DNA from: Bilabrum cf. latius
Taxonomy: Eukaryota
Length of the DNA stretch: 64,000 nt
Assembly (NCBI GenBank): GCA_965178125.1
Contig: OZ237752.1
Coordinates: forward strand, 124,001-188,000
Direction: 5' to 3'
Shown: piece by piece, positions 1 through 64,000 of the stretch
How positions within the stretch are numbered: the stretch's first letter is position 1
How the letters are laid out: each line of letters begins with the position of its first letter
The notes under the pieces: generated by a model
Told to the model about the DNA's origin: nothing
Seen by the model: the letters and a program-made list of their open reading frames with translations, nothing else
Databases searched by the model: none
Made by a program: the position numbers and the translations under genes

Positions 1-2
1 TG

Positions 3-3000
3 GCCAAAGAGTGGGTGCTGACCCTCGCCTGCCTGCAGGAGGTCAAGAGAAGGGCAAGGGCGGAATCATACCAGATCTCTCAAATCGCGCAGACTGCAAA
101 GAGGAGGGGGGCAGCGCAGGCGCAGGCGCACGGTGTCAGCGGGGGCAGGGGTGGATCATCCCCACCCGGGGCGGGCGGTGCGGTACCTGCACCCGTGGCG
201 TTCGAGCGGAAACGTCGGCACACATCCACGGCGAAGAACCTTGCGCTGGCCGGACTCACCTCTGCTGCCAAGAAGGCGGCCGAGGCATTCGCCGCGCCCG
301 GCAGCAGTGCTGCTGCTGGTGCAGGGGGAGACAAGGGCAAGGGCGGCGATGCATCGCAGGCAAAGGGGAAGAGCGGGGGTCTGTCCGCGGGGAAGAAGAA
401 GAGGGTCTGGAACGCGCTGCGAGACAGGCTGCGGCAGGTCGCGCCGAGGAAGGACAGCGGCAGCGAGGACGTCGAGTCCACCTATTCCAAGGGATCTCTC
501 GAGTCGTCTGGCACGGGGTTTATGGGCAGGCCTCGCGGGGGCAGCGCGCTGGCCGGCTCTGCCACGACCGCCACCGGCACGGGGGGATCGAGCGGGACGA
601 GCGGACCCAGCGCCTCTGCTCCTGGCACCAGCAGCACAGGCGGCAAGGGCGGTACATCGGGCCCGCAGTAGGCGGCGGCGGGAGCCACTGCATCCAGCGG
701 GACCTCCAGCGCCAGTGCCTCCAGCGGCGTGTCATCGAAGGAGATCCCGTGCAGACCCCTGCAGCCTCCACCGGAAGGACAGGGAGAGGGACAGGGGCAG
801 CCCAAGCAGGGCACGCTGGGCCCCGTACCCGCCGCGCCTGCAGATGCCCCGCCCCCTGCGGCATCGGGCAATCTTCATGTGAACGTGCCCGAGATCCGCC
901 GGAGGTCTGACGGGAGCGTCGGTTCCCTGCAGCCCCTGACTCCCGCCCTCACGATGCTGGACGGCGCCGTGGACGACTCACCCAGGGCCAGACACGCAAG
1001 GAAGCTGTCGGGCATGCTGGGGACCCCCAGCCCGGTGAGGAAGAGCGCGGGGGACAGGGACAGGTCGGGCTCTCGCGACGGGAAGCCCCCTGCGTACATG
1101 CTGCCTCCCACGCTCCGTGACGAGCACAGGTCCAGCTCCGAGGGACAGAAGCAGCAGGGGCAGACCGGCCTGCTGCACCCCGGCACCGGCACCGGCACCG
1201 GCACGGACGCGGACGGTACGACCTCCGTGGAATTGCGTCGGGCGAGCGGGTCCGGGATCAAAGACTCGAGGCTGCGGGAGCCGATCCGCTCCCCCTCGGC
1301 ACCGACCGTGGAGCAGACCACACCCACGGTCGGTGCCGGCGGCCAGGATTCTGACAGTGCATCCGCCTCCTCCTCGACGGGGGAACAAGGGCAAGGGCAA
1401 GGGGTGGCGGAGAATGCCCAGCGGCGCAGCAGCAACGGCAGCGTCAGGCGCAGCGTGGCTGGCTCGCCCATGGGTCCGGCGCGCTCGACGGGGACGGTGA
1501 GCGGAGGAGGAGGAGGAGGAGGAGAGGATGCCCCCCACACCCCGAGGGACGTAGGTAATCGGCAGCGGCTGTCCAGCCAGGGGTCCGCGGGCAGCGGGGG
1601 CAGGCCTCCCTTGCAGCAGCAGCATAATCAGCAATAGGAAGAGCAGGACATCATGGCCATGAAGAGACGGGCCTCGGCTGCCCGGCGGAGGCACCGGCAC
1701 GGGATAATCGGGCGAGGGAACACAACGCCCATGCGGATCCGGCCCCGGGACATCGTGCGGCACATCGAAGCCCTGGAAAAGAAGAACAGACAGGAGGCGG
1801 ACCGCATGAAGCGGCTCGCGGACCACGGGCACCACCATGCAGTGCACCATAAGAAGGGCAGGGGCGCCGGCAGGGCGGCGGCTGGAGAAGGGGGTGGATC
1901 CGCGACGGGCAGTTCTTCGTCGCACTCGTCACACCCGGGGGCCGCCGCCCAGCCCGGCAAGCCGGGGCCCCGCGCGAGCCGCGTGCGCCGGCAGACGATG
2001 CGCTGGATGCAGAGCGGGCTCATGTCTAGGGACGTGGCGCAGCGGCTGGTGGAGCAGGCGCACGATGAGGACGACGAAGCGAGGGCGGCTGCGGCTGCGC
2101 GGCGGGCGCAGAGGGCGGCGGGCTCGCAGGCGGGGTCTTCGGGCTCGGGCACCGGGTCCTCCACGCCTAGATCGGGCGCAGACGGCCGGGTGGTGGTGAC
2201 CCTGGCGGACGCGACCGGTGTGGGGTCGTCTTCTGGTGGCAGCTACCTGGGCCCGGGCGACGTTGAGTTCGGCGAGGGAGACCAGTACGGGGTGCCAGGG
2301 GACCGGAGCTCACTCACCGGCGTGCATGAGGCCAAGGAGGGGGAGGGGTCAGAGGGGGGCGATGGGTACTCGGACAGCGGGGAGGACGAGGACGACGATC
2401 TGCTGGCCGGGATGTTCGCCCCACTGCCCTCGGAGCGCGACGTGGAAGCGGACCTCTCCACCCCCATGGTGGAGGGGGCAGACCCTTTGGGAGGCATGGA
2501 CCAGGAAGGCCTGGCGGAGGCGGACAAAGGGGCGCCCAGTGGACAGTGGGTGCGCCGCAGGAGGCCAGAGGACATCGCGAGGAGACTGCCGACCGTGGAG
2601 GCTTGCAATGCAATGCTTAAGGTGTATGCTACGAGGGGCCAGGCGGAGAGCGCCGCTGCTTTCTTGGCCTGCATGGAGGAGCAGGGGCCCCGCAAGGCGC
2701 CCAATGCGGAGAGCTGGGCGCACCTGATCCGCGCCCTGGGCAGCTCCGGCCTTCTGGTGGATGCAGAGGAGATCTTCGAGGAGCTCGGTCAGGACAAGGG
2801 CAGCGGGCTGCCGCCGCCGGAGTGCAGGTGGGCGATGCTCGAGGTGTGGGCCAAGCACGGCCTCGTGGACAGGGCGCGGACTCTCCTGGACGCGGTGCGG
2901 GCGGGAGGAGAGATCCCCCCGCAGGGGCAGTGGGCGCTTCTTGTGCGGGCTGCGGGGGCCGCGGGGGACCCCGAAGGCGTGGAGGCGGCGCTGGCCGAGT

Positions 3001-6000
3001 CTGTGAGCGGGGCGGGGGGCGAGGCACCCAGTCCCGCAGTGCTGGCAGCATTCGTCGAGGCATGCGCAGACGCCGGCGATTTGGCGAGGGCGGAGGGTGC
3101 AGTGGAGGCGATGCTGCTGAGGGGGCACCAGCAGCAGGAGGGTCGCAAGCACGCCCAGCTGGGTCTCATGGGCCCCGGGGCCGGTGTGGGGATCTCCATG
3201 GGCGCGGGTGGCGCCTCCCCCGGGGGCATCTCGTCCTCCTCCTCGTCTGCCTCGTCGTTTGGCGGGGGCCCAGTGGTGGCGGCGCTGGCCCGCGAGGCGG
3301 CCATGACAGAGGCGGCCCGGGTGTTTGGTGACTCGGACGAAAGCAGCTGGGTGTCGGAGGAGCGGGCGGAGAGCGTGGTGCGTGGCGCCGCCGACGGAAC
3401 CGAGGACCCGCTGGAGGTGGAGGAGCGCCGTGCGGCACGCAAACGCGCGGTGGATGCGCGGCGCCGGTCCGCGGAACGCGTGCTCCCCGTCGTGGCCCAC
3501 GCCCCCACCCCCGCCGTGTTTGCCGCTCTGATCCGAGGGTACGGCAAGGCCGGGCGCCTGCGCGCAGCCAGGCGCGTGTTCTCGCTGCTCCGAGCCACGG
3601 CGGAGAGGGCCGCCATGGAGGCTGCTGCGGCGGCGCGGCGCCGAGGGCTCGGGGCAGCCGACGCGGAGGAGGCCTCCATGAGCGTGCGGCGTCGGAGCGT
3701 GTCGCTGGACGCCTACAACGCGATGGTTGGCGCGCTGGCAGAGGCCGCCATGCCGGAGCAGGCCAAGGCCGTGCTGCTCGAGATGGACGCGGCCGGCATG
3801 CGGCCCGACGCGCGGACGTACTCGCTGCTCATCTCCGCGTACGGACGGCGCGGCCGCACGCGGGAGGCCAGGGCGATCTTCCAGCTAGCGCAGGAAGGGG
3901 AGCTGGCAGACCACGTGGAGACGGTGAACGCGGTGCTGGGGGCGTACAGGGAGGCGGACGGGGTCTCCTCCGCGACTTCCTTCGGCTCTGGTCCCTTGGC
4001 TGCTTCGCAGGTCACGCCCGTGGCTGGCAGCAGCAGCGCCGCGTCCGGCGGCGCTGCTGCTGGTGCAGGCTCGCACAGCAGGGGCAGGAGCAGCGGTTCC
4101 TGGGGCCTTGACGAGGACGGCCTGGAGATGCCCGGGTCTGCTGCCGCTGCGGTGGGAGGCGTAGGCAGTAGCCAGATCGGTGGGCCCCGCCGGAGCTCTG
4201 CACTGGCCGAGGCAGCGTACAGGGGCATGACTCGGCGAACAGAGGGCGGCATGCCACTGCAGCCGGACGCAGGCACGTTTGCCGCCTTGCTGCGGGCCGC
4301 GGTGGACAGGGAGCCCATGGATCGCAAGAGCGCGCTCGCCGGCGTGCTGCGGCGCATGCGGGAGCGCAAGGTGGCCCCCTTGGAGGGAATGTACGCCGCA
4401 CTGCTGGGGAACAGCGGTCAGGGCGGGGACGGGGCGGAGGGGGGCTCCTCCGGGTCGTCTGGCGGCAGCGCGGGCGGCGCTGGGGCTGGGGCCGGCGGCG
4501 GTGCTGGAAGGGGCGGACGGGGACCAGCCGTCGTGCCTGACGTGGCCGACGCGCTTGCTGAGCTGGTGGAGCGCGATGCGCTCGGGGTGTGGCGGCGCAC
4601 GCGCGTGGCCGAATCTCTGTGCGGCGCGTTCGTGTCGGCGGGACGGCTTGCAGACGCGGAGGCGGTGATGGGCTCTCTGGCCCAGGAGGCGGACGCTGGG
4701 TGGGCGCGCTGGGCCGAGGGTGCGGGCAGGGCGGCAAGGGAGACCATCGCTGCAGGGGGTGTGGCGGACGGGGAACAGGGTGGGGCGGATGGGTAGGAAG
4801 GGGGCGCCCAGGGGCGCATATCTAGGATGCAGCTGCGCGCTGCCGAGCTTCGGGCCGATGCAGCGGTGTGGGCGCGCAAGGCGGCGGCGGTTGCCAGGTG
4901 CTTTGGGCGTCTGGTGGTGCAGCGGGCGCAATCGGGTGACACCGACGCGGCCGCGGGCCTGCGACGAAAGCTGCTTGAATCTGGGTCTGTGCGCCGGCTG
5001 CTGTCCCTTGTGCAGAGGGCCTTCCCCTGTCTGATCGTCGAGCACTTCCTGCTGGAAGGGTCACTCGGGGGCGGGCGGGCCAGGGACACAGAGGCGAGGG
5101 GGGCCGCCCGGGCGCTGGCCAGCCGCCTCCTGCCAGGGCCGGACGAGCTGCGCGCAGCAGAAGACGCGCTGGACTGGGTGGACGCGGCCGACATGGCTCT
5201 GGTGGTGGCCTTTGGAGCAGCACGCAGGCTGGCGGAATCATGTGCGGCCCTGCAGTGCGTGCTCCGGAGAAGGAGCAGGTACGGCCGGGCGGTCGCGGAG
5301 AGGCAGGCCCGCCGGGATGCGGGAGACCTGCCTCCCGTCTAGGCGGAGGCCGTGCGGGTGCATCGCACTGCGGAGCTGGAGCGGGCCGGGCTCGAGGAGG
5401 AGGGGGTCGAGCAGCAGCGATTCAGCCTGCGCGATGACGAATCCGCCGCCGATGGATCCAACCCGTTCCTGCAAGGCATCCAAGCCGAAGACGGGGACGA
5501 CATCGGGGGAGTCTGGGCGGCTGCGGGCGCCCCGGGTGCGCGCGGGGGTCGTTCGGGCGGCCCGATGGCACTCGGCGGGGTGTCGTCGCGCACGATAGAC
5601 CCCTTAGCCGACCTGCCGAGCACTAGCACGCTCTGGGGCTGGCGGTTTGCCCGCACCATGGTGGAGCGGCAGCGGCGGGTGGCCGAGGCGGAAGCGGAGG
5701 AGAACAGCCGGGGAGGACAAGGGCAGCGGCAGCCGAGGCCAATCAGGCTTCAGAGCCCGCTGGGCGCAGGCAGCGTGCTGGGGATGTCCAGGTCGGCAAC
5801 GTTCAGCGGCTTCACCATAGACGGGGTGTCGGCAGGCGGCATTGGAACGCGGGAACGAGGCGCTGCCTACAGCGCTGCATCCGTGGCAGTGGTAGGAGGC
5901 AGGCGGGGACCGGTGCAGTGGGCCCTGGGTTTGCTCGTGGGCTAGAGCCAGGGGCTGGTCTGGAGCGGCGGGTCACCATCGCATGCCGCGGGTCACGATG

Positions 6001-9000
6001 CGCAGTTCACCACGTCAGCATCCGCCGACCTCTCCCGGGAATGTGCCGACGACGCCGCGCCGCTCCTGGCCCTGGCCGCCGGTGTGGCTCTGGCGGGCGC
6101 GGGGCCGGATGCGGCTGCCCGCGCCCTGCTTGGGCTCGCCACGCGGGAAGGCGTCCTCCCCACCCCCGCAGTCGTGGTGCAGCTGCTGCGTGCAGCCGTG
6201 GCCGCTGGCCGCGGCGACGAGTCGCTCCGCTTGCTGCGGGCCTGTCGCACGGTGGCCGCCGGGCTGGGCGCCACGCCTGCGCAGGAGCAGGCTCTGGCAC
6301 ACTCGCCCGAGGTGGCCGCGGCGTGCCTCCGGGCTTTAGGCTCGGAGGGCAGGGCCGGCGACCTCGTGCGGTTCTGGGAGTCCCACAAGTAGCACCGCAG
6401 GGCCTCCGCCGCGAGAGCCAGGGAACAAGGGCAGGGTGCATCGCAGGGCGGCGGGGCCGGCGGCATGCGGGCGGCTGGAGCCTTTGCAGCCGAGGACGAG
6501 GACGATGGCAGGGAGGCAGCGAGCACGAGCACGGCCAGCGTGCGGCCCCCGCCCCGGTCTCCGAGAGGTGTGCCGCATCCGGCGGTCGCCCTTGCGATGC
6601 TGCAGGCACTGCCGCAGTGCATTGCACCCGCAACCACCGATGCCTCAGGCCCCTCCCCCTCCCCCTCCTCCCCCTCCCACCCCCGGCAAGGCATCCAGGC
6701 AGGAGACGCCCTGGCCCTCGCCCGCGCATGCGTGCGGGAGCAGGCCAACTGTCCCGTTGTTCCCTATGCCCCCGGGGTCCTGGAACTGTGTTCCCTGAGT
6801 GAGGCACTGCTGGCGACCGGGGCTCCGAGGTCTGCCCGAGCTCTCCTGCGCCAGCTGCTGGCCAGCGTGTGCGGGGAGGCGTTCGGGCCCACCAGGCTGC
6901 GGCAGGAGGACGAGGAGGACCAGCGGAAGGGGAGGCTGCCGGGAGAGGCCGGTGGCAGCGGCGGTGCCATAGCGGAAGAGGCGGACGCCCTGCCTGCCTG
7001 CGACAAGAAGGACGGGCTGCTGTTCGGTGCCGAGGACCCTGTGGGTGCATCGCACGCCTCTGTGGAGCAAGCCAGGCTGCTGGTGGAGCTGACCAGGGTG
7101 CTGCCGCCCGGGTCTGCGGGTGTGGTGCTAGGTGCAGGCGCGGACGCGAAGAGGCAGGGGTAGTTGCGGGCAGCGCGAGGGGAAGACGATTCGCAGCTGG
7201 GCGCCGTGGCTGCACTGGCGGCGGGTCGGGGCCTGCTGGGATCCGCTGCGGGCGCTACTCTCCGGGCGATGGCCGGTGCAGCACCTCCGCTGGACGCCCC
7301 CTCCTTTTGTTCCCTGGCTTTGGCGCTGGGGCGCGCCGGTCTCTCCCACGAGATCGGCGGGCTGGTGGAGGCGGCTGAGGGCACGGGGTCCCCGGCGCTG
7401 GGCACCGCCAACGGGACGGCTCAGGCGGTGAGCATGGGGCTGGCTGCGGCGGGGGCCGCGGAGGCGTCGGCAGCCGTGTGGAGCGACTCTCGATTCGAGG
7501 TGGACCCGGCTGTTGTTCCCCGGGCGGCGTCGAGCGACCCGCTGTGCCCCGCGCTGCGGCAGGCCCTCAGGGAGGCAATGGACGCGAGGCGGAGGAGGGG
7601 CGAGTCCACCGCTGGATTGGCAGGGCATGACGAGGGCGGGGGGGCGGGGTCGATTAGTGCAAGGGGTGGCATGGGCAGATCCAGGGGCAGGGGCAGGGGC
7701 AACTCGGTGCGTCAATCCCTCGAGTCCCTCGCGCGAGACGGGGGGGAGGAAGAGGACGAGGAGGAGGACGAGGGCAAGCTGGGCCTGGGCCGGCCCTCCT
7801 CTTCGTCCTCGTCTTCCTAGGGACTGGCCGCGGTGGCAGGGGACCTTATGACGGCCGCGGGGGCGCAGCGGTCCACCCTAGACGGTCCCAGGGGCGCCGC
7901 CTCCGTCGCCACGTCAGCGCACGTGGTGGCCCTGTGTTCCGCGGGGTTCGTGCACGCGGCAGTGTACACGGCCGAGGTGGCCTGCGCCCGCCGTCTGAGG
8001 CTGCTGTCCGACGCCGTGACGGCGCTGCTGGAGGCGTGCTGTTCCCTGGGCCGGGAAAAGATGCGGGAGGGAAGCCGGTTCGGACCCGGGGCCGCACTCG
8101 TCACACAGTCTCAGGACAGGGACGGGTCAGCCCCGGGGTCGAAACCGCCATCCCTCGCCTCCTCCCCCCCAACCTCCTCCTCCTCCGCGGGGGGGGGCTT
8201 GGCCACGTCACTTGGGGCCACTGCCAGCGGCGCCGCCCTCGCCCTCCTGACGGGTGCTGCGCTGCCTCCCATGCCAGCGGAGACGCGGGAGCTCCTGAAG
8301 CAGGCGAGGGCGAGAGGCAGCGCTGGCTCGTCCCTTCCTCACTCTCGGTCCACCAGCCGCTCCTCATCCCCCGGGAGCCTGGCCGTGTCCACGGTGGCAG
8401 GGGGTGCGGGCGCCGTGTCAGGCGGCGGTGGGGGGGTGGACCCCGGCAGCCTGACAGACGCGCTGGCGATGGATACTCTCCGCGGCACCCGACTCGCCTT
8501 GCCCGAGGGTGTTTGTCTGCTCGCGCGGCTAGAGCACGTGGGGGCCGGCCAGCGGACGCTGGGGTGGGGCCCCCGGCCGCGGGATGTGAGGGTGCTGGTG
8601 CAGCTGTACGGGATGGCAGGGGAGGTGCAGGCGGCCGAGAGCCTGGCGTTCGCGGCGCTGGACGGCTGCAGCTCCGGCGCGGCTGCGGTGCGGCCCGGTG
8701 GAGAGGCGAGGCGGAGGCTTAGGGCGAGGCACGCCGCGGCACTGGCTGCGGATGCAGCGGCCTCTGTAGCGATGCGCCCGGGCTCCGCGCCGGGGCCAGA
8801 GTCGGGTGGGTCGGGCATGCGGGAGGAGGTTCCCAGGGGCCACCTGGTGCACATGTCGGGGGGTCGGACACGTGCCCTGCGGCGGGACTCGCTGGGATTG
8901 CACGCCAGTGCCGATGAGGTGGCCTGGGTGTGGGGCACGGGCGCCGCTTCGGGTGCCGGAGTGGGGGCTGCGTCAGGATCTGGGTCGCACTTTGCGCCAG

Positions 9001-12000
9001 AGGCAGGTGCTGCCGCGGATGCCGCGTTCATGGAACGCGCGCGCGGCGAAGGTCTCGAAGAGTCCGTGGCTGTGGCGGCTGATGCCAGGGCCGAGGCAGC
9101 TGGGCTGGCGGCGGACGGCGGCATGCTCTTCGGCAAGCCGCATGCCGCGCGGATGGCGCACCGGGAGGTGCTGGGGCTAGGGGATGGCGAGGACGATGAG
9201 GCAGAGGACAGGGAACTACAACAACGAGGAGGAGAAGAGAAGCCGCTCGCCCTGACGGATGGGTCGCCCGGGTCCTCCCAAGCCTTCTATCTCCCATTGA
9301 TGGAGGCAGGAGACCTGCGAGGAGAGAAGGAGCAGTCGCAGGGGGGGGCTTTCGTGCCAGCAACCATGAGCCCCACGAGGCAACAGCAATAGCAATAGCG
9401 GCGATCAAAATTGGAATCTGGAGCACGGAGCCGTCGGGCCGCAGACTCGAGCGCCGCCTCTGCACTTCGCGCGCTGGCCAACGCCGCGCTCACCCCCGGC
9501 CACGGGGTCGCGCCCTCGTCCCAAGCAGCCGCCCGAGAGGTCGCTGCCGGCTTGCTGGGCGCGCTGGTGAGTGCCTGGGCCTGCGCCCCCAGGTCTGCGT
9601 ACTCTGCCGGTAGCGTATCCCGGCTCTCACTGGAGGTGGTGCGGGCTGCCGCGGGTGATCTCGACTTAGGCGACCTTCCCTGGGTAGAGGCCGGCTGTCG
9701 GCAGGTCGAGTGGAGGCTGCAGCGGCACGGGCTGGTTCTGGACCCGCCCTTGCCCCGGGGCGTTCAGATGGCGCGGGTGCTGGCGGCTGGCTCCTCCGAG
9801 GCTGCTGCGGACGCGGGTGGTCTCCCCGCAGGGGACATCAGGCACCTCTTGCCGGTGGCGGGTAGCACCGGCACAGGGGCGGGTTCCCTTGTACTGAGGG
9901 CGCGGGCCGCCGGGCTGCTCTTCGCGGCTGCCGAGGATCTGCGGTGCGATCAGCGGCTGCGAGGGTGCGTGATGGCACTGGCCAGCAAAGAAGCCGCCAC
10001 CGCTGCCTAGAAACGGACCACGGAGACGCAGCAGCAGCAAGGCGGTGCCGGCAAGCCTCGGTCAGCGTTCGCGTCCAAGTTCAGCCCTTCCTCTCCCGAG
10101 AGGCGCGTGGCATTCACCGAGGACCGGTCAGGGAACAACGCGCCGGGGAACAACGAGGGCGCCCAGGATGCCGCGCGCAGGGCTAGGGCCGCGGCGGGCC
10201 ACGCCCGCGCCCCCTTGCCCGGCTCGCTCCCTGCCGCTAGCCTCGTGTCCGTCCTGGCCTCCGTGGGCATCGGCACGACGCTGGCGCCGCCCAGGTGCAG
10301 CGAAGCGCCCAGGCGGAGGGCAGCAGCCCAGGCCTACCTGGCCTCGTTGCCCAAGCGGGACCCAGGTCCGCCTTCCGAGCTCTCAGGGGGTACTGGGGGA
10401 GGAGGTGTGGGGGCTGGTGGGTCGTACACGGATGCCGATGAGGTGCTGGGTCTGGCCGCGGGGATGCCAGGCGTGCCTGCGCTGCGGCACGTCGGTGGTG
10501 GTGGTGGCGACAGCAGGGGCGGTGCGGGTGGAGTGGGTGTGAATGTGCCGCGCGGGGGAGGACGCGATGGTCCTGCGTGGACTGCGCTTCTTGGCGACGA
10601 CGGGCAGGGTGAGCTGCCTGCCGGCCTCTTCTTCGGGGAACAGCGACCAGGAGGAGGGGAGGAGGAGGAGAAAGAGGAGGGGCGGCGGGCGGATCGGATC
10701 AGGCGCGCCGCGGGAGGGGCCGGCGGGGGGGAGGGAGGGGACGCGGAGCGGCAGCTCGCCGCGAGTAGTATTGGCTCCGGGTCTGTGGGCGGGCGCCCCG
10801 ACGTGGAGGGGAGGGCGAGGAGCCTCCGGGCGAAGCTGCTCGAGGCCGGGTCCGTTGTGACCGAGCCTGACGTCAGGGCTGTGGAGGCCGAGGTTATGGC
10901 GCTGGCGCTAGAGGGAGACGACCTGCGGAAGCTGCGGAACGAGGCGGAAGCGGAACTGCGGCGGGTCGCGCAGGCCCTTGAAGAGGAGGAAGAGGATCTC
11001 CGGGACGAGGACGGCATGGCCGGGGGCACCACAGCGGCGGCATCGCTCGAGGCGGCAGCGGCCATGGTGGGGTCGTCCACTCGTCACACCGTGGATGACG
11101 GGGTAGGGAGTGGTAGAGGTTCCCCGGACCGCCACTCGTCACACCCCGCAGCCGACGGAGTGCTCCTGCTCGCCCGCAGGACGAGGGCGCTTCGGGCGGC
11201 TCTGACCGACTTGGAGACCCAGGGCACGGCGGCCCGGGAGGCCTGGACCGAGGGGCAGACGGCGGGGTTCCATCCCGCGGACAGGCCCGCCAACCGGCTC
11301 GTGCCGTCGGGCGCCGGAGAAGGTGGACTCGGAGCCGAGGAAGACGATGTTGTGGTGCCCGTGTCAGCGGCGGTGGGGTCCTTCGAGCGGTGGGCGGAGC
11401 ACTCGCAGGCGATCGAGGAGGAGGAGCAGGCCGCCAGGGAACAACTGGCGGACGTGTCTCGCCGCATCGCTGCACTGGAGCTGGCCCAGGACGAGGCCCT
11501 CAGGAGGTTCCGCATAATGCAGCGGCGCGGCGCCCACGAGGCGCGGGAGGCCTCCAGGCGGGCCCGGGGGCTAGACTCGACTCCCGGGGAGGACCAGGGG
11601 CAGGGGCGTGCCGGCCAGGAGGGGTAGTCCGGCTCAGGAAACAAGGCCCCGGAGGTGGCCGGGCTGCTGTCCACGGCGGCCGCTGCCGCAGCCCCACCCC
11701 AGGATGCGATGCGTGCCCCCGGGGGCCGGGGGGGCAGTGACCCCACCGGGGGGACGCAGGGAGACGGGCGGGAGGAAGAGAACCCCCCCCATGGCCGGGG
11801 TCCCGCGGGCGTGGATGAGGCGCTGCTGCCGCGAGCCCTCGTGGCGGCTTTGGGCTCCGAGTCGTCGCTCCCCGCCGTGGTGCTGTCGCCGTTCTCTGCC
11901 GCAGTGGTGCGCGCACAGACCGCCCGGGCCGTGGCGGCGGAGCGCTCAAGACTGCTGGCCTCTCGGCTGGCGGCGCAGCGCCGGTTCGAGGCGGCCCTGG

Positions 12001-14537
12001 CGGCGCAGGCCCAGCTGGCCGAGCGGGCCCGGTCCGTGGTGAGGGGCTGGTCCCGGGCCTCGACTCTGCTGGAGGAGGAGCTGCAGCACACCACGCGGGA
12101 GCTGGCGCTGCAGGGGAGGGAGGAAGCCAAGGCGCAGGCAGAGCTGGCGCGGCTCAGGGAACAAGCGGCCCAGGCGAAGCGCGCATCGGACGCTGCGCTG
12201 GTGGTGGCGCGGGCCTACAGGGACAGGGCGGGGGGGAGGCTGAGGCAGGCACGTGTCGAGTCCGATGCGCTGGGGCGGCACTCGGCCGGCAAGGCCGTGG
12301 CGGACGCGACCCACGCGGCGGCCACGGTCGGCCAGGAGCTTCTCTCTGCCGCGAGGCAGGAGGCCGTCTCGGAGCTGCAGAGGGCCAGGGACGAGGTCCA
12401 AGCCAAGATCACGGCGGTGCCCGGTCAGATGCGCAAGGCGCTGGAGGAGGACCTGGCTCCTGCACTGGAGCAGGAGAGGAGAGAGGCAGAGGCAGTGGCA
12501 GCCAAGAAAGCAGAGCTAGTGCGCGAGCTCCGGAAGAAGAGAGAGGAGTTGGCTGAGGCCTCGAGAGAGGCGGCGGCGGCGGCTGCGGGACTCGACGTGG
12601 AGCTGCACACGTCCCAGCTGGCGGCCGTGGCGGGCACCGAAGGTTCGCTGCAGCTTCGCCCGGTGACTCCGGGTCGCGCGCCTGCTCCGGCTGGTGGAGG
12701 CTTCAGCTCCCCCCCGCAGGCCGGCAGCGGCAGGGGCCCGCTGGAGACCCTCCCAGCATCGGAGCCGTCGTCCGACTCCCCCGGGCGCTCCCTGCAACGG
12801 CTCCTGCAGCAGTCCGTGCCTCCGGGCGTGACCGACCTCCGGGAGCCCCTGGCCCAGCTCGCCGGTGCCCTCTTCGGGGATGCGGGTGAGGTGGCAGAGG
12901 TGCTGGAGGCCGTGGAGCGGTGGAGCGACGGGGACGCCCAGGACGCCATGGAGGCCGCGGCGGAAGGGGCGGCCAGGCAGGCCAGGCAGGCGCTGCTGGA
13001 GGAGGACGGGGCGAATGCCGCTGCGGCGGCAGCGGCGACGGTCGGGTCGCACTCGTCACACAAGCCCTCGAAGGCGGCCCTGCTGCTGCGCGTGTGGGAC
13101 GAGGGGGTGCTTCCTGTGGAGAGGGCGACGTACGAGGCTGAGCTGGCGCGGGCGCTGGAGCAGCAGGGGGCGGCTGGCACGCCGGCGGAGCTGGCGGCTC
13201 TCCGGAGAACAGTGGCGGGGGTGGCCAACGGCTTGAGCGTTAGAGAGGCCGTGGACCTGGCCGTGGGCATGGGCAACAGGAGGGGGCGGGGCGGGCGCCG
13301 GGGGAGCGCACAGTCAGGATTTGGGTCTGGGTCAGCCATCGCCAGCCATCGTCGCGGCTCCAAAGTAACCGAGGGGGCCCAGTCCGCCTTCCTTGGCGGG
13401 CTGGGGCTGTCCATGGCCGGCGAGTCGGCTTCGGAGAGGAGCAGCCCGGACTCGGCATCTGCGGCAGGAGGCTTGGATGCCGGCGGCACTCAGGTGCAAG
13501 TGCAGGGACAGGGGCAGGGGCAGTCCGCTTCTGTGGCGGAGCAGGAGGCGCGGCAAGCGGCCCTGCTAGCCGCAGGGGTGCAGGACCCGGAGTCGGTGAT
13601 GCAGGCCAAGGAACAACGATCCGCGGCAGACGGCCGTCCAGGGAACAAGCGGGTGACGGATCCCAGCGGGTCCGGCGTGGACCTCACCGTGCTGCCCCCG
13701 CTCGTGCACTGGCGCTTGCTGGAGCGCGTGCGGGGGGGCATGGAGCGAGCGGCCGCCCTCGGCCTCGGGATCGGTGTGGGCGGGATTCGGCGGAGGGGCA
13801 TCGGGCAGGGGCAGGGAGGGAGCAGTGTCTCCTCGGCTGCCTCGGTGTCCAGCTCTGCTTCCGCCACCGAGGCGCCTCAGTCCCGGGGTACAGGCAGTGG
13901 CCAGGCCAGGAGGGGAGGTAGTGCGCTGCGGCGCGGCAGCTCGCACGTGGCGATGCTCAAGGCCCTGCAGGAGTCCGGCGCCGGGGGGGGCATGGGCGAT
14001 GTGACCCCGCCAGGGGGACTGGCGAACGTTCCTCCAGGTTCCTTCTCCTTCGCCAGCACTAGGCCCGGCGAGCCCCGGCGCAGCCCGGTGGATCGCTCGG
14101 GGTCTCCTTTCCCTGGGCACTCGTCACAGGGCCGCAGGCTGCTGCCCGAGGAGAAGCAGGTGCTCAGGCAAGGGGCGCTGCAGCGGCTGGCGGGAGGTGC
14201 TGTGACGAGTGCGCAGGGCCGCGGGCCCGGCTGGGCAGACGCGCGCGTGGGTACCACGTCCGTCTCGAGGCGCCGGGGCGGGCCAGGTGTGACGAGTGCG
14301 GCGTCGCCGGGCGCGCTGTCGTCCAGCCCATCCTCGGTGCGGTTCGCTTTGGAGGCTGGGCGGGAGGGACGGGCGGTGGCGCAGGAATACCAGCCGAAGA
14401 ACGATGCGACATCGAGGGAAGTAAGCGCGCCCGCCGGCGACGGTCGGCGCGCAGAGAAGAGTAGTGGTCGGGACGCGGGCGAGCAGGAGGAGCAGCTCCG
14501 TGCTCGCCTGTTTGCGAGGAGGCGGCGCGCTCGCTGA
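3..14537 (+). CDS. Giant pentatricopeptide-repeat (PPR) protein, 5'-partial, at least 4844 aa when TAG is read as sense
   Basis: ORF-track pieces starting at 15, 729, 1653, 4827, 5352, 6084, 6465, 7164, 7833, 9411, 10107 and 11655 are all in one frame. They are separated only by 12 TAGs (669, 1635, 4794, 5340, 5943, 6390, 7161, 7818, 9390, 9396, 10008, 11625) and end at TGA 14535-14537. PPR-like motifs lie at about 2590-3950, e.g. PTVEACNAMLKVYATRGQAESA, PTPAVFAALIRGYGKAGRLRAARRVF and DAYNAMVGALAEAAMPEQAKAVLLEMDAAGMRPDARTYSLLISAYGRRG. Coiled-coil-like segments lie near the C-terminus. Confidence 0.8.
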
Positions 14538-15510
14538 TGCGGGATGCCTCGAGCTGACGTGTCCTTTGCAATTGATTGAAACCCGCAGTTCTTTCAATGA
14601 TCGTTTGCTTGTACCATTTCGATGGGAAGGGTTCAAGCAGCCGCGACAGCCAAGCTAGGCATCCGCTGGCCCGACTGTACACGCGACCCGCTGATTCTTG
14701 CTACGGTATTTTATCGATCTAGAGGCTTGCGTGGATGGTGTATATCAAATGCCATCATACCAATGATGTCTAGCTGCCAGGGTATGGCACCACGCTTCGC
14801 TCCAGTCCTTTGTGCGTTTCTCCAGGCTTCAGGACTCCGGCGAACCTTCGTTTCTGGCTCTCCAGCGGAACCGCTTCAACGAATCACTTTGTTCACTCGA
14901 TTCCAAGCGAATCTTCAGTAAAATGTGAGCGCTGCCGATTGATTGCGGTTATATAAAGTCTTTGTGCGGATTCCAATGCCTAGAGTCTGCGTTATTGCCG
15001 TAGTTTGTCGGTCTTGCCGACTGTTCTTGCGCGGCTGTTCGCTGCGATATGGCCAATTTGAATACGTGGAGGCTTAGTGAAATTGTTATTTAGCACATTT
15101 TGATAAGCACTTTGTGGTTTTGGGCGCTGTTTGGAAGAAAAAGTTGGAGGAGTGCTCCAGCTCCAGTTCCTTGAGACTTGTCGTAAAAACGACGTCCGCC
15201 CGATTCGGCCGAGGCCCGTGCGATGTGCAAGGCATGCAATTGATGGTAGCCATAGCTCTATGTTGTATGAATCATGTTTAACTTATTATGCGAGTAAAAA
15301 TCGTGTGCGTGGCCACAAAATTGTAGCTATTGCCGGTGTTCTTGTGATGGACACTGCGCTTCTACTTCAACAGAGGAACTTTGCAGTATAGCTCGGGCAT
15401 GCCGCGGGCACTCGTGATGAAATGCTATAATTAAGCTATTACGATTCCAATATTGATGTATCACTGAATAATTTCCTCGCAGACCCAATCTTTCGGCCTC
15501 GTTGCATAGG

Positions 15511-18010
15511 ATGTCATCAATCGGAAAGCGAGTTGTTGTGCTCAAGGTGGGAACGTCCAGCATTTTAACCCCGGACTATTCGTCGATTCGGCTGTCAATG
15601 ATAGCCACCATCGCGGAAGTATGCGCTCGGCTGAAGGTGTTCGGCTTCGAGCCGATCGTCGTGAGCTCTGGAGCGGTGGGCGTCGGTTGCGTGCGATTGC
15701 ATCGAAAGAGCCGCCCGCAGGAGATTTCGACCGTCCAGGCGCTCGCCTCGGTCGGTTAGGGCTACTTGATGCGCATGTGGGACGATGCTTTGTCCGCGGT
15801 GAACCTGCGGGCCGGCCTAATCCTGCTCACGTACGATTCGTTTGGCGAGCGCGCCCATTACAACGCGGCGAGCGCATGCTTCCAGGAGATGCTGAAGATC
15901 GGAGCAGTGCCCATCGTGAACAATAACGATGCCACCGGCGTCACACAGATTGAGGACAACGACACGCTCGCGGCCATGGTGGCAGCAATGGTGAGGCTTT
16001 GATCTGGCCGTCCGCGGTACAAGATTCGCAAGGCGCCGTGCCCCGCGCATTGCGCAATGTATTGTGCATTGGTGTGTTCGTGTGCTAAAGCGCTTGCTTT
16101 CGTCCATTCCCACGCCCCGCCCCTGCTACCACCCCGCGCCCACTCGCACCTCCTCTCTTCACCCGATTTGTTCCACCCATCCTCCCCCCCCCCCACCACC
16201 CATGCAGACGCAAGCGGAGCACTGCTTCATCCTCACAGACGTGAATGGCCTCTACACGGCCAACCCCAGGACGGACGCCCAGGCCCGCCTCGTGCGGTCG
16301 GTGCAGCCCCGGATCCTCCCCCAGCTCAAGAAGGCCCTCCAGCACGAGGGAACAGACCTGGGCATGCTGCTGGCGGAGGCCTCCCAGCAGGGGGCGGCCA
16401 AGCTCGCGGGCCCGCCCCCGGCAGCAGTGGCTGCCGCAGCGGCCGCCGCAGCCGAGGCGGCAGCGGCGGCCGTGGCCGTGGCCGCCGAAGCCGTCGCCGA
16501 GTCCCAGGCCATGGCCGCGGAAGAGGCCCAGATGGCTGCCTCGGGAATGGGCAAGTACCACCACGGGGCCATGGTGACCGCGGGCATGAGGGCTCTGGGC
16601 GAGAGAGTGCTGGGCGGGGGGCAGCAGAACGGTGGCCAGTGGGGCCAGCACAGCGGGGGCATGGGGAGCCAAGGGGGCCCGCAGCAGCACTCGAGCGGGT
16701 CGCTGCTGGCCATCGGGCCCCCGCCCCCGGGCTCAGCCGCCGGTGCCTCGGACGACGACGACGCCGCGAGCTCAGTGGCCCGCAGCAGGGACGACCCGGA
16801 ATCGGATCGGGAGTCCGACATGGGCTCCGGGAACGGCGGGGACTCGGGCGCGGGCTACAACCAGGGAGGCAACCGCTCCGTGGCGGGTCTGGCGCACCAC
16901 GTTGCCATCTCCTCCCGGGCCTCTGTGGGCTCCCGCTGGTCCAACGACGGGAACGGGAGCCTTTCCGGACACGTGCCCGCGGGCAGCGCCTCGGCCTTGG
17001 GCTCAGGCACGGGCGAGCGGAAGGCCTCCGGCGACTCGGCCGCGCCAGCGGGCATGGCCGTGGCGGCCGTGACCCCCCCGGGCCCCCAGCCCAGCACGGG
17101 CGCGGGCAGCGAGGCCAAGTCTGGCGACGGTGACGGTGACGACGACGAAGACAAGCAGAGGAGCGGGACCTGGGGTACAGGCGGGATGGCCACGAAGCTG
17201 ATCGCCGCCCAGATCGCCACTGCCTGCGGGGCGACCTACCACATCATCGCGTCCGATCGTGTGACGAGGGTACCCGAGGCTGTGGCCCATAGGAAGCGCG
17301 TGGGCACGATGTTCCTTCCATGCGCCCGGCCCATCAAGGGCCAGAAGCGCTGGATCCTGAGCCTGCAGGCACAGGGCAGGCTGGTGATGGACATGGGGGC
17401 AGCCGGTGCCGTGATCCACAACCGCAAGAGCCTCTTCGCGGCTGGGATCGCCTCTGTGGAGGGCGACTTCAGCGCGCACGAGGCCGTGCTGCTGGTGGAC
17501 CCACGAGGGCACGAGCTGGCGCAGGCCATGGTGAACTACTCCCGGGACGAGGTGGACAAGATCCGTGGGGCGGACTCGAAGGACATCCCCGGGCTGCTGG
17601 GCTACGAGGGCACCGACACCGTGTGCCACCGGGACAACATCGTGGTGCTGGGGGAGAGGGCCTCGGTGGCGGAGGACAAGGACGAGGGGGGGGCCAGCGT
17701 GCCCCCACTGGGGGGGACCGCGGCCCCGCGGCTGCCGAGCTACCCCACCCACGGGGAGGACAAGGTGGGGGAGGCCTAGGACGTGAGAGGGGATGCCCTG
17801 CGTGCGGCCGACGCCGCCATGCGAGCGGGCGGGATCGGCACCAAGGGAAAGTCGGGGTCTGCCAGCACATCGGAGCTGCAGGCTCTGGCGGGCGCGGGCG
17901 GTGGGCAGCAGCGCCGCGTCTCGGGCGAGCACGGGGACTCGAGTCGCTCGCTCACCCCGCTGGCCCAGCAGATCGAAGCCAATCTCGCGGAGCAACGAAA
18001 ACAGGAATGA
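15511..18010 (+). CDS. proB: Glutamate 5-kinase with C-terminal PUA domain (ProB/Pro1 family); exons 15511-15990 and 16208-18010
   Basis: Motifs VVLKVGTSS, IVVSSGAVGVG, QALASVG*GYLM, PIVNNND, DNDTLAA, ILTDVNGLYTANP, GTGGMATK, and PUA-like GRLVMDMGA..SLFAAGIASVEGDF..VCHRDN. GT-AG intron 15991-16207 (phase 0). In-frame TAGs at 15757 and 17777; TGA stop. Confidence 0.92.
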
Positions 18011-18230
18011 GGCGCCGGCAGCGCGGTCTCGGTTGGCTGTCGGCAATGGGTATTTATAAACGGTGAATGAGTTTCCTAGCTGCGAACCGGTGTGCCTGTG
18101 GCACGTGCTGTCCACATCATGGACCATGCGGCACCGCGGTGTGCGAGGAGCACCTGCTTATATACAGCTTCCGGTTTCGGAGCAAACACAAACAAAAGTG
18201 TATTTTCTAATCAAGGTGGCCGCCAACGCC

Positions 18231-20393
18231 ATGCAAGGTAACTCAGGCGCTTTGTTAATGCTACAAACTCGTTCTCGAGGTCTATAGATAGGCGTGGGAG
18301 CAGCAGTGAAGCTGCTGCGAGAGTGCAAAGCGAGCAAGGTGGCGGCACACATGGAGGCGTTGCGCAGCGCTGCATTCTCCGTAGACCACTGCGAGCGGCT
18401 GAGCGATCTTTTAAAAATAAAACCTTCATTGGATGCCTTCTAGGCTACTATGTCTGTCATTGTAGCGCGATGCCAATTGGTGGAGCTCGAGCTGCAACTG
18501 AGCAGATCGACAATTAAGTGCCGAGAAGGCGCCGAACAGCTCGGACGATTGCTCTCAATGGTATCCACTAAAATATTTGCCTTGGTTGTGTCTGGCTAGT
18601 GCGCCGTGGATATCGACGTGGTGTTGGCGGCGACGAGCAAAGTGGCCTCGTGCATTGTGCGTTCAATTTCGCGGCTGTCAGGCCCTCCGGCGGAGAGCGA
18701 CGACACCACTATGTTTCCATCACTCGATTTAAGCGATTGTATCGAGAAAATCCGCGATACCTTGCTGGAGGAGCTGGTCTGGATGCTTCGCGCAGGCTTC
18801 GCACAAGTGCTGCACGGCGGGGACGAAGCAAGCGTGGAGCGCGGAGCGGCCGCCTGCCTAGGCGCACTGCGTTTGATACTGACTGATTGTCGCGACGCTC
18901 TGGGAGAAGTGGATGTGGTCCACTTTCTGTACGAGGATCTGGAGCTGCCTGCCACCGACAAGCGAGCTGCGGGTGGCAGCTCCTCAGCTGGCTCACCGGA
19001 GTTCGACGTAGCCACTTCTGGCGATACCAAGGAGCCTATGAGGCCCAACATTGATCATGGTGCCCAATCTGCCAAAGTAGTCGTCCAGGCTGCCCTCACG
19101 ATGGTGCAGGCGGGCGCCCCGACGGCCTCGGCTGCAGGGCTCCTCAACTGTGTGCTAGAGGCTGACAGGCCCATGCGACCGGCGCGGGCTGAAAGCAGCG
19201 AGAGCGGCGACCCAAACAGAGTGGCCATGCGAGTCCGCAGGATGAGCATGGCGGCGCAAGGGAAGCTGGCCTTTGTCGCTATCCGGATCGTGCAGCTGGC
19301 TGCGTGCGCCGCCCCCCGTCTCCTGGGGAAGCGCATGCTAGGAGTGGCAGTCTCGCAGGCAGCCATGTCCACGTCAAGGAGCATGCAGTACACGCTTCTG
19401 TGCTGGCAGGCGGCCTGTGCGATCGCCTGCGGGGCGGGGCCACCGTCACTGACCGACCTCGGCAGTCTGGTACGGAGCGCGGTCGCCGGGCCGATCTGCG
19501 ACGCCGTGTCGATCGAGGTGGGCAGTGAGCCGGCGTCGGGGGACGCCACGACTGTGCTCCTACTGCAAGCCAAGTAGCGGTCACCAATCGACGTCCTAGC
19601 TGCAGCGATGCACCTGCGGGCGTGCGTGGTGCCTGTCATGGTGGCTGCGGTCGGTGCCCGGATGGCTCCGGAGAAGTCCTCTCCTCCCGGGCAGACCGCA
19701 GGCTCTACCGGTGCACCATCGTCATCGTCATCCTCGTCATCCTCGTCGTCCTCGTCATCCTCGTCGTCCTCGTCATCCTTGTCGTCCTCGTCATCCTCAT
19801 CTTCATCGGCATCGTCTGCGGCAGCAACATCGGCTGCCTCCTTCGAAGATGCCAGGCGGCAGGTGCTGGCCCTGTGCCTCGATGCCGTCGGGGCGGCGTG
19901 CGGGAGCCTGCAAGCGAAAATCAAGGACAAGTGCGCCAGCGGCACGCAGGCATACGGGGATGCCATGGTCGCTGCCGATCGGAGCGCAGCTGGACTGGGT
20001 GAGGACGCAAGGAGTAGGGTGCGGGAGGCCGCGGCCAGGACGCTGCTGCAGGGCCCAACCCTCCGTGCGCTCGCCTTACTGCGGTCCTGTCAGCAGGAGC
20101 TGTCTGCGATTCTCCGCGCCGGGCAGGAGGCGGGCTCGGCGGGGTGGGCACGCGCAGAGGCAATCGAGGAAGCGCTCAAGGGGTATGTGGCCGAGCGGGT
20201 CTTGTGCCTAGCAGCATGCAGCTCTGTCGCAGGCAAGGGCCAGATCCGTGCGGCCCTTCGGGTGCCCGCGGTGGCCATGGGGCCCGCTGCCTTCGAGGAG
20301 GCCTGGGCCGCGGCCGGGGGTGAGACTGGGATGGGCGCTATCGGGGCGTGGCAGGATGTGCTGGACTGGTCCGGTGCAGGGCAGGTTACGTGA
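18231..20393 (+). CDS. Hypothetical alpha-helical protein, continuous if TAG is sense; start uncertain
   Basis: One frame from ATG 18231 to TGA 20391-20393, interrupted only by TAG at 18285, 18441, 18597 and 19575. Contains a poly-Ser tract; no recognisable domain. Confidence 0.55.
19718..19810 (+). repeat. TCN trinucleotide low-complexity repeat encoding poly-Ser
   Basis: tcg/tca/tcc iterations, directly visible. Confidence 0.8.
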
Positions 20394-20478
20394 CCAGCCG
20401 AGTGAACGTGCTCGTAGCAGCGGTAATATTTGCTTCTAGAGATAAATCAATCAACAGAAGGATGCTTCGCCGCCCCTT

Positions 20479-23400
20479 TTAATCATCCTTGATGCGCCTC
20501 TCCCCGGCCCTGCCTCCACCGCTCGTCCTGCAGCACATCACCATGGACAGCAGGCACGTGGTCGCCACCCAAGCCCCGTTGCACACTGCTGATCCCGCCT
20601 GAACAGGCCATCGCACCGCCGCCATCACTGCGTTGGCGCTGGACTCGATTCCCCCCGAGAGCAGCAGGCAGGGCGCCATGATGCACACCCTAAGGGCGAG
20701 AGACACGAGGCGGGTTGGCCCCAGGCTGCGCGCTGCAAGCCCGCCCCCGCTGCCACTCCTCACAGCGACCGCCTGCGACGCCCGACCGTGGCTACCGGAC
20801 CCAGCGATCAGCCCGCTCTCGTGCCCTGTCGCTGCCGTGCTTCCCGACAGCACGGTGTCGCAGTCCCAGTCGTGGACCCCGTCGTCCAGGCCTCTTGTTC
20901 CCTCCACCTGGGGCTCTCCACCCTCTGCCACCTGAGGCAGACCTCCCTTCCCATCGTGTCCCCCCTCAGCACCACTGGGCTCTCCTCCGCCCAGGCTAGA
21001 ACTGCTCCCGGCCCGAAACACGCTGAAAGCCCCAGAACCTGCCCTCAGCCCGAAATCCCGCAGGTCACTCAGTGAGCCCGCCCCATCGTCATCGTCACTA
21101 TCTTCATCTTCATCCATGCCCGCGCCGCCTTCTTGGTTCTCTCCGTCGCGCCCACGAGCATGGGCATCGGTGGGTTCAGCAGCGCTCCGTGGGGCGGGGG
21201 CGCGCGCTGGCTCAATAGGTGCTCCTCCATGGTCGTGCTCATGGTCGCTGGGGACGCTGCCGGAGGTGCTTCCTATGCTCCCGTGACTCGCTGCCGTTGA
21301 ATCGATGCCCGGAGCAACGTCCGCATTGTGCATGCTGTGCACGCTGGAACGCCGTTGATTCATCCCCCCGCCCTCCACCGTGCCACCTCTCATGCCATCC
21401 GCGCGCCATCGCGCCGCCCTGCTGTCGGCCTCCTGCCTGGAAATGCTCTCCTGCAGCTCCCCCACCACTCCTCGCAGGCTATCTGCGGCTCTCTGCGCGA
21501 TGTCTCTGCTCCTCTGGGCCGCCCTCCTGGCCCTGCGCTCCGCCTCCAGCTCCTTCTCAACTGCTTCCAGCCGCTGCAGGGCCACGTCACGCTCGGCGGT
21601 GGCGCGCTGCCTGCGGTCGACGGAGGAATGGTGCCGGCTGAGGGTGCTCCTAGCAGAACCCCGGCGATGCATCCCGTGAGTTCCTGTGCTATTGACTATC
21701 GCACTGCCACTGCCACCAAGTTCACGCGCATTCCCGGCGCCATGGAAATGGCCCATGCCACCGAAACTGCGGGCTTGCTCGCTGGGCATTGGCTGTGCCG
21801 TGCTGGACCTCGCCACTGGCAATCCCTTCTGCTCCTGGACGTGGGACCACCTGCTGCCCACAACGCTGCCATTGCCTGGATTGCTCGTGCTTGCAGCTGC
21901 CGGCAGTGCGCCAGTCCCGATGGACCCACCGCTGGGCACGCGGGACTATCCATCGGACGTGGGAGATGTCGTCGACAATGCTTGATCCCTGCTGCTGGAG
22001 AACAATGATCGCGCCAGACCGAATATGCCTGTGCCAAGGGCAGCACCCGCACCCTCACGGCTCGCGGTCCCACTGCCCTCCTGCGCTGCCCCTCTTGCCT
22101 TTGGTGCATCAGGTGCTGGAGTGGGCGGTACCCACCCACCTCCGTCCGATGGAGACAGGGCAAACGCAGCATCCTGCACCTACTGACCATCCGTCGCTGC
22201 ATCTTCGGGGCTTGCCCGAGACCCTGACCCAGCCGGGCGTAGCAGAGCAGCAGATGAGCCCCCCTGCCTGTTGTTACCGCTGCTACTGCCGCCAATGCTC
22301 TCCTTGCTGCGGAACCGACGGCGCCGCGCGACAGCTCCATCCACCGGAGAACTACCCCGCTCCTGGTCCTGGTCCTGGTCCTGGTCGGGTGTGTGCAGCA
22401 GCACACCGCCGTCCATCGTCACGCCAGCGCCCAAGCTGCCGTCGATCGCAACTCTCTGACCAATGGACACCCCAGGTGAGCTGCTGCCTTCATCTCCTTG
22501 CTCCTCTTCCTCTTTGTTTACCACCTCCTGGCCGTCCCCATCGTGCCCTGGTTCCCACCCGCCTGCGTGCAACCCCTGTGCATGCAGCTCAGCCCGTGAC
22601 ACGTACCCGCCATCAGCAGGTCTGCCATCCCGGGCACCACTCTTAGCCGTTGAACCCGCAACCGTCCCTGTCGCCGTTGAACCCGCAACCGTCCCTGTCG
22701 CCCCATCTCCCCCTCCCCCTCCCCCTCCCCCCGGCAGCAGCGGCACGTTGAACACGTCAAGGTCAGACACCGCAGCGGCCTGGCTCCAATCGCTCGCGTT
22801 GCTGCCGCGGCGCTCCATGGGCCGCCGCCACCGGGACATGGACATGCTGCTATCGCTGCCGCGCCGGTTTCCGATAGACGGGTGCACTGTGTGGTGGTGG
22901 GAGAGCATGCGGTGGCCAATGGCACTGCTGGCTCTAGCATTCGGTCGAGATAGGCGAGACGTACTACCCAATGCAGCGCCGTCCACAGACGCACGGGCCA
23001 CAGCTCCCGAGAGCCGGGGGCTATCGGCTCTGGTCCGTAATGCAGCTTCTGTGGCGACACGCTCCAGCCGAGTGCGGCGCTCGGTCGCCGCTTTCTCTTC
23101 CTTTGCAGCAGCAGCTGCGTCGTCGAGGTGCGCACCGAGCATGCCTTCCTGCATCGTGCCAACTCGTTTCAGTAGGACCGCGCGCTGGCGCTCCGCTGCG
23201 GCGGCTCTTTCCTTAGCCTGCTCTGCTTCTTTCCGAGCGGCCTCTGCTTGCGATTTCGCTTCTTGTAGCTCTACTTCCAGAGCCTCTTGGCGCCGCAGCA
23301 GCCGGAGCCCGATGGCGGCAGCCTTGGCCGCGGCGTCATCCTCATCCGTAGTGTCTCCATCCTCCGTACCGCCGTCTGTACCCTCGAAAGAGCCATCATC

Positions 23401-23990
23401 ATCGCTTTCCTGCCCGATAACAGCCGCACCTTGTGAGCTTGATGCTGTCGACCTGCTGGCTAGCGGCGAGCCATGCGTAGCATGCACAATGGGCGCTCGC
23501 TACTAGTTCATTCGACGGGTCTCGGATTTCGGGCTAGCATAGCTTGCGCTTCTGGAACGTTGTACTGAGCCTCCATCGCTGCTGCGTGTGGTGGGCTCGT
23601 TGTGGCGAGTTGGCGCCACTGGCGGTCGGCGGCTGCCGTCGTCTCCGGGCATTTCTTCATCCAACCGACGTCCTCGCCCCCGTCGACGCGGGCGGTGCTG
23701 AGATGAAGAAGACTCTCCTGCCGTCTGAACCTACGAGGGATCATTGTCCCGTAATTTGGATCGTTTTCGGTCCTGTTTCCACTGGTGTGATTCTGCCGAT
23801 TGCAAAAAGTCGATCAATTCCTGCGTGGTACGATCGGGCCAGGAACGAGGAATATACTTCATGCCTAATATATGTACCGTAGCAGTGGGTATGCTCTGAA
23901 ACAGGATACGACTCGAGCATAACACGTATCGGCTCATTTCGTTCTCACGCCCATTCCGGGCGACTCTGCTGCCAAATCTTCATCCGACAT
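20479..23990 (-). CDS. Hypothetical coiled-coil protein with hydrophobic C-terminal segments; 5' exon tentative
   Basis: One minus frame from about 23895 to TAA at 20479-20481, interrupted only by TAG at 23731, 23503, 23500, 22180 and 21946. Two heptad-rich segments (RRQEALEVELQEAK.., LQRLEAVEKELEAERR..). Tentative first exon 23949-23990 with GT-AG intron 23896-23948. Confidence 0.6.
22646..22699. repeat. Perfect 27-nt tandem duplication within a CDS
   Basis: gccgttgaacccgcaaccgtccctgtc occurs twice; it encodes a repeated TGTVAGSTA peptide on the minus strand. Confidence 0.85.
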
Positions 23991-24190
23991 TCTCAGGTGA
24001 CTCTCAGACATAATATTGTAGGGTATACGTGCGTTGCTGTACCCAATCGCCGTCCCAGTGGCTTTCAAGCTGTTGCGCACAGTAGAATGAGTGCGGGCCA
24101 TCAAGAGCCATCCGGTTCGCCGACGCCTCGTGGTCGCAAGTCGGCGAGCTAAAACTCCAGCCGGATCCTCCCCTTCTGTCTCTCAGCCAC

Positions 24191-27100
24191 TCAGCATCTC
24201 TCAAAAATCTTGTAGAGCTGCTCGGTGCACGCCACTTGCACCGTCCTGTGGTCCTCGGCGAGGCCGCGGGGAGGCAGCAGAAGACGCCGGGCAGCGGGCC
24301 ACATCACGTGCTCGGCGATGAAGAATGCCGATTCCGGGTCCGACCTGTGTTCCTCGGCCCGCCCCACCTCCATCCCAGGCGCCTCTCTGCCCTCGGTTGA
24401 CCCCCCATCCCCATCCCCACCAGCAGCCGCACCGGCTCTGTCGTCCAGGAGCCCCCTCGGCACCGGCCGGGCCCAGTCGGGTATGTCAGGCAGCCTCGCG
24501 TAGAACCGGCCAATGGCCTCCGAGACGGTCCGGAAGCAGGGCCCCTCCTCCTCCCACTCGGCCTGCAGCGCAAGGTCCAGCAAGAACGAGGGCAGCCAGT
24601 CCATGCACGGAGTGTGCCCATCCACGAGCCTGGGCAAAGAGGTGAGGCAGGGGCGCGGCTGGGCGGGGGATGAGCCGGCAGACGAAGACGAAGAAGAAGA
24701 GGAAGAAGAGGAAGAAGAGGAGGAGGAGGAGGACGATGACCCGCCTTCGCCCTTGCTCCCAGCCTCAACTGCCTGCACAGAGATCCCGATCCCGAAGTAC
24801 TGGCCCAGCATCTCGCCCTTGCTGGCCAGCAGCACCGCAGCTTCCTGCACCAGCTGCTCCCTGGCCTGCGGGTCGGCGATCTCGGCCGCCACTGCCCCTC
24901 CCGCCGCGTCCTCCTCCTCAAGGGCCAACTGCAGGAGCTCCGTGATGGAGGGGGCTGGCTCCAGCTGGAAGGAGTGCATGTTGGCGAAGAGGCCGAGTGC
25001 CCTCTGGTAGAAGAGCTGCTGGCTGCGGGAGAAGAGAAGCGGGGTGGAAGGGGGAGAGAGAGAAGGGTCATTGCATTGCAGGGCATCGGATAGGGACGAA
25101 TGCGTGTGCCTCGAACATGCGAGGAAAGAACCAAGCGCCCGCGCGCAATCCATACCGAGCTCGTGCTCGAGTCGGCTCTCACAAGTATTCGTAGTGGTTG
25201 ACCAGAACCAGCCTGGTCTTGTGCTGCACCAGTGACAGCTGCTCGTCCACGACCCCCACGAAGGTGTGTTCCCTGACGATTGCCTGCAGGGCGGGGTGCA
25301 CGGCTGCCTTGGCTTCGTCCAGGAGTCCCAGCACGCTGGGCAGCTTCACTTCGCGCCTCTGGTTTCTCTGCCTCTCTGCGCGTCTCTGGGACAGCATCGC
25401 GCGGTAGCTTAGTCGCTTGGCCTGCGAGGCTGGCACGCCGCCATCGTTGGGATCAGTGGCATCGGTGCCACCGGTGCCTCCGGCTGCTTCCCCCTGCGAC
25501 CCGTTGGCTGCAGCGGCATCCACCACGGGATCCATTGCTCCCTGTTCTCTCCCCCTCTTGTGTCCGAGTCCCGCGCCAGCACTAGCATGCGATGCACCTA
25601 CCTAGGCACCCAGCGCAGTCCCAGCCACAGCACTCGCTTGGGCATCCACCGCCAGCTGCATCCCCACTGCCCCGGCCCTCTCCGCAAGAGGACCCTCACC
25701 CTCCACCCCGTCCTCGCAGCAATCGTCCATCGACGCCTGGCCATTCCTAGCAGCAGCGGCGCCCTCCAGTGCAGCCAGCTGGCGGACATCGTCCGGATCG
25801 TAACCCAGCTACCTGTCCGTGCCAGCTGCTGCACCCGTGTCGGCACCAGAGGCCAAGTCCAGCTGTGCAGCCCCCATCCCCTCACCCGGATCCATCGCAC
25901 CGTCCTCCCCCATCCCACTCGTCACACCGCCCTACCGCGCCGACACCATGAACGAGTCGAGTCTCTGCAGCTTGGTGTCCGTGCGGACCAGCTTGTCGGG
26001 CCGCTTGGCCGGAGCCGTGCGAGACGAGGCCCCGCCCTGCACGGGCACGCCGCTTGTTCCCTGGGACGCCCCCTGCTTCCGCTTGGCGGCAGCCTCCTGC
26101 GTAAACACGTACGGCAGGGGGCGGCGCGGCCTGGTTTTGCGCGACTAGGATGATGATGACGAGGAGGAGGCGGCTGCCCGCCCTCTGCTTCCGCCTTGTC
26201 TCGCCCTGCCTCCACCCTCGTCCTCGTCCTCCTCCTCATCATCATCACCATCGCTTTCACTCCCGTCCTCCATTGAAGCCTGACTCCCTTTCCTGCCCCT
26301 CCTGCTCTTGCTGGACCCACCGTCACCTGCACCGTCACCGCCATCAACACCGCCACCGCCCGTCCCCTCACCCGCTCCCGCCACCACGGCGTGTCCATCC
26401 CCGTCCAGCCCCACCTACAGGAAATCCACTCCCGCCAGGGAACTCCTCTGCGTCTGCGCATTGCGATGGGACGATTTGCGACCGGCCTGGCCGGCCCCTG
26501 TGGACCCCGCCTTCAGCGAGGAACCAGCCACCGCCGCCGTGCCTCCGGGCAGCAGAGCCTGGGAGTAGAAGGTGCGGCTGCGGTTGGCCCCCTGCAGCGC
26601 CGCCTCTATCGCCTCCGTGGCGGCTGCAGCCACCTCGTCTTCGTGAAGGAGGGCGACGTGCCTCTTGGCGGGGTGCACATTGACGTCCACGTGGGAAGGA
26701 GGCAGCTCCACCTCGAGGTACACGAAGGGGTGGGAACCCTTGGGGAGGCAGTGCTGGAAGGGCTGCGTGCAGGCACGCTTGAGTGTCGGGCTCTCGACCA
26801 GACGATGGTTGACGAAGAGCACAAATATGCCCCGCTTCATGCTGTAGCTGGCCCCCGTGCACATCCCCTTGAGTCTGAAGCAGGGGCGGGCACCCATCAG
26901 GCCGTTGTCGCTACCGCCGCCGCCTCCGTCACCGCCGCTGCCACTGCTGCCGGACTCGGCTGCATCCCCCGCGCGAGGGAGAGTGCTCGCGCTGGTCGCT
27001 TCCGGGGCGCTGCTTGAAGCAGGCAGCTGGGGCAGCTACAGCCCCTGTGCCGGGTGGGTGGCGCTGGATGCTTCGTCGGTGCCTGCGGCTGCGCTTGCCC

Positions 27101-28039
27101 CGGATGCTGCAGTCGGCTTTGACGAGGAGGTGGACGACGCTGCAGCCGATGCTGCTTTGGGACTTGCTTCTACTCCAACCGCTGCCTCGAATTCGATCAG
27201 TTCCCTGGAGAGCGCGTGCCCATACGCCAGCCCGATCACCTCCTTCCTCCTCTTGCCTGCCACAGAGGTGGTGTGCAGGTCGGGGGCCGCTCCGGTGCCC
27301 TTGCGGCAGGTGAACGAGCGGCCCCCCGGGCCGAAGTGCACGGCATATCGCGTGACGACGTCGAGCACTCTCTGGTACTCGTCACTGGGCGACCGCATCG
27401 CCGCTCGGCGGGTCGGCATGTTGTAGAAGAGATCCTCTGCCGTGATCTGAGTGCCTGGCACGCCGGCGGATGGACGGACCTGGGCCTTGCCACCGGCGCG
27501 CATCGGCGCAACGTTGCCGTCTTTGTATGCCGCTTTGTAGGCACAGGCTGCGCCACGGACCATGGAGAGGATGGTCAGCCTCGACACATGGCTGATGCTC
27601 GCGAGAGCCTCCCCTCGGAACCCGAACGTGCTCATCCCCTCCAAGTCTTCGTACTTTTTCAGCTTACTCGTGGTGTGTCGCTCACAAACAATATTCATAT
27701 CCCTCTTCTGCGATGAACAGAATGATTTTGCGCTCAAAATTTGAATGGATGACGGAAGAAGCTCCGGCTGGTGAGCTAGCAACGATACCATTAACAACAC
27801 AGCAGCTCATCAAATTAGGGTGCTCTACTAACATGAATACCGTGGCCATCATCTTGAATTTGCAGAACTGCAAGACCACCATTCTTTGCGGTAACTTGGA
27901 TGTTTCTAGCACCAGCGTCAATACTATTCTCAAGCAACTCTTTCAGCGCAGATGCAGGACGGTGGACAACTTCACCAGCTGCTATTCGGTCAACAACTTC
28001 CTTGCTCAGCCTTCGAATACTACCGCCATTGCTGCTCAT
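24191..28039 (-). CDS. MLH1: DNA mismatch repair protein MLH1 (MutL homolog); exons 27833-28039, 25183-27707 and 24191-25022
   Basis: N-terminal [62 protein letters not shown], linker LVRTD, and the diagnostic C-terminus LYKIFERC followed by TGA. GT-AG introns 27708-27832 and 25023-25182. In-frame TAGs at 27036, 26415, 26145, 25932, 25809 and 25602. Confidence 0.95.
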
Positions 28040-28233
28040 ATCGAATAAATCGAACGCAAGTGTTTGCTCAGCGAATTGGTTCCGCTAATAGCCAAACCGG
28101 AACTACCGATTCACGCGGCGCCAAGGATCCATCATGGATACGGGTGGATTTATCCCACTTGTTCTTGCCGTTGATAGGACATTCAAAACTCCTGACGTCC
28201 TTACGTTGTACTTTATACCTACAACTACCTCTT

Positions 28234-29683
28234 ATGTCAAAGAAAATCTCGAAAAGCGTGATTTGTGCGATTCATTCCCCCGATCCCCGGCAGCATACAG
28301 AGTGGGCTGTATCCGCATTTAACGGAGAAATCTTTGGTATTCAGGATGCTCCCGGGAAGAAAGGCTGCTTGCAGTCTATTTTTAAGGTGAGGTTGCGCTC
28401 TCACTGCATGCTGCCGATCATCACTGGGGTTCTGTGGTGGCCGAGGTGACCCGGAGAAATTTAGCGATCAACTGCCGCTTGGCGCTGCATTGGCTTTTTC
28501 ATGGCCACACAAACTGTACAGTCAATCAAAACCTGCAGCAAATACACACAAGTAAAACCTAAACCTACATACTTCGCAGATTCATGGCACCAACTTGATG
28601 ATGGAGAGCTGCGGGCCCGGCGAATCGCCGACGGGATTCCACCAGGTCGTGGATGCCGGGAGCGAGCACGAGGCAAGTGCTCTGCACGCCAGCCTACTCG
28701 CCAAGCACGGCGCCAAAGAGGTGTCACCGATGGCTCGGTCACCATGCGGCGCTTGGATGGGCGACGTGACCGACCCGTGGGGCCTCCGGTGGACCCTGTA
28801 CGCCAAGGGCGGCGATGGCGAACAGGCAGGAGCTTCGACTAGTAGCTCAGGCGGCGCAGCTGCAGCTGCAGCTGGAGCTTCATTGACTTCGTCTTCGTCT
28901 TCGTCCGCCGCGGCAACTGCCTCAAGCACCTCATCGCTTACCACTCCTGCCATGGTGACGGTCGTCATCTCTCCCTCAGCCAAGGCACACGGGGAGTGGC
29001 TGGCGGCTGCTGCCGGCGGCAAGGTCGAGGCCGTGTTTGAGGGAAAGGACGGAAAAGTCATGCACAGCGATGTGGCGGTAAGTCACCCCGCTCCGCTGCT
29101 GCGCACTAATGGACCTGTGGATCGCACAAAAGTCCTGCAGTTGCCTGTCATGATTGCATAGTTTACCACGCTGCCGCTTATGTACCCCTGAAGCACCGAT
29201 GTTTTTCACCAGTCCCCACTTCCCTATTCCCTGCAGGTGAAAGGCGCCCACATCTACATCGAGGACAGGCACGGAGAGATGCCCGGCGTGCTCCGAGCCA
29301 CTGGGCCCTCAGAGCCCGCTCCCCTGGGACCCAAAAATGCCGTCCGCATCGCACCTCATGGCTGGTACGTTATGATGAATCTAACCCCGGCAGAAATTAA
29401 GCCTGTGTTCGATGGCATGGTTGCTAAAGGAGCCAAGGTGATCGAGCCCCTCGAGCACAAGTTCTGGGGGGCCCAGTTCGGCGTGGTCCGTGACCCGTTC
29501 GGAACCGACTGGGGGCTGCACGCCGATGATGCTCCGTAGGAGGACTGTCCTGTCAACACTGACGAAAAAGCCGGGACGGGCGCGGCAAGCACTCCCACGG
29601 GAGCAGCGAGCGGAGCAGGTGCTCCTGGTGGAGCAAGTGCTTCAGAGGAGCAGCCAGGCACCAAGCGGCCCAGGATTGAGTGA
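28234..29683 (+). CDS. Tandem VOC (glyoxalase/bleomycin resistance, PhnB-like) domain protein; exons 28234-28386, 28580-29077 and 29237-29683
   Basis: Two VOC-like units ending GDVTDPWGLRW and FWGAQFGVVRDPFGTDW, plus GKVMHSDVAVKG. GT-AG introns 28387-28579 and 29078-29236. TAG at 29537 is read through to TGA 29681-29683. Confidence 0.8.
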
Positions 29684-30286
29684 CCAGGCTTGCGTGAAAC
29701 CCGGTATGCTTGCACCTGCTGATTATAATTTGAGCATTATGTTCCTCACGCACGAAATTGGCCCACAGTCTTGGTGTCGTTGAATCCAAGTCACACTCAA
29801 AGACCCGAGAGAGATCGTAGCTCGTTACTAGGTCGGTGCTCGGAGCCTAAGATTTTGTCGTTTAATGCAGCCCATCGGATGATTCACTTCAACATTCTCA
29901 ATAGGACTTCAGTCAATAAATGCTACGCTCGCCATCGCGGCCATGGTCATGGGAGTGCTTGCCTACACAGCACACGCACAGGAGAGCTGCCAATCCGGGT
30001 GCGTCTGCAACAGCGTGGACTAGGGCCTAATTGACGTCTCGGCTTGTGGGAGCTGCACTGCAGACTTATGCAACAACTAGTCCGGGACTTGCCAGGGATC
30101 CTGAAGGCTGTCATCTCGAGCAATGATTGCTACTTGGATGATATTTTAATCTTCTTCTTGATAATTTATGTGGTCGCATCTATTCTTTTAACGTTGCTGT
30201 TTCCATTTTCATCATAAAGAAGGAGAAATTAAATCATATCTGCCCAACTCACTCCGTCTCTACTGCGCGCATTGGCATCCTCTTCT

Positions 30287-31957
30287 TCACCCTTCATCCT
30301 CAGCCGCAGCCTCAGCTTCAGCCTCAGCCTCCTCTGCACCTGCAGATGCTCCGCGATCCTCATCCTCCTCCCCATCCCCCTTCTTCCTCGCTATCAGGTC
30401 GACCACGATGGGCGGGTTGTGCAGCTGCTGCCATCGGTCGCATGAGCTTGCGTTCACAAACAAGGTGCGATCCAGGCCGCCGCTGCCCCCACTCCCGCCG
30501 GCAACCGCCGCTGGACTGCCACCGCTCGCCCCGCCCAGCGCGGCCGCTGACCCCCCACCAACCCCGCGGCTGGAGCTGAGCGGCCCCTGCGCCCTCTCAA
30601 TCGTCACACCGTACCCCTCATGAATGTGGCCAAAGGCGTGCACCCTGGGACGTATCCTGCGGGCAGACTCCACCAGCGCTCTTGGAGACCCCAGGTGGCT
30701 CCCCTTGTGCCGCCCGTCCATGCCCACAATGGCGTCACCGTGCCCCGCGGGGGGGCCATGGGTGACCAAGATATCGACCGCGCCGTCTCCAGGGACCGCC
30801 GCCAGAGACCGCTCGAACTCGCGGGGGCCGCTGTTCCAAGGCAAACCGCACACTACAATGCCCCCCATCAGGGTCACGCACTCGTCATGCAGCGGTATCA
30901 CATTGTGTCTCAGGAGCACCGCATCACCCTCGAGCCGCTCCCCTCCCGGGCCCTTGTGCCTGTTCGCGAACTCCTCCTCGATCGGGTCGGCCGACTCTCT
31001 TGAGTCGCGGCCCATGCCGTGGATGGACCTGGCGCCCATGGCCCGGCTCTTTATTCGCTCCGAATCCGCCGCCCACCCGTCCTTGTACATCGACTTGCGG
31101 TGTCCGGGGGGCAGGAAGAGCCTCGAGTCGTGGTTCCCGTGGATGACCAGCCTCTGTCTGCAGGTGGGCGGGCCCATCTTGGAGAACCACTCGGCGAACG
31201 CATCAAGCTCCTCGCGGCCCGACACGCGGGAAAAATCCCCGCAGTGGATCAAGACATCCGTGTCCGGGGGGATGTGCAGCACGCCGTCGGCGGCCCGGCG
31301 GCCGTGCACGCCAACCTGCTGCGAGTGCGTGTCGGAGATGAAGGCCACGCGGGTGGCCCCCCTGGGCTTGTGCGAGCGGGCGCGGTGCCACCCGCTCACC
31401 AGCCGCAGGTCCACGGGAATGGCTCCCAGCTTGGGGTGCAGGCTCAGCCAGGTCCTGGCCGCGGCGCTGTCGTACCGAGCAGCCACTGGTGCTCGCCGTG
31501 CCGCAGCATCCATCGCGTCATCGTTCCTACCAGCCTCCAGTGCCTTTTGCAGATCGTCAGCTGCTGCGTCGATGGCAGCCTGATCATGGGCTATCTATTC
31601 AATGCGCGCTACCAACGCACTCGAGTCCGCGTCATCCGCGGCACCCGCCCCTTCCCCGCTGGCAGCTTCTGGCGCATCCCCGGGTGCTGCAGAAGGGCTC
31701 TCATCCGAGCCAGCAGCAGCTTTGTCCGACTGCGTACCAGCTAACAACTAACCTGAATTGGTACCGGACAGTGTGGACGGGCCCGATCCGCCAGTGATCG
31801 CGCGCCGTATTACTCTGACGTCGTCGAGCACTGCCGCCAGGATATCTCTCTGCTGCCGCTGCTCGAACCGCACTGCGGCCAACTGCTTGCCAAACTCCCG
31901 AAACTATAGCTTACATAACTACGCTAGCTGATCGACGTCACTCATGGCAGCTGCCAT
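30287..31957 (-). CDS. Calcineurin-like metallophosphoesterase (MPPED-like) with N-terminal coiled-coil extension
   Basis: Motifs ISDTH, HCGDFS, HGNHD, THGPP, FGHIHEGYG and FVNAS. The frame extends upstream to ATG 31955-31957 across TAGs at 31595, 31748, 31904 and 31919. TGA stop. Confidence 0.85.
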
Positions 31958-32216
31958 CTTTTGGTAGTTCCAGAGAATGCATCATTCTCGCATGCTTCGG
32001 GAACTCTGTCAAACCGGAACAAAACGAGAAAGGCAACTCGATGGACGTGCTCTTCGCCAGTGAGACAACTTGCAGCAGCGTGATACATAATGCAAATCTA
32101 GAAACCTTCGCGCCCTCCGCTGGCCCGCTAGTCCCGCCCGCCAGCCTCCCACCTCCCACCTGCCACCAACTTGAAGCTCACCCACAGCCTCCGACACCCT
32201 CGCCCCCTCAGGATCC

Positions 32217-34616
32217 TCAGCACTGCAGGATCATGCCGCTCGGGTCAAAACCCCTCTGCAGGGCGGGGCTCCCCGGTTTCAGCGCCCAGTTGTTCCCCGC
32301 CTCGTCCACGAACATGGGGTCGGCCACCGCGGACCCGCGATCGAACCCCATGCCCTGCCACTGCTGGAACGACCACGCGTCAAAGGCCACGGTCGAGGAG
32401 CTCATGTTGTACACCGGGTCAAAGTACACGTTATTGATCACGCGGGAGGGGTTCAGGTAAGGGGACGGGTCCACGTGCCCGTCTTTCACCAGCATGGCCA
32501 TGGGCGGGTACTGCTCTGGGAGCGAAGTCCCCGGGCGGTACACGATGTTTCCGAAGAACTTGTTGTCCATGGGGGCTGCAGATGGGGGAGCTCCCGCCCG
32601 GTGCTCGTCCCGGGGCACTTGCCCGGTGCTCGCCGCGCCCGGCCTGCTGGGAGGCACGACGTGCAATGAGCCCATGTACTGGTACTTTTCCTGCGTGTTG
32701 TACGCGAAAATGTTGTTGCTGGCGCTGTTGTTGTGGCCCTCGTGGTAAAACAAGCCCGCGAAACTCGAGTTGATCACCGTGTTGCGGCGCACCACCGTGT
32801 TGCTGGAGAAGTTGTCCAGGTACACGGCCCAGCCCCAGGTGGGTCGGTGCAGCAGCCCCGTGGCGTCCGTGTCGGTGCCGATCGTGTCCTTCACGCAGTT
32901 GCCCTCGATCACCACGCCGGTGTTGAGGCCGCCGCTCGAGTCGATCGTGCTGATGCCGCCGTAGTCGCGGGTGTGCAGGCCCGTCCGCCGAATCGTGTTC
33001 CCCAGTATGCGAACGTTCCTCGAGAGTGCTCCCGCCCCGTTGGACCGCATGGCCACGCCCCACCGACTCGTGTTGGAGATCGAGTTGCCTTGCACGAGCG
33101 CGTCACTCGCCGTGGTGAGGAACACACCCCCTGCCGAGCTGAGCGTGACTCCGATCCGATCCATTGTGTTCCCCAGGATCTGGGCCCCGACTGACTGCGA
33201 GTCGTTCACCCCGATGGACATCACCCCGGACTGACCCACGTGTGAGAACAAAGACCCTCTCACCGTGGACCCCGCCGCCCCTTTGGACAGCAGCACGCCA
33301 CCGCCACCCACGCCAACGAAGGAACAGTTCTCCACCGCGGCCCCGCTGCCGCCCGCCAGCACTACAGCCGCGTCGCTCGGGGAACCCTCCGAGGAATCGC
33401 TCTCGTCGAAGCCCTCCTGGAATCCGCGACTGTGCCAGGAAACGTCCCGGAAATGGATCCCCTGGAGGCTCACATTGGAGACCCCTTGCAGCGCCACCGC
33501 CGCGTCCACCGCCGGCACCCAAGCCCCCGCCTCCAGGTCCTGCGCGCCCTCCCCCGCACGCAGAGCGTAGTAGAGCGTGCCCCCCGACGCAACGTACTCC
33601 CCTGGAGCGTCCAGGAGTGCCGTGCTGTTGGCCAAGTAGATCCTGTTCCCCGGCTGGATGGCGCGGCTCGTCAGCCCCGGCTGGTGCGTGTTGTTGGTCA
33701 CGATGCAGATGCCGCACTCGGTGTCCACGCGCACCTCGGTCCAGTCGCCCGACACACTCGTCACCGTGCCCGTACCCCAGAAGTTCACCCAGGACCACGT
33801 GGGCCAGATGAAGGTTGCAACCGGGTCACCATCCCGCAGCGCCGAGGGGAAGGCGGGGGTCGGTCCGCTCGCCCTCATCGTCACGCTGGCGGTCGTGGCG
33901 GGGGGGGCGTGCTCGACGTAGCTCGAGTTGGTCACGCGGGCCGTCTGCCCCGCGTAGTTCCGGTCTAGGTCGTCCGAGGGGGGCGCGTTCGGGTGCCGGG
34001 CCAGGTCCGCGGGGGTGTCGCCCACACGAAGGGTGAGCGGGAAGCGGGCCCCGGCGGGGAGCGGGGCCTCGTACACGGCCAGGCCGGCGGGCCAGGCGAA
34101 CTGGTGCTCGCTCGGAGGACCGGAGCTCGGCTGCCAGCCCTTCACCTGAAGCCCCCCTGAAAACACCACGGACTGCACCGCATTCTTTGCATCAACTATA
34201 GCTGTGTCTTGTTGCGCTTGCCAAGTGACTCTGCACTGCTCTGCATCTCTCCCGCTGTCAACTGGACCCAAACCGAGCGCGACGCGTCGATCACCGCCGA
34301 GCGGAATCTTGGGCAAATCCACGGCACCAGCACCCGGATCAGGAGAGTTCAAGTCGCTTGAATCGTACACACCAGCTGCAATAATCACGTTGACAGGGTT
34401 GCAAGTATGCAGCGCCGCTTGCTGCTGCAACTCGCCGCGTACCACAAGCTTCGCGGCAGCTGGAGACTTGCACGCCTGGGTACCGGGACCTGAGCCGCAT
34501 GAAGGCGAGTCATGGCCTTTCGAACCATCCACGTATATAGCGCGAGGATCCTTCAGCGTTCTCGCGGCATCGGCGAGATGGCATGCAACTGCAACTGTGA
34601 GAGTGAAGACATTCAT
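32217..34616 (-). CDS. Secreted right-handed parallel beta-helix protein (pectin-lyase fold, GH141-like)
   Basis: Signal-peptide-like N-terminus; IYVDGSKGHDS, FSGGLQVKGW, LARHPN, LLDAPGEY, DYGGIS, WAVYLDNFSSN; repeated GN-x-I beta-helix coils; C-terminal DPMFVD..LKPGSPA. Intronless, no TAG, TGA stop. Confidence 0.75.
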   Translation of the reverse strand: MNVFTLTVAVACHLADAARTLKDPRAIYVDGSKGHDSPSCGSGPGTQACKSPAAAKLVVRGELQQQAALHTCNPVNVIIAAGVYDSSDLNSPDPGAGAVDLPKIPLGGDRRVALGLGPVDSGRDAEQCRVTWQAQQDTAIVDAKNAVQSVVFSGGLQVKGWQPSSGPPSEHQFAWPAGLAVYEAPLPAGARFPLTLRVGDTPADLARHPNAPPSDDLDRNYAGQTARVTNSSYVEHAPPATTASVTMRASGPTPAFPSALRDGDPVATFIWPTWSWVNFWGTGTVTSVSGDWTEVRVDTECGICIVTNNTHQPGLTSRAIQPGNRIYLANSTALLDAPGEYVASGGTLYYALRAGEGAQDLEAGAWVPAVDAAVALQGVSNVSLQGIHFRDVSWHSRGFQEGFDESDSSEGSPSDAAVVLAGGSGAAVENCSFVGVGGGGVLLSKGAAGSTVRGSLFSHVGQSGVMSIGVNDSQSVGAQILGNTMDRIGVTLSSAGGVFLTTASDALVQGNSISNTSRWGVAMRSNGAGALSRNVRILGNTIRRTGLHTRDYGGISTIDSSGGLNTGVVIEGNCVKDTIGTDTDATGLLHRPTWGWAVYLDNFSSNTVVRRNTVINSSFAGLFYHEGHNNSASNNIFAYNTQEKYQYMGSLHVVPPSRPGAASTGQVPRDEHRAGAPPSAAPMDNKFFGNIVYRPGTSLPEQYPPMAMLVKDGHVDPSPYLNPSRVINNVYFDPVYNMSSSTVAFDAWSFQQWQGMGFDRGSAVADPMFVDEAGNNWALKPGSPALQRGFDPSGMILQC

Positions 34617-34978
34617 GTCCTATGCTGCTTTGTAGGGAGGGTTCTTTGTAGATTGCGACCCAAGCAGTGCGCTTGAATGGACAGATTCTTGTACCACTTT
34701 GGTTACAGAACTACTTGAACCGGCGGTGGATCCTGCGGAGCACGAAACCTGCGGATCCAGATGTGCACGCAACAGACACCAGGCGTGGGCCTGGACGACA
34801 ACAGCCAGTCTCTTGCAAACATGCACCTTGTCAGTGGAAACTTTAATGCTGACACACTCGCGGGGAAGTATCGCGGGCCACATCACCCCTTGCCGGTGTC
34901 CCTCCCCTTGCCCCCCTCGCCCCCTGTCTCCATTTTCTTGTCCCTCCCAGTTCCCCTACCCCTACCCCTACCACTGCT

Positions 34979-36583
34979 TCAGCCTCGCTTGCCTGCCCGA
35001 CCCCTGCTTCTGTTTCTGCCTCTGCCTCTGCCTCTGCACCTGCCCCTGCCTCTATCTCTGCCTCTCCCCCCCTTGCCGCCGCTGGCAGCCCGCCCCATGC
35101 CCCTGCCTCCGGCACCGGCGCCAGCACCAGCACCAGCACCACCCAGCAGCGGCACAGTCACCACCCCGGCGCACTCCCCCGCCAGACGGCGAGCCCCGCC
35201 GGGCAGCCAGTCGTACGCGCACTCGTCACTCCCTGCACCCCCAGTCCCCGCACTCGTCACAGACCCCCGCCGCCACTGCTCCATGCCGTGCACCAGGCCC
35301 AGCCCCCCGTGTGGGTTCCATCGCATCACCACGGCATCATGGTCTCCGGGGTGGTCTGCAGGCCCCGCCTGACCGTGCTCCTCATCCTAGTCGTATTTCT
35401 GTTCCTGTTGTTCATCTTTGTCCTACTTGCCATGTCCCGCTCCTTCTTGTTTCTTCCTGTCGCCGCCCTCTCCTTCTCCTTTCTCTTGTCTAGCGTCGTA
35501 ACCATTGGACGGCGAGCTGCCACCGCCTGACTCCATCTACATATGCCCGGCATCTTTTGCATCGCCATCTTTTGCATCCTCCCCATCCGCATCCCCTTCA
35601 CCCCCGGCATCACCATCGCCTGCATCACCCCCCTGCCCAGTCCCGTGTTCTTCAGCCGTCTCTTGTCCCGACACTCCACCCACAGCCACCGTCACTACCA
35701 GCCTTCCGCCCGCCCCCGCCCTTGCCTTTGCAAGTGCCCTCGCCTGCGCTCCCTCCGTCCCGACGCTGATAGGCTTCCCGTCCAGCAGCACCCGGGCGGG
35801 GCTACTAGCGGATGCACCACCGTGCGATGCACCTTGTGAACCCCCCCATTCCTGTTCCTGTTCCCGCACCGGCCTGGTGCCTCTCGCCCGCACCGCAAGC
35901 ACCACGGGAACGCCCCCATGCTGCAGGCGCCTCACGTCCGCGATGAAGTCTGCATCCTGGGTTACGAGCACAACCAGTGCGGCGGGCCCAGCCGTCTCGG
36001 TGCCCCCTCCCCCTCCTTGATCTGCCCCACCAACCGCAGCCCCTCCTCCCAGGGGAACTAAGGGCGAGGCCATGGCAGGCGGGCCGGTGGCAGTGCTGAG
36101 GTACGGACCAGCCGCGCCGGGATACTTGCGGTCCAGGGGCGGCGCCTGGTGCTGGTGCGGAGGTGTGACGAGTGCGGGAGCGCCGGTGCCTAGGGCTCCC
36201 GCCGCTGCTCCGAAGTCTTGCAGGATCCAGTCGAACTGCCGGGACATGGCGCGGTCTGCCGCTTCGCTCTTGCTGTCTCCGCTCGTGTCGATGGCAAAGC
36301 CCAGACAGCGCTGGAGCCCCCTCTTTGTGGCAATCGGCAGCTTGCTCGCAAAAGCCAGCAATCGGGCTGATACGCTGCCGCGGGGGAAGCCCAGCGCGGC
36401 TGGAACCTATCGCTGGAGCGCTAGGCCGCAAGGCGTAATGACAGCGGATTTCGGACAAACGTTCTCAATATCCCAGACGATAAAGATTCGCCGCATGCGG
36501 TCTCGCCACGATGGCGGCGCAGCATCGGCCACCTCGGGTCCGTCAGCGGGTCTCACTCGATTCGACGATGTTCCACACCCCAT
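34979..36583 (-). CDS. NYN (PIN-like) domain protein with MGCG N-terminus and RG-rich tail
   Basis: IVWDIENV, KSEAADRAM and VLVTQDADF match the NYN/LabA/MARF1-type acidic motifs. One frame with TAG at 36407, 35537, 35423 and 35387; TGA stop at 34979-34981. Confidence 0.75.
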
Positions 36584-37022
36584 GTAAGGCCAGATTTCAC
36601 CTGGCCAGGCAATAATAAACCTCCTGCCAGCAGAGCGGCTCAACAACAGTGTCGTTCTCGCACGGCGTCGTCAGAACAACTACGAACCATGTCTCCCGAT
36701 ACTTTCTGTTCCTGTGCTTGCCTCATATCTGCGACCTATTTAAAGGAATATTGGTCAGATGTGAACTGCAGGGGCAGCGGCCGGGTACTACCGAATGCTT
36801 CTTAATTCTTGCCACCACGGGATCGGTGAGGCATTTTCCACCGTGACGCGGTCGCTGATCGGAGCCACGGCCGGTCTGTCCGTTTGGCGCGACGACGATT
36901 CATGCGCGCACAATCAAATTGGACAATACAGGCTGAATTGTAAGGCTATCGCGGCATTCACACTTATTGCTTTGGCAAGTCCCCAGCGTTTTTTGTCAGA
37001 TTGATTCCCATCGGCCTGAAAA

Positions 37023-38006
37023 ATGGCTTCGACAATTACGGTGAAGGAAAGCCCGATTGCGGCAATCGTCACGTTGAGACGCTAGCTCGCGGAGCGAGGG
37101 CAGCGAAGTTTGACTTCATTCATATCCAAGGTTAGGGAAGCTGATATTTCCGGCGAGGGTCGTCTGGACGAGGAGGAGCTAGACATTGCGATGCGCTCGT
37201 CTGGAGTGTTTCTTGGCAAGCGCGATCTCGGCGCCCTCTCGCGATCGTTAGATGCTGATGGGTCAGGATTTTTGTCCGTGGAAGAGCTGGTAGCGGCGGT
37301 AAGGGGCGATTTGCTTGGCCGCCGGCTTGCGATCGTGGACAAGGCATTCGATCGCCTGTGCTCGTCAGGAGCCGCAGTGGGCGGGTCGAGCGCCGCCGAT
37401 TCCGTCTCTTTGGAAACCGCCGTGGGAGCCATGCGGGTGGAAAAGCATCCCGACGTGGCGGCTGGCCTCGCGGACGGAGAGGCCATGCGTACCCAGCTGG
37501 CCGAGGCGCTGGGCAGGGGCATCGCGGCGGGGGCATCCTCTGGCTCCGGGAAAGGGGGCCCCGACGCGCATGTGGACAGGGAGGCATTCCGCTTCGGCAT
37601 GGGGGAGGCAAGCGCCTGCGAGCCCATCGAGGACGAGTTCGTTGCGGGGATGGAGGCGGTGTGGGGGTGCAGCGAGGCGGTGGTGGACGAGGGCGTGGAG
37701 GCCTACCTTGGCATCATGAGGGAACAAGCAGACGCCAAGCGGTCCCCGGGGGAGAACCAGAGGCAGTACCTCCGGCGGCAGCTGCAGAGGTTCGACCTGG
37801 ACGAGCACAAGGGTCTGAGCTTCGACGAGTTCAGGAGGGCGGGGGAGGTGATCGGGCTGCCCCTGAGCCTGGCAGAGGCCCAGAGGCTCTTCGACGCCAT
37901 GCCCAAGCTGGCGTCAAAGGGGGGCCTCGAGGACGTGCCCAGGGCGGGGATCGACGAGGCGGTGCTGTTCGTGTTCGGGACAGATCCCCAGCCCACGCGG
38001 GGGTGA
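37023..38006 (+). CDS. Calcyphosin-like EF-hand protein
   Basis: EF-hand loops DISGEGRLDEEE, DADGSGFLSVEE and DLDEHKGLSFDE; calcyphosin-like RRLAIVDKAFDRL and KHPDVAAG. N-terminus LRR*LAERG has TAG at 37083. TGA stop. Confidence 0.8.
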
Positions 38007-38283
38007 TTTCCCTCCCCTCCCCAGCTGCTGTTGCACCCATGAACCCTTATGCTGATTCCAGATTTGGCCAGAATCCCCGGAATAGTTGCGTGCACTGAAG
38101 TCGGCCCCTGATGACGCCCATCGCCACTTGCTGGGCGCCGCGCCGACCACTGATTGTCCTCTTGGCGGGTGCACTGCATGCTAGTGAGTAGAGCCTGTTG
38201 CGTAACATTCCTAGAAAATAACTTTCCTGGGGCCAAATCACACGCAACAACTACCAACTTTCATCGTCGGCCTCAAGCATAAA

Positions 38284-40632
38284 ATGGCTGCAGTGGCTGG
38301 AGCAGTGGAAATTACGGAAGTTCCTGAAGGAGCAATTGAGTTAGTTAGTTCATTTGAAGAGAATGGACTGCCAGATTAGCTTGAGGCATACAGCTGTGTC
38401 CTGGAATTGGTCGTGGTTGCCTTTGGATTTGAACGAACCGTAGGGTTCATGGCTTCTATGGCCCTATTGCTCGGGGATTTTGCGCTTTCCGGTTCAAAGA
38501 AGTATTTATTTGCAGAGGAACGATTAGCTGATGCGAGTTCGCGGACAGACTACAAAGGATAGCGGCCGAAATAGCTGACTGGGTGGTTCCTGGTCCACCT
38601 GATGTACAACGTTTTTGGCTGGGATTCGAAGCTTATTAACCTTGTGCTGGCTGGGCATAACTTCAAAATGGATATCAATACCACGAAAAAGTATATTCGA
38701 AGCACTGACCCGCCACTTCGCTCAGGTGCACCTGGAGAGATACCAGATGGAGCAAAGTTGCTGCTAGTTGGACACCTCCAAAGGATGTGCCGGTGCGGTG
38801 TATATTATTCTCCTAGACATATACAGCGCATTGCAGGACGAATGAAGGCTACTTACAAAGCTAATGAGGTAAAGCGGGGCAGGAAATCGTCCTCATATGA
38901 GATGCCTTCGCCATCCTGGGTGAGCAGGTTCATGGCGTCCCACAAGTTCACGATGCAGAAGCCCGGGACCCTCGACAAGGGCAGAGATAAGGTTACTAGA
39001 CTGCAGCTCTACGAGTGGTATGTCAAGTTAGCTCATCTGTGCAAAGAGTTCGATATAGTTGACCCTAGATAGATGCACAATATGGATGAGTCTGGCTTGA
39101 TCATCAACAGGGAGGGGCAGCACGACGTGTACAACTTCAAGGGCCGCATCGACTCGTCAAGCGACTTCGGCGCCTGGTCCGAGGAGGGAAGGATGAAATT
39201 CAACCAAGCGACTGCTGGATGTCGCAGTACCACTACCCTGGCCACCTGGTTCTGCGCCGACGGGAGCGTCGTAAAGCTGGACCACCTCACCAAGGGGACT
39301 AGACTCGAGCAGCCCCCGGCCCTGGTTACAAAGTTTACGAAGCGGGCGAAGGTACTGCGTACGTAGACGATCAATGGAAAGAGCATTAAGGTCGACACAT
39401 TACATGCCACACCGCGAGCATTTTAGACGCGGCCCAGTTTCGCCAGGCAATTCAAGGAGTGGGCCTACATAGTGCGAGAGAAGAGCATCGAGGCAGGGCA
39501 CCCCGACGAGTGGCACCTCCTCATCTACGACAACCATACATCGCATTTTTCCGAGGAGGTTATCGCAGCTGTGATTGAGAAAAAGATCATCATCCTCACC
39601 ATCCCCCCCCACTCGTCTCACATCATCCAGCCGTTCGATGTCGCCCCGGCAGGCAGCTGGAAGGCAGCAGTGAGGGCTCTGATCAGTGATGCCAGCCTGC
39701 GAGCGAGGGCTGCGCTGTCCAAGGACCATGCCCCAGCACTAGCTGCTGCATCTGCGTTGAATGCTTTTACCGTAGAGCTGGTGCAGAAATCGTTCAAGCT
39801 GGCAGGTTGGTGGGATTTTGGGAAGGGGTGCCCTGTGGCGCCATTCGAGTAGCAGTAGAGCATCATGGTCAAAGCGAACATCCCGGAGGGTAACAATGAT
39901 TTAGCAGACCTGGAAGCTATCAAGGAGGCATACCGCAAGGTGTACGAGGCAGACGCAAGTGATTCTGCCGCAGCTGTGGTGGGGGGACATGTGGGGTCCG
40001 GGGGGTCCGGGGCTGCGACTGGGCAGGTGAGCGGAGGCGGAGCCGGGGCCTCATCGTCGTCCTCTTCATCTAGTGCTGCCAGCAGCATGGCTGCCCTCGA
40101 TGGCCTGCGAGGCGTCACGCAGCAGGACCATTCCATGTCATAGAGGGTTCTGGATTCGATAGAGGCGGACGTGGAGAGCAAGAGGAGCAGCGGGGCGCTG
40201 GCCGGGCAGAAGCGGGCCCGCCGTGGGTCTGGCCATCCAGCCGGCGGTGAGCTCTCAATGCAGACCGGTATCGTCTACATCCAGGAAGCAGTGATGAAGA
40301 AGCAAGTAGATTACTACATGGCTCTTGCAAAAGTGCAGGGGGCTGCTTTGGAGAAGGTCAGGGTGTTCGCCGAGGCTACCAGTGCGCAAGAGAAGGCAAC
40401 CTCGGATCTCCTCAGCGCCGAGCAGGAGCTAATACAGTCTCCACAGCGCCCATCAAAGAAGAAAAGGGTTTTGAAGTGTATCGAGCTAAAGGACGCTGCT
40501 GCCAGGTCGCTTAACACCTCGGCAGCCGCGGTTCTGGATATCCCCAGGGACACTGATGCGAAGATCGCAGCGCTCGGCCAGCGGCCAATATTGAAGGTTC
40601 CGACGGGTCCCGCGAGTGGCGACGAGCAGTGA
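38284..40632 (+). mobile_element. Tc1/mariner-superfamily pogo/Fot1-like DD35D transposase ORF, 782 aa, intact if TAG is sense
   Basis: HTH-end-like SPSWVSRFM; catalytic HNMDESG, LLIYDNHTSH and IPPHSSHIIQPFD, with 35 residues between the second and third Asp. Nine in-frame TAGs (38377, 38560, 38572, 39070, 39364, 39424, 39850, 39856, 40141), no other stop and no frameshift. GC appears lower than in flanking genes. Confidence 0.85.
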
Positions 40633-41165
40633 TTATATTTATAGTATATAAGTAAACTCTGAACAGTTCAGATCACAGCATTAGGCTAGGATTCAGCAGC
40701 ACTAGAGCTGCAAAGTCGGGTGGAGGCATGACAATTATGATGCATGTGTTGTGTTGCCCGACCTACAGCAAAGCCTACAAAAAGCTGGACATCCATCTTC
40801 ACAGATTAGTTAGATAACCTATTCAAGCTTCTCCTCATAACTTTCTGGGGCTGTAGGTGCTCTGTGTGTCGGCATGTATCGCGCCTATGAAAGTTTTGCA
40901 AGCGGCTGGCCGCAAAAAAAAAGAGTGAAACACCCCAAGTTCAACCTAGCATATCTCAGCATATACTGATCGAAATTTTGCAAGAAGAGCACCAAAATTT
41001 AGATCTCGAGGAGCTGAATCAGCCAAAAACAACGCCTGCTGCGATAGGTTCGCTGAACGGCAGGGGATGATCCGCGATGAATGTTCTGTCAAGTCGAGAG
41101 AAAGTTCGGCAACAGGCTCTACGCCGGCCGGACGTGAACCTATTTTTTCGGCTACCTCTCTGAAT

Positions 41166-42911
41166 ATGATCGCCTCGGTTGCTATATTAGCCGGACTCGC
41201 TGCGGCTGCGGTGGATGTGAAACTCGCTCCCAAAGACTACGCCGTTCCTGCCGACGGCAGGCTCTTCAGTTATAACACAGTCCTAGGCCCCATCATTCAG
41301 ATCCCTTACGACAACTCGGCTCTTATCGATGGCGCTGAAACGATTGGCCTTGGCTCAATCCGCTATCCAGGCGGTACTGTGGCTGACTACTGGTCCATGC
41401 GTTTAGGAAACTACATCAACGACTGCTCGCGCAGCCTCTGTTCGTGTTGCGAGTTCCAGCCGAGCATTGCAAAGTTCCCTACCGGGACGTTTTTGCCAAA
41501 AGCGGTGCTCGCACCTGGATCGATTGGAAGGACCACCACGAGCACGCCTGTGTTCGACGTGAACGTGCTCACGTTCAATACGACTGCTGAAGCGATTGCA
41601 GACGTCCAATCTTTGGCCGAGCAGGTTACATCACCATCGGATGTTGAAATATTTGAGATGGGTAACGAATTCTACCTAACGAATTACCGATGGCGTTTTC
41701 CGAACTCGTCCACGTACATGGAAGCCGCCAAGCCGATTGCAGCCGAGGGCCGCAAGCTGTTTCCCGATGCCCTGGTGATGGCAGTCGCAAATCAAGGATA
41801 GCTCAAGTCTGATTCGTGCGGTGGCAGCTGGAACAGCCAACTCAGCGCCTTTAAAGAATCCTACGACGGCGTCACCCTGCACGACTACTCGATCACGAAC
41901 AAGAGCGTGGGCTCGCATTTTCCTCCGTCCCAGTGGAACACGGTGGTGGCCGCGTGGTCCAGTGCCAGCGTGCAGCTGGCCATGAAAGGCGTGGACGCAT
42001 GCTTCGGCAAGGACACGCTCGTGGCACAGACCGAGTTCAACTATGCGGGGGGCGAGGGCCAGGGCTTCGGCCCTACGAAGTCGGGTCCCCTGCTTGCCCC
42101 ATATGGAGCCATCCACGGCATCTTTTAGGCGGACAGGATACTGGAGGCAGCCAGGCACGTCACGGACACGCCCACGCCTGCCCGCCGCAGGGAGGCAGCG
42201 CGCAGTGCCACCGGGGAGCCCTCTGCTGCTGCAGCTTCTTCTTCCTCCTCTTCGGTCAAGTGGAGCCGGTACGTCTCCATGCACATGCACGCGCTGGCCG
42301 AAGACACGGCCGTGAACTGGGACCACAACTCTGGCGTGCTTCGATTCAACGCCTCCCTGGGCCCCGACGCTCGCCCCGAGGTGAGCGGCGTGGGTCAGGT
42401 GTTTGCCCACCTCACGCGGGCGGCTAGGCCGGCCCCCTGGTCGTCGTTTGCGACCAAGCCGAACGGGCAAACGGCAGCAGGCGGGTCATCACACCAGTCA
42501 TCGACATCCCCGCCGCCCCCGGCCTCGTACTTCATCCCGCTGGAGCAGTCCGGCAGCGAGCACCCCACGATCGGCTTCGCGATCAAGGACCAGACGGGGC
42601 TGCCCTGCCTGCAGGCCTCCCTCTTCGCCTCGGACCCGGGGGCGAGGACCTCCCCCCGATTCGCGATCATCAACCGGTGCACCGAGACGCTGACCGCCGT
42701 GCTGCCTGCCTTCGACCCCGCCCAGGCGGACGCCTGGCTGTACTCGGCCGAGGACGAGGGCGGATGGGCCCCGCTGCCGAGCAAGGATGCGCCCGTGCCG
42801 TGGACGAGCGGGCCGCTGTCCCCGCGCAGGGCGAGCGTGAGCTGCTCGTCGGGAGGCTGCGCGGTGACCATGCCGGGGGTGTGCATGGCCATCTCTGCTG
42901 GGGCGCAGTGA
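41166..42911 (+). CDS. Secreted clan GH-A glycoside hydrolase (GH51/GH79-like)
   Basis: Signal peptide MIASVAILAGLAAAA; IRYPGGTVADYW, FEMGNEFY (acid/base), DGVTLHDY, QTEFN (nucleophile). TAGs at 41799 and 42126; TGA stop. Confidence 0.75.
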
Positions 42912-43159
42912 GCGTGACTGGCGTGTGGGTGGCCTTCTTGGTGCATGCAACCCGCAACGGGGCACTAAGGCGGGAGCTGCATGCGCAGCCTGAGGTTGCC
43001 CAGTTTGTTTATTTGTTTGTACGCCCCCCAATTCCGAGTCCTGCCAGCAATCAAATTAAAAATTAAAAACAAGCAAAGCAAAAAGGAACGGGTGTAGTTA
43101 TCAAGCATCACAACCTGGATTAAGTCATCTCTCGCTGCATGTGGTGGCAAGTCCCAGCC

Positions 43160-45205
43160 TCACTTGGCGGATCTCAACAGGAGGTTGAGCAGTTCAGCAG
43201 CAAGACCTGCGAGTTTAGATGCATCCCGCGCTCTGATTCCGTCGAAGAAATTCCTTAAGTGGTCCTCCTCAGTGTCTTCGCGTATCAGTGCGCCTAAGAG
43301 CTGAGGCACTGTACCGATGCCCTAAACAATACGCTGACCATCCCCTTCCAGCGGGAACGCAACTCGTAGCGAGCTCTGCCAGTGGGTGCCGAACTACTCG
43401 CCTGCGTTGATCACTCCCGCGTAGATATGATCGGGCAGGGCAGATACGATGCTGTGGGCGCCAGCTAGCCGACCGGGGTCGTTCATCTCCACAAGCGAGT
43501 GCAGCACAAGACCCATGGCGTACACCGCAGGGTCGCGGGTCAAATCACGCGCAGCTGGAAGTTGATCTCTGGGAACTTCCAGGGCGTCTAGGAGTGCCTC
43601 TATAAGAGGGTCTCTCTTGCTGGTGTGCCGCCAAAATGGGTGGCCCGCGCTCGGAGGGACTGCCTCGAGCCCGACCAGCATGGAGTAATCACCATCTTCG
43701 ACGTAGTTTGCCTCGATCGCCGCATGAAGCAAGCCCATGCAGTCTAAGGCGCCCTCTGGAAGGGCCGGATCTGGGAGCCTGGACCGGAGACATGCCACCA
43801 CCGGGGGCTCTTGCTCCTCGTCGACAGCCCACATTGCCAGGGCCAGGTTGCCTCGCCTGCTCAGCCTCAGCTCAGCCGTCATGAACTCGAAGACCTCGGG
43901 AGCGGTTTCGTCGCGAGTGGTAACATCGGCACTGTAACCCTCCACGGTCTCCGCTAAGTCCACGAGGGCCTGGACAGCAGGGGGCTTCTTCCTGCCTTTG
44001 CCTACACCCGCACCCACACCCCCGGCTGAGAGCTCCATCACGGCGTGAGCGGAACCGGCAGCACCCGGATCAGGCCCCTCGCCGTCGACGGCCGCATAGT
44101 GCCCTTGCAGCATCCCGAAGATGTCGGTCTCCAGCACGGTGACTCCCGCTGCTCCAGACCCAGCTCCAGGTCCACCAGTGCCGGCACCAGAGGCAGCGGG
44201 AGGTATGCCCGCTCCAGCGTGGCTCCCACCGGCGGGAGGGTCTGCCAGATCACGGAACGTGTCAACGATCTTGGGCAGCAGCTCGGCGCCGATCGTGCGG
44301 AACGCCTAAAACATCCGGTCACCGTCACGTCCGATGCGGGCTTCGGCGAGTGCTCTTGTGACACAGGCTTGATAGGGCTCGCTCGCCAGGACGCGGAAGA
44401 AGTCTGTCCCGCGCATTGGAGTCCCGTCGCTTGGGATCGGGGGCATGTCCTCAGCCGTTGTTGCGGTCGCACAGATGGATCGTAGCCGCCCCATGTAGTC
44501 CTCGTTAAGCATCGCGGCTGTAGCAACGTTGCAGGTTCGTGCAATATCGTCGACTAGGCGGGCGAACGATGCGACCTGCTCCGGCTGCGACCCTGCATCG
44601 ACGGTCACTGCTGCGTCTCGCAGCAGGGCAATGAATCGCACCGCGGCATTGTCACCGCCTAATGGGCCGAGTAAGGCGAATTCTCGGATTGATTCAATGC
44701 TCTCGATCAGCTCATCGGAGCCTGCGCGGGATGTATGCCAGTGCGAGGGGGGGATGACGGTAGCGAGTGAGGGGCGATTTCGTGCTGTAGGTGCCATATT
44801 TCGGCATCTCTCACCATCACTGGGTTGAACTGGATGAACGCTTTCGGCCAAAAAGGCTAAAAGATCTCCGATTGTGTCGTCCTCATGGAGCAGGATGCGC
44901 TTGCCGCCAGCAGTGGCAGCTTCCGATCCGGCTACGCTTGCACGTATTTCCCATCGGTTATCTGTGGTACTTGCGATGCTTATGTGCTTCAATTCATCCC
45001 ATTCAGGTCCATCGAGGGAAAGGGTGAGCACGCCGTCCGGCTTCAGGTGCAGAGTGGCGCCTTCCAGCTCGAACGAATCGCCGTTTCTGCCAGATACAGC
45101 CCCTCTGGCGGTTCCCCTGAGACCAAGATGGCGATTATGTCGGATCCCTGATTTGGCATGGCATGTCCATAATGCAGATATCACTAGTAGAAGGCAAAAT
45201 TGCAT
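43160..45205 (-). CDS. Hypothetical secreted protein, about 681 aa
   Basis: Signal-peptide-like MQFCLLLVISALWTCHA. One frame interrupted only by TAG at 44306, 43394 and 43322, ending at TGA 43160-43162. Confidence 0.65.
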
Positions 45206-45345
45206 GGTTTAGGCTTTGGTGGCGTTGGTTTTGGTTCGATGTCAGGTTCCACCACAGTGCTCAGGGAACGTTCATTCACTTGACTCATTCGGAGTCACAA
45301 ACTTTACACGTTCACCGAGATATCGTCAACACTTCACACCCTAGG

Positions 45346-46836
45346 ATGGCCCAGCTGACAGATTTATTTGATTCATTGGTAAGCGAACTTCGGAAAGGCT
45401 CGATTGAGTCGTTGTCACCAGAACGAATCCAATATTTCTGCAGCATACTTCGGTCGCCTGCTGGCAGGGTGCTGTCGCATATGCGATCGGAAACTTCCGT
45501 GAGGACAAATTCTGTAGACTTCCTAAGTTTCCCTTTAGCGTTGCGGTGAGTGAGTCTAGACCTGGCAGCGTCTTTGGATTATACCTCGCAGAACCGTGAG
45601 GGTGTTAGATACATCCACGGTGTAATATCGCACGTGTGGAGTACGAAGCTAAGCGTAGCAAATGCGATAGCAGAAACAGGCGCGAGTCTAGATACGGATA
45701 TCATTGAGGTGAGAAAGACCCCAGCGTGGCATCGGATACGTGCTTGGTAGGAGATGCTGGATCAAGAACAGTACATCATTACTAGCACCAAGCACTTGCA
45801 GGTTCCGGAAAAGGGCTTAGAAAAGTGGCAATTTGCCTTTTTCTCTTGTGCTTCAAGGATGTTGCGTAAGCTGCCTGCCTTCGAGGCGGCCTTATTTTGG
45901 CGCAGCAGGTACACCATCCAGGCTGACGATGTGAGCTGCTCCACTCGTACAAGCACCAAGCCTCTTCCAAATTGCCCTCATGACTATCGAATCCAATTTG
46001 AAATGTAATTTTTCATATCACCGAAGCCTCGCGTCAGGGACCAAATCCGCGGGTACGCCATCGTTAAGTAGCACCAGATCTGCTGGCTGTGTCCTTTGTT
46101 CCATGCCGGACTAATGGTGTTCGCTCCGCCAAGCGAAGTAGATCCAATGGACTTGTGGCTGTTCATGAGACAACCTATGCATGTGGTGAACCTGTTTGTC
46201 CAGTGGACGAAGGATTACCCGCATGACCCCAGGGCCTGGCTGCTGGCCATGTACAAGCACCTGGACCCTGCCTTGCTGGCCGGGGTGCAGTACTACAATC
46301 CCTACAGGGCCAGGATGAGACACATGCTGCACTGGAGAAGGGCCGCGGCAGCGCGGAGAGACGCTAGCATGGTCTTCCAGGCTGCGGCGGAGGGCAGGCC
46401 GCTGGAGCTGGCCAAGCGGCTGAGGCTGGGCCGGCTGGCCGGCGGGCATTTGATGGCAGGCCCCTCGGACAGGGGTGCAAGCAGCGATAGCGACAAAGGA
46501 GCTGGAGCAGGGAAGAAGCATGCGACAGAGGGCTACAACGCGCTGACGGCTGCATGCGCGGCTGGCCATGGGGAGTGCGTGAGGGTGTTGGTCAGGGAGC
46601 GGTGGGACGCGGACTGGTACCTGAAGGGTCGTGACCCGGGGGGGAGGGGCTGCTGGGAGGTGGCAAAAGGCGATGCGGTGGGTGTGCTGGAGGAGATCAG
46701 AAGGGACCCGCTGATGCTATGCGAGGACCTGCCCCCCACTGCTGGCTCTGTCGGTGATGGCGGTATCAGCGGCGGTGGTGTGGCAGGTGGGAATACTCGT
46801 GGTAGTGCTCCTGATTGCATCAACCCACCAAGCTGA
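45346..46836 (+). CDS. Ankyrin-repeat-containing protein; 5' exon structure unresolved
   Basis: Ankyrin-like EGYNALTAACAAGHGECVRVLV and VFQAAAEGRPLEL in the 46096-46836 ORF, TGA stop. Upstream in-frame segments carry candidate donors (gtaagc near 45379, gtgagc at 45931) and a TAG at 45748. Confidence 0.5.
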
Positions 46837-47479
46837 CTGCACTGCACTGCCCATGAACTGCCTGTCGGGTTGGGCGCGGCTTCGTGAGGAACCGAAAAAT
46901 GCGCTCTTTCTTCTCGAAGATGGCGGCGGGTCACCAGCATCAATCCAATCGGGTTGCTCTGCTGGGGCCATCACGCGGTTCGGTTCAACCCCGGGGGTCC
47001 TCGACACGTGAGACGCAGCCTGTATCATGTGAGGGTAACAGCCTGTTTGCTCGTCCTGCATAGAGCGAGGCAACTGAATGCATGGAACAGCAGCAGCATG
47101 AGGGCAACTCGCTTGCCATGGGTTATGTATGGGCCTTGCCATGGCCCATTGGTCTGGTGCCCAACTGGTACTATCGACCAACGACAGCCGGCGGGCACAC
47201 AGACCCAGGCATTGGCCGTCACAGTGGCGTCCTGGGAGTGGCGCTTGGTACAGACGTGTCGCACCGACGGTCACTGTGTCGGGTGATGACGTCGACTGAC
47301 CCTACGACGACGACCCGCTGCGCGACCCGCCATGGTTGGTAAATGCTCGCAACTAAAAACCCGTTTTGCAGACTGCAGGAAGTCGAAGTCCTTTTTTCAC
47401 ACAATCGAACAGCCTGCCTTGATCAGCAGCAAATTCAGTGTTGAGTCTATTTATCTACTTAACGCAACACAATCAAAGC

Positions 47480-49120
47480 ATGCGATCCTATGTGGCAGCA
47501 GTAGCCGCAGCCGGAATCCTCGCCTCTCCAGGCCTCGCCGGCCTTCTTTGGCCGTACCCGCAGCAATTCAACGCTGCCAGCCCCGCGGTGCAGCTGAATG
47601 TAGATGCTTCTTCATTCAGCATCAATCTGAAATCTGCGAGCGGTCCGGAGACTCCGCACCTGCAGGACTCGATCCAAAGGTATTCCAAGATCTTTTTCGT
47701 GCAAAAGACCAGCTACTACCCGCCGGGCACGGGCAATGAGGCGCATGTTGCTCCCCATTCTGCATCACTGGTATCGCTGGATGTGACAGTGGCGGACAGC
47801 GCGGCTCCGCTGGAGCTGGGCGTGAACGAGTCGTACTCGCTGCATGTCCCGTCGAGCGGCGGGAGCGCCACATTGCAAGCCGAGACGGTGTGGGGCGCGA
47901 TGCGGGGCCTGGAGACGATGTCGCAGCTGCTGGACTGGAGCGGTGACGGGAATACGTTTGAGACACCGGCGTGCGAGGTTGTGGATTTCCCTCGCTTCTC
48001 GTGGCGCGGCACGATGATCGACACATCGAGGCATTATTTACCGATGCCCACGCTGTATCGGGTGCTTGACGGGATGAGCTACAACAAGCAGAACCGCTTC
48101 CACTGGCATCTGGTGGACGATCAATCGTTCCCTTTCGTGAGCAAGATGTTCCCGGACCTATCGGGCAAGGGGGCCTTTTACGCGCCGGCCACCACGCACA
48201 CGTACAGCCCGTCCGACGTGCAGGCCGTGATAGAGTACGCGAAGAACAGGGGCATCTCGGTGGTGCCTGAGTTCGACACACCGGGGCACACGGCATCGTG
48301 GGGGGCGGGGTATCCTGACCTGCTGACGGCGTGCTACGACAAGCAGGGGCAGCCGGATGGCACGCGGTACGCCATCAACCCCACGCTGAACGGGACGTGG
48401 TCTTTCTTGGACGCGTTCTTCGGCGAGGTGTCTGGCGTGTTCCCTGACGCGTACGTGCACGTGGGCGGGGATGAGGTGAGCTTCGGGTGCTGGCAGTCGA
48501 ATCCGGGCGTGCAGGCGTGGATGAAGGCGCGCGGGTGGACGGACTACTCCAAGCTGGAGAACTACTACGTGCAGCGGGTGATCGACATGATGACCCAGGA
48601 GCACAATCGGAGCGTGATCGGCTGGCAGGAGCTGTTTGACAACGGCCTGGCCCTGCCCGAGAGCACCGTGGTGGACGTCTGGAAGGGGCACGGCACGGAC
48701 GCGTGGAAGGCAGAGATGGGCAAGGTGACCAAAGCGGGGCATAGGGCGCTGCTGAGTGCGCCGTACTACCTAAACTACATCTCGTACGGGGACGATGCGA
48801 ACACTTACTACTCGGTGGAGCCGACCGATTTCGGCGGGGACGAGCAGCAGCAGTCTCTGCTCATGGGCACCCAGGCCTGCATCTGGGGGGAGTGGGTTGA
48901 TGCGACCAACGTGATCTCGCGATTCTTCCCGCGGTCATCCGCCGTGGCAGAGCGTGGATGGAGCGCCAAGAGCAAGAACTCCACCACAGAGATGACGCCA
49001 AGGCTCCATGCGCACCGCTGCCGCATGAACTACCGGGGGCTGCAGGCGGAACCGCAGGACCGCTCGACGCCCTGCCCCTCCGAATGGAATCCCGCGTACA
49101 ACTCGCCCTGGTCCTCATGA
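47480..49120 (+). CDS. Beta-N-acetylhexosaminidase, GH20 (HexA/HexB-like)
   Basis: Signal peptide; LWPYP, ESYSL, DFPRFSWRGTMIDTSRH, FHWHLVDDQSFP, PEFDTPGH, catalytic HVGGDE, CIWGEWVD, PRSSAVAER. Intronless, no TAG, TGA stop. Confidence 0.95.
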   Translation: MRSYVAAVAAAGILASPGLAGLLWPYPQQFNAASPAVQLNVDASSFSINLKSASGPETPHLQDSIQRYSKIFFVQKTSYYPPGTGNEAHVAPHSASLVSLDVTVADSAAPLELGVNESYSLHVPSSGGSATLQAETVWGAMRGLETMSQLLDWSGDGNTFETPACEVVDFPRFSWRGTMIDTSRHYLPMPTLYRVLDGMSYNKQNRFHWHLVDDQSFPFVSKMFPDLSGKGAFYAPATTHTYSPSDVQAVIEYAKNRGISVVPEFDTPGHTASWGAGYPDLLTACYDKQGQPDGTRYAINPTLNGTWSFLDAFFGEVSGVFPDAYVHVGGDEVSFGCWQSNPGVQAWMKARGWTDYSKLENYYVQRVIDMMTQEHNRSVIGWQELFDNGLALPESTVVDVWKGHGTDAWKAEMGKVTKAGHRALLSAPYYLNYISYGDDANTYYSVEPTDFGGDEQQQSLLMGTQACIWGEWVDATNVISRFFPRSSAVAERGWSAKSKNSTTEMTPRLHAHRCRMNYRGLQAEPQDRSTPCPSEWNPAYNSPWSS

Positions 49121-49547
49121 ATTTTGAGGGTGAGGTAACCGCGTAAGGTGGAACGAGGATGAGCGACTTACGTGCGGAAGATGAAGACAAAATTGCATGG
49201 TTTGTAGATTGCTTTTACCAACTATCCAAGGGTGCTCGGAAGTACACGATATAGATTATGATCATGTATACCCTATACACACGCCATTCACAGCTCCTCG
49301 TCATTCCATGGCCGGACGTACTGGGGGATCCATTCCGCCGGGCATGGCGCCGCGCTTTCTTGTGGTTCCGCCTGCAGCCCCCTAGATCTGGATCTAGAGT
49401 TCTCAACCCGGTACTGCAAAATTGATGATCGACCCGGAGTGGGTCCAACTTCAACTTGGATTGCCCGCCGCCGCCCGGACGAGCTCGAGCCCTGTGTGTA
49501 GCTCATATTGGCTCAAGCAATCTGATCTGATCTGCAGCAAGCAAGAA

Positions 49548-51764
49548 TCATGTGCTGGCTCCAGTCCCACCCACCCCAGCCATGGAGGCTGCGAGCGCCT
49601 CAGCCTGCTCCTGCGACACACTTCGGATGTCAAAGGTGGCCATGCCAGCCGTCTGGGTCACGCCCATGGCGCCGGCGGCCCCAGGCCCAGCACCGCCCCC
49701 TGGCATGCTCGCCTTCGACTTTGCCTCTGCCTCGAGGATGGCGGGATCCGGCCCCGCGTCCTCGGGCACGGGGTTGGTGGCTGGCCCCATGTCGGGGGGT
49801 GACTTCCCCGGGGCGTGGAGGGCGGAATCGCCCTCTACCTTGAACGAAGGGACTATCCATGGCTTTCGTTCCGAGGCAGCTGCGATAACTCGTGGAAGTG
49901 ATCGACTGACTTGCTGATGATCGATGAGCAGAGGAACCTGCATGCCCTCAGGGCAGACAGCAGCCGTGCAACAAGAGCGCGCGCCACACAAACAAGCAGG
50001 CACTCTGTGGCCATGCCATGCCATGCCATGATCAGATCAACTGAATGATCGCATCAACTCACGCGTCTCCGTCCAGTGCGGCATGGGATAAGTCGGGTCA
50101 CCAGCGTTGAAATCGAACACGCGCTTCCAGTGGTTGTATTTGGCCACCAGCCGAGAGCGGGAAAACAACTGAGAGGGGGAGGGGGGGGGGGGGTTGATGC
50201 GAGGAAACAGCGATGGGAAATTACAAGAGGCAGATACGAATTGGGGCAAGCATCGGGGCAAAAAAGACGGGTTTGCCCATGGAGGGCAGCAGGACTTGTG
50301 CTAACCCCACGGTGCGATGCACCCTCACTGTGTCTAGTCCTGGGCACGCAGCCAGGAAGGGTCCAATCGTCACACCGGAAGACCTCTCGATGATCGGGTC
50401 GGTCTTGCTGTACAGCCGCAGGGAGCAGCCCGTCAGGTCCCGGGTCCGGAGCTGCTTGCACGCCACTGCAAACTCGCAGCCCGCGCACGTCCTGAGGAAC
50501 ACAGAGTCGCTGGAGGCCGCGACGAAGACCCTGCAGTTGGTCAGTCTGTCTGCCTGCACCGTTCCGCTGGCATCCAGCAGCAGCACGGTGCAGTTCTCCA
50601 GGTCGGCCAGCTTCACGGCATTCCCGTCAAGCTCCCCCGCCCACCGGACCAGGGTCGAGTCCTTTTTGCCGTGGAAGGAGTAGAACACGCGGGCCATGTG
50701 CCGCCGGTACGTGCGCTCGTCGTCGAACGTCGCCCCGTCGGGGGCCGTGAACTTGGGCGCCGCGGAGGCGGCTGCGGAACCAGCATCCAGTGCACCAGCG
50801 CCAGCGCCAGCCCCGGCAGCAGCAGCCTGCCTCTGCCTCTTTAGAGCCAGGGCCTCCTTGAATGAGAGCTTCTTGCCACCTGCCCCCTCCTTGCTGGATG
50901 CAGCCGCCTCCTCCTGCTGCTTCTTTCGCTTCAGGGCCAGGGCTTCTTTGAATGACAGCTTTTTCGGGGGGTCGCTGCTGCCGGTGCTGCCCGGCTCTCC
51001 CGGGGTCGATTCGGGCCGCTGCTAGGCGGCGGCAGCAGCCTCCGCGGTCTTTTTCTTTTTCAAGGCAAGAGCTTCGCGGAACGATAGCTTCGATGATGGC
51101 TCGGGTGCGGCCTGTGGCTGCTGCTATGGCGGTGCCTGCGTGGAAGGCCCCAGCGGTGGCGGCGCCGTGGCTGGCGGGCCCGCCGGACCTCCCTGGGGCA
51201 GCGTCGGCGCGACGCGAGGAGGAGGGGCCTGCGATGCAGCGCCGCCCGCTGCAGCAACGCTAGCACGTGGCGGCTCAGCAGCGGAGCCGCCGGCCGATCG
51301 CGAGGTGGCCTTGGCCTTTGCCCTATCGAAGGCATCTTGCGCGGTGGCAACAGCGACCTCCGCGGTCTCTTTGCTGAGCCTTATGCGACTTGCCACTTCC
51401 TGGCCGTACTAGTAGTGCACTAACAGCTCAAGTAGTGACTTGTAAGGGACCGCTGCGCGGATGGCCAAGGAAGTGCATGGAATTTATCAAACGAGGTTTT
51501 TGCTTGCTGTGCTTGGTTGCAAACAAGCCACACTGTGATACCGATCAAGACCTCACACCGTTCTTTATTCTTGTCGAATAGTTTCTGCAGCTTCATAGCT
51601 CGTACCAGGTCGGCCGTAGAACATGCTGATAGCCCCGGAGGGTGCTCGCTGTCAAACTTTTCCAAGACACGCGACAGCTTGTTCCGGGCCAGAAATTCCC
51701 TGACTAAACCTCGCGTCAACGATTGCACCGCATCAAATACCAGCGGCGTTCCCGCTGATGCCAT
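49548..51764 (-). CDS. TBCC/RP2-like beta-helix domain protein with LisH-like N-terminus; exons 51557-51764, 50329-51452, 50063-50168 and 49548-49879
   Basis: C-CAP/cofactor-C-like segment LENCTVLLLD..SVFLRTC..ACKQLRTRD..SKTDPIIERS..NHWKRVFDF; N-terminal LVREFLARNKLSRVLEKFDSE. GT-AG introns 51453-51556, 50169-50328 and 49880-50062 preserve frame. TAGs at 51409, 51124 and 51022; TGA stop. Confidence 0.75.
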
Positions 51765-51926
51765 CAAAGTTGATCTGTGGTCTAGTTGGGCAACCGAATC
51801 CGCTCGCACCCGTTGGTGGTTTGGGCCGCAGCGGTGACGAGTGGGTGCACTCAACACGATCCAAAAATGCGATAGCTGGGTGCCACGCACTGCACACATT
51901 AGAATTCGAGCCTCTTCCCCCAGTCC

Positions 51927-53805
<1,879 letters not shown>

Positions 53806-53979
53806 GCCTGCAAGTGTCGCCGCTGTGAGCGCGATTGCCTTTGCTGCTCGTTGGAGCAAGGTTGCAACCGCTCGGTCGAAGGCGGAGTATCGGGGTGCGA
53901 AAGAGCAAACTGTGGTACGTTTCATGCATATCAGACATTCTCCGAAACTGTGTGTGCAGCACACGCCCTGCCCTGCGTC

Positions 53980-56727
53980 TCAACGACGCCTCCCGCCCGA
54001 GGAGGAGGAGGACGAGGACGAGGAGGCCGTGGCCCCCGCGCTCGAGGAGGGGGAGCGGCCCCTGCTCCTGCTCCTCCGCTTGGCAGACCGCCTGCGGGCC
54101 GACTGCATGGCCCGCTGCCTCTCCGCATCTGCCTCCTCGTCATCGCTCAGGTCACCCATCGCCGCCGCCCCCCGGCTCGCCCCCTGGATCGACCCATCCT
54201 GCAGCAGGTCCTCCCCCGCCCCCGAGAGAGAGGCCGACATGCCCCCCATCCCAGGCATGGACAGCCCATTCTCCTCCTCGTCCAAGCCGCCGTCATCCAT
54301 CGCCATTTGAGACTCGAGCGCATCCGCCGCCGCATCGCCCAGAGCGTCCCCTGCCCCGCTTCGGAGAGCCTCTGCCCCCGCCCTGTCATCCTCGTCCTCG
54401 TCCTCGTCGTCCTCGCCGGCCCTGCGACGGGCAGCGGCGGCGCTGCTCCGCACAGACCTCGACCGCCTGGATCGGCTGCCCACGCCCTCCTCGTCTTCGT
54501 CCTCGTCCTCATCTTCATCCTCGTCATCCTCGGCGCGCATGGTCCGCACCGCAGACTTCTTGCCCTGGCCCTTGCCCTTCGTGTTCTTCTTCTTCTTCTT
54601 GCTGCTGGCACCCTCAGACGCGGCGCCAGCCCCACGCCCGGACCACCCCCCATCCAGCCCACCAGACTACGACCCGGACCCGGACCCACCCGCACTCGTC
54701 ACGCCGCTCCACCGCGCCAAGTCCCGGAAGGCAGCCACCCTCGCGGTCGCGTCCCTGCCCCCCAGGCCCCCGTCCAGCAGCAGCCTCAGCCCGCAGGCCA
54801 GGGCCCAGTCCTCCGCGCCAGCGGCGTCCTCTGCCCGGATGAAGGCACGGTCCCCACTCGTCACACCGAGCCCGCTCCCGTCCGCGCAGCACTGGTCGAA
54901 GAAGTTGAGGACCACCTTGAGCACCCCCTTGTCCTTCAAGAACCGGAGGTACACCGGCACGGCCAGCAGCAGGGACTGGAGCCGGGCCCGCCGCCGCCTG
55001 CCGCCCGCACCCACCACCTCCTCACCATCCTCATCCTCCTCCTCCTCCTCCGCACCGAATGCGTTGTCTTCGTCATCCTTGCCCTTGCCCTTTTCCTTGC
55101 CCTTGCTTGGATCCACCACCCGCAGCCCATCCCTCACCAGCCTCTGCACCAGCCTCAAGACCGCAAGCCTCCTCTCCTCCGCCTGCCTCTTGCCGCCCTC
55201 GCCCCCACCCCTCGCCTGAGTAAAGAAGCCGCCCAGCGCCTGCACGAACGTCTTGGCAAGGTCCGCGATCCGGAGGCGGGCGCCTTGCGCGGCCTCCCGC
55301 GCCGCAGCGGCCTCCGCCGCCGCAGCCGGCCGCTCCTCGAGCGCCGCAGCATCCGCCTCCGCCGCCTCGTCCTCCAGGTCAGCGGCGTGCTCGGCGAGCG
55401 GAGCCAGGGCGAGGTAGTGCGCCTTCAGGAGCTGCTCCGCGTTGCGGTTCCGCAGGCGCCGCAGGACGGCCCTGGCCATGTGGTGCGGAACTTCCGAACC
55501 GGGTCGGATGGGCGCCGCGCCCGAGACGAGGGCCCCGCTGACCAGCTGGGGAACAGGCACGCGCAGGAGCACAGGGAGGGGCACGGCGGCCAGCTGCCGG
55601 GCGCACCTTGCGTCCCCCGCCGCCGCCGATGCGCTGGAGGTCACGTCTCCCTCTGCCAGGCGGAGCCTCGCCTTGGACCCTTTGGGGGCGATGGCTGCCT
55701 GCCCCACCACCACGCTGGCAAGGTGCCCTGCGGCGAGGCTGAAGGACGGCAGAGCGCCCACGGACACTGCGAGGGACCGCGCGTGCTCAGCCTCCCCGTC
55801 CTCGTCCTCCCCTCCCACGCCCGCCGCCAGCCCGGCCGCGGCAGCCGACCGCACCGCCCTTGTGGCGCCCATGAGCTCGGGGCTCACGTCTTCCAGAAGG
55901 AGAGCGGCGAAGGCCGCCGCCGGCCCCGCCCGCGGTGCCGCCCCGGCCAGCGCCAGAACGGGTGCCGCCGCGCCGTCTGGGAAGTCCTCGGCTACCTCTG
56001 CCAGCGCCTCGTCCTGCAGTGAGAAGCACACCTCCGTGCTCTCGCCAGAGACCACGCCCGCGTACCCGTCGTGCGAGGCGCGCAAGTCCTTGGTCAGCAC
56101 GCCCACCAGCTCCTTCACCCTGCCGGAGCGGGCCGCGGTGCCGACGGCCCGCTGCGCCCGCTGCATCCTCCTGATCCTGTGCCTGCACCTGCGCATGATG
56201 GCGCGCGCGCAGTCCTGGGCCAGCTGCGAACCGGCCGCCAGGACGGCTTCTGCGTGGGCCGTGGGTGACTTGCCCTCGGGAGACCCTGCCCTCAGCATCG
56301 AGGCTAGCAGCTCGGTGGCAGTGGTCAACGCCTCTGCTTCCTGCTCCTCGGCGTGCTCCGAGCTGGTGGCAGGAGACCCCGAGGCCCGGATAGCCCCGTC
56401 GCTCCCGCTCACGGCGGACCGGAGAGCGCCCCGGATGGCCAGGGCGCCTACCTGCGAGGACAGCGCGGCTGCCTCTGCGCGCCGGCAGGACGGCGCGCAC
56501 CTGCGCGCGAAATCGCACGCCAGCTGCTGCTCCGCGTCGCTGGGTGCGTAGGCAACGGGCTCTAGCACGGTCCCTCGAAGGCTGGTGGCGCCGCAGGCGG
56601 ACGCGAGGCATGCGAGGGCCTCCACGCCCGCGCGCTGCAGCTCCATGGCCACCGTGCGCGCGCGCAGTCCACCGAGAGGGGTGCGGGCGGGTGCCATGTG
56701 CCGCAGGGGAGGCAGGGCGCCCGCCGA

Positions 56728-56758
<31 letters not shown>

Positions 56759-59700
56759 CTAGAGGCTCCTGCGGGCCTGGCACCGGCGCCCAGGGCCCGC
56801 TCCGGTCGGGTGGCAGCGGCGGCCGACCCGACGCGGGCCAGCGCGGCGCGCGCCCTGAGCGCCCTCAGGATGCCTGTGCGCTGAGAGGGCGGCAGACCGT
56901 AGGCCAGCGTGGCCTGTGGCGCCCTGAGTCCCAGGAAGGCCACGGAGGAGACGCCGATGAGGGGCGCGTGGGGGCTCCACGCGCCCAGCTGGCGCAGTGC
57001 CTCAGCCGTGTGCCTCCGAGCACTCGCCGCATCGTTGTTCCTCGCGCTCGCCTTGGCCTTCTCCACCTGAGTGGCCGCCTCGATGGCAGAGGTCCTCACT
57101 GCGCCCCACTGGGCCGAGTCGCCGATGGCCGCGAAGCCGTTGGTCTCCGCGTCCTCGCCGCCCTGCAGCATGCCCTGCCCGCCTGCGCCGCCTTGCGCCG
57201 CACCGGCCTTGTCGTACGCCACCTGCGCACCAGCCTGCAGCCCGCGCACCTGCCACGACAGCAGACTGCCCAGCAGCTCCATGGCCGTGCTCACGGTGGC
57301 GCCCACAGGCACGCCACACTCGGTGGCGGCCCGCAGCTGCGCCCACCCGCCGGCCTGACCGCGGCTCCCTGCAGCGCGCACCGCAGCCAGACCCTCCTCG
57401 GACACGCCCGACAGCGCCCCACCGCCCACTGCGAGGCCGGTGGCCGCAATGGCGCCGCGGGCCGGTGCAACCGCCGCGTCGGTCCCCATACGCTGCAGCA
57501 CCACGGCCCGCAGCAGGTTCACCCCGGCCCCATGCCTGCCTGCGATCCCTTGCAGTGCGGCTTCGCAGTCCTCTTCGTCAGCCGAGGAGGAGGAAGAAGA
57601 AGACACACCGGTCCGGGCCCGAGCACCCTCCGCAGCCGCCTGCGGGTCCTCCTCTGCGAAAGCAGCGCACAGGGCCGCGAGATCGAAGGCCCTGCCCAGG
57701 GCATTGAGCCTCCGCAAAGCGGCCACCACGTGCAGCTCGGCCTCGGCCCACTCCTTCCCCGCACTCGCCTCCTCGTCCGCAGCCTAAGAGGCGGAAACTG
57801 CGCCGCCATCCGCCGCGTCCTCGGCAGCTGCGCCCGCGCGGGCAGCGAGCTCCGAGGCATCTGCGGCGGCCTGCGCAAGCTCCTTGAGCGCAGCCTCGGC
57901 GGCCTCTGCTGCGGCTGCGCGGGCCTGCCTGCGGTTCGCCTTCGAGGCTCCTCCAGTGGCCGAGGAAGAGGACGCAGCAGATGCCTTGGACTTGCTTGAG
58001 CCCCGCCCGCCCTTGCCTCCGCGCTTGCCCCTGCGGCCAGACGCCCCCTCTTCATCGTCGTCCTCGTCATCTGCTTCCCCGTCCTCTTCGTCTTCGTCGT
58101 CGTCTGCCATCTTGGCAGCGGACCCGCTCGAGGAGGCAGCGCTGCCGTCCACCCGCACGAGGTCCCCATCGGCCGTGACACCAGCAGCCGCCCCGCTGCC
58201 GCCCGCCAGGTGCCTCAGCAGTGCCGCTGCGGCCTGCAGCACGTCGTCGTCCGCATGCCTGTGCACTGCCTCCGTGACCTCCCTGCACACAGCATCGAAG
58301 GCAGAGCCCAGGCCCGGGCCCCTGGGGCCGTACACCTCTGGATCCACCGCCAGCCCCGCCCGCAGGAGCTGTGCCATGACCAGAGCGTCCTCCCCGTGCC
58401 GCTGCAGGAGCCTCGGAAGCGCGGCGCCCAGGGCTACGGACATGGACCGCCTATCAGCGCGGCCCCTGTCCCTCCAGCTCTCCTCAAAGGGGGAGTCCTC
58501 CGCGGTCGGGACGCTGTCCAGCGCCTCCGTCCGCGCAGCTTCGGCACCGAGATCGTCTGCCTTGGCGCCCGCGCCCCACGCCTGGGCCGATCGTGCCTGC
58601 AGATCCAGCGCCTTGCGCGTGTCCTTGCCCACCCCGGCCGCGGACTTCTGCTGCTGCACCTCCTTGCGCGTCTCCGTGACCATCTTGGACACGTCATCCG
58701 CGAGCTCTCTGCGCAGCACCTCCCGCGCAGACTCGGCGGAGCCCCCCATCGTGGCGATCGCAGCAGAGGAAGAGGTGCCATCCACGAGAAGAGCGCCCGC
58801 AGCAGCGGCATCGTCGCCCTCGCCCAGCGGCCGACGAACCACCGAGCCGTCTCCCCTGCGACCACCGCTCCCCGCCGATCCTGCTCCTCCCACGGCGGTC
58901 AGACCGGCCTCACCCCGGACACCCTCACCAGCGTCCGCCCTGGCGTGAGCCGCGGGGTCCGATGCGGTGCCCAGCAGCCCAGCCGCAGCCTCTGCGCACG
59001 CTCGCAGCAGCCTCGCTGCAGTGCCCGTGAGGTCACTGGCGAGCACTGGGGTGACGGCCTCGGGCGACAGCGAGGCAGGGACCAGCCTCGCCAGCTCCTC
59101 GTTGCCCTCCAGCAGCCTCTGCATCACCTCGCGCTGCGCTTCGTGCAGCTCCTCCTATGTGGGCTCCTCGCCCTCGGCTGGCTCATCCTCCTCTTCCTCG
59201 TCCTCGTCCTCCATGGCGCTAGCGCCCTTCTTTCCCTTGCCCTTCTGCTTCTGCTGCTTGCGCGCGGTCACAGCCTCGAGAGCCTCCTCTGCTGCCTGCT
59301 GCTGGATGGCCTGCAGCTGCTCCAGGTGCTCCTCAGTGCACGGGTCATCTTCGAGCAGCGCCACCAGGGCGTCCCAGTCGCACAGGCACTCGGCTCCGGG
59401 GCGGCCCCACAGCGAGCCCACGAAGAACGAGGTGGGCTCCAGGTCGGTCACGCACGGAGCGAGGGCGCGGTCCCTCAGCCTCTGCACCGCAGCCAGCGGG
59501 AGAGCCCTGGCCATCCGCTTGGCGCAACGGTCCGTGATCCTCCTCTCGATCCAGGGCCCGTCGGCCGACAGCCGCTCCAGCACAGGCACCTTATCGCCGG
59601 CATCTCCGGCATCCGCAGCGACCGGAGGATCCTCGGGCTCCAGGTGGCCATCCAGCACCCCAGCGGCTGCCAGCTCGCCCTCTGTGGCAGCGATCCTGGC

Positions 59701-62180
59701 GCCCAGGGCGGCACGGCCCGCCGCCACCTTGCAGAGGGCCTGCAGGTGATCGGCGTACGTCGACGTGCCCTCCTCGATGCCCGCACCCGCCGCCTCGGCT
59801 TCCTGGGCCAGCTTACCGGAGATGAGAGCGTCTGCCAGGCTGGGCGGCGCGTCCGCCTCTGCGGTCCTGAGGGCCTCGTCGGCCTCTGCGTCGTCGAAGT
59901 AAAGCACGGTGCCGGCGCTGGCGTACTGCAGCAGGGACGCATCCATCTGGCGGGCGACGTCCTCCTTGGGCGCGTCTGCCACCGCGGCTGCCTTCTGCAG
60001 TATGCTGTGCAGCTGGGAGCGCGCGTGCAGCTGCACGGCGGCCATGGCAGATGCCGCGCCGGACTGCCCCTTGCTTCCCCCTTTCGCCTACTTCTTGCCC
60101 TTGCTCCTGCCCTTGGCACCACCCGATGCTCCCGCCTCGCCCTCCTCCTCGGCCCGGTCCCTCGCGTCCTCCAGGTTATCCGAGAACGAGTCCATGAGGT
60201 CAAGCAGGAACCCAGCGGCCGCGGACCTGACCCCGGGGTGCGGGCTGCTCATCATGGTTCGGATCATCAGGTGCTCGTCGGACGCCTCCAGCGCCTGCTC
60301 CGTCTCTAGCATCCTGTGCGTGGCGTCCACGGCCGCGCGGGCCACCTCGTCGTCCGCGTCCGCGCAGCTGCCCACGATTCGCCTCCCGAACCGCCGCATG
60401 AACGCATCAAGTCTCTGCACGACGTCTGGTTGCGAGAGCATGGAAGACACCAGGTGCAGCGACCAGTACCTCACGCAGGCTGCGCGGTCGTACAGGCACC
60501 AGCCCGCGTACTTGATCACCTGCGTGGCAGTGAACACGTCGGGCGCGGCGGCCACCAGCGGACCCAGGGCCCGGATGGATTCCGCCCTCACGTGCGGGTC
60601 CACGTCCTTGTGCTTGGCCACGAGGATGTCGCGGTGCACCTCGTTCGCCAGGAGGTCGCCCAACTCGTCCGCACGACGTGCCAGGCGGGCCGCCTCGGCC
60701 TTGGCGGCTCCACCGGTGGATTCCCTGCGCGCGCGGCGCTGCGCGTCCCCCGCCAGACGGAGCAGCTCCTGCCTCGTGAGCGCCAGCCCCTCCGCCACAG
60801 CAGCCACCATCACCGTGGCTGCCTGCCTCATCGGCCTGCTGCTGCCCAGGGCAAGGGCGCCCATCCAGTCCAGGAGGAACGTCGCCAGGTGCGGCGCCAG
60901 CTCCTCCTCCTCCTCCTCGTCTCCTCCCTTGCCGCCAGCAGCCCCTCCGCCGCCTCCTCCCTTGAGTGGCTCCAGCAGCATCTCGGCCCCCTGTTCCCCA
61001 GCGGCACACACGGCCGCTCGCAGGAACTCCTGCGCCCGGTCGCGGATCTCGCCCCGCACGGCCAGCTGCTTGCGGGCCCGCTGGGCGCTCCGCACCTGGG
61101 CGTGGAGCCGGACGAGGGCACGAGCCTGGGAGGGCTCGGCTGCAGCGGCCCCCACTAGCATGACAAAGTCTGCGTCCTGTCTGTTCTGCATGCTCCCTGC
61201 CAGCGTGGTCTCGTCCGTGCCTGCGTCCACCTCGTCCTGGTCCGGCTCGGGGACGCCCTCCGGTACCATCTGCAGCACGGATTCCGCGTGCCAGTCGAGC
61301 ATGTCCACGTCCTGAGGCAGCGGCAGCGCTGCGTGGTTCTCGTCCGCGCCCCCCAGCACGGAGATCGCCTCTGCCATTGCACGCAGTGCCTCCTGCCTCG
61401 TATCTTTGTTCCTCAGGTGCCTAAGCCAGAAGGTCACCGTAGTCTTGAGGGGGGAGCCCGGGCTCGAGATGGCGTCTGCGAGGCGGAGGGGTGGGAGGTG
61501 TGGGAGGGGGGATGGTTGGGCAGCGCATGCATTGGAAGTGAAGACGCAGGGGTTAGAGGAGGTTAGAGGACCGTGCATGTAGTTAGCAGCAGCACCAGCA
61601 GCAGCCGGTCAAGCAGCATGCGTGGCACGCATGGGCCCATCTCCTCGTATGCCGGTCCGCTCACCGATGATTTGCTGCCCGCTGATGCCATCGTCAGCCG
61701 TGGGCCTGGCCTTGCGACCCCTCCCCACGGCTGCCTTCTTCTTGGCGCCGCCGCGGGCACTCGCGGATGCCGGCCGCTGGCGCTTCCTCGACTTGCTCGC
61801 TCCTCCACTGGCGGACGAGGATCCGGTCCGCTTGCCCGAGCGGCCGCGGCCCGCGCGACGCTGCGCAAGGACGGCGTCCATTTCGGCCTGTGCCCCATCG
61901 TCGTCGCTGCTGTCTGAATCGGCCTCCTCCTCGGCCGCGGACGACTCATCGTCCTCGTCGCGAGCGGCACCTTCAGCTTCCGAATCGCTCCCGTTCTCGG
62001 CGTAGGAAACCCCTCTTCCGACCGATGACCTTCCAGACTTGCGTCGTTTGGACTGCGCCAAAGTACTACGAGGTTTCGCGTCTGGAGAGGCCCCGGAGCT
62101 TGCGGCAGAACGCCTCGGCTTGCGAGCCGCCTTGGGAGGCGTAGCCGACGGGTCGACGGGCTCTTCAGCCTCTTGAGCAC
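53980..62180 (-). CDS. Cohesin subunit SA/STAG/Scc3-like protein, about 2650 aa or more; start unresolved
   Basis: STAG/SCD-like RPMRQAAT and LVAKHKDVDPHVRAESIRALG..PDVF..IKYAGWCLYDRAACVR. One frame 53980-61475 broken only by TAG at 60088, 59155, 57784 and 54667. GT-AG intron 61476-61664; candidate acceptor near 62181; TGA stop. Confidence 0.8.
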
Positions 62181-62762
62181 TGCAAAGCAATAGAAAAAGT
62201 ATAGAATATCATATTAAGCTAAAATAACGAGCCTCTCGCAGGATGATAGGGGCTTCCGGCACGAAACACCTCCCAAGCAATTGCCTCGAACTCAAATCGG
62301 AGGCCGCCGCACCCCTTTCCGCCAAGATGCCCACGCATCATGCAAATATAACGGTCATTCAACAATTAATGCAACGTAAACATTCAATACGTACGGCTCT
62401 TTTAGGCAATGAAGCAATAATTGCGGCACAGGCTGGACTGAAACACTGCAATGCATCGCTACGCCGAGATTTCGGGCAGAACGGGCGGTTTTGCTGGAAT
62501 AATGCGCCTCTCACAGGCTTGAGCTTGCTTGAACTACACTCATTCGTTCTGGCTCCCGCTTCGAGCGGGAAGATCTGCGCCTGGATGGCATGGTTGACGC
62601 TGATTATAGTGCGCCTCGGTCGTCGATTGGGGTGTGAAAATGCCTCACATCGATCGGGGCTGCGACCAATCCGAAGATCACTTGGGCAGGTGCGGCGGCG
62701 AGTCTGTACGGTGTCTATTTCCTTATAGAGGTTGATTTCAGAGCAGATGCAGTCGCTGCTCG

Positions 62763-64000
62763 GTGGAAAACCAACAAAACGACGGGCTCATGGCCAGGGA
62801 TGGGGCAGTGGCGGCATCCAAGTTGCCCCCACCAGGATCCCAGGGCCGGGAGCAATGTCTTCCCATGATACGACCGCAATCCTGGGAAGTAGTAGGCCTA
62901 GAAGTGTCGCAACCATCGCCAGGGCAGCGTTCCAGACAGAGCCTGCCACGGCCCGCCACCCAACTTCCCGGCAGTGAGAGTACCCGAACGAACATGTTGC
63001 TTCGCCGAATGAACGATGAATTCGCCATGTTTCGTGCCCTTAAACTCCAATCTATTCTAGTTGTTGCGTGTTTTATGGTTTTGCGCCAGCGCAGGTCTTT
63101 CTGGGCGGATGTCCAGGCACTGCAGCTTGCACAGCAGGCCAAGCACAGAGTCGTTCAGCACGGCCGCGCGGAAAGCAGATCCAATGGGAACCGTGGCAGA
63201 CCACCATCGAATGACAATACCTATACAAGCCGTAGCGGTGCTTCCTCCGACCACATTGAGCCCGTTCAGACGCTCTGGACATCCCCAAGCTTTCGTGCGG
63301 ACGGAGATGGCGGTGGAGCCTTGCCGAGCAGAGGCGAGGACTGGAAAGACTCTCCCATTTCGTAGGCTCTAAAACCATGGGGCGTTGGTGCGTCGTGGCA
63401 TGCCGAAGAGACGAGCGGAGGGGCTGCTCCACCGGCGGGTGCCTCGGGATTCGCGGGGCTCACGGGCGAGCACGCCGTGCTGGCGCAGGTGCTCGCGGGG
63501 AAACCAGCGGGGGCGGCGGCCGCGTCGGGTGGGCGGGCATCGGGGCGGTCATCCCGCAGCAGTTCCCCGGGGGGCTATCCCCGGGGTGCGTTGGGGTCGA
63601 CGTCGTCACCCCGCAGGGGCCACCCCCCGGTTGGGGACAGCAGCGGGCTGAAGCGGGGCTACAGCCGCAACACCCTCAAGTGGGAGGCGCAGCTGGTCGC
63701 AAATGACCGGGACCGCAACGACCGTGCGGCCCAGGAGCGATTCGCGGGCTGGACCAGCGGTGGTGCAAGGCGGGCTGCAGCCAGGGCAGCGGAGCGAGCA
63801 GCCCGCCGAGAGGAGGCGAGCAGGCGGAACGGGCCGGAGGAGAGCAGGCGGACGATGTCCAAGCGAACCTTCTCTAGCCGCAAGCTGGCGGGGCTGGTGG
63901 GTGGAACCCAGGGTGGTGCCGGGGACAACCCCTGGGGGTCACCCCTGGGGGTACCGCCCCGGGGTGGGGAACAACCCCAGGCCAAGACCTCCGCCCGGCG
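62763..64000 (+). CDS. Hypothetical protein, 3'-partial; start uncertain
   Basis: The frame of ORF 62763-63365 continues through TAG 63363 with no further stop to the window end, in GC-rich coding-like sequence. Confidence 0.45.

Follow-up and report, generated by a model that had tools for sequence, protein, structure and literature searches.

The 64,000-nucleotide stretch of DNA analysed here (the window) is best read as nuclear DNA of a GC-rich heterotrophic stramenopile, with the bicosoecid Cafeteria as its nearest named relative, in which UAG is a sense codon, most probably for glutamine (Gln), UGA serves as the main stop and UAA has stayed a stop as well; the probability of this reading is put at roughly 0.8. 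The part that concerns TAG as a sense codon throughout the window is strongly supported, since TAG stands in frame inside nearly all of its genes and the organism thus reads UAG as an amino acid. The genes and open reading frames (ORFs) of the window, with their in-frame TAGs, are the following.

3..14537, plus strand: giant ORF of 4844 aa with PPR repeats, open at the 5' end of the window and ending in TGA; 12 in-frame TAGs at 669, 1635, 4794, 5340, 5943, 6390, 7161, 7818, 9390, 9396, 10008 and 11625.
15481..18010, plus strand: glutamate 5-kinase (G5K), ending in TGA.
15481-15999, plus strand: AA_kinase exon of the G5K, TAG at 15757-15759.
About 16202-18010, plus strand: PUA-containing exon of the G5K, TAG at 17777-17779.
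18060..20393, plus strand: 777-aa ORF of no known family; 4 TAGs at 18285, 18441, 18597 and 19575.
20479..23979, minus strand: 1166-aa low-complexity, coiled-coil-like ORF of no known family, ending in TAA; 5 TAGs at 23731, 23503, 23500, 22180 and 21946.
24191..28231, minus strand: MLH1 in three exon blocks (27818-28231 frame, 25179-27806, 24191-25345 frame), ending ...FERC and then TGA.
27036, 26415, 26145, 25932, 25809 and 25602, minus strand: the 6 TAGs of the large MLH1 exon, between the ATPase, DNA_mis_repair and Mlh1_C parts.
30287..31981, minus strand: calcineurin-like phosphoesterase (Metallophos); 4 N-terminal TAGs at 31919, 31904, 31748 and 31595 (a later Met start would leave these in the leader).
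32217..34616, minus strand: secreted right-handed beta-helix protein; 0 TAGs past the signal-peptide Met and 5 upstream in the longer frame (34620-35054).
34979..36670, minus strand: 563-aa ORF starting MGCGTSS, with a weak NYN hint; 4 TAGs at 36407, 35537, 35423 and 35387.
37020..38006, plus strand: EF-hand protein, calcyphosin/RIB57-like; 1 TAG at 37083-37085.
38206..40632, plus strand: 808-aa DDE_1 (pogo/Tc5-type) transposase ORF; 10 TAGs, 9 of them past Met27.
38212, 38377, 38560, 38572, 39070, 39364, 39424, 39850, 39856 and 40141, plus strand: the TAGs of the DDE_1 transposase.
40929..42911, plus strand: secreted 660-aa ORF (unk660) with no family match; 2 coding TAGs at 41799 and 42126, 1 upstream at 40947.
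43160..45208, minus strand: secreted 682-aa ORF with no family match; 3 TAGs at 44306, 43394 and 43322, and a 93-nt GT..AG intron at about 44722-44814.
47423..49120, plus strand: GH20 beta-hexosaminidase, 0 TAGs, ending in TGA.
50221..51483, minus strand: TBCC/XRP2-type domain protein; 3 TAGs at 51409, 51124 and 51022; the frame ends in TAA.
51927..53805, minus strand: katanin p60, ending ...EFGAT and then TGA.
53635-53805, minus strand: katanin exon 1, TAGs at 53770, 53764 and 53719.
About 53511-53634, minus strand: katanin intron of 124 nt, GTGAGC..TCGCAG.
51927-53510, minus strand: katanin exon 2, TAG at 53448.
53980..61608, minus strand: SCC3/STAG cohesin subunit, 2542-aa ORF ending in TGA; 4 TAGs at 60088, 59155, 57784 and 54667.
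62736..63998, plus strand: 421-aa ORF running off the end of the window; 1 TAG at 63363.

No PDB sequence match came up for either of the two secreted ORFs or for the MGCG ORF, and the search with the TBCC protein aligned its domain alone, away from the TAGs.

In 21 coding-like segments belonging to 17 genes (17,632 codons), 64 TAG, 0 TAA and 0 TGA were counted in frame. In the two remaining frames of these segments TAG makes up 172 of the 737 stop triplets (23%), so that the probability of all 64 in-frame stop triplets being TAG is about 1e-40. The segments had been picked as frames free of TAA and TGA and trimmed to their likely coding parts; the real test is therefore the existence of such long frames. 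Under the standard code the longest stop-to-stop ORF reaches 1052 aa, and with TAG as sense the longest are 4844 aa and 2542 aa. With TAA as sense instead, the longest ORF stays at 1052 aa, with no gain over the standard code, and adding it to TAG leaves the three longest ORFs unchanged; reading TGA as sense gives at most 1294 aa, though TGA is the commonest stop triplet. Before trimming, 66 in-frame TAGs were present in 16 TAG-open frames, to which 7 more were added from G5K exon 1 (1), katanin exon 1 (3), the MLH1 exon-1 frame (2) and the EF-hand protein (1); about 9 of these 73 are upstream of likely starts (5 before the signal peptide of the beta-helix protein, 2 in MLH1, and 1 each in the DDE_1 transposase and unk660).

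Known domains run on in frame across the TAGs in MLH1, katanin p60, G5K and SCC3/STAG. The MLH1 TAGs (aa 257, 464, 554, 625, 666 and 735) lie amid the ATPase part, DNA_mis_repair (aa 310-404) and Mlh1_C (aa 822-872), and two in SCC3 (aa 507 and 818) fall between SCD (aa 334-407) and HEAT (aa 1051-1136) within one frame. A single unbroken alignment of G5K to solved G5Ks (query 13-171) crosses the TAG at aa 93, and the alignment of the katanin MIT domain to 2rpa crosses three. A second copy of the transposase is present in another assembly as two protein fragments on one contig, P0121 (97% identity) and P0122 (92% identity), whose breaks fall precisely at TAG 289 and TAG 387 of the DDE_1 transposase, which indicates that the TAGs were retained between diverged copies. 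A further protein search aimed at shorter transposase fragments yielded just the two already known. The first-pass annotation of this DNA had reported about 65 in-frame TAGs in 16-17 genes, with 6 in MLH1, 4 in SCC3/STAG, 4 in katanin p60 and 2 in G5K, frames without internal TAA or TGA, and domains that resume past the TAGs. Our trimmed count and the absence of TAA and TGA from the 17,632 codons agree with it, the per-gene numbers are identical, and resumed domains were seen in all four of these genes; its broader claim, that UAG is sense across the whole window, is upheld by the ORF lengths, the domain continuity, the 64:0:0 count and the TAGs kept in the spliced contigs described below.

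Which amino acid UAG encodes is a separate question, for which Gln is the best-supported answer on thin evidence from alignments. In all five solved G5Ks displayed (3 species), the residue opposite the G5K TAG is the Q of 'a-v-g-Q'. At the katanin TAG of aa 12, the 6 closest homologues displayed all carry Q, both Cafeteria entries among them, and Q accounts for 5 of 31 aligned residues overall (E<=1e-3); the DDE_1 TAG at aa 387 meets Q in P0125, the nearest read-through fragment (50% identity). The TAG of the EF-hand protein meets Q in calcyphosin (3e3r), but A and D in RIB22 and RIB57. TAGs are also found within Q runs (QQQ-TAG-Q-TAG-RR, NQQ-TAG-EEQ), and Q is a neighbour at 13.6% of TAG sites, next to 12.6% for Q itself, 10.8% for E and lower values for every other residue; this signal (n=66) leans to Q within sampling error of E and L and is not significant. 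Leu (as in an uncultured rhizarian and some phyllopharyngean ciliates), Glu, Ser or Tyr would be the other candidates, and together they appear improbable, at odds of about one in eight, against the sites just named. They draw on the katanin TAG at aa 29, where 33 of the 37 homologues aligned have L, I, V, M or F and each of the 6 nearest has L or I, and on the DDE_1 TAG at aa 407, where 26 of the 78 residues aligned are M and 11 are I. Log-odds summed over the 10 alignable TAG sites give Q +0.5 nats, which is nearly flat, as against -5.7 nats for L; with the G5K site left out, M, N and Q are tied and Q is not singled out. All six MLH1 TAGs lie in inserts or unconserved linker and are therefore uninformative on the residue (the three alignable with Cafeteria meet T, A and A), and GC3 in the neighbourhood of the individual TAGs is of no help, GC1 being high as well. 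The earlier proposal of 'most likely Gln' thus keeps the most support, with three sites at Gln, although one site points to Leu or Ile and the columns of remote homologues are nearly silent. Pyrrolysine was considered and set aside on general grounds; the TAG sites are scattered in low-complexity parts of ordinary genes.

Regarding the two other stop codons, UAA appears to remain a stop. If TAA and TAG followed CAA and CAG (120:549), 14.0 in-frame TAAs would be expected and none is seen (P 8e-7), and the 16 ORF ends comprise 14 TGA, 2 TAA and 0 TAG; the earlier claim that UAG alone was reassigned thereby gains statistical support. A code with both UAA and UAG as Gln (the table 6 pattern) was considered and rejected, with 0 TAA in the 17,632 codons and no gain in ORF length from TAA as sense. 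Position-dependent codons that serve as both stop and sense exist for some codons in Condylostoma, karyorelicts and Blastocrithidia, and a UAG read as sense within genes but as stop towards the 3' end of the mRNA would be a comparable arrangement, which we hold to be very unlikely in this window. It could be accommodated by the G5K TAG at 17777, 64 codons past the PUA domain in a frame that goes on for 76 codons to TGA, and by the in-frame TAGs at most 20 codons past the TGA in 4 of the 16 ORFs. Against it, the 101-codon window centred on that G5K TAG is coding-like (GC3 0.90), no end fixed by homology needs TAG (MLH1 ...FERC and katanin ...EFGAT are both followed by TGA), and all 16 ORF ends are TGA or TAA, few of these being fixed by homology.

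Contigs from other public runs bear on whether the TAGs are kept in sequences from which introns have been removed. Those of X5, X7 and X8 (two studies) skip about 53511-53634, the katanin intron, and those of X5 and X8 skip about 44722-44814, the intron of the secreted 682-aa ORF; the types of these three runs are guesses, all three with spliced contigs being marked 'RNA?' and X5 also 'probably DNA', and a listing of sequencing runs showed no RNA run on record. Both skipped stretches have GT..AG ends on the strand of the gene, and a contig of X6 reads through the katanin intron. The genes in the window have ordinary GT..AG introns. Contigs without the two introns still carry the TAGs unchanged. 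The contig pieces listed cover 14 of the 23 TAGs in 38001-58000, with no difference recorded at any of them; the case that the first-pass annotation had named against its own reading, TAGs spliced out or read as CAG, is opposed at these 14 by the same letters in other runs' contigs. The alternative that the TAGs go untranslated is close to refuted, whether they were mutations in pseudogenes, errors of sequencing or deamination, short introns, or codons restored to CAG by RNA editing: TAG does arise from CAG by a C-to-T change and the majority of the TAGs are in low-complexity regions of poor conservation, but the same process would give TAA from CAA (14 expected, 0 seen) and TGA from CGA (0 seen), housekeeping genes on both strands all carry TAGs, frames stay open for thousands of codons, and the 14 covered TAGs are the same in contigs of three other studies, the intron-removed ones included.

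Returning to the source of the DNA, closeness to Cafeteria has moderate support from protein comparisons. Cafeteria roenbergensis is the best named match for MLH1 (the top match, P0001, is an internally duplicated record less similar than Cafeteria) and is among the 6 nearest for the katanin N-terminus. An MLH1 tree places the window together with Cafeteria and a single long MMETSP row at an SH-aLRT of 87, both rows being deviant in composition, which can draw rows together. The initial impression of a bicosoecid is moderately supported by the nearest named matches and by the tree, the latter qualified by that composition. An Rfam search revealed no rRNA gene within the window, a metagenome scan with katanin yielded 9 loci, 0 of them from a close relative, and a scan of prokaryote genome contigs with the G5K exon found no relative. 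The source genome has a GC content of 58-73% and its genes mostly end in TGA. Cafeteria has full-length NCBI annotations for both MLH1 (1052 aa) and katanin (627 aa), which suggests that Cafeteria keeps the standard code and, therefore, that the recoding would be later than the split from Cafeteria.

As for the mechanism, UAG would be decoded by a tRNA whose anticodon is CUA, a single change from the CUG of tRNA-Gln, and eRF1 would no longer recognise UAG. The origin may have been a codon capture, in which a GC-rich genome ended its genes mostly with UGA, UAG had grown rare in that role, and the rare codon was then taken over as sense. The 64-kb window holds no tRNA gene or Rfam family and no eRF1 gene. 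AT pressure is the driver usually invoked for codon capture; the origin considered here fits codon capture under GC pressure instead.

To our knowledge, departures from the standard nuclear code are few, and those that give UAG and UAA separate meanings are fewer still. NCBI translation table 15 reads TAG as Gln and would translate the genes of the window without breaks; it is a table and not a lineage, and here it would apply to the nuclear genome of a stramenopile. The name of table 15 is also given for phages (PMC9523058). The passages of the 2024 paper used here set UAG and UAA apart in an uncultured rhizarian, Iotanema, Scotinosphaera, Protocruzia, an uncultured oligohymenophorean ciliate and some phyllopharyngean ciliates (PMC11687900). 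The closest case is the fornicate Iotanema spirale, whose nuclear code has UAG as Gln and UAA and UGA as stops (PMC11687900, same passages); as in the window, UAG alone is reassigned, UAA is still a stop and Gln is the likely meaning. Unlike the window, it belongs to Metamonada, an unrelated supergroup, whereas the source of the window has 58-73% GC and genes ending mostly in TGA, with Gln resting on few sites. Protocruzia tuzeti and two phyllopharyngean lineages also read UAG, not UAA, as Gln (PMC11687900), and by that account this variant arose repeatedly and independently; these are ciliates, whereas the nearest named relative of the window is the stramenopile Cafeteria and its introns are ordinary GT..AG ones. 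UAG is likewise uncoupled from UAA in the uncultured rhizarian (UAG=Leu), Scotinosphaera (UAG=Ser) and Oligohymenophorea sp. (UAA=Lys, UAG=Glu), with other amino acids (excerpts of PMC11687900 and PMC10553269), whereas the informative sites of the window favour Gln, Leu keeping a small share of the probability. Many ciliates, Hexamita, Streblomastix, ulvophytes and Amoeboaphelidium have UAR as Gln (table 6 type), again among the cases in those passages (PMC11687900), and thus also read a stop as Gln, but the window has no in-frame TAA (0 against 14 expected).

The window thus probably represents a new lineage with a code variant already known from Iotanema, UAG=Gln. No report of nuclear UAG reassignment in a stramenopile was found in the literature searched, where supplementary lists of screened taxa might hold one; the description of the case as unreported stands as far as that literature goes, but not for such lists. 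It is somewhat better than an even chance that this is the first nuclear stop-codon reassignment in a stramenopile, namely an independent origin of UAG as the only reassigned stop (probably to Gln) in a flagellate resembling Cafeteria, whose genome is very GC-rich and whose genes end in UGA, after its split from the apparently standard-code Cafeteria. Annotating this genome under the standard code will break up most of its proteins, and such fragmentation is already present in a public protein set, as the transposase fragments P0121 and P0122 end exactly at TAGs. A further independent case in a free-living stramenopile would, if true, be a data point in a GC-rich genome, unlike most recoded lineages, and comparison of the recoded lineage with the sequenced Cafeteria, whose code is apparently standard, could show the changes in tRNA-Gln and eRF1.

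The window consists of eukaryotic nuclear genes, densely packed on both strands, with a G+C content of 58–73%. Gene identities were obtained from Pfam scans of the long frames; six long frames gave no significant family in the same scan, a tRNA gene search of the 64-kb window found none, and an Rfam search of it matched no family and no rRNA gene.

Genes of the window identified by Pfam (coordinates and strand where assigned; domains in brackets)
giant PPR-repeat protein
glutamate 5-kinase, G5K (AA_kinase and PUA)
MLH1 (DNA_mis_repair and Mlh1_C)
calcineurin-like phosphoesterase
secreted beta-helix protein
EF-hand protein
38206–40632, DDE_1 (pogo/Tc5-type) transposase
GH20 hexosaminidase
50221–51483 (-), TBCC/XRP2-type protein
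katanin p60 (AAA, lid and Vps4_C)
SCC3/STAG, cohesin subunit

The frame at 3–14537 (+) runs uninterrupted for 4844 aa and is still open at the window start; it is Ala/Gly/Ser-rich and of low complexity over most of its length, with a small PPR block at aa 1237–1315, and its long C-terminal region resembles a coiled coil. In the TBCC/XRP2-type protein a KKLSF(K/R)EALALK motif occurs three times N-terminal to the domain; among solved structures, XRP2 matches this protein better than TBCC does.

With the standard code the stop-to-stop ORFs of the window reach at most 1052 aa; reading TAG alone as sense gives ORFs of 4844, 2542, 1305 and 1166 aa. Reading TAA as sense leaves the top of the length list unchanged, and when TAA is made sense together with TAG, the three longest ORFs stay the same; TGA as sense yields a maximum of 1294 aa, though TGA is the commonest stop triplet of the window. 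The raw count was 66 in-frame TAGs in 16 TAG-open frames and a further 7 in G5K kinase exon 1 (1), katanin exon 1 (3), the MLH1 exon-1 frame (2) and the EF-hand gene (1); the per-gene numbers of the first-pass annotation (MLH1 6, katanin 4, STAG 4, G5K 2) were exact. Once about 9 of the 73 were trimmed as lying upstream of probable start codons, 64 TAG, 0 TAA and 0 TGA were left in 17,632 codons (21 segments, 17 genes). Off frame, these segments contain 737 stop triplets in their two remaining frames, 172 of them TAG, and the chance of all 64 interruptions being TAG is about 1e-40. If the TAA:TAG ratio followed that of CAA:CAG (120:549), 14 in-frame TAA would be expected, and none was seen (P 8e-7), which is evidence against TAA being a second Gln codon. 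The 16 main frames terminate in TGA (14) or TAA (2), and TGA directly follows the conserved ...FERC end of MLH1 and the ...EFGAT end of katanin; it is possible, though improbable, that UAG serves some genes as a terminator too.

These TAGs lie inside real coding sequence. The ATPase part, DNA_mis_repair (aa 310–404) and Mlh1_C (aa 822–872) of MLH1 share one frame that contains TAGs at aa 257, 464, 554, 625, 666 and 735, and the alignment with the Cafeteria orthologue covers the entire exon. The G5K kinase exon aligns with solved enzymes without a break over residues 13–171, TAG being residue 93; the alignment of katanin exon 1 with a solved MIT domain crosses three TAGs, and TAGs 507 and 818 of SCC3 are flanked by two Pfam domains.

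An origin of the TAGs in C-to-T damage is unlikely, since CAA would then also have become TAA (14 expected) and CGA would have become TGA, and neither is found in frame. Contigs from four other public sequencing runs (X5–X8) were compared over 38001–58000. In those of X5, X7 and X8, 53509 is directly followed by 53634, and in X5 and X8 there is a second joint, between 44720 and 44814. After a 1-base shift, each skipped segment proves to be a GT..AG intron when read on the strand of its gene (53511–53634, 124 nt; 44722–44814, 93 nt), and a contig of X6 continues uninterrupted across the first. This is most simply read as cDNA being present in X5, X7 and X8, the kinds of run being guessed and X5 being marked 'probably DNA'. 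The interval has 23 TAGs. Fourteen fall within the contig pieces listed, among them 4/4 in katanin and all three of a 682-aa gene, on contigs with a splice joint, and at none of the 14 is a deviation from the window sequence listed; the other 9, outside these pieces, are all in the transposase. The TAGs are very probably neither artefacts nor taken out of the message.

Given that TAG is sense, glutamine is the preferred reading, with a probability of about 0.75, and leucine is the main alternative. Informative sites are few because most TAGs fall in low-complexity or unconserved parts. The G5K TAG aligns with the Gln of an 'a-v-g-Q' motif in all five displayed solved enzymes (3 species; 8 distinct sequences matched, of which 5 alignments were displayed), and katanin aa12 is Q in the six nearest homologues shown, both Cafeteria entries among them, and D, N or E in more distant ones. 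Transposase aa387 is Q in P0125, a 104-aa read-through fragment with 50% identity to the window copy; the EF-hand TAG corresponds to Q in calcyphosin, whereas two ciliary proteins have A and D there. Additionally, TAG occurs inside Q runs (e.g., QQQ-TAG-Q-TAG-RR), and its rate of Q neighbours (13.6%) is nearest to that of Q itself (12.6%). Two sites speak against glutamine: the six nearest homologues have L or I at katanin aa29, where 33/37 are hydrophobic, and M or I makes up 37 of the 78 residues aligned with transposase aa407. Log-odds summed over 10 sites favour Q by just 0.5 nats, and without G5K the sum does not single it out.

TAG behaves as would a codon whose use depends on local base composition: it is more frequent in stretches with lower GC3 and a higher proportion of CAA to CAG (3 TAG, 2 CAA and 0 CAG in katanin exon 1; 9 TAG in DDE_1). 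G+C is 58–59% at 36001–48000 vs 64–73% elsewhere, and it is in this least GC-rich part that the transposase lies, with the densest TAGs of the window (10 in 808 codons). Another public assembly has a second copy of the transposase that gene prediction had split into short separate proteins (P0121 and P0122), whose ends coincide exactly with TAG 289 and TAG 387, and the X5 and X7 contigs carry a variant copy with 11 differences within 40379–40574. L001 (1–3644), an unrelated metagenome contig of 54% GC fetched with katanin as query, encodes a katanin 50–56% identical and has a TAG-only sense signal too: its longest ORF is 310 aa under the standard code, TAG as sense gives 681 and 445 aa, and TAA or TGA as sense brings no real lengthening; the 681-aa ORF holds 6 TAG, and the katanin frames also contain TAG. 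The katanin alignments of another metagenome contig, L007 (41% GC), include in-frame TAA (6) and TAG (6) and no TGA, a pattern that suggests an organism reading UAR as sense, for example a ciliate.

The best named MLH1 match is Cafeteria roenbergensis (56% identity in the best local segment, 43% in the pairwise alignment), and the likeness reaches linker regions that are unconserved elsewhere. The MLH1 tree of 35 rows, its 34 homologues being the named taxa and a few unnamed matches chosen from the 120 listed, places the window in a group with Cafeteria and a single long row from MMETSP (SH-aLRT 87); both have a deviant amino-acid composition, which can bring them together in a tree. For katanin, the Cafeteria sequences share 66% identity in the AAA part, and they figure among the six nearest N-termini. 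The earlier impression of a bicosoecid is thus reasonable on MLH1, katanin and the tree, and is not proven. The top-scoring MLH1 match, a EukProt record (P0001), has the N-terminal half twice in tandem, apparently an assembly or prediction artefact.

UAG would probably be decoded by a tRNA with anticodon CUA, a single anticodon change from tRNA-Gln(CUG), which would read UAG alone and so leave UAA unaffected. Since ORFs hold up to 12 TAGs, decoding would have to be efficient, and eRF1 would therefore no longer compete at UAG; with 14 of 16 frames ending in TGA, UAG may already have been rare as a stop before its capture.

Nuclear codes in which UAG and UAA differ include UAG=Gln in Iotanema spirale, in Protocruzia tuzeti and twice in phyllopharyngean ciliates (also Leu), UAG=Leu in an uncultured rhizarian, UAG=Ser in Scotinosphaera and UAA=Lys with UAG=Glu in an uncultured ciliate (PMC11687900); the passages that list them name no stramenopile. 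Searches of open full-text articles yielded no case of nuclear UAG reassignment in a stramenopile, and the stramenopile items found were mitochondrial (Cafileria, Blastocystis, Labyrinthulea) or unrelated. The code is accordingly taken as the already known UAG=Gln/UAA-stop variant, which it resembles, here probably in a new and unrelated lineage.

Follow-up and report, generated by a model that had tools for sequence, protein, structure and literature searches.

In the window, that is, the whole 64-kb stretch of DNA analysed here, the triplet TAG is a sense codon and behaves like a codon for glutamine. The nuclear code of this GC-rich, intron-poor eukaryote has in all likelihood lost UAG as a stop, with glutamine as the most likely residue, and terminates mainly with UGA and probably also with UAA. 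Glutamine is very likely rather than proven, because it is identified by a single informative conserved column together with context statistics. A first-pass annotation had identified UAG as Gln from a site in a glutamate 5-kinase gene. This identification is borne out by the Gln column at that site, by sense TAGs elsewhere in the window, by Gln-like neighbours, and by the breaks in the predicted proteins of relatives. The features referred to below are collected in Table 1.

Table 1. Positions of the genes, codons, and terminators discussed in the text, numbered from the first nucleotide of the window.
Feature	Positions	Strand	Description	Supporting evidence
PPR-repeat ORF	3..14537	+	Open at window start; 4,844 codons, 12 TAG, 0 TAA, 0 TGA, ends TGA	
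Gln run with two TAG	9381..9398	+	CAA CAG CAA TAG CAA TAG	
Glutamate 5-kinase (ProB/Pro1-type) exon 1	15511..15990	+	160 codons	AA_kinase E=1.3e-20; 8 PDB sequences E≤0.001
In-frame TAG, kinase exon 1	15757..15759	+	Codon 83	'AAVGQ' Gln column, Q in 143/150 homologue stretches and 4 printed PDB alignments
Kinase intron	15991..16207	+	Phase 0; GTGAGG...C-rich tract...CAG	Frame stops at 16000-16002 (VRL*); AA_kinase profile (165-198) resumes at 16208
Glutamate 5-kinase exon 2	16208..18010	+	AA_kinase tail, low-complexity insert (~290 codons), PUA	PUA E=2.2e-16
TAA closing ORF	20479..20481	-	ORF of 1,166 codons with 5 in-frame TAG	Edge of AT-richer gap between convergent genes
EF-hand (calcyphosin/RIB57-like) gene	37023..38006	+	TAG at 37083-37085	
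pogo-like DDE transposase ORF	38206..40632	+	808 codons, 10 in-frame TAG (one at 39070), no TAA/TGA, ends TGA	
GH20 hexosaminidase CAG (Gln)	49055..49057	+	End point of P0003 (69% identical)	22 codons before conserved C-terminus
Katanin p60 MIT-domain exon	53719..53772	-	TAG at 53770-53772, 53764-53766, and 53719-53721	KATNA1_MIT E=7e-13
Cohesin SCC3/SA-like ORF	53980..61608	-	2,542 codons, 4 in-frame TAG, ends TGA	

The window is rich in GC (58–73%, about 65%) and poor in introns, and its two strands together hold 337 TAA, 640 TAG, and 1,286 TGA triplets. Across 18 ORFs (17,487 codons), 67 in-frame TAG, no TAA, and no TGA were counted; the absence of TAA and TGA is partly by construction, because the ORFs were delimited by these triplets, and the zero is informative solely for long ORFs and for homology-supported genes. 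The other two frames of the same 18 ORFs contained 99 and 63 TAG, 33 and 36 TAA, and 269 and 225 TGA, respectively. At least one in-frame TAG was present in 16 of the 18. For the stretch of the giant PPR-repeat ORF, the off-frame counts were 47 and 30 for TGA, 4 and 4 for TAA, and 21 and 17 for TAG.

When TAG was freed, the longest ORF grew from 1,053 to 4,845 codons, and the summed length of the ORFs of at least 200 aa rose from 39,819 to 56,452 aa. Freeing TAA in addition left the longest ORF as it was and added about 18% to the total ORF length, which is roughly the share of TAA among the remaining stop triplets. Pfam families were found in 12 of 25 long TAG-readthrough ORFs, including PPR, MLH1, metallophosphatase, beta-helix, EF-hand, DDE_1, GH20, TBCC, katanin AAA, and SCC3; a PDB search gave no match for the transposase or for the ORF at 41067–42908. 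GC at the three codon positions (GC1/2/3) was 0.65/0.55/0.68 before 65 TAGs and 0.68/0.55/0.69 after them, but flat (0.54/0.55/0.54) after 16 terminal TGA or TAA; the coding periodicity thus carries on across TAG and is lost behind the terminators.

The product of the kinase gene is predicted to be a glutamate 5-kinase with the domain order AA_kinase plus PUA (74.5 and 60 bits, both exceeding the cut-off), encoded by an apparently intact gene. Exon 1 was matched to the solved glutamate 5-kinases 4q1t, 2w21, 2j5t, and 8zpj with E values from 1e-21 to 4e-19 (1.1e-21 for 4q1t). The alignments are colinear from residue 6–7 to residue 158, with no gap near codon 83, and each of the four enzymes has the Q of 'aavgq' at that codon. 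Domain order, homology to the solved enzymes, and agreement at most other conserved columns are shared with the ProB/Pro1 glutamate 5-kinases of bacterial/fungal type, whereas the single intron, the long in-frame low-complexity insert, and a tail of 134 codons after the PUA match set the window gene apart from them. A second in-frame TAG (17777–17779) lies in exon 2, 58 codons beyond the end of the PUA match and in the non-conserved C-terminal tail, and the gene terminates with TGA at 18008–18010. GC1/2/3 was 0.75/0.58/0.79 over the 76 codons that follow this second TAG and 0.58/0.59/0.50 after the TGA.

The motif singled out by the first-pass annotation, VQALASVG-TAG-GYLMRMW at 15733–15780, was recovered as described, in the frame that begins with the ATG at 15511. 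The view that no intron is needed around this TAG also holds: excision of codon 83 would remove conserved residues, and the real intron lies further downstream (Table 1). An alignment to the ProB family, which had been proposed as a check, was carried out by masking the TAG of exon 1 as X and realigning the exon with 149 of the best 150 library representatives, which yielded 150 aligned stretches; P0123 was omitted as near-identical to the window. The column of codon 83 contains Q in 143 stretches, M in 3, G in 2, N in 1, and a gap in 1, and Ser, Leu, Glu, Lys, Ile, and Tyr were each found in 0 of the 150. Just 3 of the 160 columns of exon 1 contain at least 50% Q. At the other columns conserved to at least 90%, the window residue agrees in 25 of 27. 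The same kinase has Leu at column 103 (Q in 147 of the 150 stretches) and Asn at column 138, a Glu column; these two also distinguish it from the ProB/Pro1 family. A conserved column is therefore no guarantee of the residue.

TAG makes up about 9% (67/710) of the Gln-type codons of the window, next to a CAA:CAG ratio of 107:536. Since it reaches this share and is one C-to-T change apart from CAG, the TAG at 15757 can be taken as an ordinary Gln codon. Its neighbours point in the same direction. At least two canonical Gln codons lie within ±3 codons of 6/61 TAGs (9.8%), 63/643 Gln codons (9.8%), and 369/16,493 codons for other residues (2.2%; Fisher p=0.0025), counts that are not fully independent in that they include TAG pairs within the same run. 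Gln at ±1 was found for 9/61 TAGs, compared with 12% for Gln codons and 6.9% for others (p=0.025). The Gln-specific context of TAG is thus the same as for Gln codons, and no other residue reaches more than half of it. A search of the window for internal paralogous repeats pairing TAG with CAG returned low-complexity families only.

Serine is disfavoured by two context tests. At least two Ser were present within ±3 of 7/61 TAGs versus 429/1,611 Ser codons (p=0.007), and a neighbour-composition likelihood placed Ser 25 log units under the best residue, with TCN codons ranking first in 20/20 calibration runs. At K=3 the same likelihood gave −7.9 log units for Leu and −17.4 for Glu, and it put Lys and Ile 0.3–0.9 log units above Gln; at K=1, Leu was only 0.8 log units below and barely separable from the best residue. 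In calibration the true residue was ranked first in 35% and among the top three in 55% of runs, with CAG at ranks 5–18 and CAA at ranks 2–15. As the method is weak, and poor for Gln, it was used against Ser alone. Against Leu and Glu the main evidence is the single kinase column, backed by this weak test.

Ten TAG columns could be aligned; the kinase Gln column is the one that is conserved, and the other nine are variable, with Q in none. The first-pass annotation had offered three weaker sites in support of Gln, namely the TAGs at 37083 in the EF-hand gene, at 39070 in the transposase, and in katanin. All of them are real in-frame TAGs, but the support for Gln did not materialise. The homologues carry A, D, and E at 37083, N at 39070, and mouse KATNA1 has N, K, and M at the katanin MIT columns. 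The proposed comparison of the transposase site with the motif PxQIxNxDETG fails, as the position of TAG 39070 is N in 3/3 homologues. The homologue search yielded three proteins for the transposase and three for the EF-hand gene, and the transposase TAG columns in the three related homologues read N, E, C, E/K, and T. Because these sites fall on variable columns, they indicate that TAG is sense and leave the encoded residue uninformed.

TGA is the main terminator. It stands at 14 of 16 ORF ends, the remaining two being TAA, of which one is convincing in this small sample from a GC-rich genome. Four C-termini could be checked (GH20, EF-hand, katanin, and MLH1), and all end directly in TGA. For GH20 and the EF-hand gene the TGA coincides with the ends of the relatives P0004 and P0277, and the katanin and MLH1 (-FERC) C-termini correspond to what we take to be the family ends. 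TAA also looks like a stop: beyond the TAA at 20479–20481, the next in-frame TGA is more than 100 codons on and inside the convergent neighbour. With TGA as the main terminator and TAA stop-like, the code therefore resembles NCBI table 15, the code labelled 'Blepharisma nuclear code' by NCBI, and that of Iotanema.

Near relatives (P0123, P0276, P0003, P0004, and P0277) were compared as predicted proteins alone. P0276, which is 96% identical to the EF-hand gene product, stops directly before the window CAG at 37764–37766, and P0003 ends at a CAG of the GH20 gene (Table 1), so that both premature ends of relatives' ORFs (2/2) fall at a window CAG. In P0123 and P0276, in turn, the start is the first Met that follows a window TAG. 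Environmental relatives with proteins 69–96% identical to those of the window may share the code, and the public proteins P0123, P0276, and P0003 look like casualties of standard-code prediction. The GH20 homologues comprised relatives at 69% and 83% identity; the named matches, at about 46–53%, came from animals, from Cafeteria, and from one EukProt transcript, and gave no placement.

Several other readings of the TAG codons were weighed. UAG could be sense and yet encode another residue, such as Ser (Scotinosphaera), Leu (rhizarian exLh), or Glu (Blastocrithidia), for which precedents are described in PMC8271138, PMC5304391, and PMC12153298, or else Lys or Ile. The nine aligned columns without Gln, the slight lead of Lys and Ile in the neighbour likelihood, and the Ser runs that adjoin three TAGs would agree with this. 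The kinase column, however, contains none of these residues, the TAG context matches that of Gln codons, Ser is rejected by its context, and the premature ends of the relatives fall at CAG; another residue is thus improbable, slightly more so than the two readings that follow. If both UAA and UAG encoded Gln (NCBI table 6), UGA would be the sole stop and TAA would be rare through high GC. The predominance of TGA at ORF ends, the overall scarcity of TAA, and the joint change of UAA and UAG in most known lineages (PMC5304391, PMC11687900) speak for such a code. On the other side, freeing TAA gained no more than its share of the remaining stops, the PPR-repeat ORF contains no in-frame TAA, against about two predicted by scaling its 12 TAG with the CAA:CAG ratio, and the TAA at 20479–20481 closes a long ORF at an AT-richer intergenic gap. 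These observations weaken the table 6 reading, with the limited power of a small sample, and we regard it as unlikely.

Comparably unlikely is a dual, context-dependent UAG, sense within genes and terminator at some ends, like UAA in Blastocrithidia or all stops in Condylostoma. The ORF method used is blind to TAG-ended genes, and the TAG at 17777 lies in a non-conserved tail well past the PUA match; yet coding-like periodicity extends over the 76 codons from this TAG to the TGA, and the four checkable C-termini end in TGA. That the TAGs are undecoded, as nonsense mutations of pseudogenes, sequencing errors, or targets of U-to-C editing in the mRNA, is the least credible of the alternatives and very improbable. 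A single C-to-T change would convert CAG to TAG, and editing would likewise give Gln, but TAA and TGA would be expected to be hit too by editing or decay, and the 67 in-frame TAG are accompanied by neither in 18 otherwise intact ORFs. Moreover, both domains of the kinase are intact, and the near-identical but distinct public sequences P0123 and P0276 break at the same places.

The preferred reading remains that UAG would no longer act as a stop and would instead be decoded as an amino acid, with glutamine the likeliest, while UGA mainly, and UAA too, would continue to terminate, as in NCBI table 15 and Iotanema spirale. By analogy with other reassigned codes, UAG would be read by a tRNA-Gln with the anticodon CUA, and eRF1 would no longer recognise UAG. 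The tRNA scan found 0 genes in the 64-kb window, which also gave 0 Rfam matches and contains no eRF1 gene.

PPR proteins usually serve organelle genomes and are a poor fit with an anaerobic fornicate, and high GC with a multi-gene layout is a poor fit with ciliate macronuclei. The code in which UAG alone encodes Gln is a rare variant that is already known. With UAA and UGA as stops, it is listed for Iotanema spirale (Fornicata), Protocruzia tuzeti, and two phyllopharyngean ciliate lineages in PMC11687900, and the name 'genetic code 15' is used for it in PMC9523058. In the Iotanema-type code 15, UAG alone is reassigned and UAA and UGA terminate, as seems to be the case in the window. UAG supplies a minority of the Gln codons in both (about 8% in I. 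spirale according to PMC5304391, about 9% here). The host nevertheless does not fit any of the lineages known for this code: in contrast to them, the window is 58–73% GC, with long multi-gene DNA, a resident transposon, and a giant PPR protein.

Codes of the table 6 type, in which UAR encodes Gln, are reported for green algae (the ulvophyte Dasycladales/Cladophorales/Trentepohliales), hexamitid diplomonads, Streblomastix, Amoeboaphelidium protococcarum, and many ciliates. They share with the window a stop read as Gln, TGA as the dominant terminator, and TAG interchangeable with CAG, but differ in that TAA was not seen in-frame in the window's long ORFs or in its genes with homology support, and closes at least one long ORF. 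Amoeboaphelidium was ruled out as host on account of its UAR code and of genomes given as about 40% GC in PMC10608142, versus about 65% here. Scotinosphaera (UAG=Ser) and the rhizarian exLh (UAG=Leu) resemble the window, as read here, in that UAG alone is reassigned and UAA kept as a stop (PMC8271138; PMC5304391); unlike these, the window has its TAG in a Gln column of the kinase, with Ser or Leu in 0/150, and a TAG context that is Gln-like and unlike that of Ser.

An independent, undescribed origin of UAG-only reassignment to Gln is a real, if tentative, possibility. It would have taken place in a eukaryote with a GC-rich, intron-poor genome, probably aerobic and flagellated, that lies outside the ciliates, fornicates, aphelids, and ulvophytes and whose relatives share the code. 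No GC-rich lineage outside the ciliates with UAG-only=Gln turned up in our literature search. Among nuclear codes, UAG is described as split from UAA in few cases, namely Iotanema, Protocruzia, some phyllopharyngean ciliates, the rhizarian exLh, and Scotinosphaera (PMC5304391, PMC11687900, PMC8271138). Each new split is a test of ideas on the co-evolution of release-factor specificity and suppressor tRNAs, and a GC-rich genome is an uncommon background next to the AT-rich ciliates. On the reading of a separate origin with a shared code, public gene predictions for the group would be systematically cut at TAG. In practice, standard-code annotation of this genome and its relatives shortens or splits a large share of the genes.

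Reading TAG as a sense codon raised the longest ORF in the window from 1,053 codons under the three standard stops to 4,845, and the sum of all ORFs of at least 200 aa from 39,819 to 56,452 aa. Freeing TAA besides TAG left the maximum ORF length the same. In 18 ORFs (17,487 codons), 67 in-frame TAG were found and no TAA or TGA, the latter partly by construction, as ORFs were delimited at TAA and TGA; ORF lengths and Pfam support are free of this effect. The off-frame counts of the same ORFs were 99/63 for TAG, 33/36 for TAA, and 269/225 for TGA. For the PPR-protein ORF, the other two frames contained 47 and 30 TGA and 4 and 4 TAA. Pfam families were detected in 12 of the 25 ORFs scanned, with further support from MLH1 exon 1, the katanin MIT exon, and the glyoxalase gene. 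The GC content of the window was 58-73% in 4-kb bins (~65% overall), and that of the three codon positions was 0.65/0.55/0.68 over the 40 codons before 65 TAGs, 0.68/0.55/0.69 over the 40 codons after them, and flat (0.54/0.55/0.54) past 16 terminal TGA or TAA. These data show in-frame read-through of UAG and make it virtually certain that TAG is a sense codon in the window.

Features of the window discussed in the text
Feature	Position	Strand	Description
PPR-protein ORF	3-14537	+	4,844 codons, 12 TAG, no TAA/TGA
Kinase exon 1	15511-15990	+	160 codons; Pfam AA_kinase E=1.3e-20
In-frame TAG	15757-15759	+	codon 83, kinase exon 1
Kinase intron	15991-16207	+	GTGAGG...CAG; exon 2 follows in phase from 16208
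Kinase insert	16380-17170	+	~290 codons, in frame
Terminal TAA	20479-20481	-	closes 1,166-codon ORF at AT-richer gap between convergent genes
Glyoxalase/VOC-family gene	28556-29680	+	small; Pfam Glyoxalase E=2e-05 on 29192-29680
TAG GGC TAG GGC TAG GGC	34958-34972	-	5' of first Met of beta-helix ORF
Pogo-like DDE transposase ORF	38206-40632	+	808 codons, 10 TAG, no other stop
Long ORF	40929-42911	+	in-frame TAGs
Long ORF	43160-45208	-	in-frame TAGs
Cohesin SCC3/SA ORF	53980-61608	-	2,542 codons, 4 TAG

The first-pass annotation had placed TAG 15757 on a conserved Gln of glutamate 5-kinase (ProB/Pro1), with no intron needed around it, and both statements were borne out. Read from ATG 15511, bases 15733-15780 give V Q A L A S V G TAG G Y L M R M W. 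Exon 1 matched eight distinct PDB sequences at E≤0.001, with bacterial glutamate 5-kinases at the top (4q1t, 1.1e-21, followed by 2w21, 2j5t, and 8zpj). All four of these alignments are colinear from residue 6-7 to 158, without gaps around codon 83, and set the Q of 'aavgq' opposite the TAG. An intron over codon 83 is ruled out because conserved residues would be lost with it. The frame of exon 1 closes at 16000-16002; exon 2 encodes, in this order, AA_kinase profile positions 165-198, a low-complexity insert, and a PUA domain (E=2.2e-16). Judged by its sequence, the gene is intact, TAG codons aside.

A full HMMER scan of 1.84 billion representatives retrieved 5,826 proteins at E≤0.001. Among the best 150 of these, 149 were re-aligned to exon 1, its TAG entered as X (P0123, a kinase relative near-identical to the window, was omitted), resulting in 150 aligned stretches. 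The column at codon 83 held Q in 143, M in three, G in two, N in one, and a gap in one; Ser, Leu, Glu, Lys, Ile, and Tyr were each found in 0/150. Columns with at least 50% Q numbered three in 160 (76, 83, and 103), and the window residue matched at 25 of the 27 other residue columns conserved to at least 90%. This alignment to the ProB/AA_kinase family, proposed beforehand as a check, makes column 83 strong sequence-based evidence for Gln, about 9 to 1 by the kinase's own record and short of proof. The insert of exon 2 is rich in Ala/Gly/Ser/Asp, separates the AA_kinase core from the GTGGM motif, and could be a true insertion or a concealed in-frame intron. Elsewhere the kinase sequence is conservative, with departures at two near-invariant columns: 103 (15817-15819), with Leu (CTA) in the window versus Gln in 147/150 stretches, and 138 (15922-15924), with Asn versus Glu in 149/150.

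The surroundings of TAG resemble those of Gln codons. Two or more canonical Gln lay within ±3 residues of 6/61 TAGs (9.8%), 63/643 Gln codons (9.8%), and 369/16,493 other residues (2.2%; Fisher p=0.0025), with Trp second to Gln at 4.7%; Gln at ±1 was found for 9/61 TAGs, 12.0% of Gln codons, and 6.9% of others (p=0.025), all these counts being not fully independent since some TAGs are common to one run. TAG occurs within Gln runs, such as CAA CAG CAA TAG CAA TAG (9381-9398) and CAG CAA TAG (1629-1637). At 9.4% of Gln-type codons, UAG behaves like an AT-richer synonym of CAG. At least two Ser within ±3 residues were seen for 7/61 TAGs versus 429/1,611 Ser codons (p=0.007), a context unlike that of Ser codons. 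A neighbour-likelihood score, which placed TCN codons first in 20/20 calibration runs, put Ser 25 log units under the best residue; it ranks K and I just over Q, is weak in general, and was not counted toward Gln.

Searches gave five predicted proteins of close, non-identical relatives. P0276 (EF-hand relative, 96% identical; compared over 37191-37763) ends directly before window CAG 37764, and P0003 (GH20 relative, 69%; compared over 47480-49054) directly before CAG 49055, 22 codons short of the C-terminus common to the window and P0004 (GH20 relative, 83%). These were the only premature ends among the relatives, 2/2 on window Gln codons, with Gln at ~3.7% of residues. P0123 (compared over 15769-15999) starts at the first Met after TAG 15757, and P0276 at the first Met after TAG 37083. 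Such breaks are the expected output of a standard-code gene caller if the relatives use TAG for Gln, and the sequences suggest that they share this code and that their proteins were mis-annotated. The tail of P0123 is unlike the window's intron; P0123 therefore comes from a distinct sequence. The nearest named GH20 matches were only 46-53% identical.

Together with the kinase column and the Gln context, the premature ends support the first-pass interpretation of UAG as Gln, its observation being confirmed. Its secondary sites are all present, and none tells the residue. TAG 37083, in the EF-hand/calcyphosin-like gene, lies opposite A in Tetrahymena RIB22, D in RIB57, and E in P0278 (EF-hand homologue); human calcyphosin presumably has Q there. 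TAG 39070 of the transposase faces N in 3/3 homologues, which show E, C, E/K, and T at four more TAGs of this ORF, and mouse KATNA1 has N, K, and M at the three TAGs of the katanin MIT exon.

The ends of 16 ORFs comprised 14 TGA and two TAA. The TGA of the GH20 gene coincides with the end of P0004 and that of the EF-hand gene with the end of P0277 (EF-hand relative); katanin (…EFGAT) and MLH1 (…FERC) terminate in TGA directly after what we take to be the family C-termini. TAA looks like a stop as well, because TAA 20479-20481 closes its ORF at an intergenic gap and read-through would extend >100 codons into the neighbour gene. Since TAA cases are few and the genome is GC-rich, occasional use of TAA as a sense codon is conceivable, and we consider it improbable. 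We also consider it improbable that some genes still end in TAG, ends which the approach used cannot show; a single candidate was noted, kinase TAG 17777, and 76 coding-like codons follow it. We regard Gln at TAG, with TAA and TGA as stops, as very likely.

According to published reports, UAG alone encodes Gln in Iotanema spirale (PMC5304391) and in Protocruzia tuzeti and two phyllopharyngean ciliate lineages (PMC11687900), a variant named genetic code 15 (PMC9523058); UAG is Ser in Scotinosphaera (PMC8271138) and Leu in rhizarian exLh (PMC5304391), and TAG and TAA are both Gln in Amoeboaphelidium (PMC6299283), with ~40% GC (PMC10608142). The latter code and GC content rule out Amoeboaphelidium as source. 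The window fits all these lineages poorly: its GC content is ~65%, introns are few, many genes share the stretch with a transposon, one PPR protein is giant, and genes of ciliary type are present (katanin, RIB57-like EF-hand). The arguments drawn from PPR proteins and from GC content are our own and tentative. A literature search found no matching report of such a lineage, which does not establish novelty; the code variant itself is of a known kind, and the lineage that carries it is possibly new.

By analogy with established reassigned-code cases, a tRNA-Gln with anticodon CUA would decode UAG, and eRF1 would have lost UAG recognition and kept that of UAA and UGA. The tRNA-Gln(CUA) idea stems from lineages with UAR or UAG as Gln. 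For Blastocrithidia, PMC12153298 describes both cognate tRNAs and alterations of eRF1. In the 64-kb window, a tRNA scan gave no genes and Rfam no matches, and the eRF1 gene is absent from it.

The transposase ORF is seemingly intact, with a GC content of 0.55, below its surroundings, and TAG is denser in it than anywhere else in the window (10/808 codons, ~27% of Gln-type codons); the transposon seems adapted to the host code. The PPR-protein ORF, open at the window start and thus of at least 4,844 codons, is unusually large for a PPR protein, with PPR repeats at ~residues 1237-1315 and mostly Ala/Gly/Ser-rich low-complexity sequence outside them. The TAG GGC repeat sits just past the stop of the upstream gene, is probably non-coding, and was left out of the context counts by trimming the ORF to its first Met. 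No Pfam family was found for the two long ORFs, nor a PDB match for 41067-42908; 'EMGNEF' in the plus-strand ORF may be read as a candidate GH-A-like motif. The glyoxalase gene, flanked by MLH1 exon 1 on one side and a metallophosphatase gene on the other, probably has an upstream exon.

Follow-up and report, generated by a model that had tools for sequence, protein, structure and literature searches.

To our knowledge, no nuclear change of the genetic code that splits UAG from UAA was known before 2017, and the cases can still be counted on two hands. A code in which UAG means glutamine while UAA remains a stop has been published for the fornicate Iotanema spirale and for the ciliates Hartmannula sinica, Trochilia petrani and Protocruzia tuzeti (PMC5304391; PMC11687900). 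In Iotanema, an anaerobic metamonad, UAA and UGA are both stops, with UAA the predominant terminator, and the change is attributed to a tRNA-Gln(CUA) acting together with a UAG-weakened eRF1 that has a T32G change in its GTS motif (PMC5304391). In the phyllopharyngeans H. sinica and T. petrani, as in P. tuzeti, UAG alone has moved to glutamine and is widely used as sense, UAA ends 86.9–98.3% of the genes, and the authors argue that such heavy UAA termination fixes UAA as a stop (PMC11687900). UAG alone has also been reassigned to leucine (rhizarian exLh, TARA phyllopharyngeans) and to serine (Scotinosphaera), and UAA and UAG together encode glutamine (UAR = Gln, table 6) in many ciliates, ulvophycean green algae, hexamitid diplomonads, Streblomastix and Amoeboaphelidium (PMC11687900; PMC5304391).

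The stretch of DNA analysed here (64,000 nt in all, hereafter the window), as we read it, shares with Iotanema the use of UAG for glutamine with UAA and UGA as stops, and shares with the three ciliates a reassignment confined to UAG, which is widely used as sense. Unlike Iotanema, it ends most of its genes in TGA (17/18) rather than UAA, encodes PPR proteins, and comes from an organism that a limited MLH1 tree places with the stramenopiles. Unlike the ciliates, in turn, it belongs to another lineage, has a composition of 55–73% GC, and uses UAA to end only about 1 gene in 20. As in exLh, the TARA phyllopharyngeans and Scotinosphaera, UAG appears to be decoupled from a retained UAA stop; here, however, glutamine is favoured, with leucine found in 1/8 and serine in 0/8 of the informative pairs with a related contig (L001, see below). 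The UAR = Gln codes likewise combine UAG as glutamine with TGA as by far the commonest terminator, but they also read UAA as glutamine.

We regard it as likely, and with good confidence, that this nuclear DNA of a GC-rich eukaryote follows a table-15-type code, in which UAG is glutamine, UGA the main stop and UAA a rarely used stop. Our confidence is limited by there being a single TAA terminus (1/18 genes here, 0/4 in L001). A preliminary description had proposed that UAA and UAG are decoupled, and had called this a mechanistically unusual split. At the level of the code the decoupling is supported by codon counts, homology, the related contig and a transcript-like contig, with one TAA terminus to its name; the split is indeed unusual, but the four published organisms named above deprive it of any claim to be unprecedented.

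TAG as a sense codon

TAG is a sense codon in the window, where it lies in frame within long ORFs and at a conserved position:

15757..15759, plus strand: glutamate-5-kinase TAG, in frame within exon 15483-15989 and falling on the Gln that is invariant in the ..AAVGQ.. motif
3..14537, plus strand: PPR-protein ORF of 4845 codons whose stop is TGA; TAG occurs 12 times in frame, TAA not at all
53980..61608, minus strand: cohesin SCC3/STAG ORF of 2543 codons, likewise closed by TGA; 4 TAG in frame and no TAA

The most direct indication of its meaning comes from glutamate-5-kinase, where the TAG at 15757 is matched by glutamine in 4/4 printed alignments to solved glutamate-5-kinases. A second line of evidence is provided by L001, the sole close relative in the nine loci obtained in a metagenome scan with GH20, the remaining loci (L002–L009, 37–41% identity) having been left out. 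L001 is syntenic with the window across SCC3-AAA-TBCC-GH20, and its GH20 is 69% identical. In eight aligned columns TAG stands opposite a sense codon, which specifies glutamine in five (CAG in three, CAA in two) and leucine, threonine and aspartate in one each; at one further column TAG is present in both sequences. Judged from these alignments, the amino acid inserted at TAG is most likely glutamine.

The probable TAA terminus of a coiled-coil gene

The case for UAA as a stop centres on one minus-strand gene, which closes with ..R-R-I-K-D-D-TAA (TAA at 20481..20479), and on its immediate surroundings:

20479..20481, minus strand: TAA that closes the coiled-coil gene (..RRIKDD-TAA), the sole TAA terminus in 18 genes, with a matching end residue in the homologue P0123
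20482..24011, minus strand: coding region of the coiled-coil gene, with its ATG at 24011, an ORF on the spliced form
20394..20478, no strand assigned: spacer between convergent stop codons, 85 nt, 49% GC
18201..20393, plus strand: convergent ORF with its TGA at 20391-20393 and 4 in-frame TAG
20176..20478, minus strand: product of reading through the TAA, 101 extra codons that would pass another TAA (20386-20388) before the TGA at 20176-20178
20415..20478, minus strand: cover past the TAA by the transcript-like contig X5 record 10, 64 nt, colinear, with 0 other letters and 0 gaps

On its spliced form the gene has 1134 codons, with 5 TAG, 0 TAA and 0 TGA in frame; its one intron, of the GT..AG kind, spans roughly 23820-23947 and may be cut one base further along. 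A Pfam scan of 19 gene ORFs found no family in either the coiled-coil gene or the convergent ORF. The earlier observation of ..IKDD-TAA at 20479-20481, 85 nt from the convergent TGA, is borne out by the sequence, as is the short AT-richer spacer that had been said to follow it (49% GC, against 70% and 69% in its 500-nt flanks). Because the fall from 69% to 49% GC coincides exactly with the TAA, we count it as evidence that translation terminates here. Read-through, for its part, would carry translation across the end of the neighbouring ORF on the opposite strand.

Consistent with this, P0123 (398 aa, 82% identity), the only homologue found for the coiled-coil protein, ends on the same final residue, ..RIKDD, and the 100 residues preceding the terminus are highly conserved between the two. 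This shared terminus points to an old, functional stop rather than an accident, although the end of P0123 is known at the protein level, where standard gene callers score TAA as a stop whatever the true code.

In the contigs of three sequence sets (X5, X6 and X7) five GT..AG introns are missing; these contigs are spliced and transcript-like, their library type being a guess only ('RNA?', and for X5 'probably DNA'). Together they cover the coiled-coil gene at 20415-22686, 22742-23819 and 23948-24071, and the joint 23819>23948 that removes its intron is present in both X5 and X6. Since the X5 contig is colinear across the TAA, the codon is not spliced out. The glutamate-5-kinase exon is covered by contigs of all three sets with the genomic letters and 0 others; the TAG and TAA letters are not edited away in these contigs, as seen for TAA in the X5 contig alone. 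The end of the X5 contig at 20415 is a weak hint from one listed contig and does not prove an mRNA 3' end, and no shared poly(A)-signal-like motif was found near the five contig ends compared. One bin of the convergent ORF (18503-19169) is without cover by X5–X7, which carries no information.

It might be supposed that TAA is effectively unassigned or avoided in this organism, neither decoded nor purposely employed, and that the lineage is near a TGA-only state, with the TAA at 20479 a stray case where termination is inefficient or happens by default. Such a state would account for a codon that terminates just 1/22 genes in the window and L001 together and is absent inside exons, but we think it quite unlikely, given an end position held in common with an 82%-identical protein and preceded by 100 highly conserved residues. 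Moreover, eRF1 proteins that recognise UGA and the first bases UA normally recognise UAA.

In-frame TAA and the rival codes

If UAA is instead a functional stop, as we favour, it should be missing from coding sequence, and TAA does behave as a non-sense codon here. The preliminary description had counted 17 TGA ends and one TAA end and had found no internal TAA in resolved exons. The recount gives the same termini for the 18 modelled genes (TGA 17/18, TAA 1/18, TAG 0/18), and 0 TAA against 55 TAG in 15,885 exon codons, a set that was trimmed with the TAA positions known beforehand and in which one segment, TBCC_last, was mis-bounded and contained an in-frame TGA. With CAA:CAG at 88:501, about 9.7 TAA would be expected in these trimmed exons (P = 1.4e-4). 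In the 18 untrimmed TGA-to-TGA gene ORFs (18,097 codons), the in-frame count is 69 for TAG and 9 for TAA. A test on 11 untrimmed ORFs (12,998 codons; 40 TAG, 0 TAA) gives P = 1.3e-3 on the assumption that TAA is used like CAA, with CAA/(CAA+CAG) = 0.154 and CAA:CAG = 80:441; it is free of trimming bias, but restricted to ORFs that happen to have no TAA. A per-segment value of P = 1.7e-7 was discarded in favour of these pooled ones, since a pseudocount in a 57-codon exon inflates it.

Where TAA does occur in frame, it lies upstream of the start in four ORFs (18057, 38203, 45211, 51486), within introns in two (53573, 50223), at and past the terminus of the coiled-coil ORF (20481, 20388), and in a 5' stretch of ORF g14 that is low in GC and unsupported (46006). 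One of the intronic cases can be delimited by homology:

53571..53573, minus strand: noncoding in-frame TAA in the intron between exons 1 and 2 of the katanin-like AAA ATPase gene

Exon 1 of this gene (53805-53635) encodes an MIT-like N-terminus and has 3 TAG; exons 1 and 2 are conserved in L001, but the stretch between them is not. Off frame, this DNA is not short of TAA, which occurs 35 times in frame +1 and 37 times in frame +2. The 1514 codon pairs aligned with L001 contain a single TAA, directly upstream of a start codon, and the gene ends of L001 are TGA in 4/4, with TAA and TAG in 0/4 each.

These counts bear most directly on table 6, the ciliate or ulvophyte type of code, under which TAA and TAG would both be glutamine, TGA the sole stop, and the TAA at 20479 a glutamine codon of a kind made rare by GC content. 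That TGA ends 17/18 genes in the window and 4/4 in L001 is in keeping with table 6, and with CAA making up only about 15% of glutamine codons, few sense TAA are to be expected anyway. Because GC is so high, this expectation is on the order of 7 to 10 codons, and TAA as glutamine is rejected only at about 1e-3 to 1e-4, both P values presupposing that TAA:TAG follows CAA:CAG. Even so, with 0 in-frame TAA against 40 to 55 TAG, we consider table 6 improbable: the lone candidate for a sense TAA falls at once on the drop in GC, on the protein end of P0123 and in front of 101 antisense codons, and the X5 contig ends 64 nt past it without an in-frame TGA, itself a weak hint.

TGA, by contrast with TAG, acts as a terminator and never as sense, and some of its termini are anchored by homology:

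24191..24193, minus strand: TGA terminus of MLH1, following the conserved C-terminus ..FERC

At the final MLH1 residue the Mlh1_C profile is matched to its last position (264/264), and for both MLH1 and the AAA ATPase the Pfam profiles extend to the last residues before TGA. An ambiguous code that depends on position, as in Condylostoma or Blastocrithidia, with TAG and perhaps TAA as sense internally but stop near the mRNA 3' end, has precedents (PMC4967479, PMC12153298) and might be read into the TAG that lies about 85 codons past the end of the PUA domain, in the unconserved tail of the glutamate-5-kinase ORF, but it is very improbable here, with TAG spread along the whole length of ORFs, TGA following the homology-anchored C-termini of MLH1, AAA ATPase, GH20, SCC3 and TBCC, and TAG needed as a terminator by 0/18 genes in the window and 0/4 in L001, in what is a small sample.

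Mechanism, lineage and consequences

The table-15-type code could be realised by much the same machinery as in Iotanema. A tRNA-Gln with anticodon CUA would read UAG but not UAA, owing to the C:A mismatch at the wobble position, while eRF1 would have lost its recognition of UAG, or be outcompeted there, and have kept UAA and UGA. High GC content would have driven terminators towards TGA, leaving the coiled-coil gene (24011..20479, minus strand) among the few that still end in UAA. An eRF1 that ignores UAG, paired with a tRNA(CUA) in a cell with no tRNA(UUA), is a reasonable supposition, and the same as was drawn for Iotanema. The window holds no tRNA gene by ARAGORN or at Rfam gathering thresholds, nor an eRF1 gene, and no tRNA gene was found in L001.

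The source organism is probably a stramenopile, as its place in the MLH1 tree suggests. A green-alga or aphelid origin was set aside, the best named matches and the MLH1 tree pointing elsewhere. What looks new is thus the setting, namely a composition of 55–73% GC, a probable stramenopile, and TGA rather than TAA as main terminator. A search of freely accessible papers yielded no stramenopile or GC-rich eukaryote described as using UAG for glutamine, nor any nuclear code change in stramenopiles in print. More tentatively, and short of an even chance in our estimation, the window may represent an independent origin of UAG as glutamine, in a probable stramenopile rich in GC where UAA has gone nearly out of use (1/22 genes).

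Were this so, the lineage would sit at a halfway point between code 15 and code 6. Published lineages with UAG = Gln terminate almost every gene with UAA, which is argued to lock that codon in place; here UAA is near idle, and because it ends about 1 gene in 20 the barrier to its own reassignment would be low. Codon capture would likewise meet a counter-example in such a lineage, since at 55–73% GC UAG should have been a common stop before it was reassigned. Each new split of UAG from UAA, moreover, is a test of whether the two codons are tied together by mechanism or merely by history. For annotation, the practical effect is that standard gene callers would cut the majority of this organism's long proteins short at TAG, and the few that end in TAA would be wrongly lengthened under table 6, so that table 15 is the code to use.

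Gene content and transcript-like contigs

Eukaryotic nuclear genes occupy the 64 kb of the window, the GC content of which ranges from about 53 to 74%. The following are referred to below, most of the families having been assigned by Pfam.

3-14537 (+), PPR protein, 4845 codons, intronless, open at the window start
24011-20479 (-), coiled-coil gene, ending in TAA
38284-40629 (+), pogo-like DDE_1 transposase ORF, 782 codons from the first Met, ending in TGA
cohesin SCC3/STAG subunit, a giant ORF
glutamate-5-kinase with PUA domain (Pfam)
MLH1 (Pfam)
glyoxalase-fold protein, metallophosphoesterase and beta-helix protein (Pfam)
EF-hand protein, GH20 hexosaminidase, TBCC-domain protein and katanin-like AAA ATPase (Pfam)

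The only part of the 4845-codon ORF assigned to the PPR family is a block at residues about 1237-1315, the remainder being low-complexity and rich in Ala, Gly and Ser. In the glutamate-5-kinase (16208-18007, +) a low-complexity insert of ~300 residues separates the kinase and PUA domains, and the tail of ~140 residues beyond the PUA domain has one TAG inside.

Five GT..AG introns that are kept in X1, a public sequencing run with DNA-like contigs, are absent from the contigs of X5, X6 and X7 (three runs from two studies), which are therefore taken to be spliced transcripts; the library type of X5-X7 is unrecorded, and X5 is classed automatically as "probably DNA." Coding runs of poly-Ser and Asp/Glu at 19700-19800, 22690-22740 and 24674-24745 interrupt the X1 DNA contigs and draw in contigs of other transcripts, visible as many loose ends.

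TAG and TAA within genes and at their ends

The 18 modelled genes end in TGA in 17 cases, in TAA once and in TAG never, the same tally as in the preliminary description. For MLH1 and the AAA ATPase, the Pfam profiles reach the last residues; SCC3, AAA, TBCC and GH20 end alike in L001, a related JGI metagenome contig (7039 bp, 60% GC); and transcript-like contigs cover the stops of the glutamate-5-kinase, coiled-coil, glyoxalase, phosphoesterase and beta-helix genes. The termini of the other eight are based on the ORF alone.

Within genes, TAG is a sense codon, in all likelihood for glutamine. It occurs 55 times in the 15,885 codons of the trimmed exon set, and the two giant ORFs, PPR and SCC3/STAG, both of which end in TGA, contain 12 and 4 in frame. 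X5, X6 and X7 all cover, with zero differing letters, the exon that contains the TAG at 15757, and this codon falls on the invariant Gln of the ..AAVGQ.. motif in each of the four alignments listed to solved glutamate-5-kinases (eight structures matched). The SCC3-AAA-TBCC-GH20 neighbourhood is common to L001 and the window, with GH20 69% identical. Among 1514 aligned codon pairs, TAG appears in nine columns, one of them TAG/TAG; the eight sense partners are Gln in five (CAG 3, CAA 2) and Leu, Thr and Asp once each, and the predominant change is C/T at the first codon position, which separates CAR from TAG. From this pairing pattern it follows that the relative has the same code.

Along L001 (1-7039, against 47423-54177 of the window) the order SCC3, AAA ATPase, TBCC is kept, whereas GH20 has the opposite orientation; spacers between the genes are short. 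In its MIT-like first exon (53721-53772, -) the AAA ATPase has three TAG in 18 codons, the L001 counterparts of which are TAG, CAA and CTG. The pogo-like transposase ORF has nine in-frame TAG and no TAA; this mobile element appears to be adapted to the host code, unless its TAGs signal decay.

TAA behaves differently from TAG. Untrimmed, from TGA to TGA, the 18 gene ORFs add up to 18,097 codons, of which 69 are TAG and 9 are TAA, as against 35 and 37 TAA in frames +1 and +2. The nine are placed as follows.

18057, upstream of a start: kinase 3'UTR, ahead of the next ORF
38203, upstream of a start: 27 codons ahead of the transposase first Met
45211, upstream of a start: two codons ahead of the signal-peptide Met
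51486, upstream of a start: first codon of its ORF
53573, intron, both flanking exons conserved in L001
50223, intron, the two flanking TBCC exons conserved in L001
20481 and 20388, the coiled-coil gene terminus and the next TAA past it
46006, low-GC, unsupported 5' part of ORF g14

None of the nine lies in supported coding sequence, and, as first described, no internal TAA was found in the exons. A code in which TAA is also glutamine, with UGA the only stop (table 6), is unlikely on these counts. The 11 untrimmed ORFs without any TAA (12,998 codons) contain 40 TAG and have CAA:CAG = 80:441; the probability that all 40 TAR codons would be TAG is 1.3e-3, and it is 1.4e-4 in the exon set, where about 9.7 TAA would be expected, both values presupposing a TAA:TAG ratio equal to CAA:CAG and resting on small numbers. 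One exon-set segment is mis-bounded and includes a TGA, leaving the TAA count unaffected.

The probable TAA terminus of the coiled-coil gene

The spliced coiled-coil ORF runs from the ATG at 24011 for 1134 codons, with 5 TAG, no TAA and no TGA inside, to ..RRIKDD-TAA (20481..20479, -). The convergent plus-strand ORF has its TGA at 20391-20393, and the spacer between the two stops is 85 nt with 49% GC, versus 70% and 69% in the flanks; terminus, gap and AT-richer spacer are all as first described. Record 10 of X5 (2277 nt) is colinear with 20415-22686 without a differing letter, so the TAA is present in the transcript, unedited and not bypassed by splicing. That record ends 64 nt past the TAA, ahead of any in-frame TGA, which is at most a faint indication that the mRNA ends nearby; no poly(A)-signal motif common to contig ends was found among the five compared.

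Read-through would add 101 codons, extending past a second TAA (20386-20388) to a TGA at 20176 and lying antisense to the 3'-terminal 218 nt of the convergent ORF. A search of 5.8 billion proteins gave a single homologue, P0123, which is 398 aa long and stems from an assembled public run; its identity is 82% across 400 aligned columns, and its final residue is the same, ..RIKDD. This match shows, at the level of sequence comparison, a conserved end position rather than the meaning of TAA. Were TAA sense, a lone such codon in about 17,000 would have to coincide with the drop in GC, the end of the homologue and a neighbouring stop 85 nt away, which seems improbable. The last ~100 residues of the protein (20482-20780, -) are hydrophobic, Cys-rich and the best conserved against P0123, and the RIKDD end has what we take to be a loose resemblance to C-terminal di-basic retrieval signals.

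Codon counts, homology, L001 and the transcript-like contig thus support the claim originally drawn from the TAA terminus and TGA-dominated ends, both confirmed in the sequence: UAG is sense, most likely Gln, and UAA, with one terminus in 18 genes, is probably kept as a stop beside UGA.

Known codes and placement of the organism

The decoupling of UAG from UAA is as such already known, having been published for Iotanema spirale (PMC5304391) and the ciliates Hartmannula sinica, Trochilia petrani and Protocruzia tuzeti (PMC11687900), all with UAG = Gln and UAA + UGA as stops, and for UAG = Leu and UAG = Ser variants, which retain the UAA stop as well. However, UAA is the predominant stop in Iotanema and ends 86.9-98.3% of genes in the ciliates, whereas here TGA predominates, also ending 4/4 genes in L001. 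A second difference is the GC-rich genome; with such a composition, one would expect many genes to have ended in UAG until its reassignment.

As argued for Iotanema (PMC5304391), reassignment of UAG alone needs a tRNA with anticodon CUA, one mutation from tRNA-Gln(CUG) and without pairing to UAA, and an eRF1 that ceases to compete at UAG, Iotanema having a GTS motif with T32G. By analogy, UAG here would be read by a tRNA-Gln(CUA) unable to pair with UAA, and eRF1 would not compete at UAG; neither gene was found in the 64-kb window.

In the literature searched, which comprised main texts outside subscription journals, no such code turned up for stramenopiles or for a GC-rich eukaryote. The type of code variant is a known one; what is unusual is the base composition of the genome in which it occurs and probably the lineage as well. 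Cafeteria roenbergensis is among the best named matches (GH20 46%, MLH1 56% identity); those of MLH1 are headed by Cafeteria, Tribonema and Heterosigma, followed by fungi and more stramenopiles such as Ectocarpus. In an MLH1 tree of 33 hand-picked rows from at least 120 matches (stramenopiles, opisthokonts and unnamed rows only), the query falls on the stramenopile side (SH-aLRT 99), adjoining Cafeteria (SH-aLRT 87), with a long query branch (1.58) and a deviating amino-acid composition in Cafeteria. Judged from these comparisons, the source organism is probably a stramenopile, perhaps near the bicosoecids. Near-identical spliced contigs (14501-34500) occur in runs labelled organisms B and C, the DNA run being labelled A, so that the source of the DNA may share its habitat with organisms of other names or be recorded under such names.
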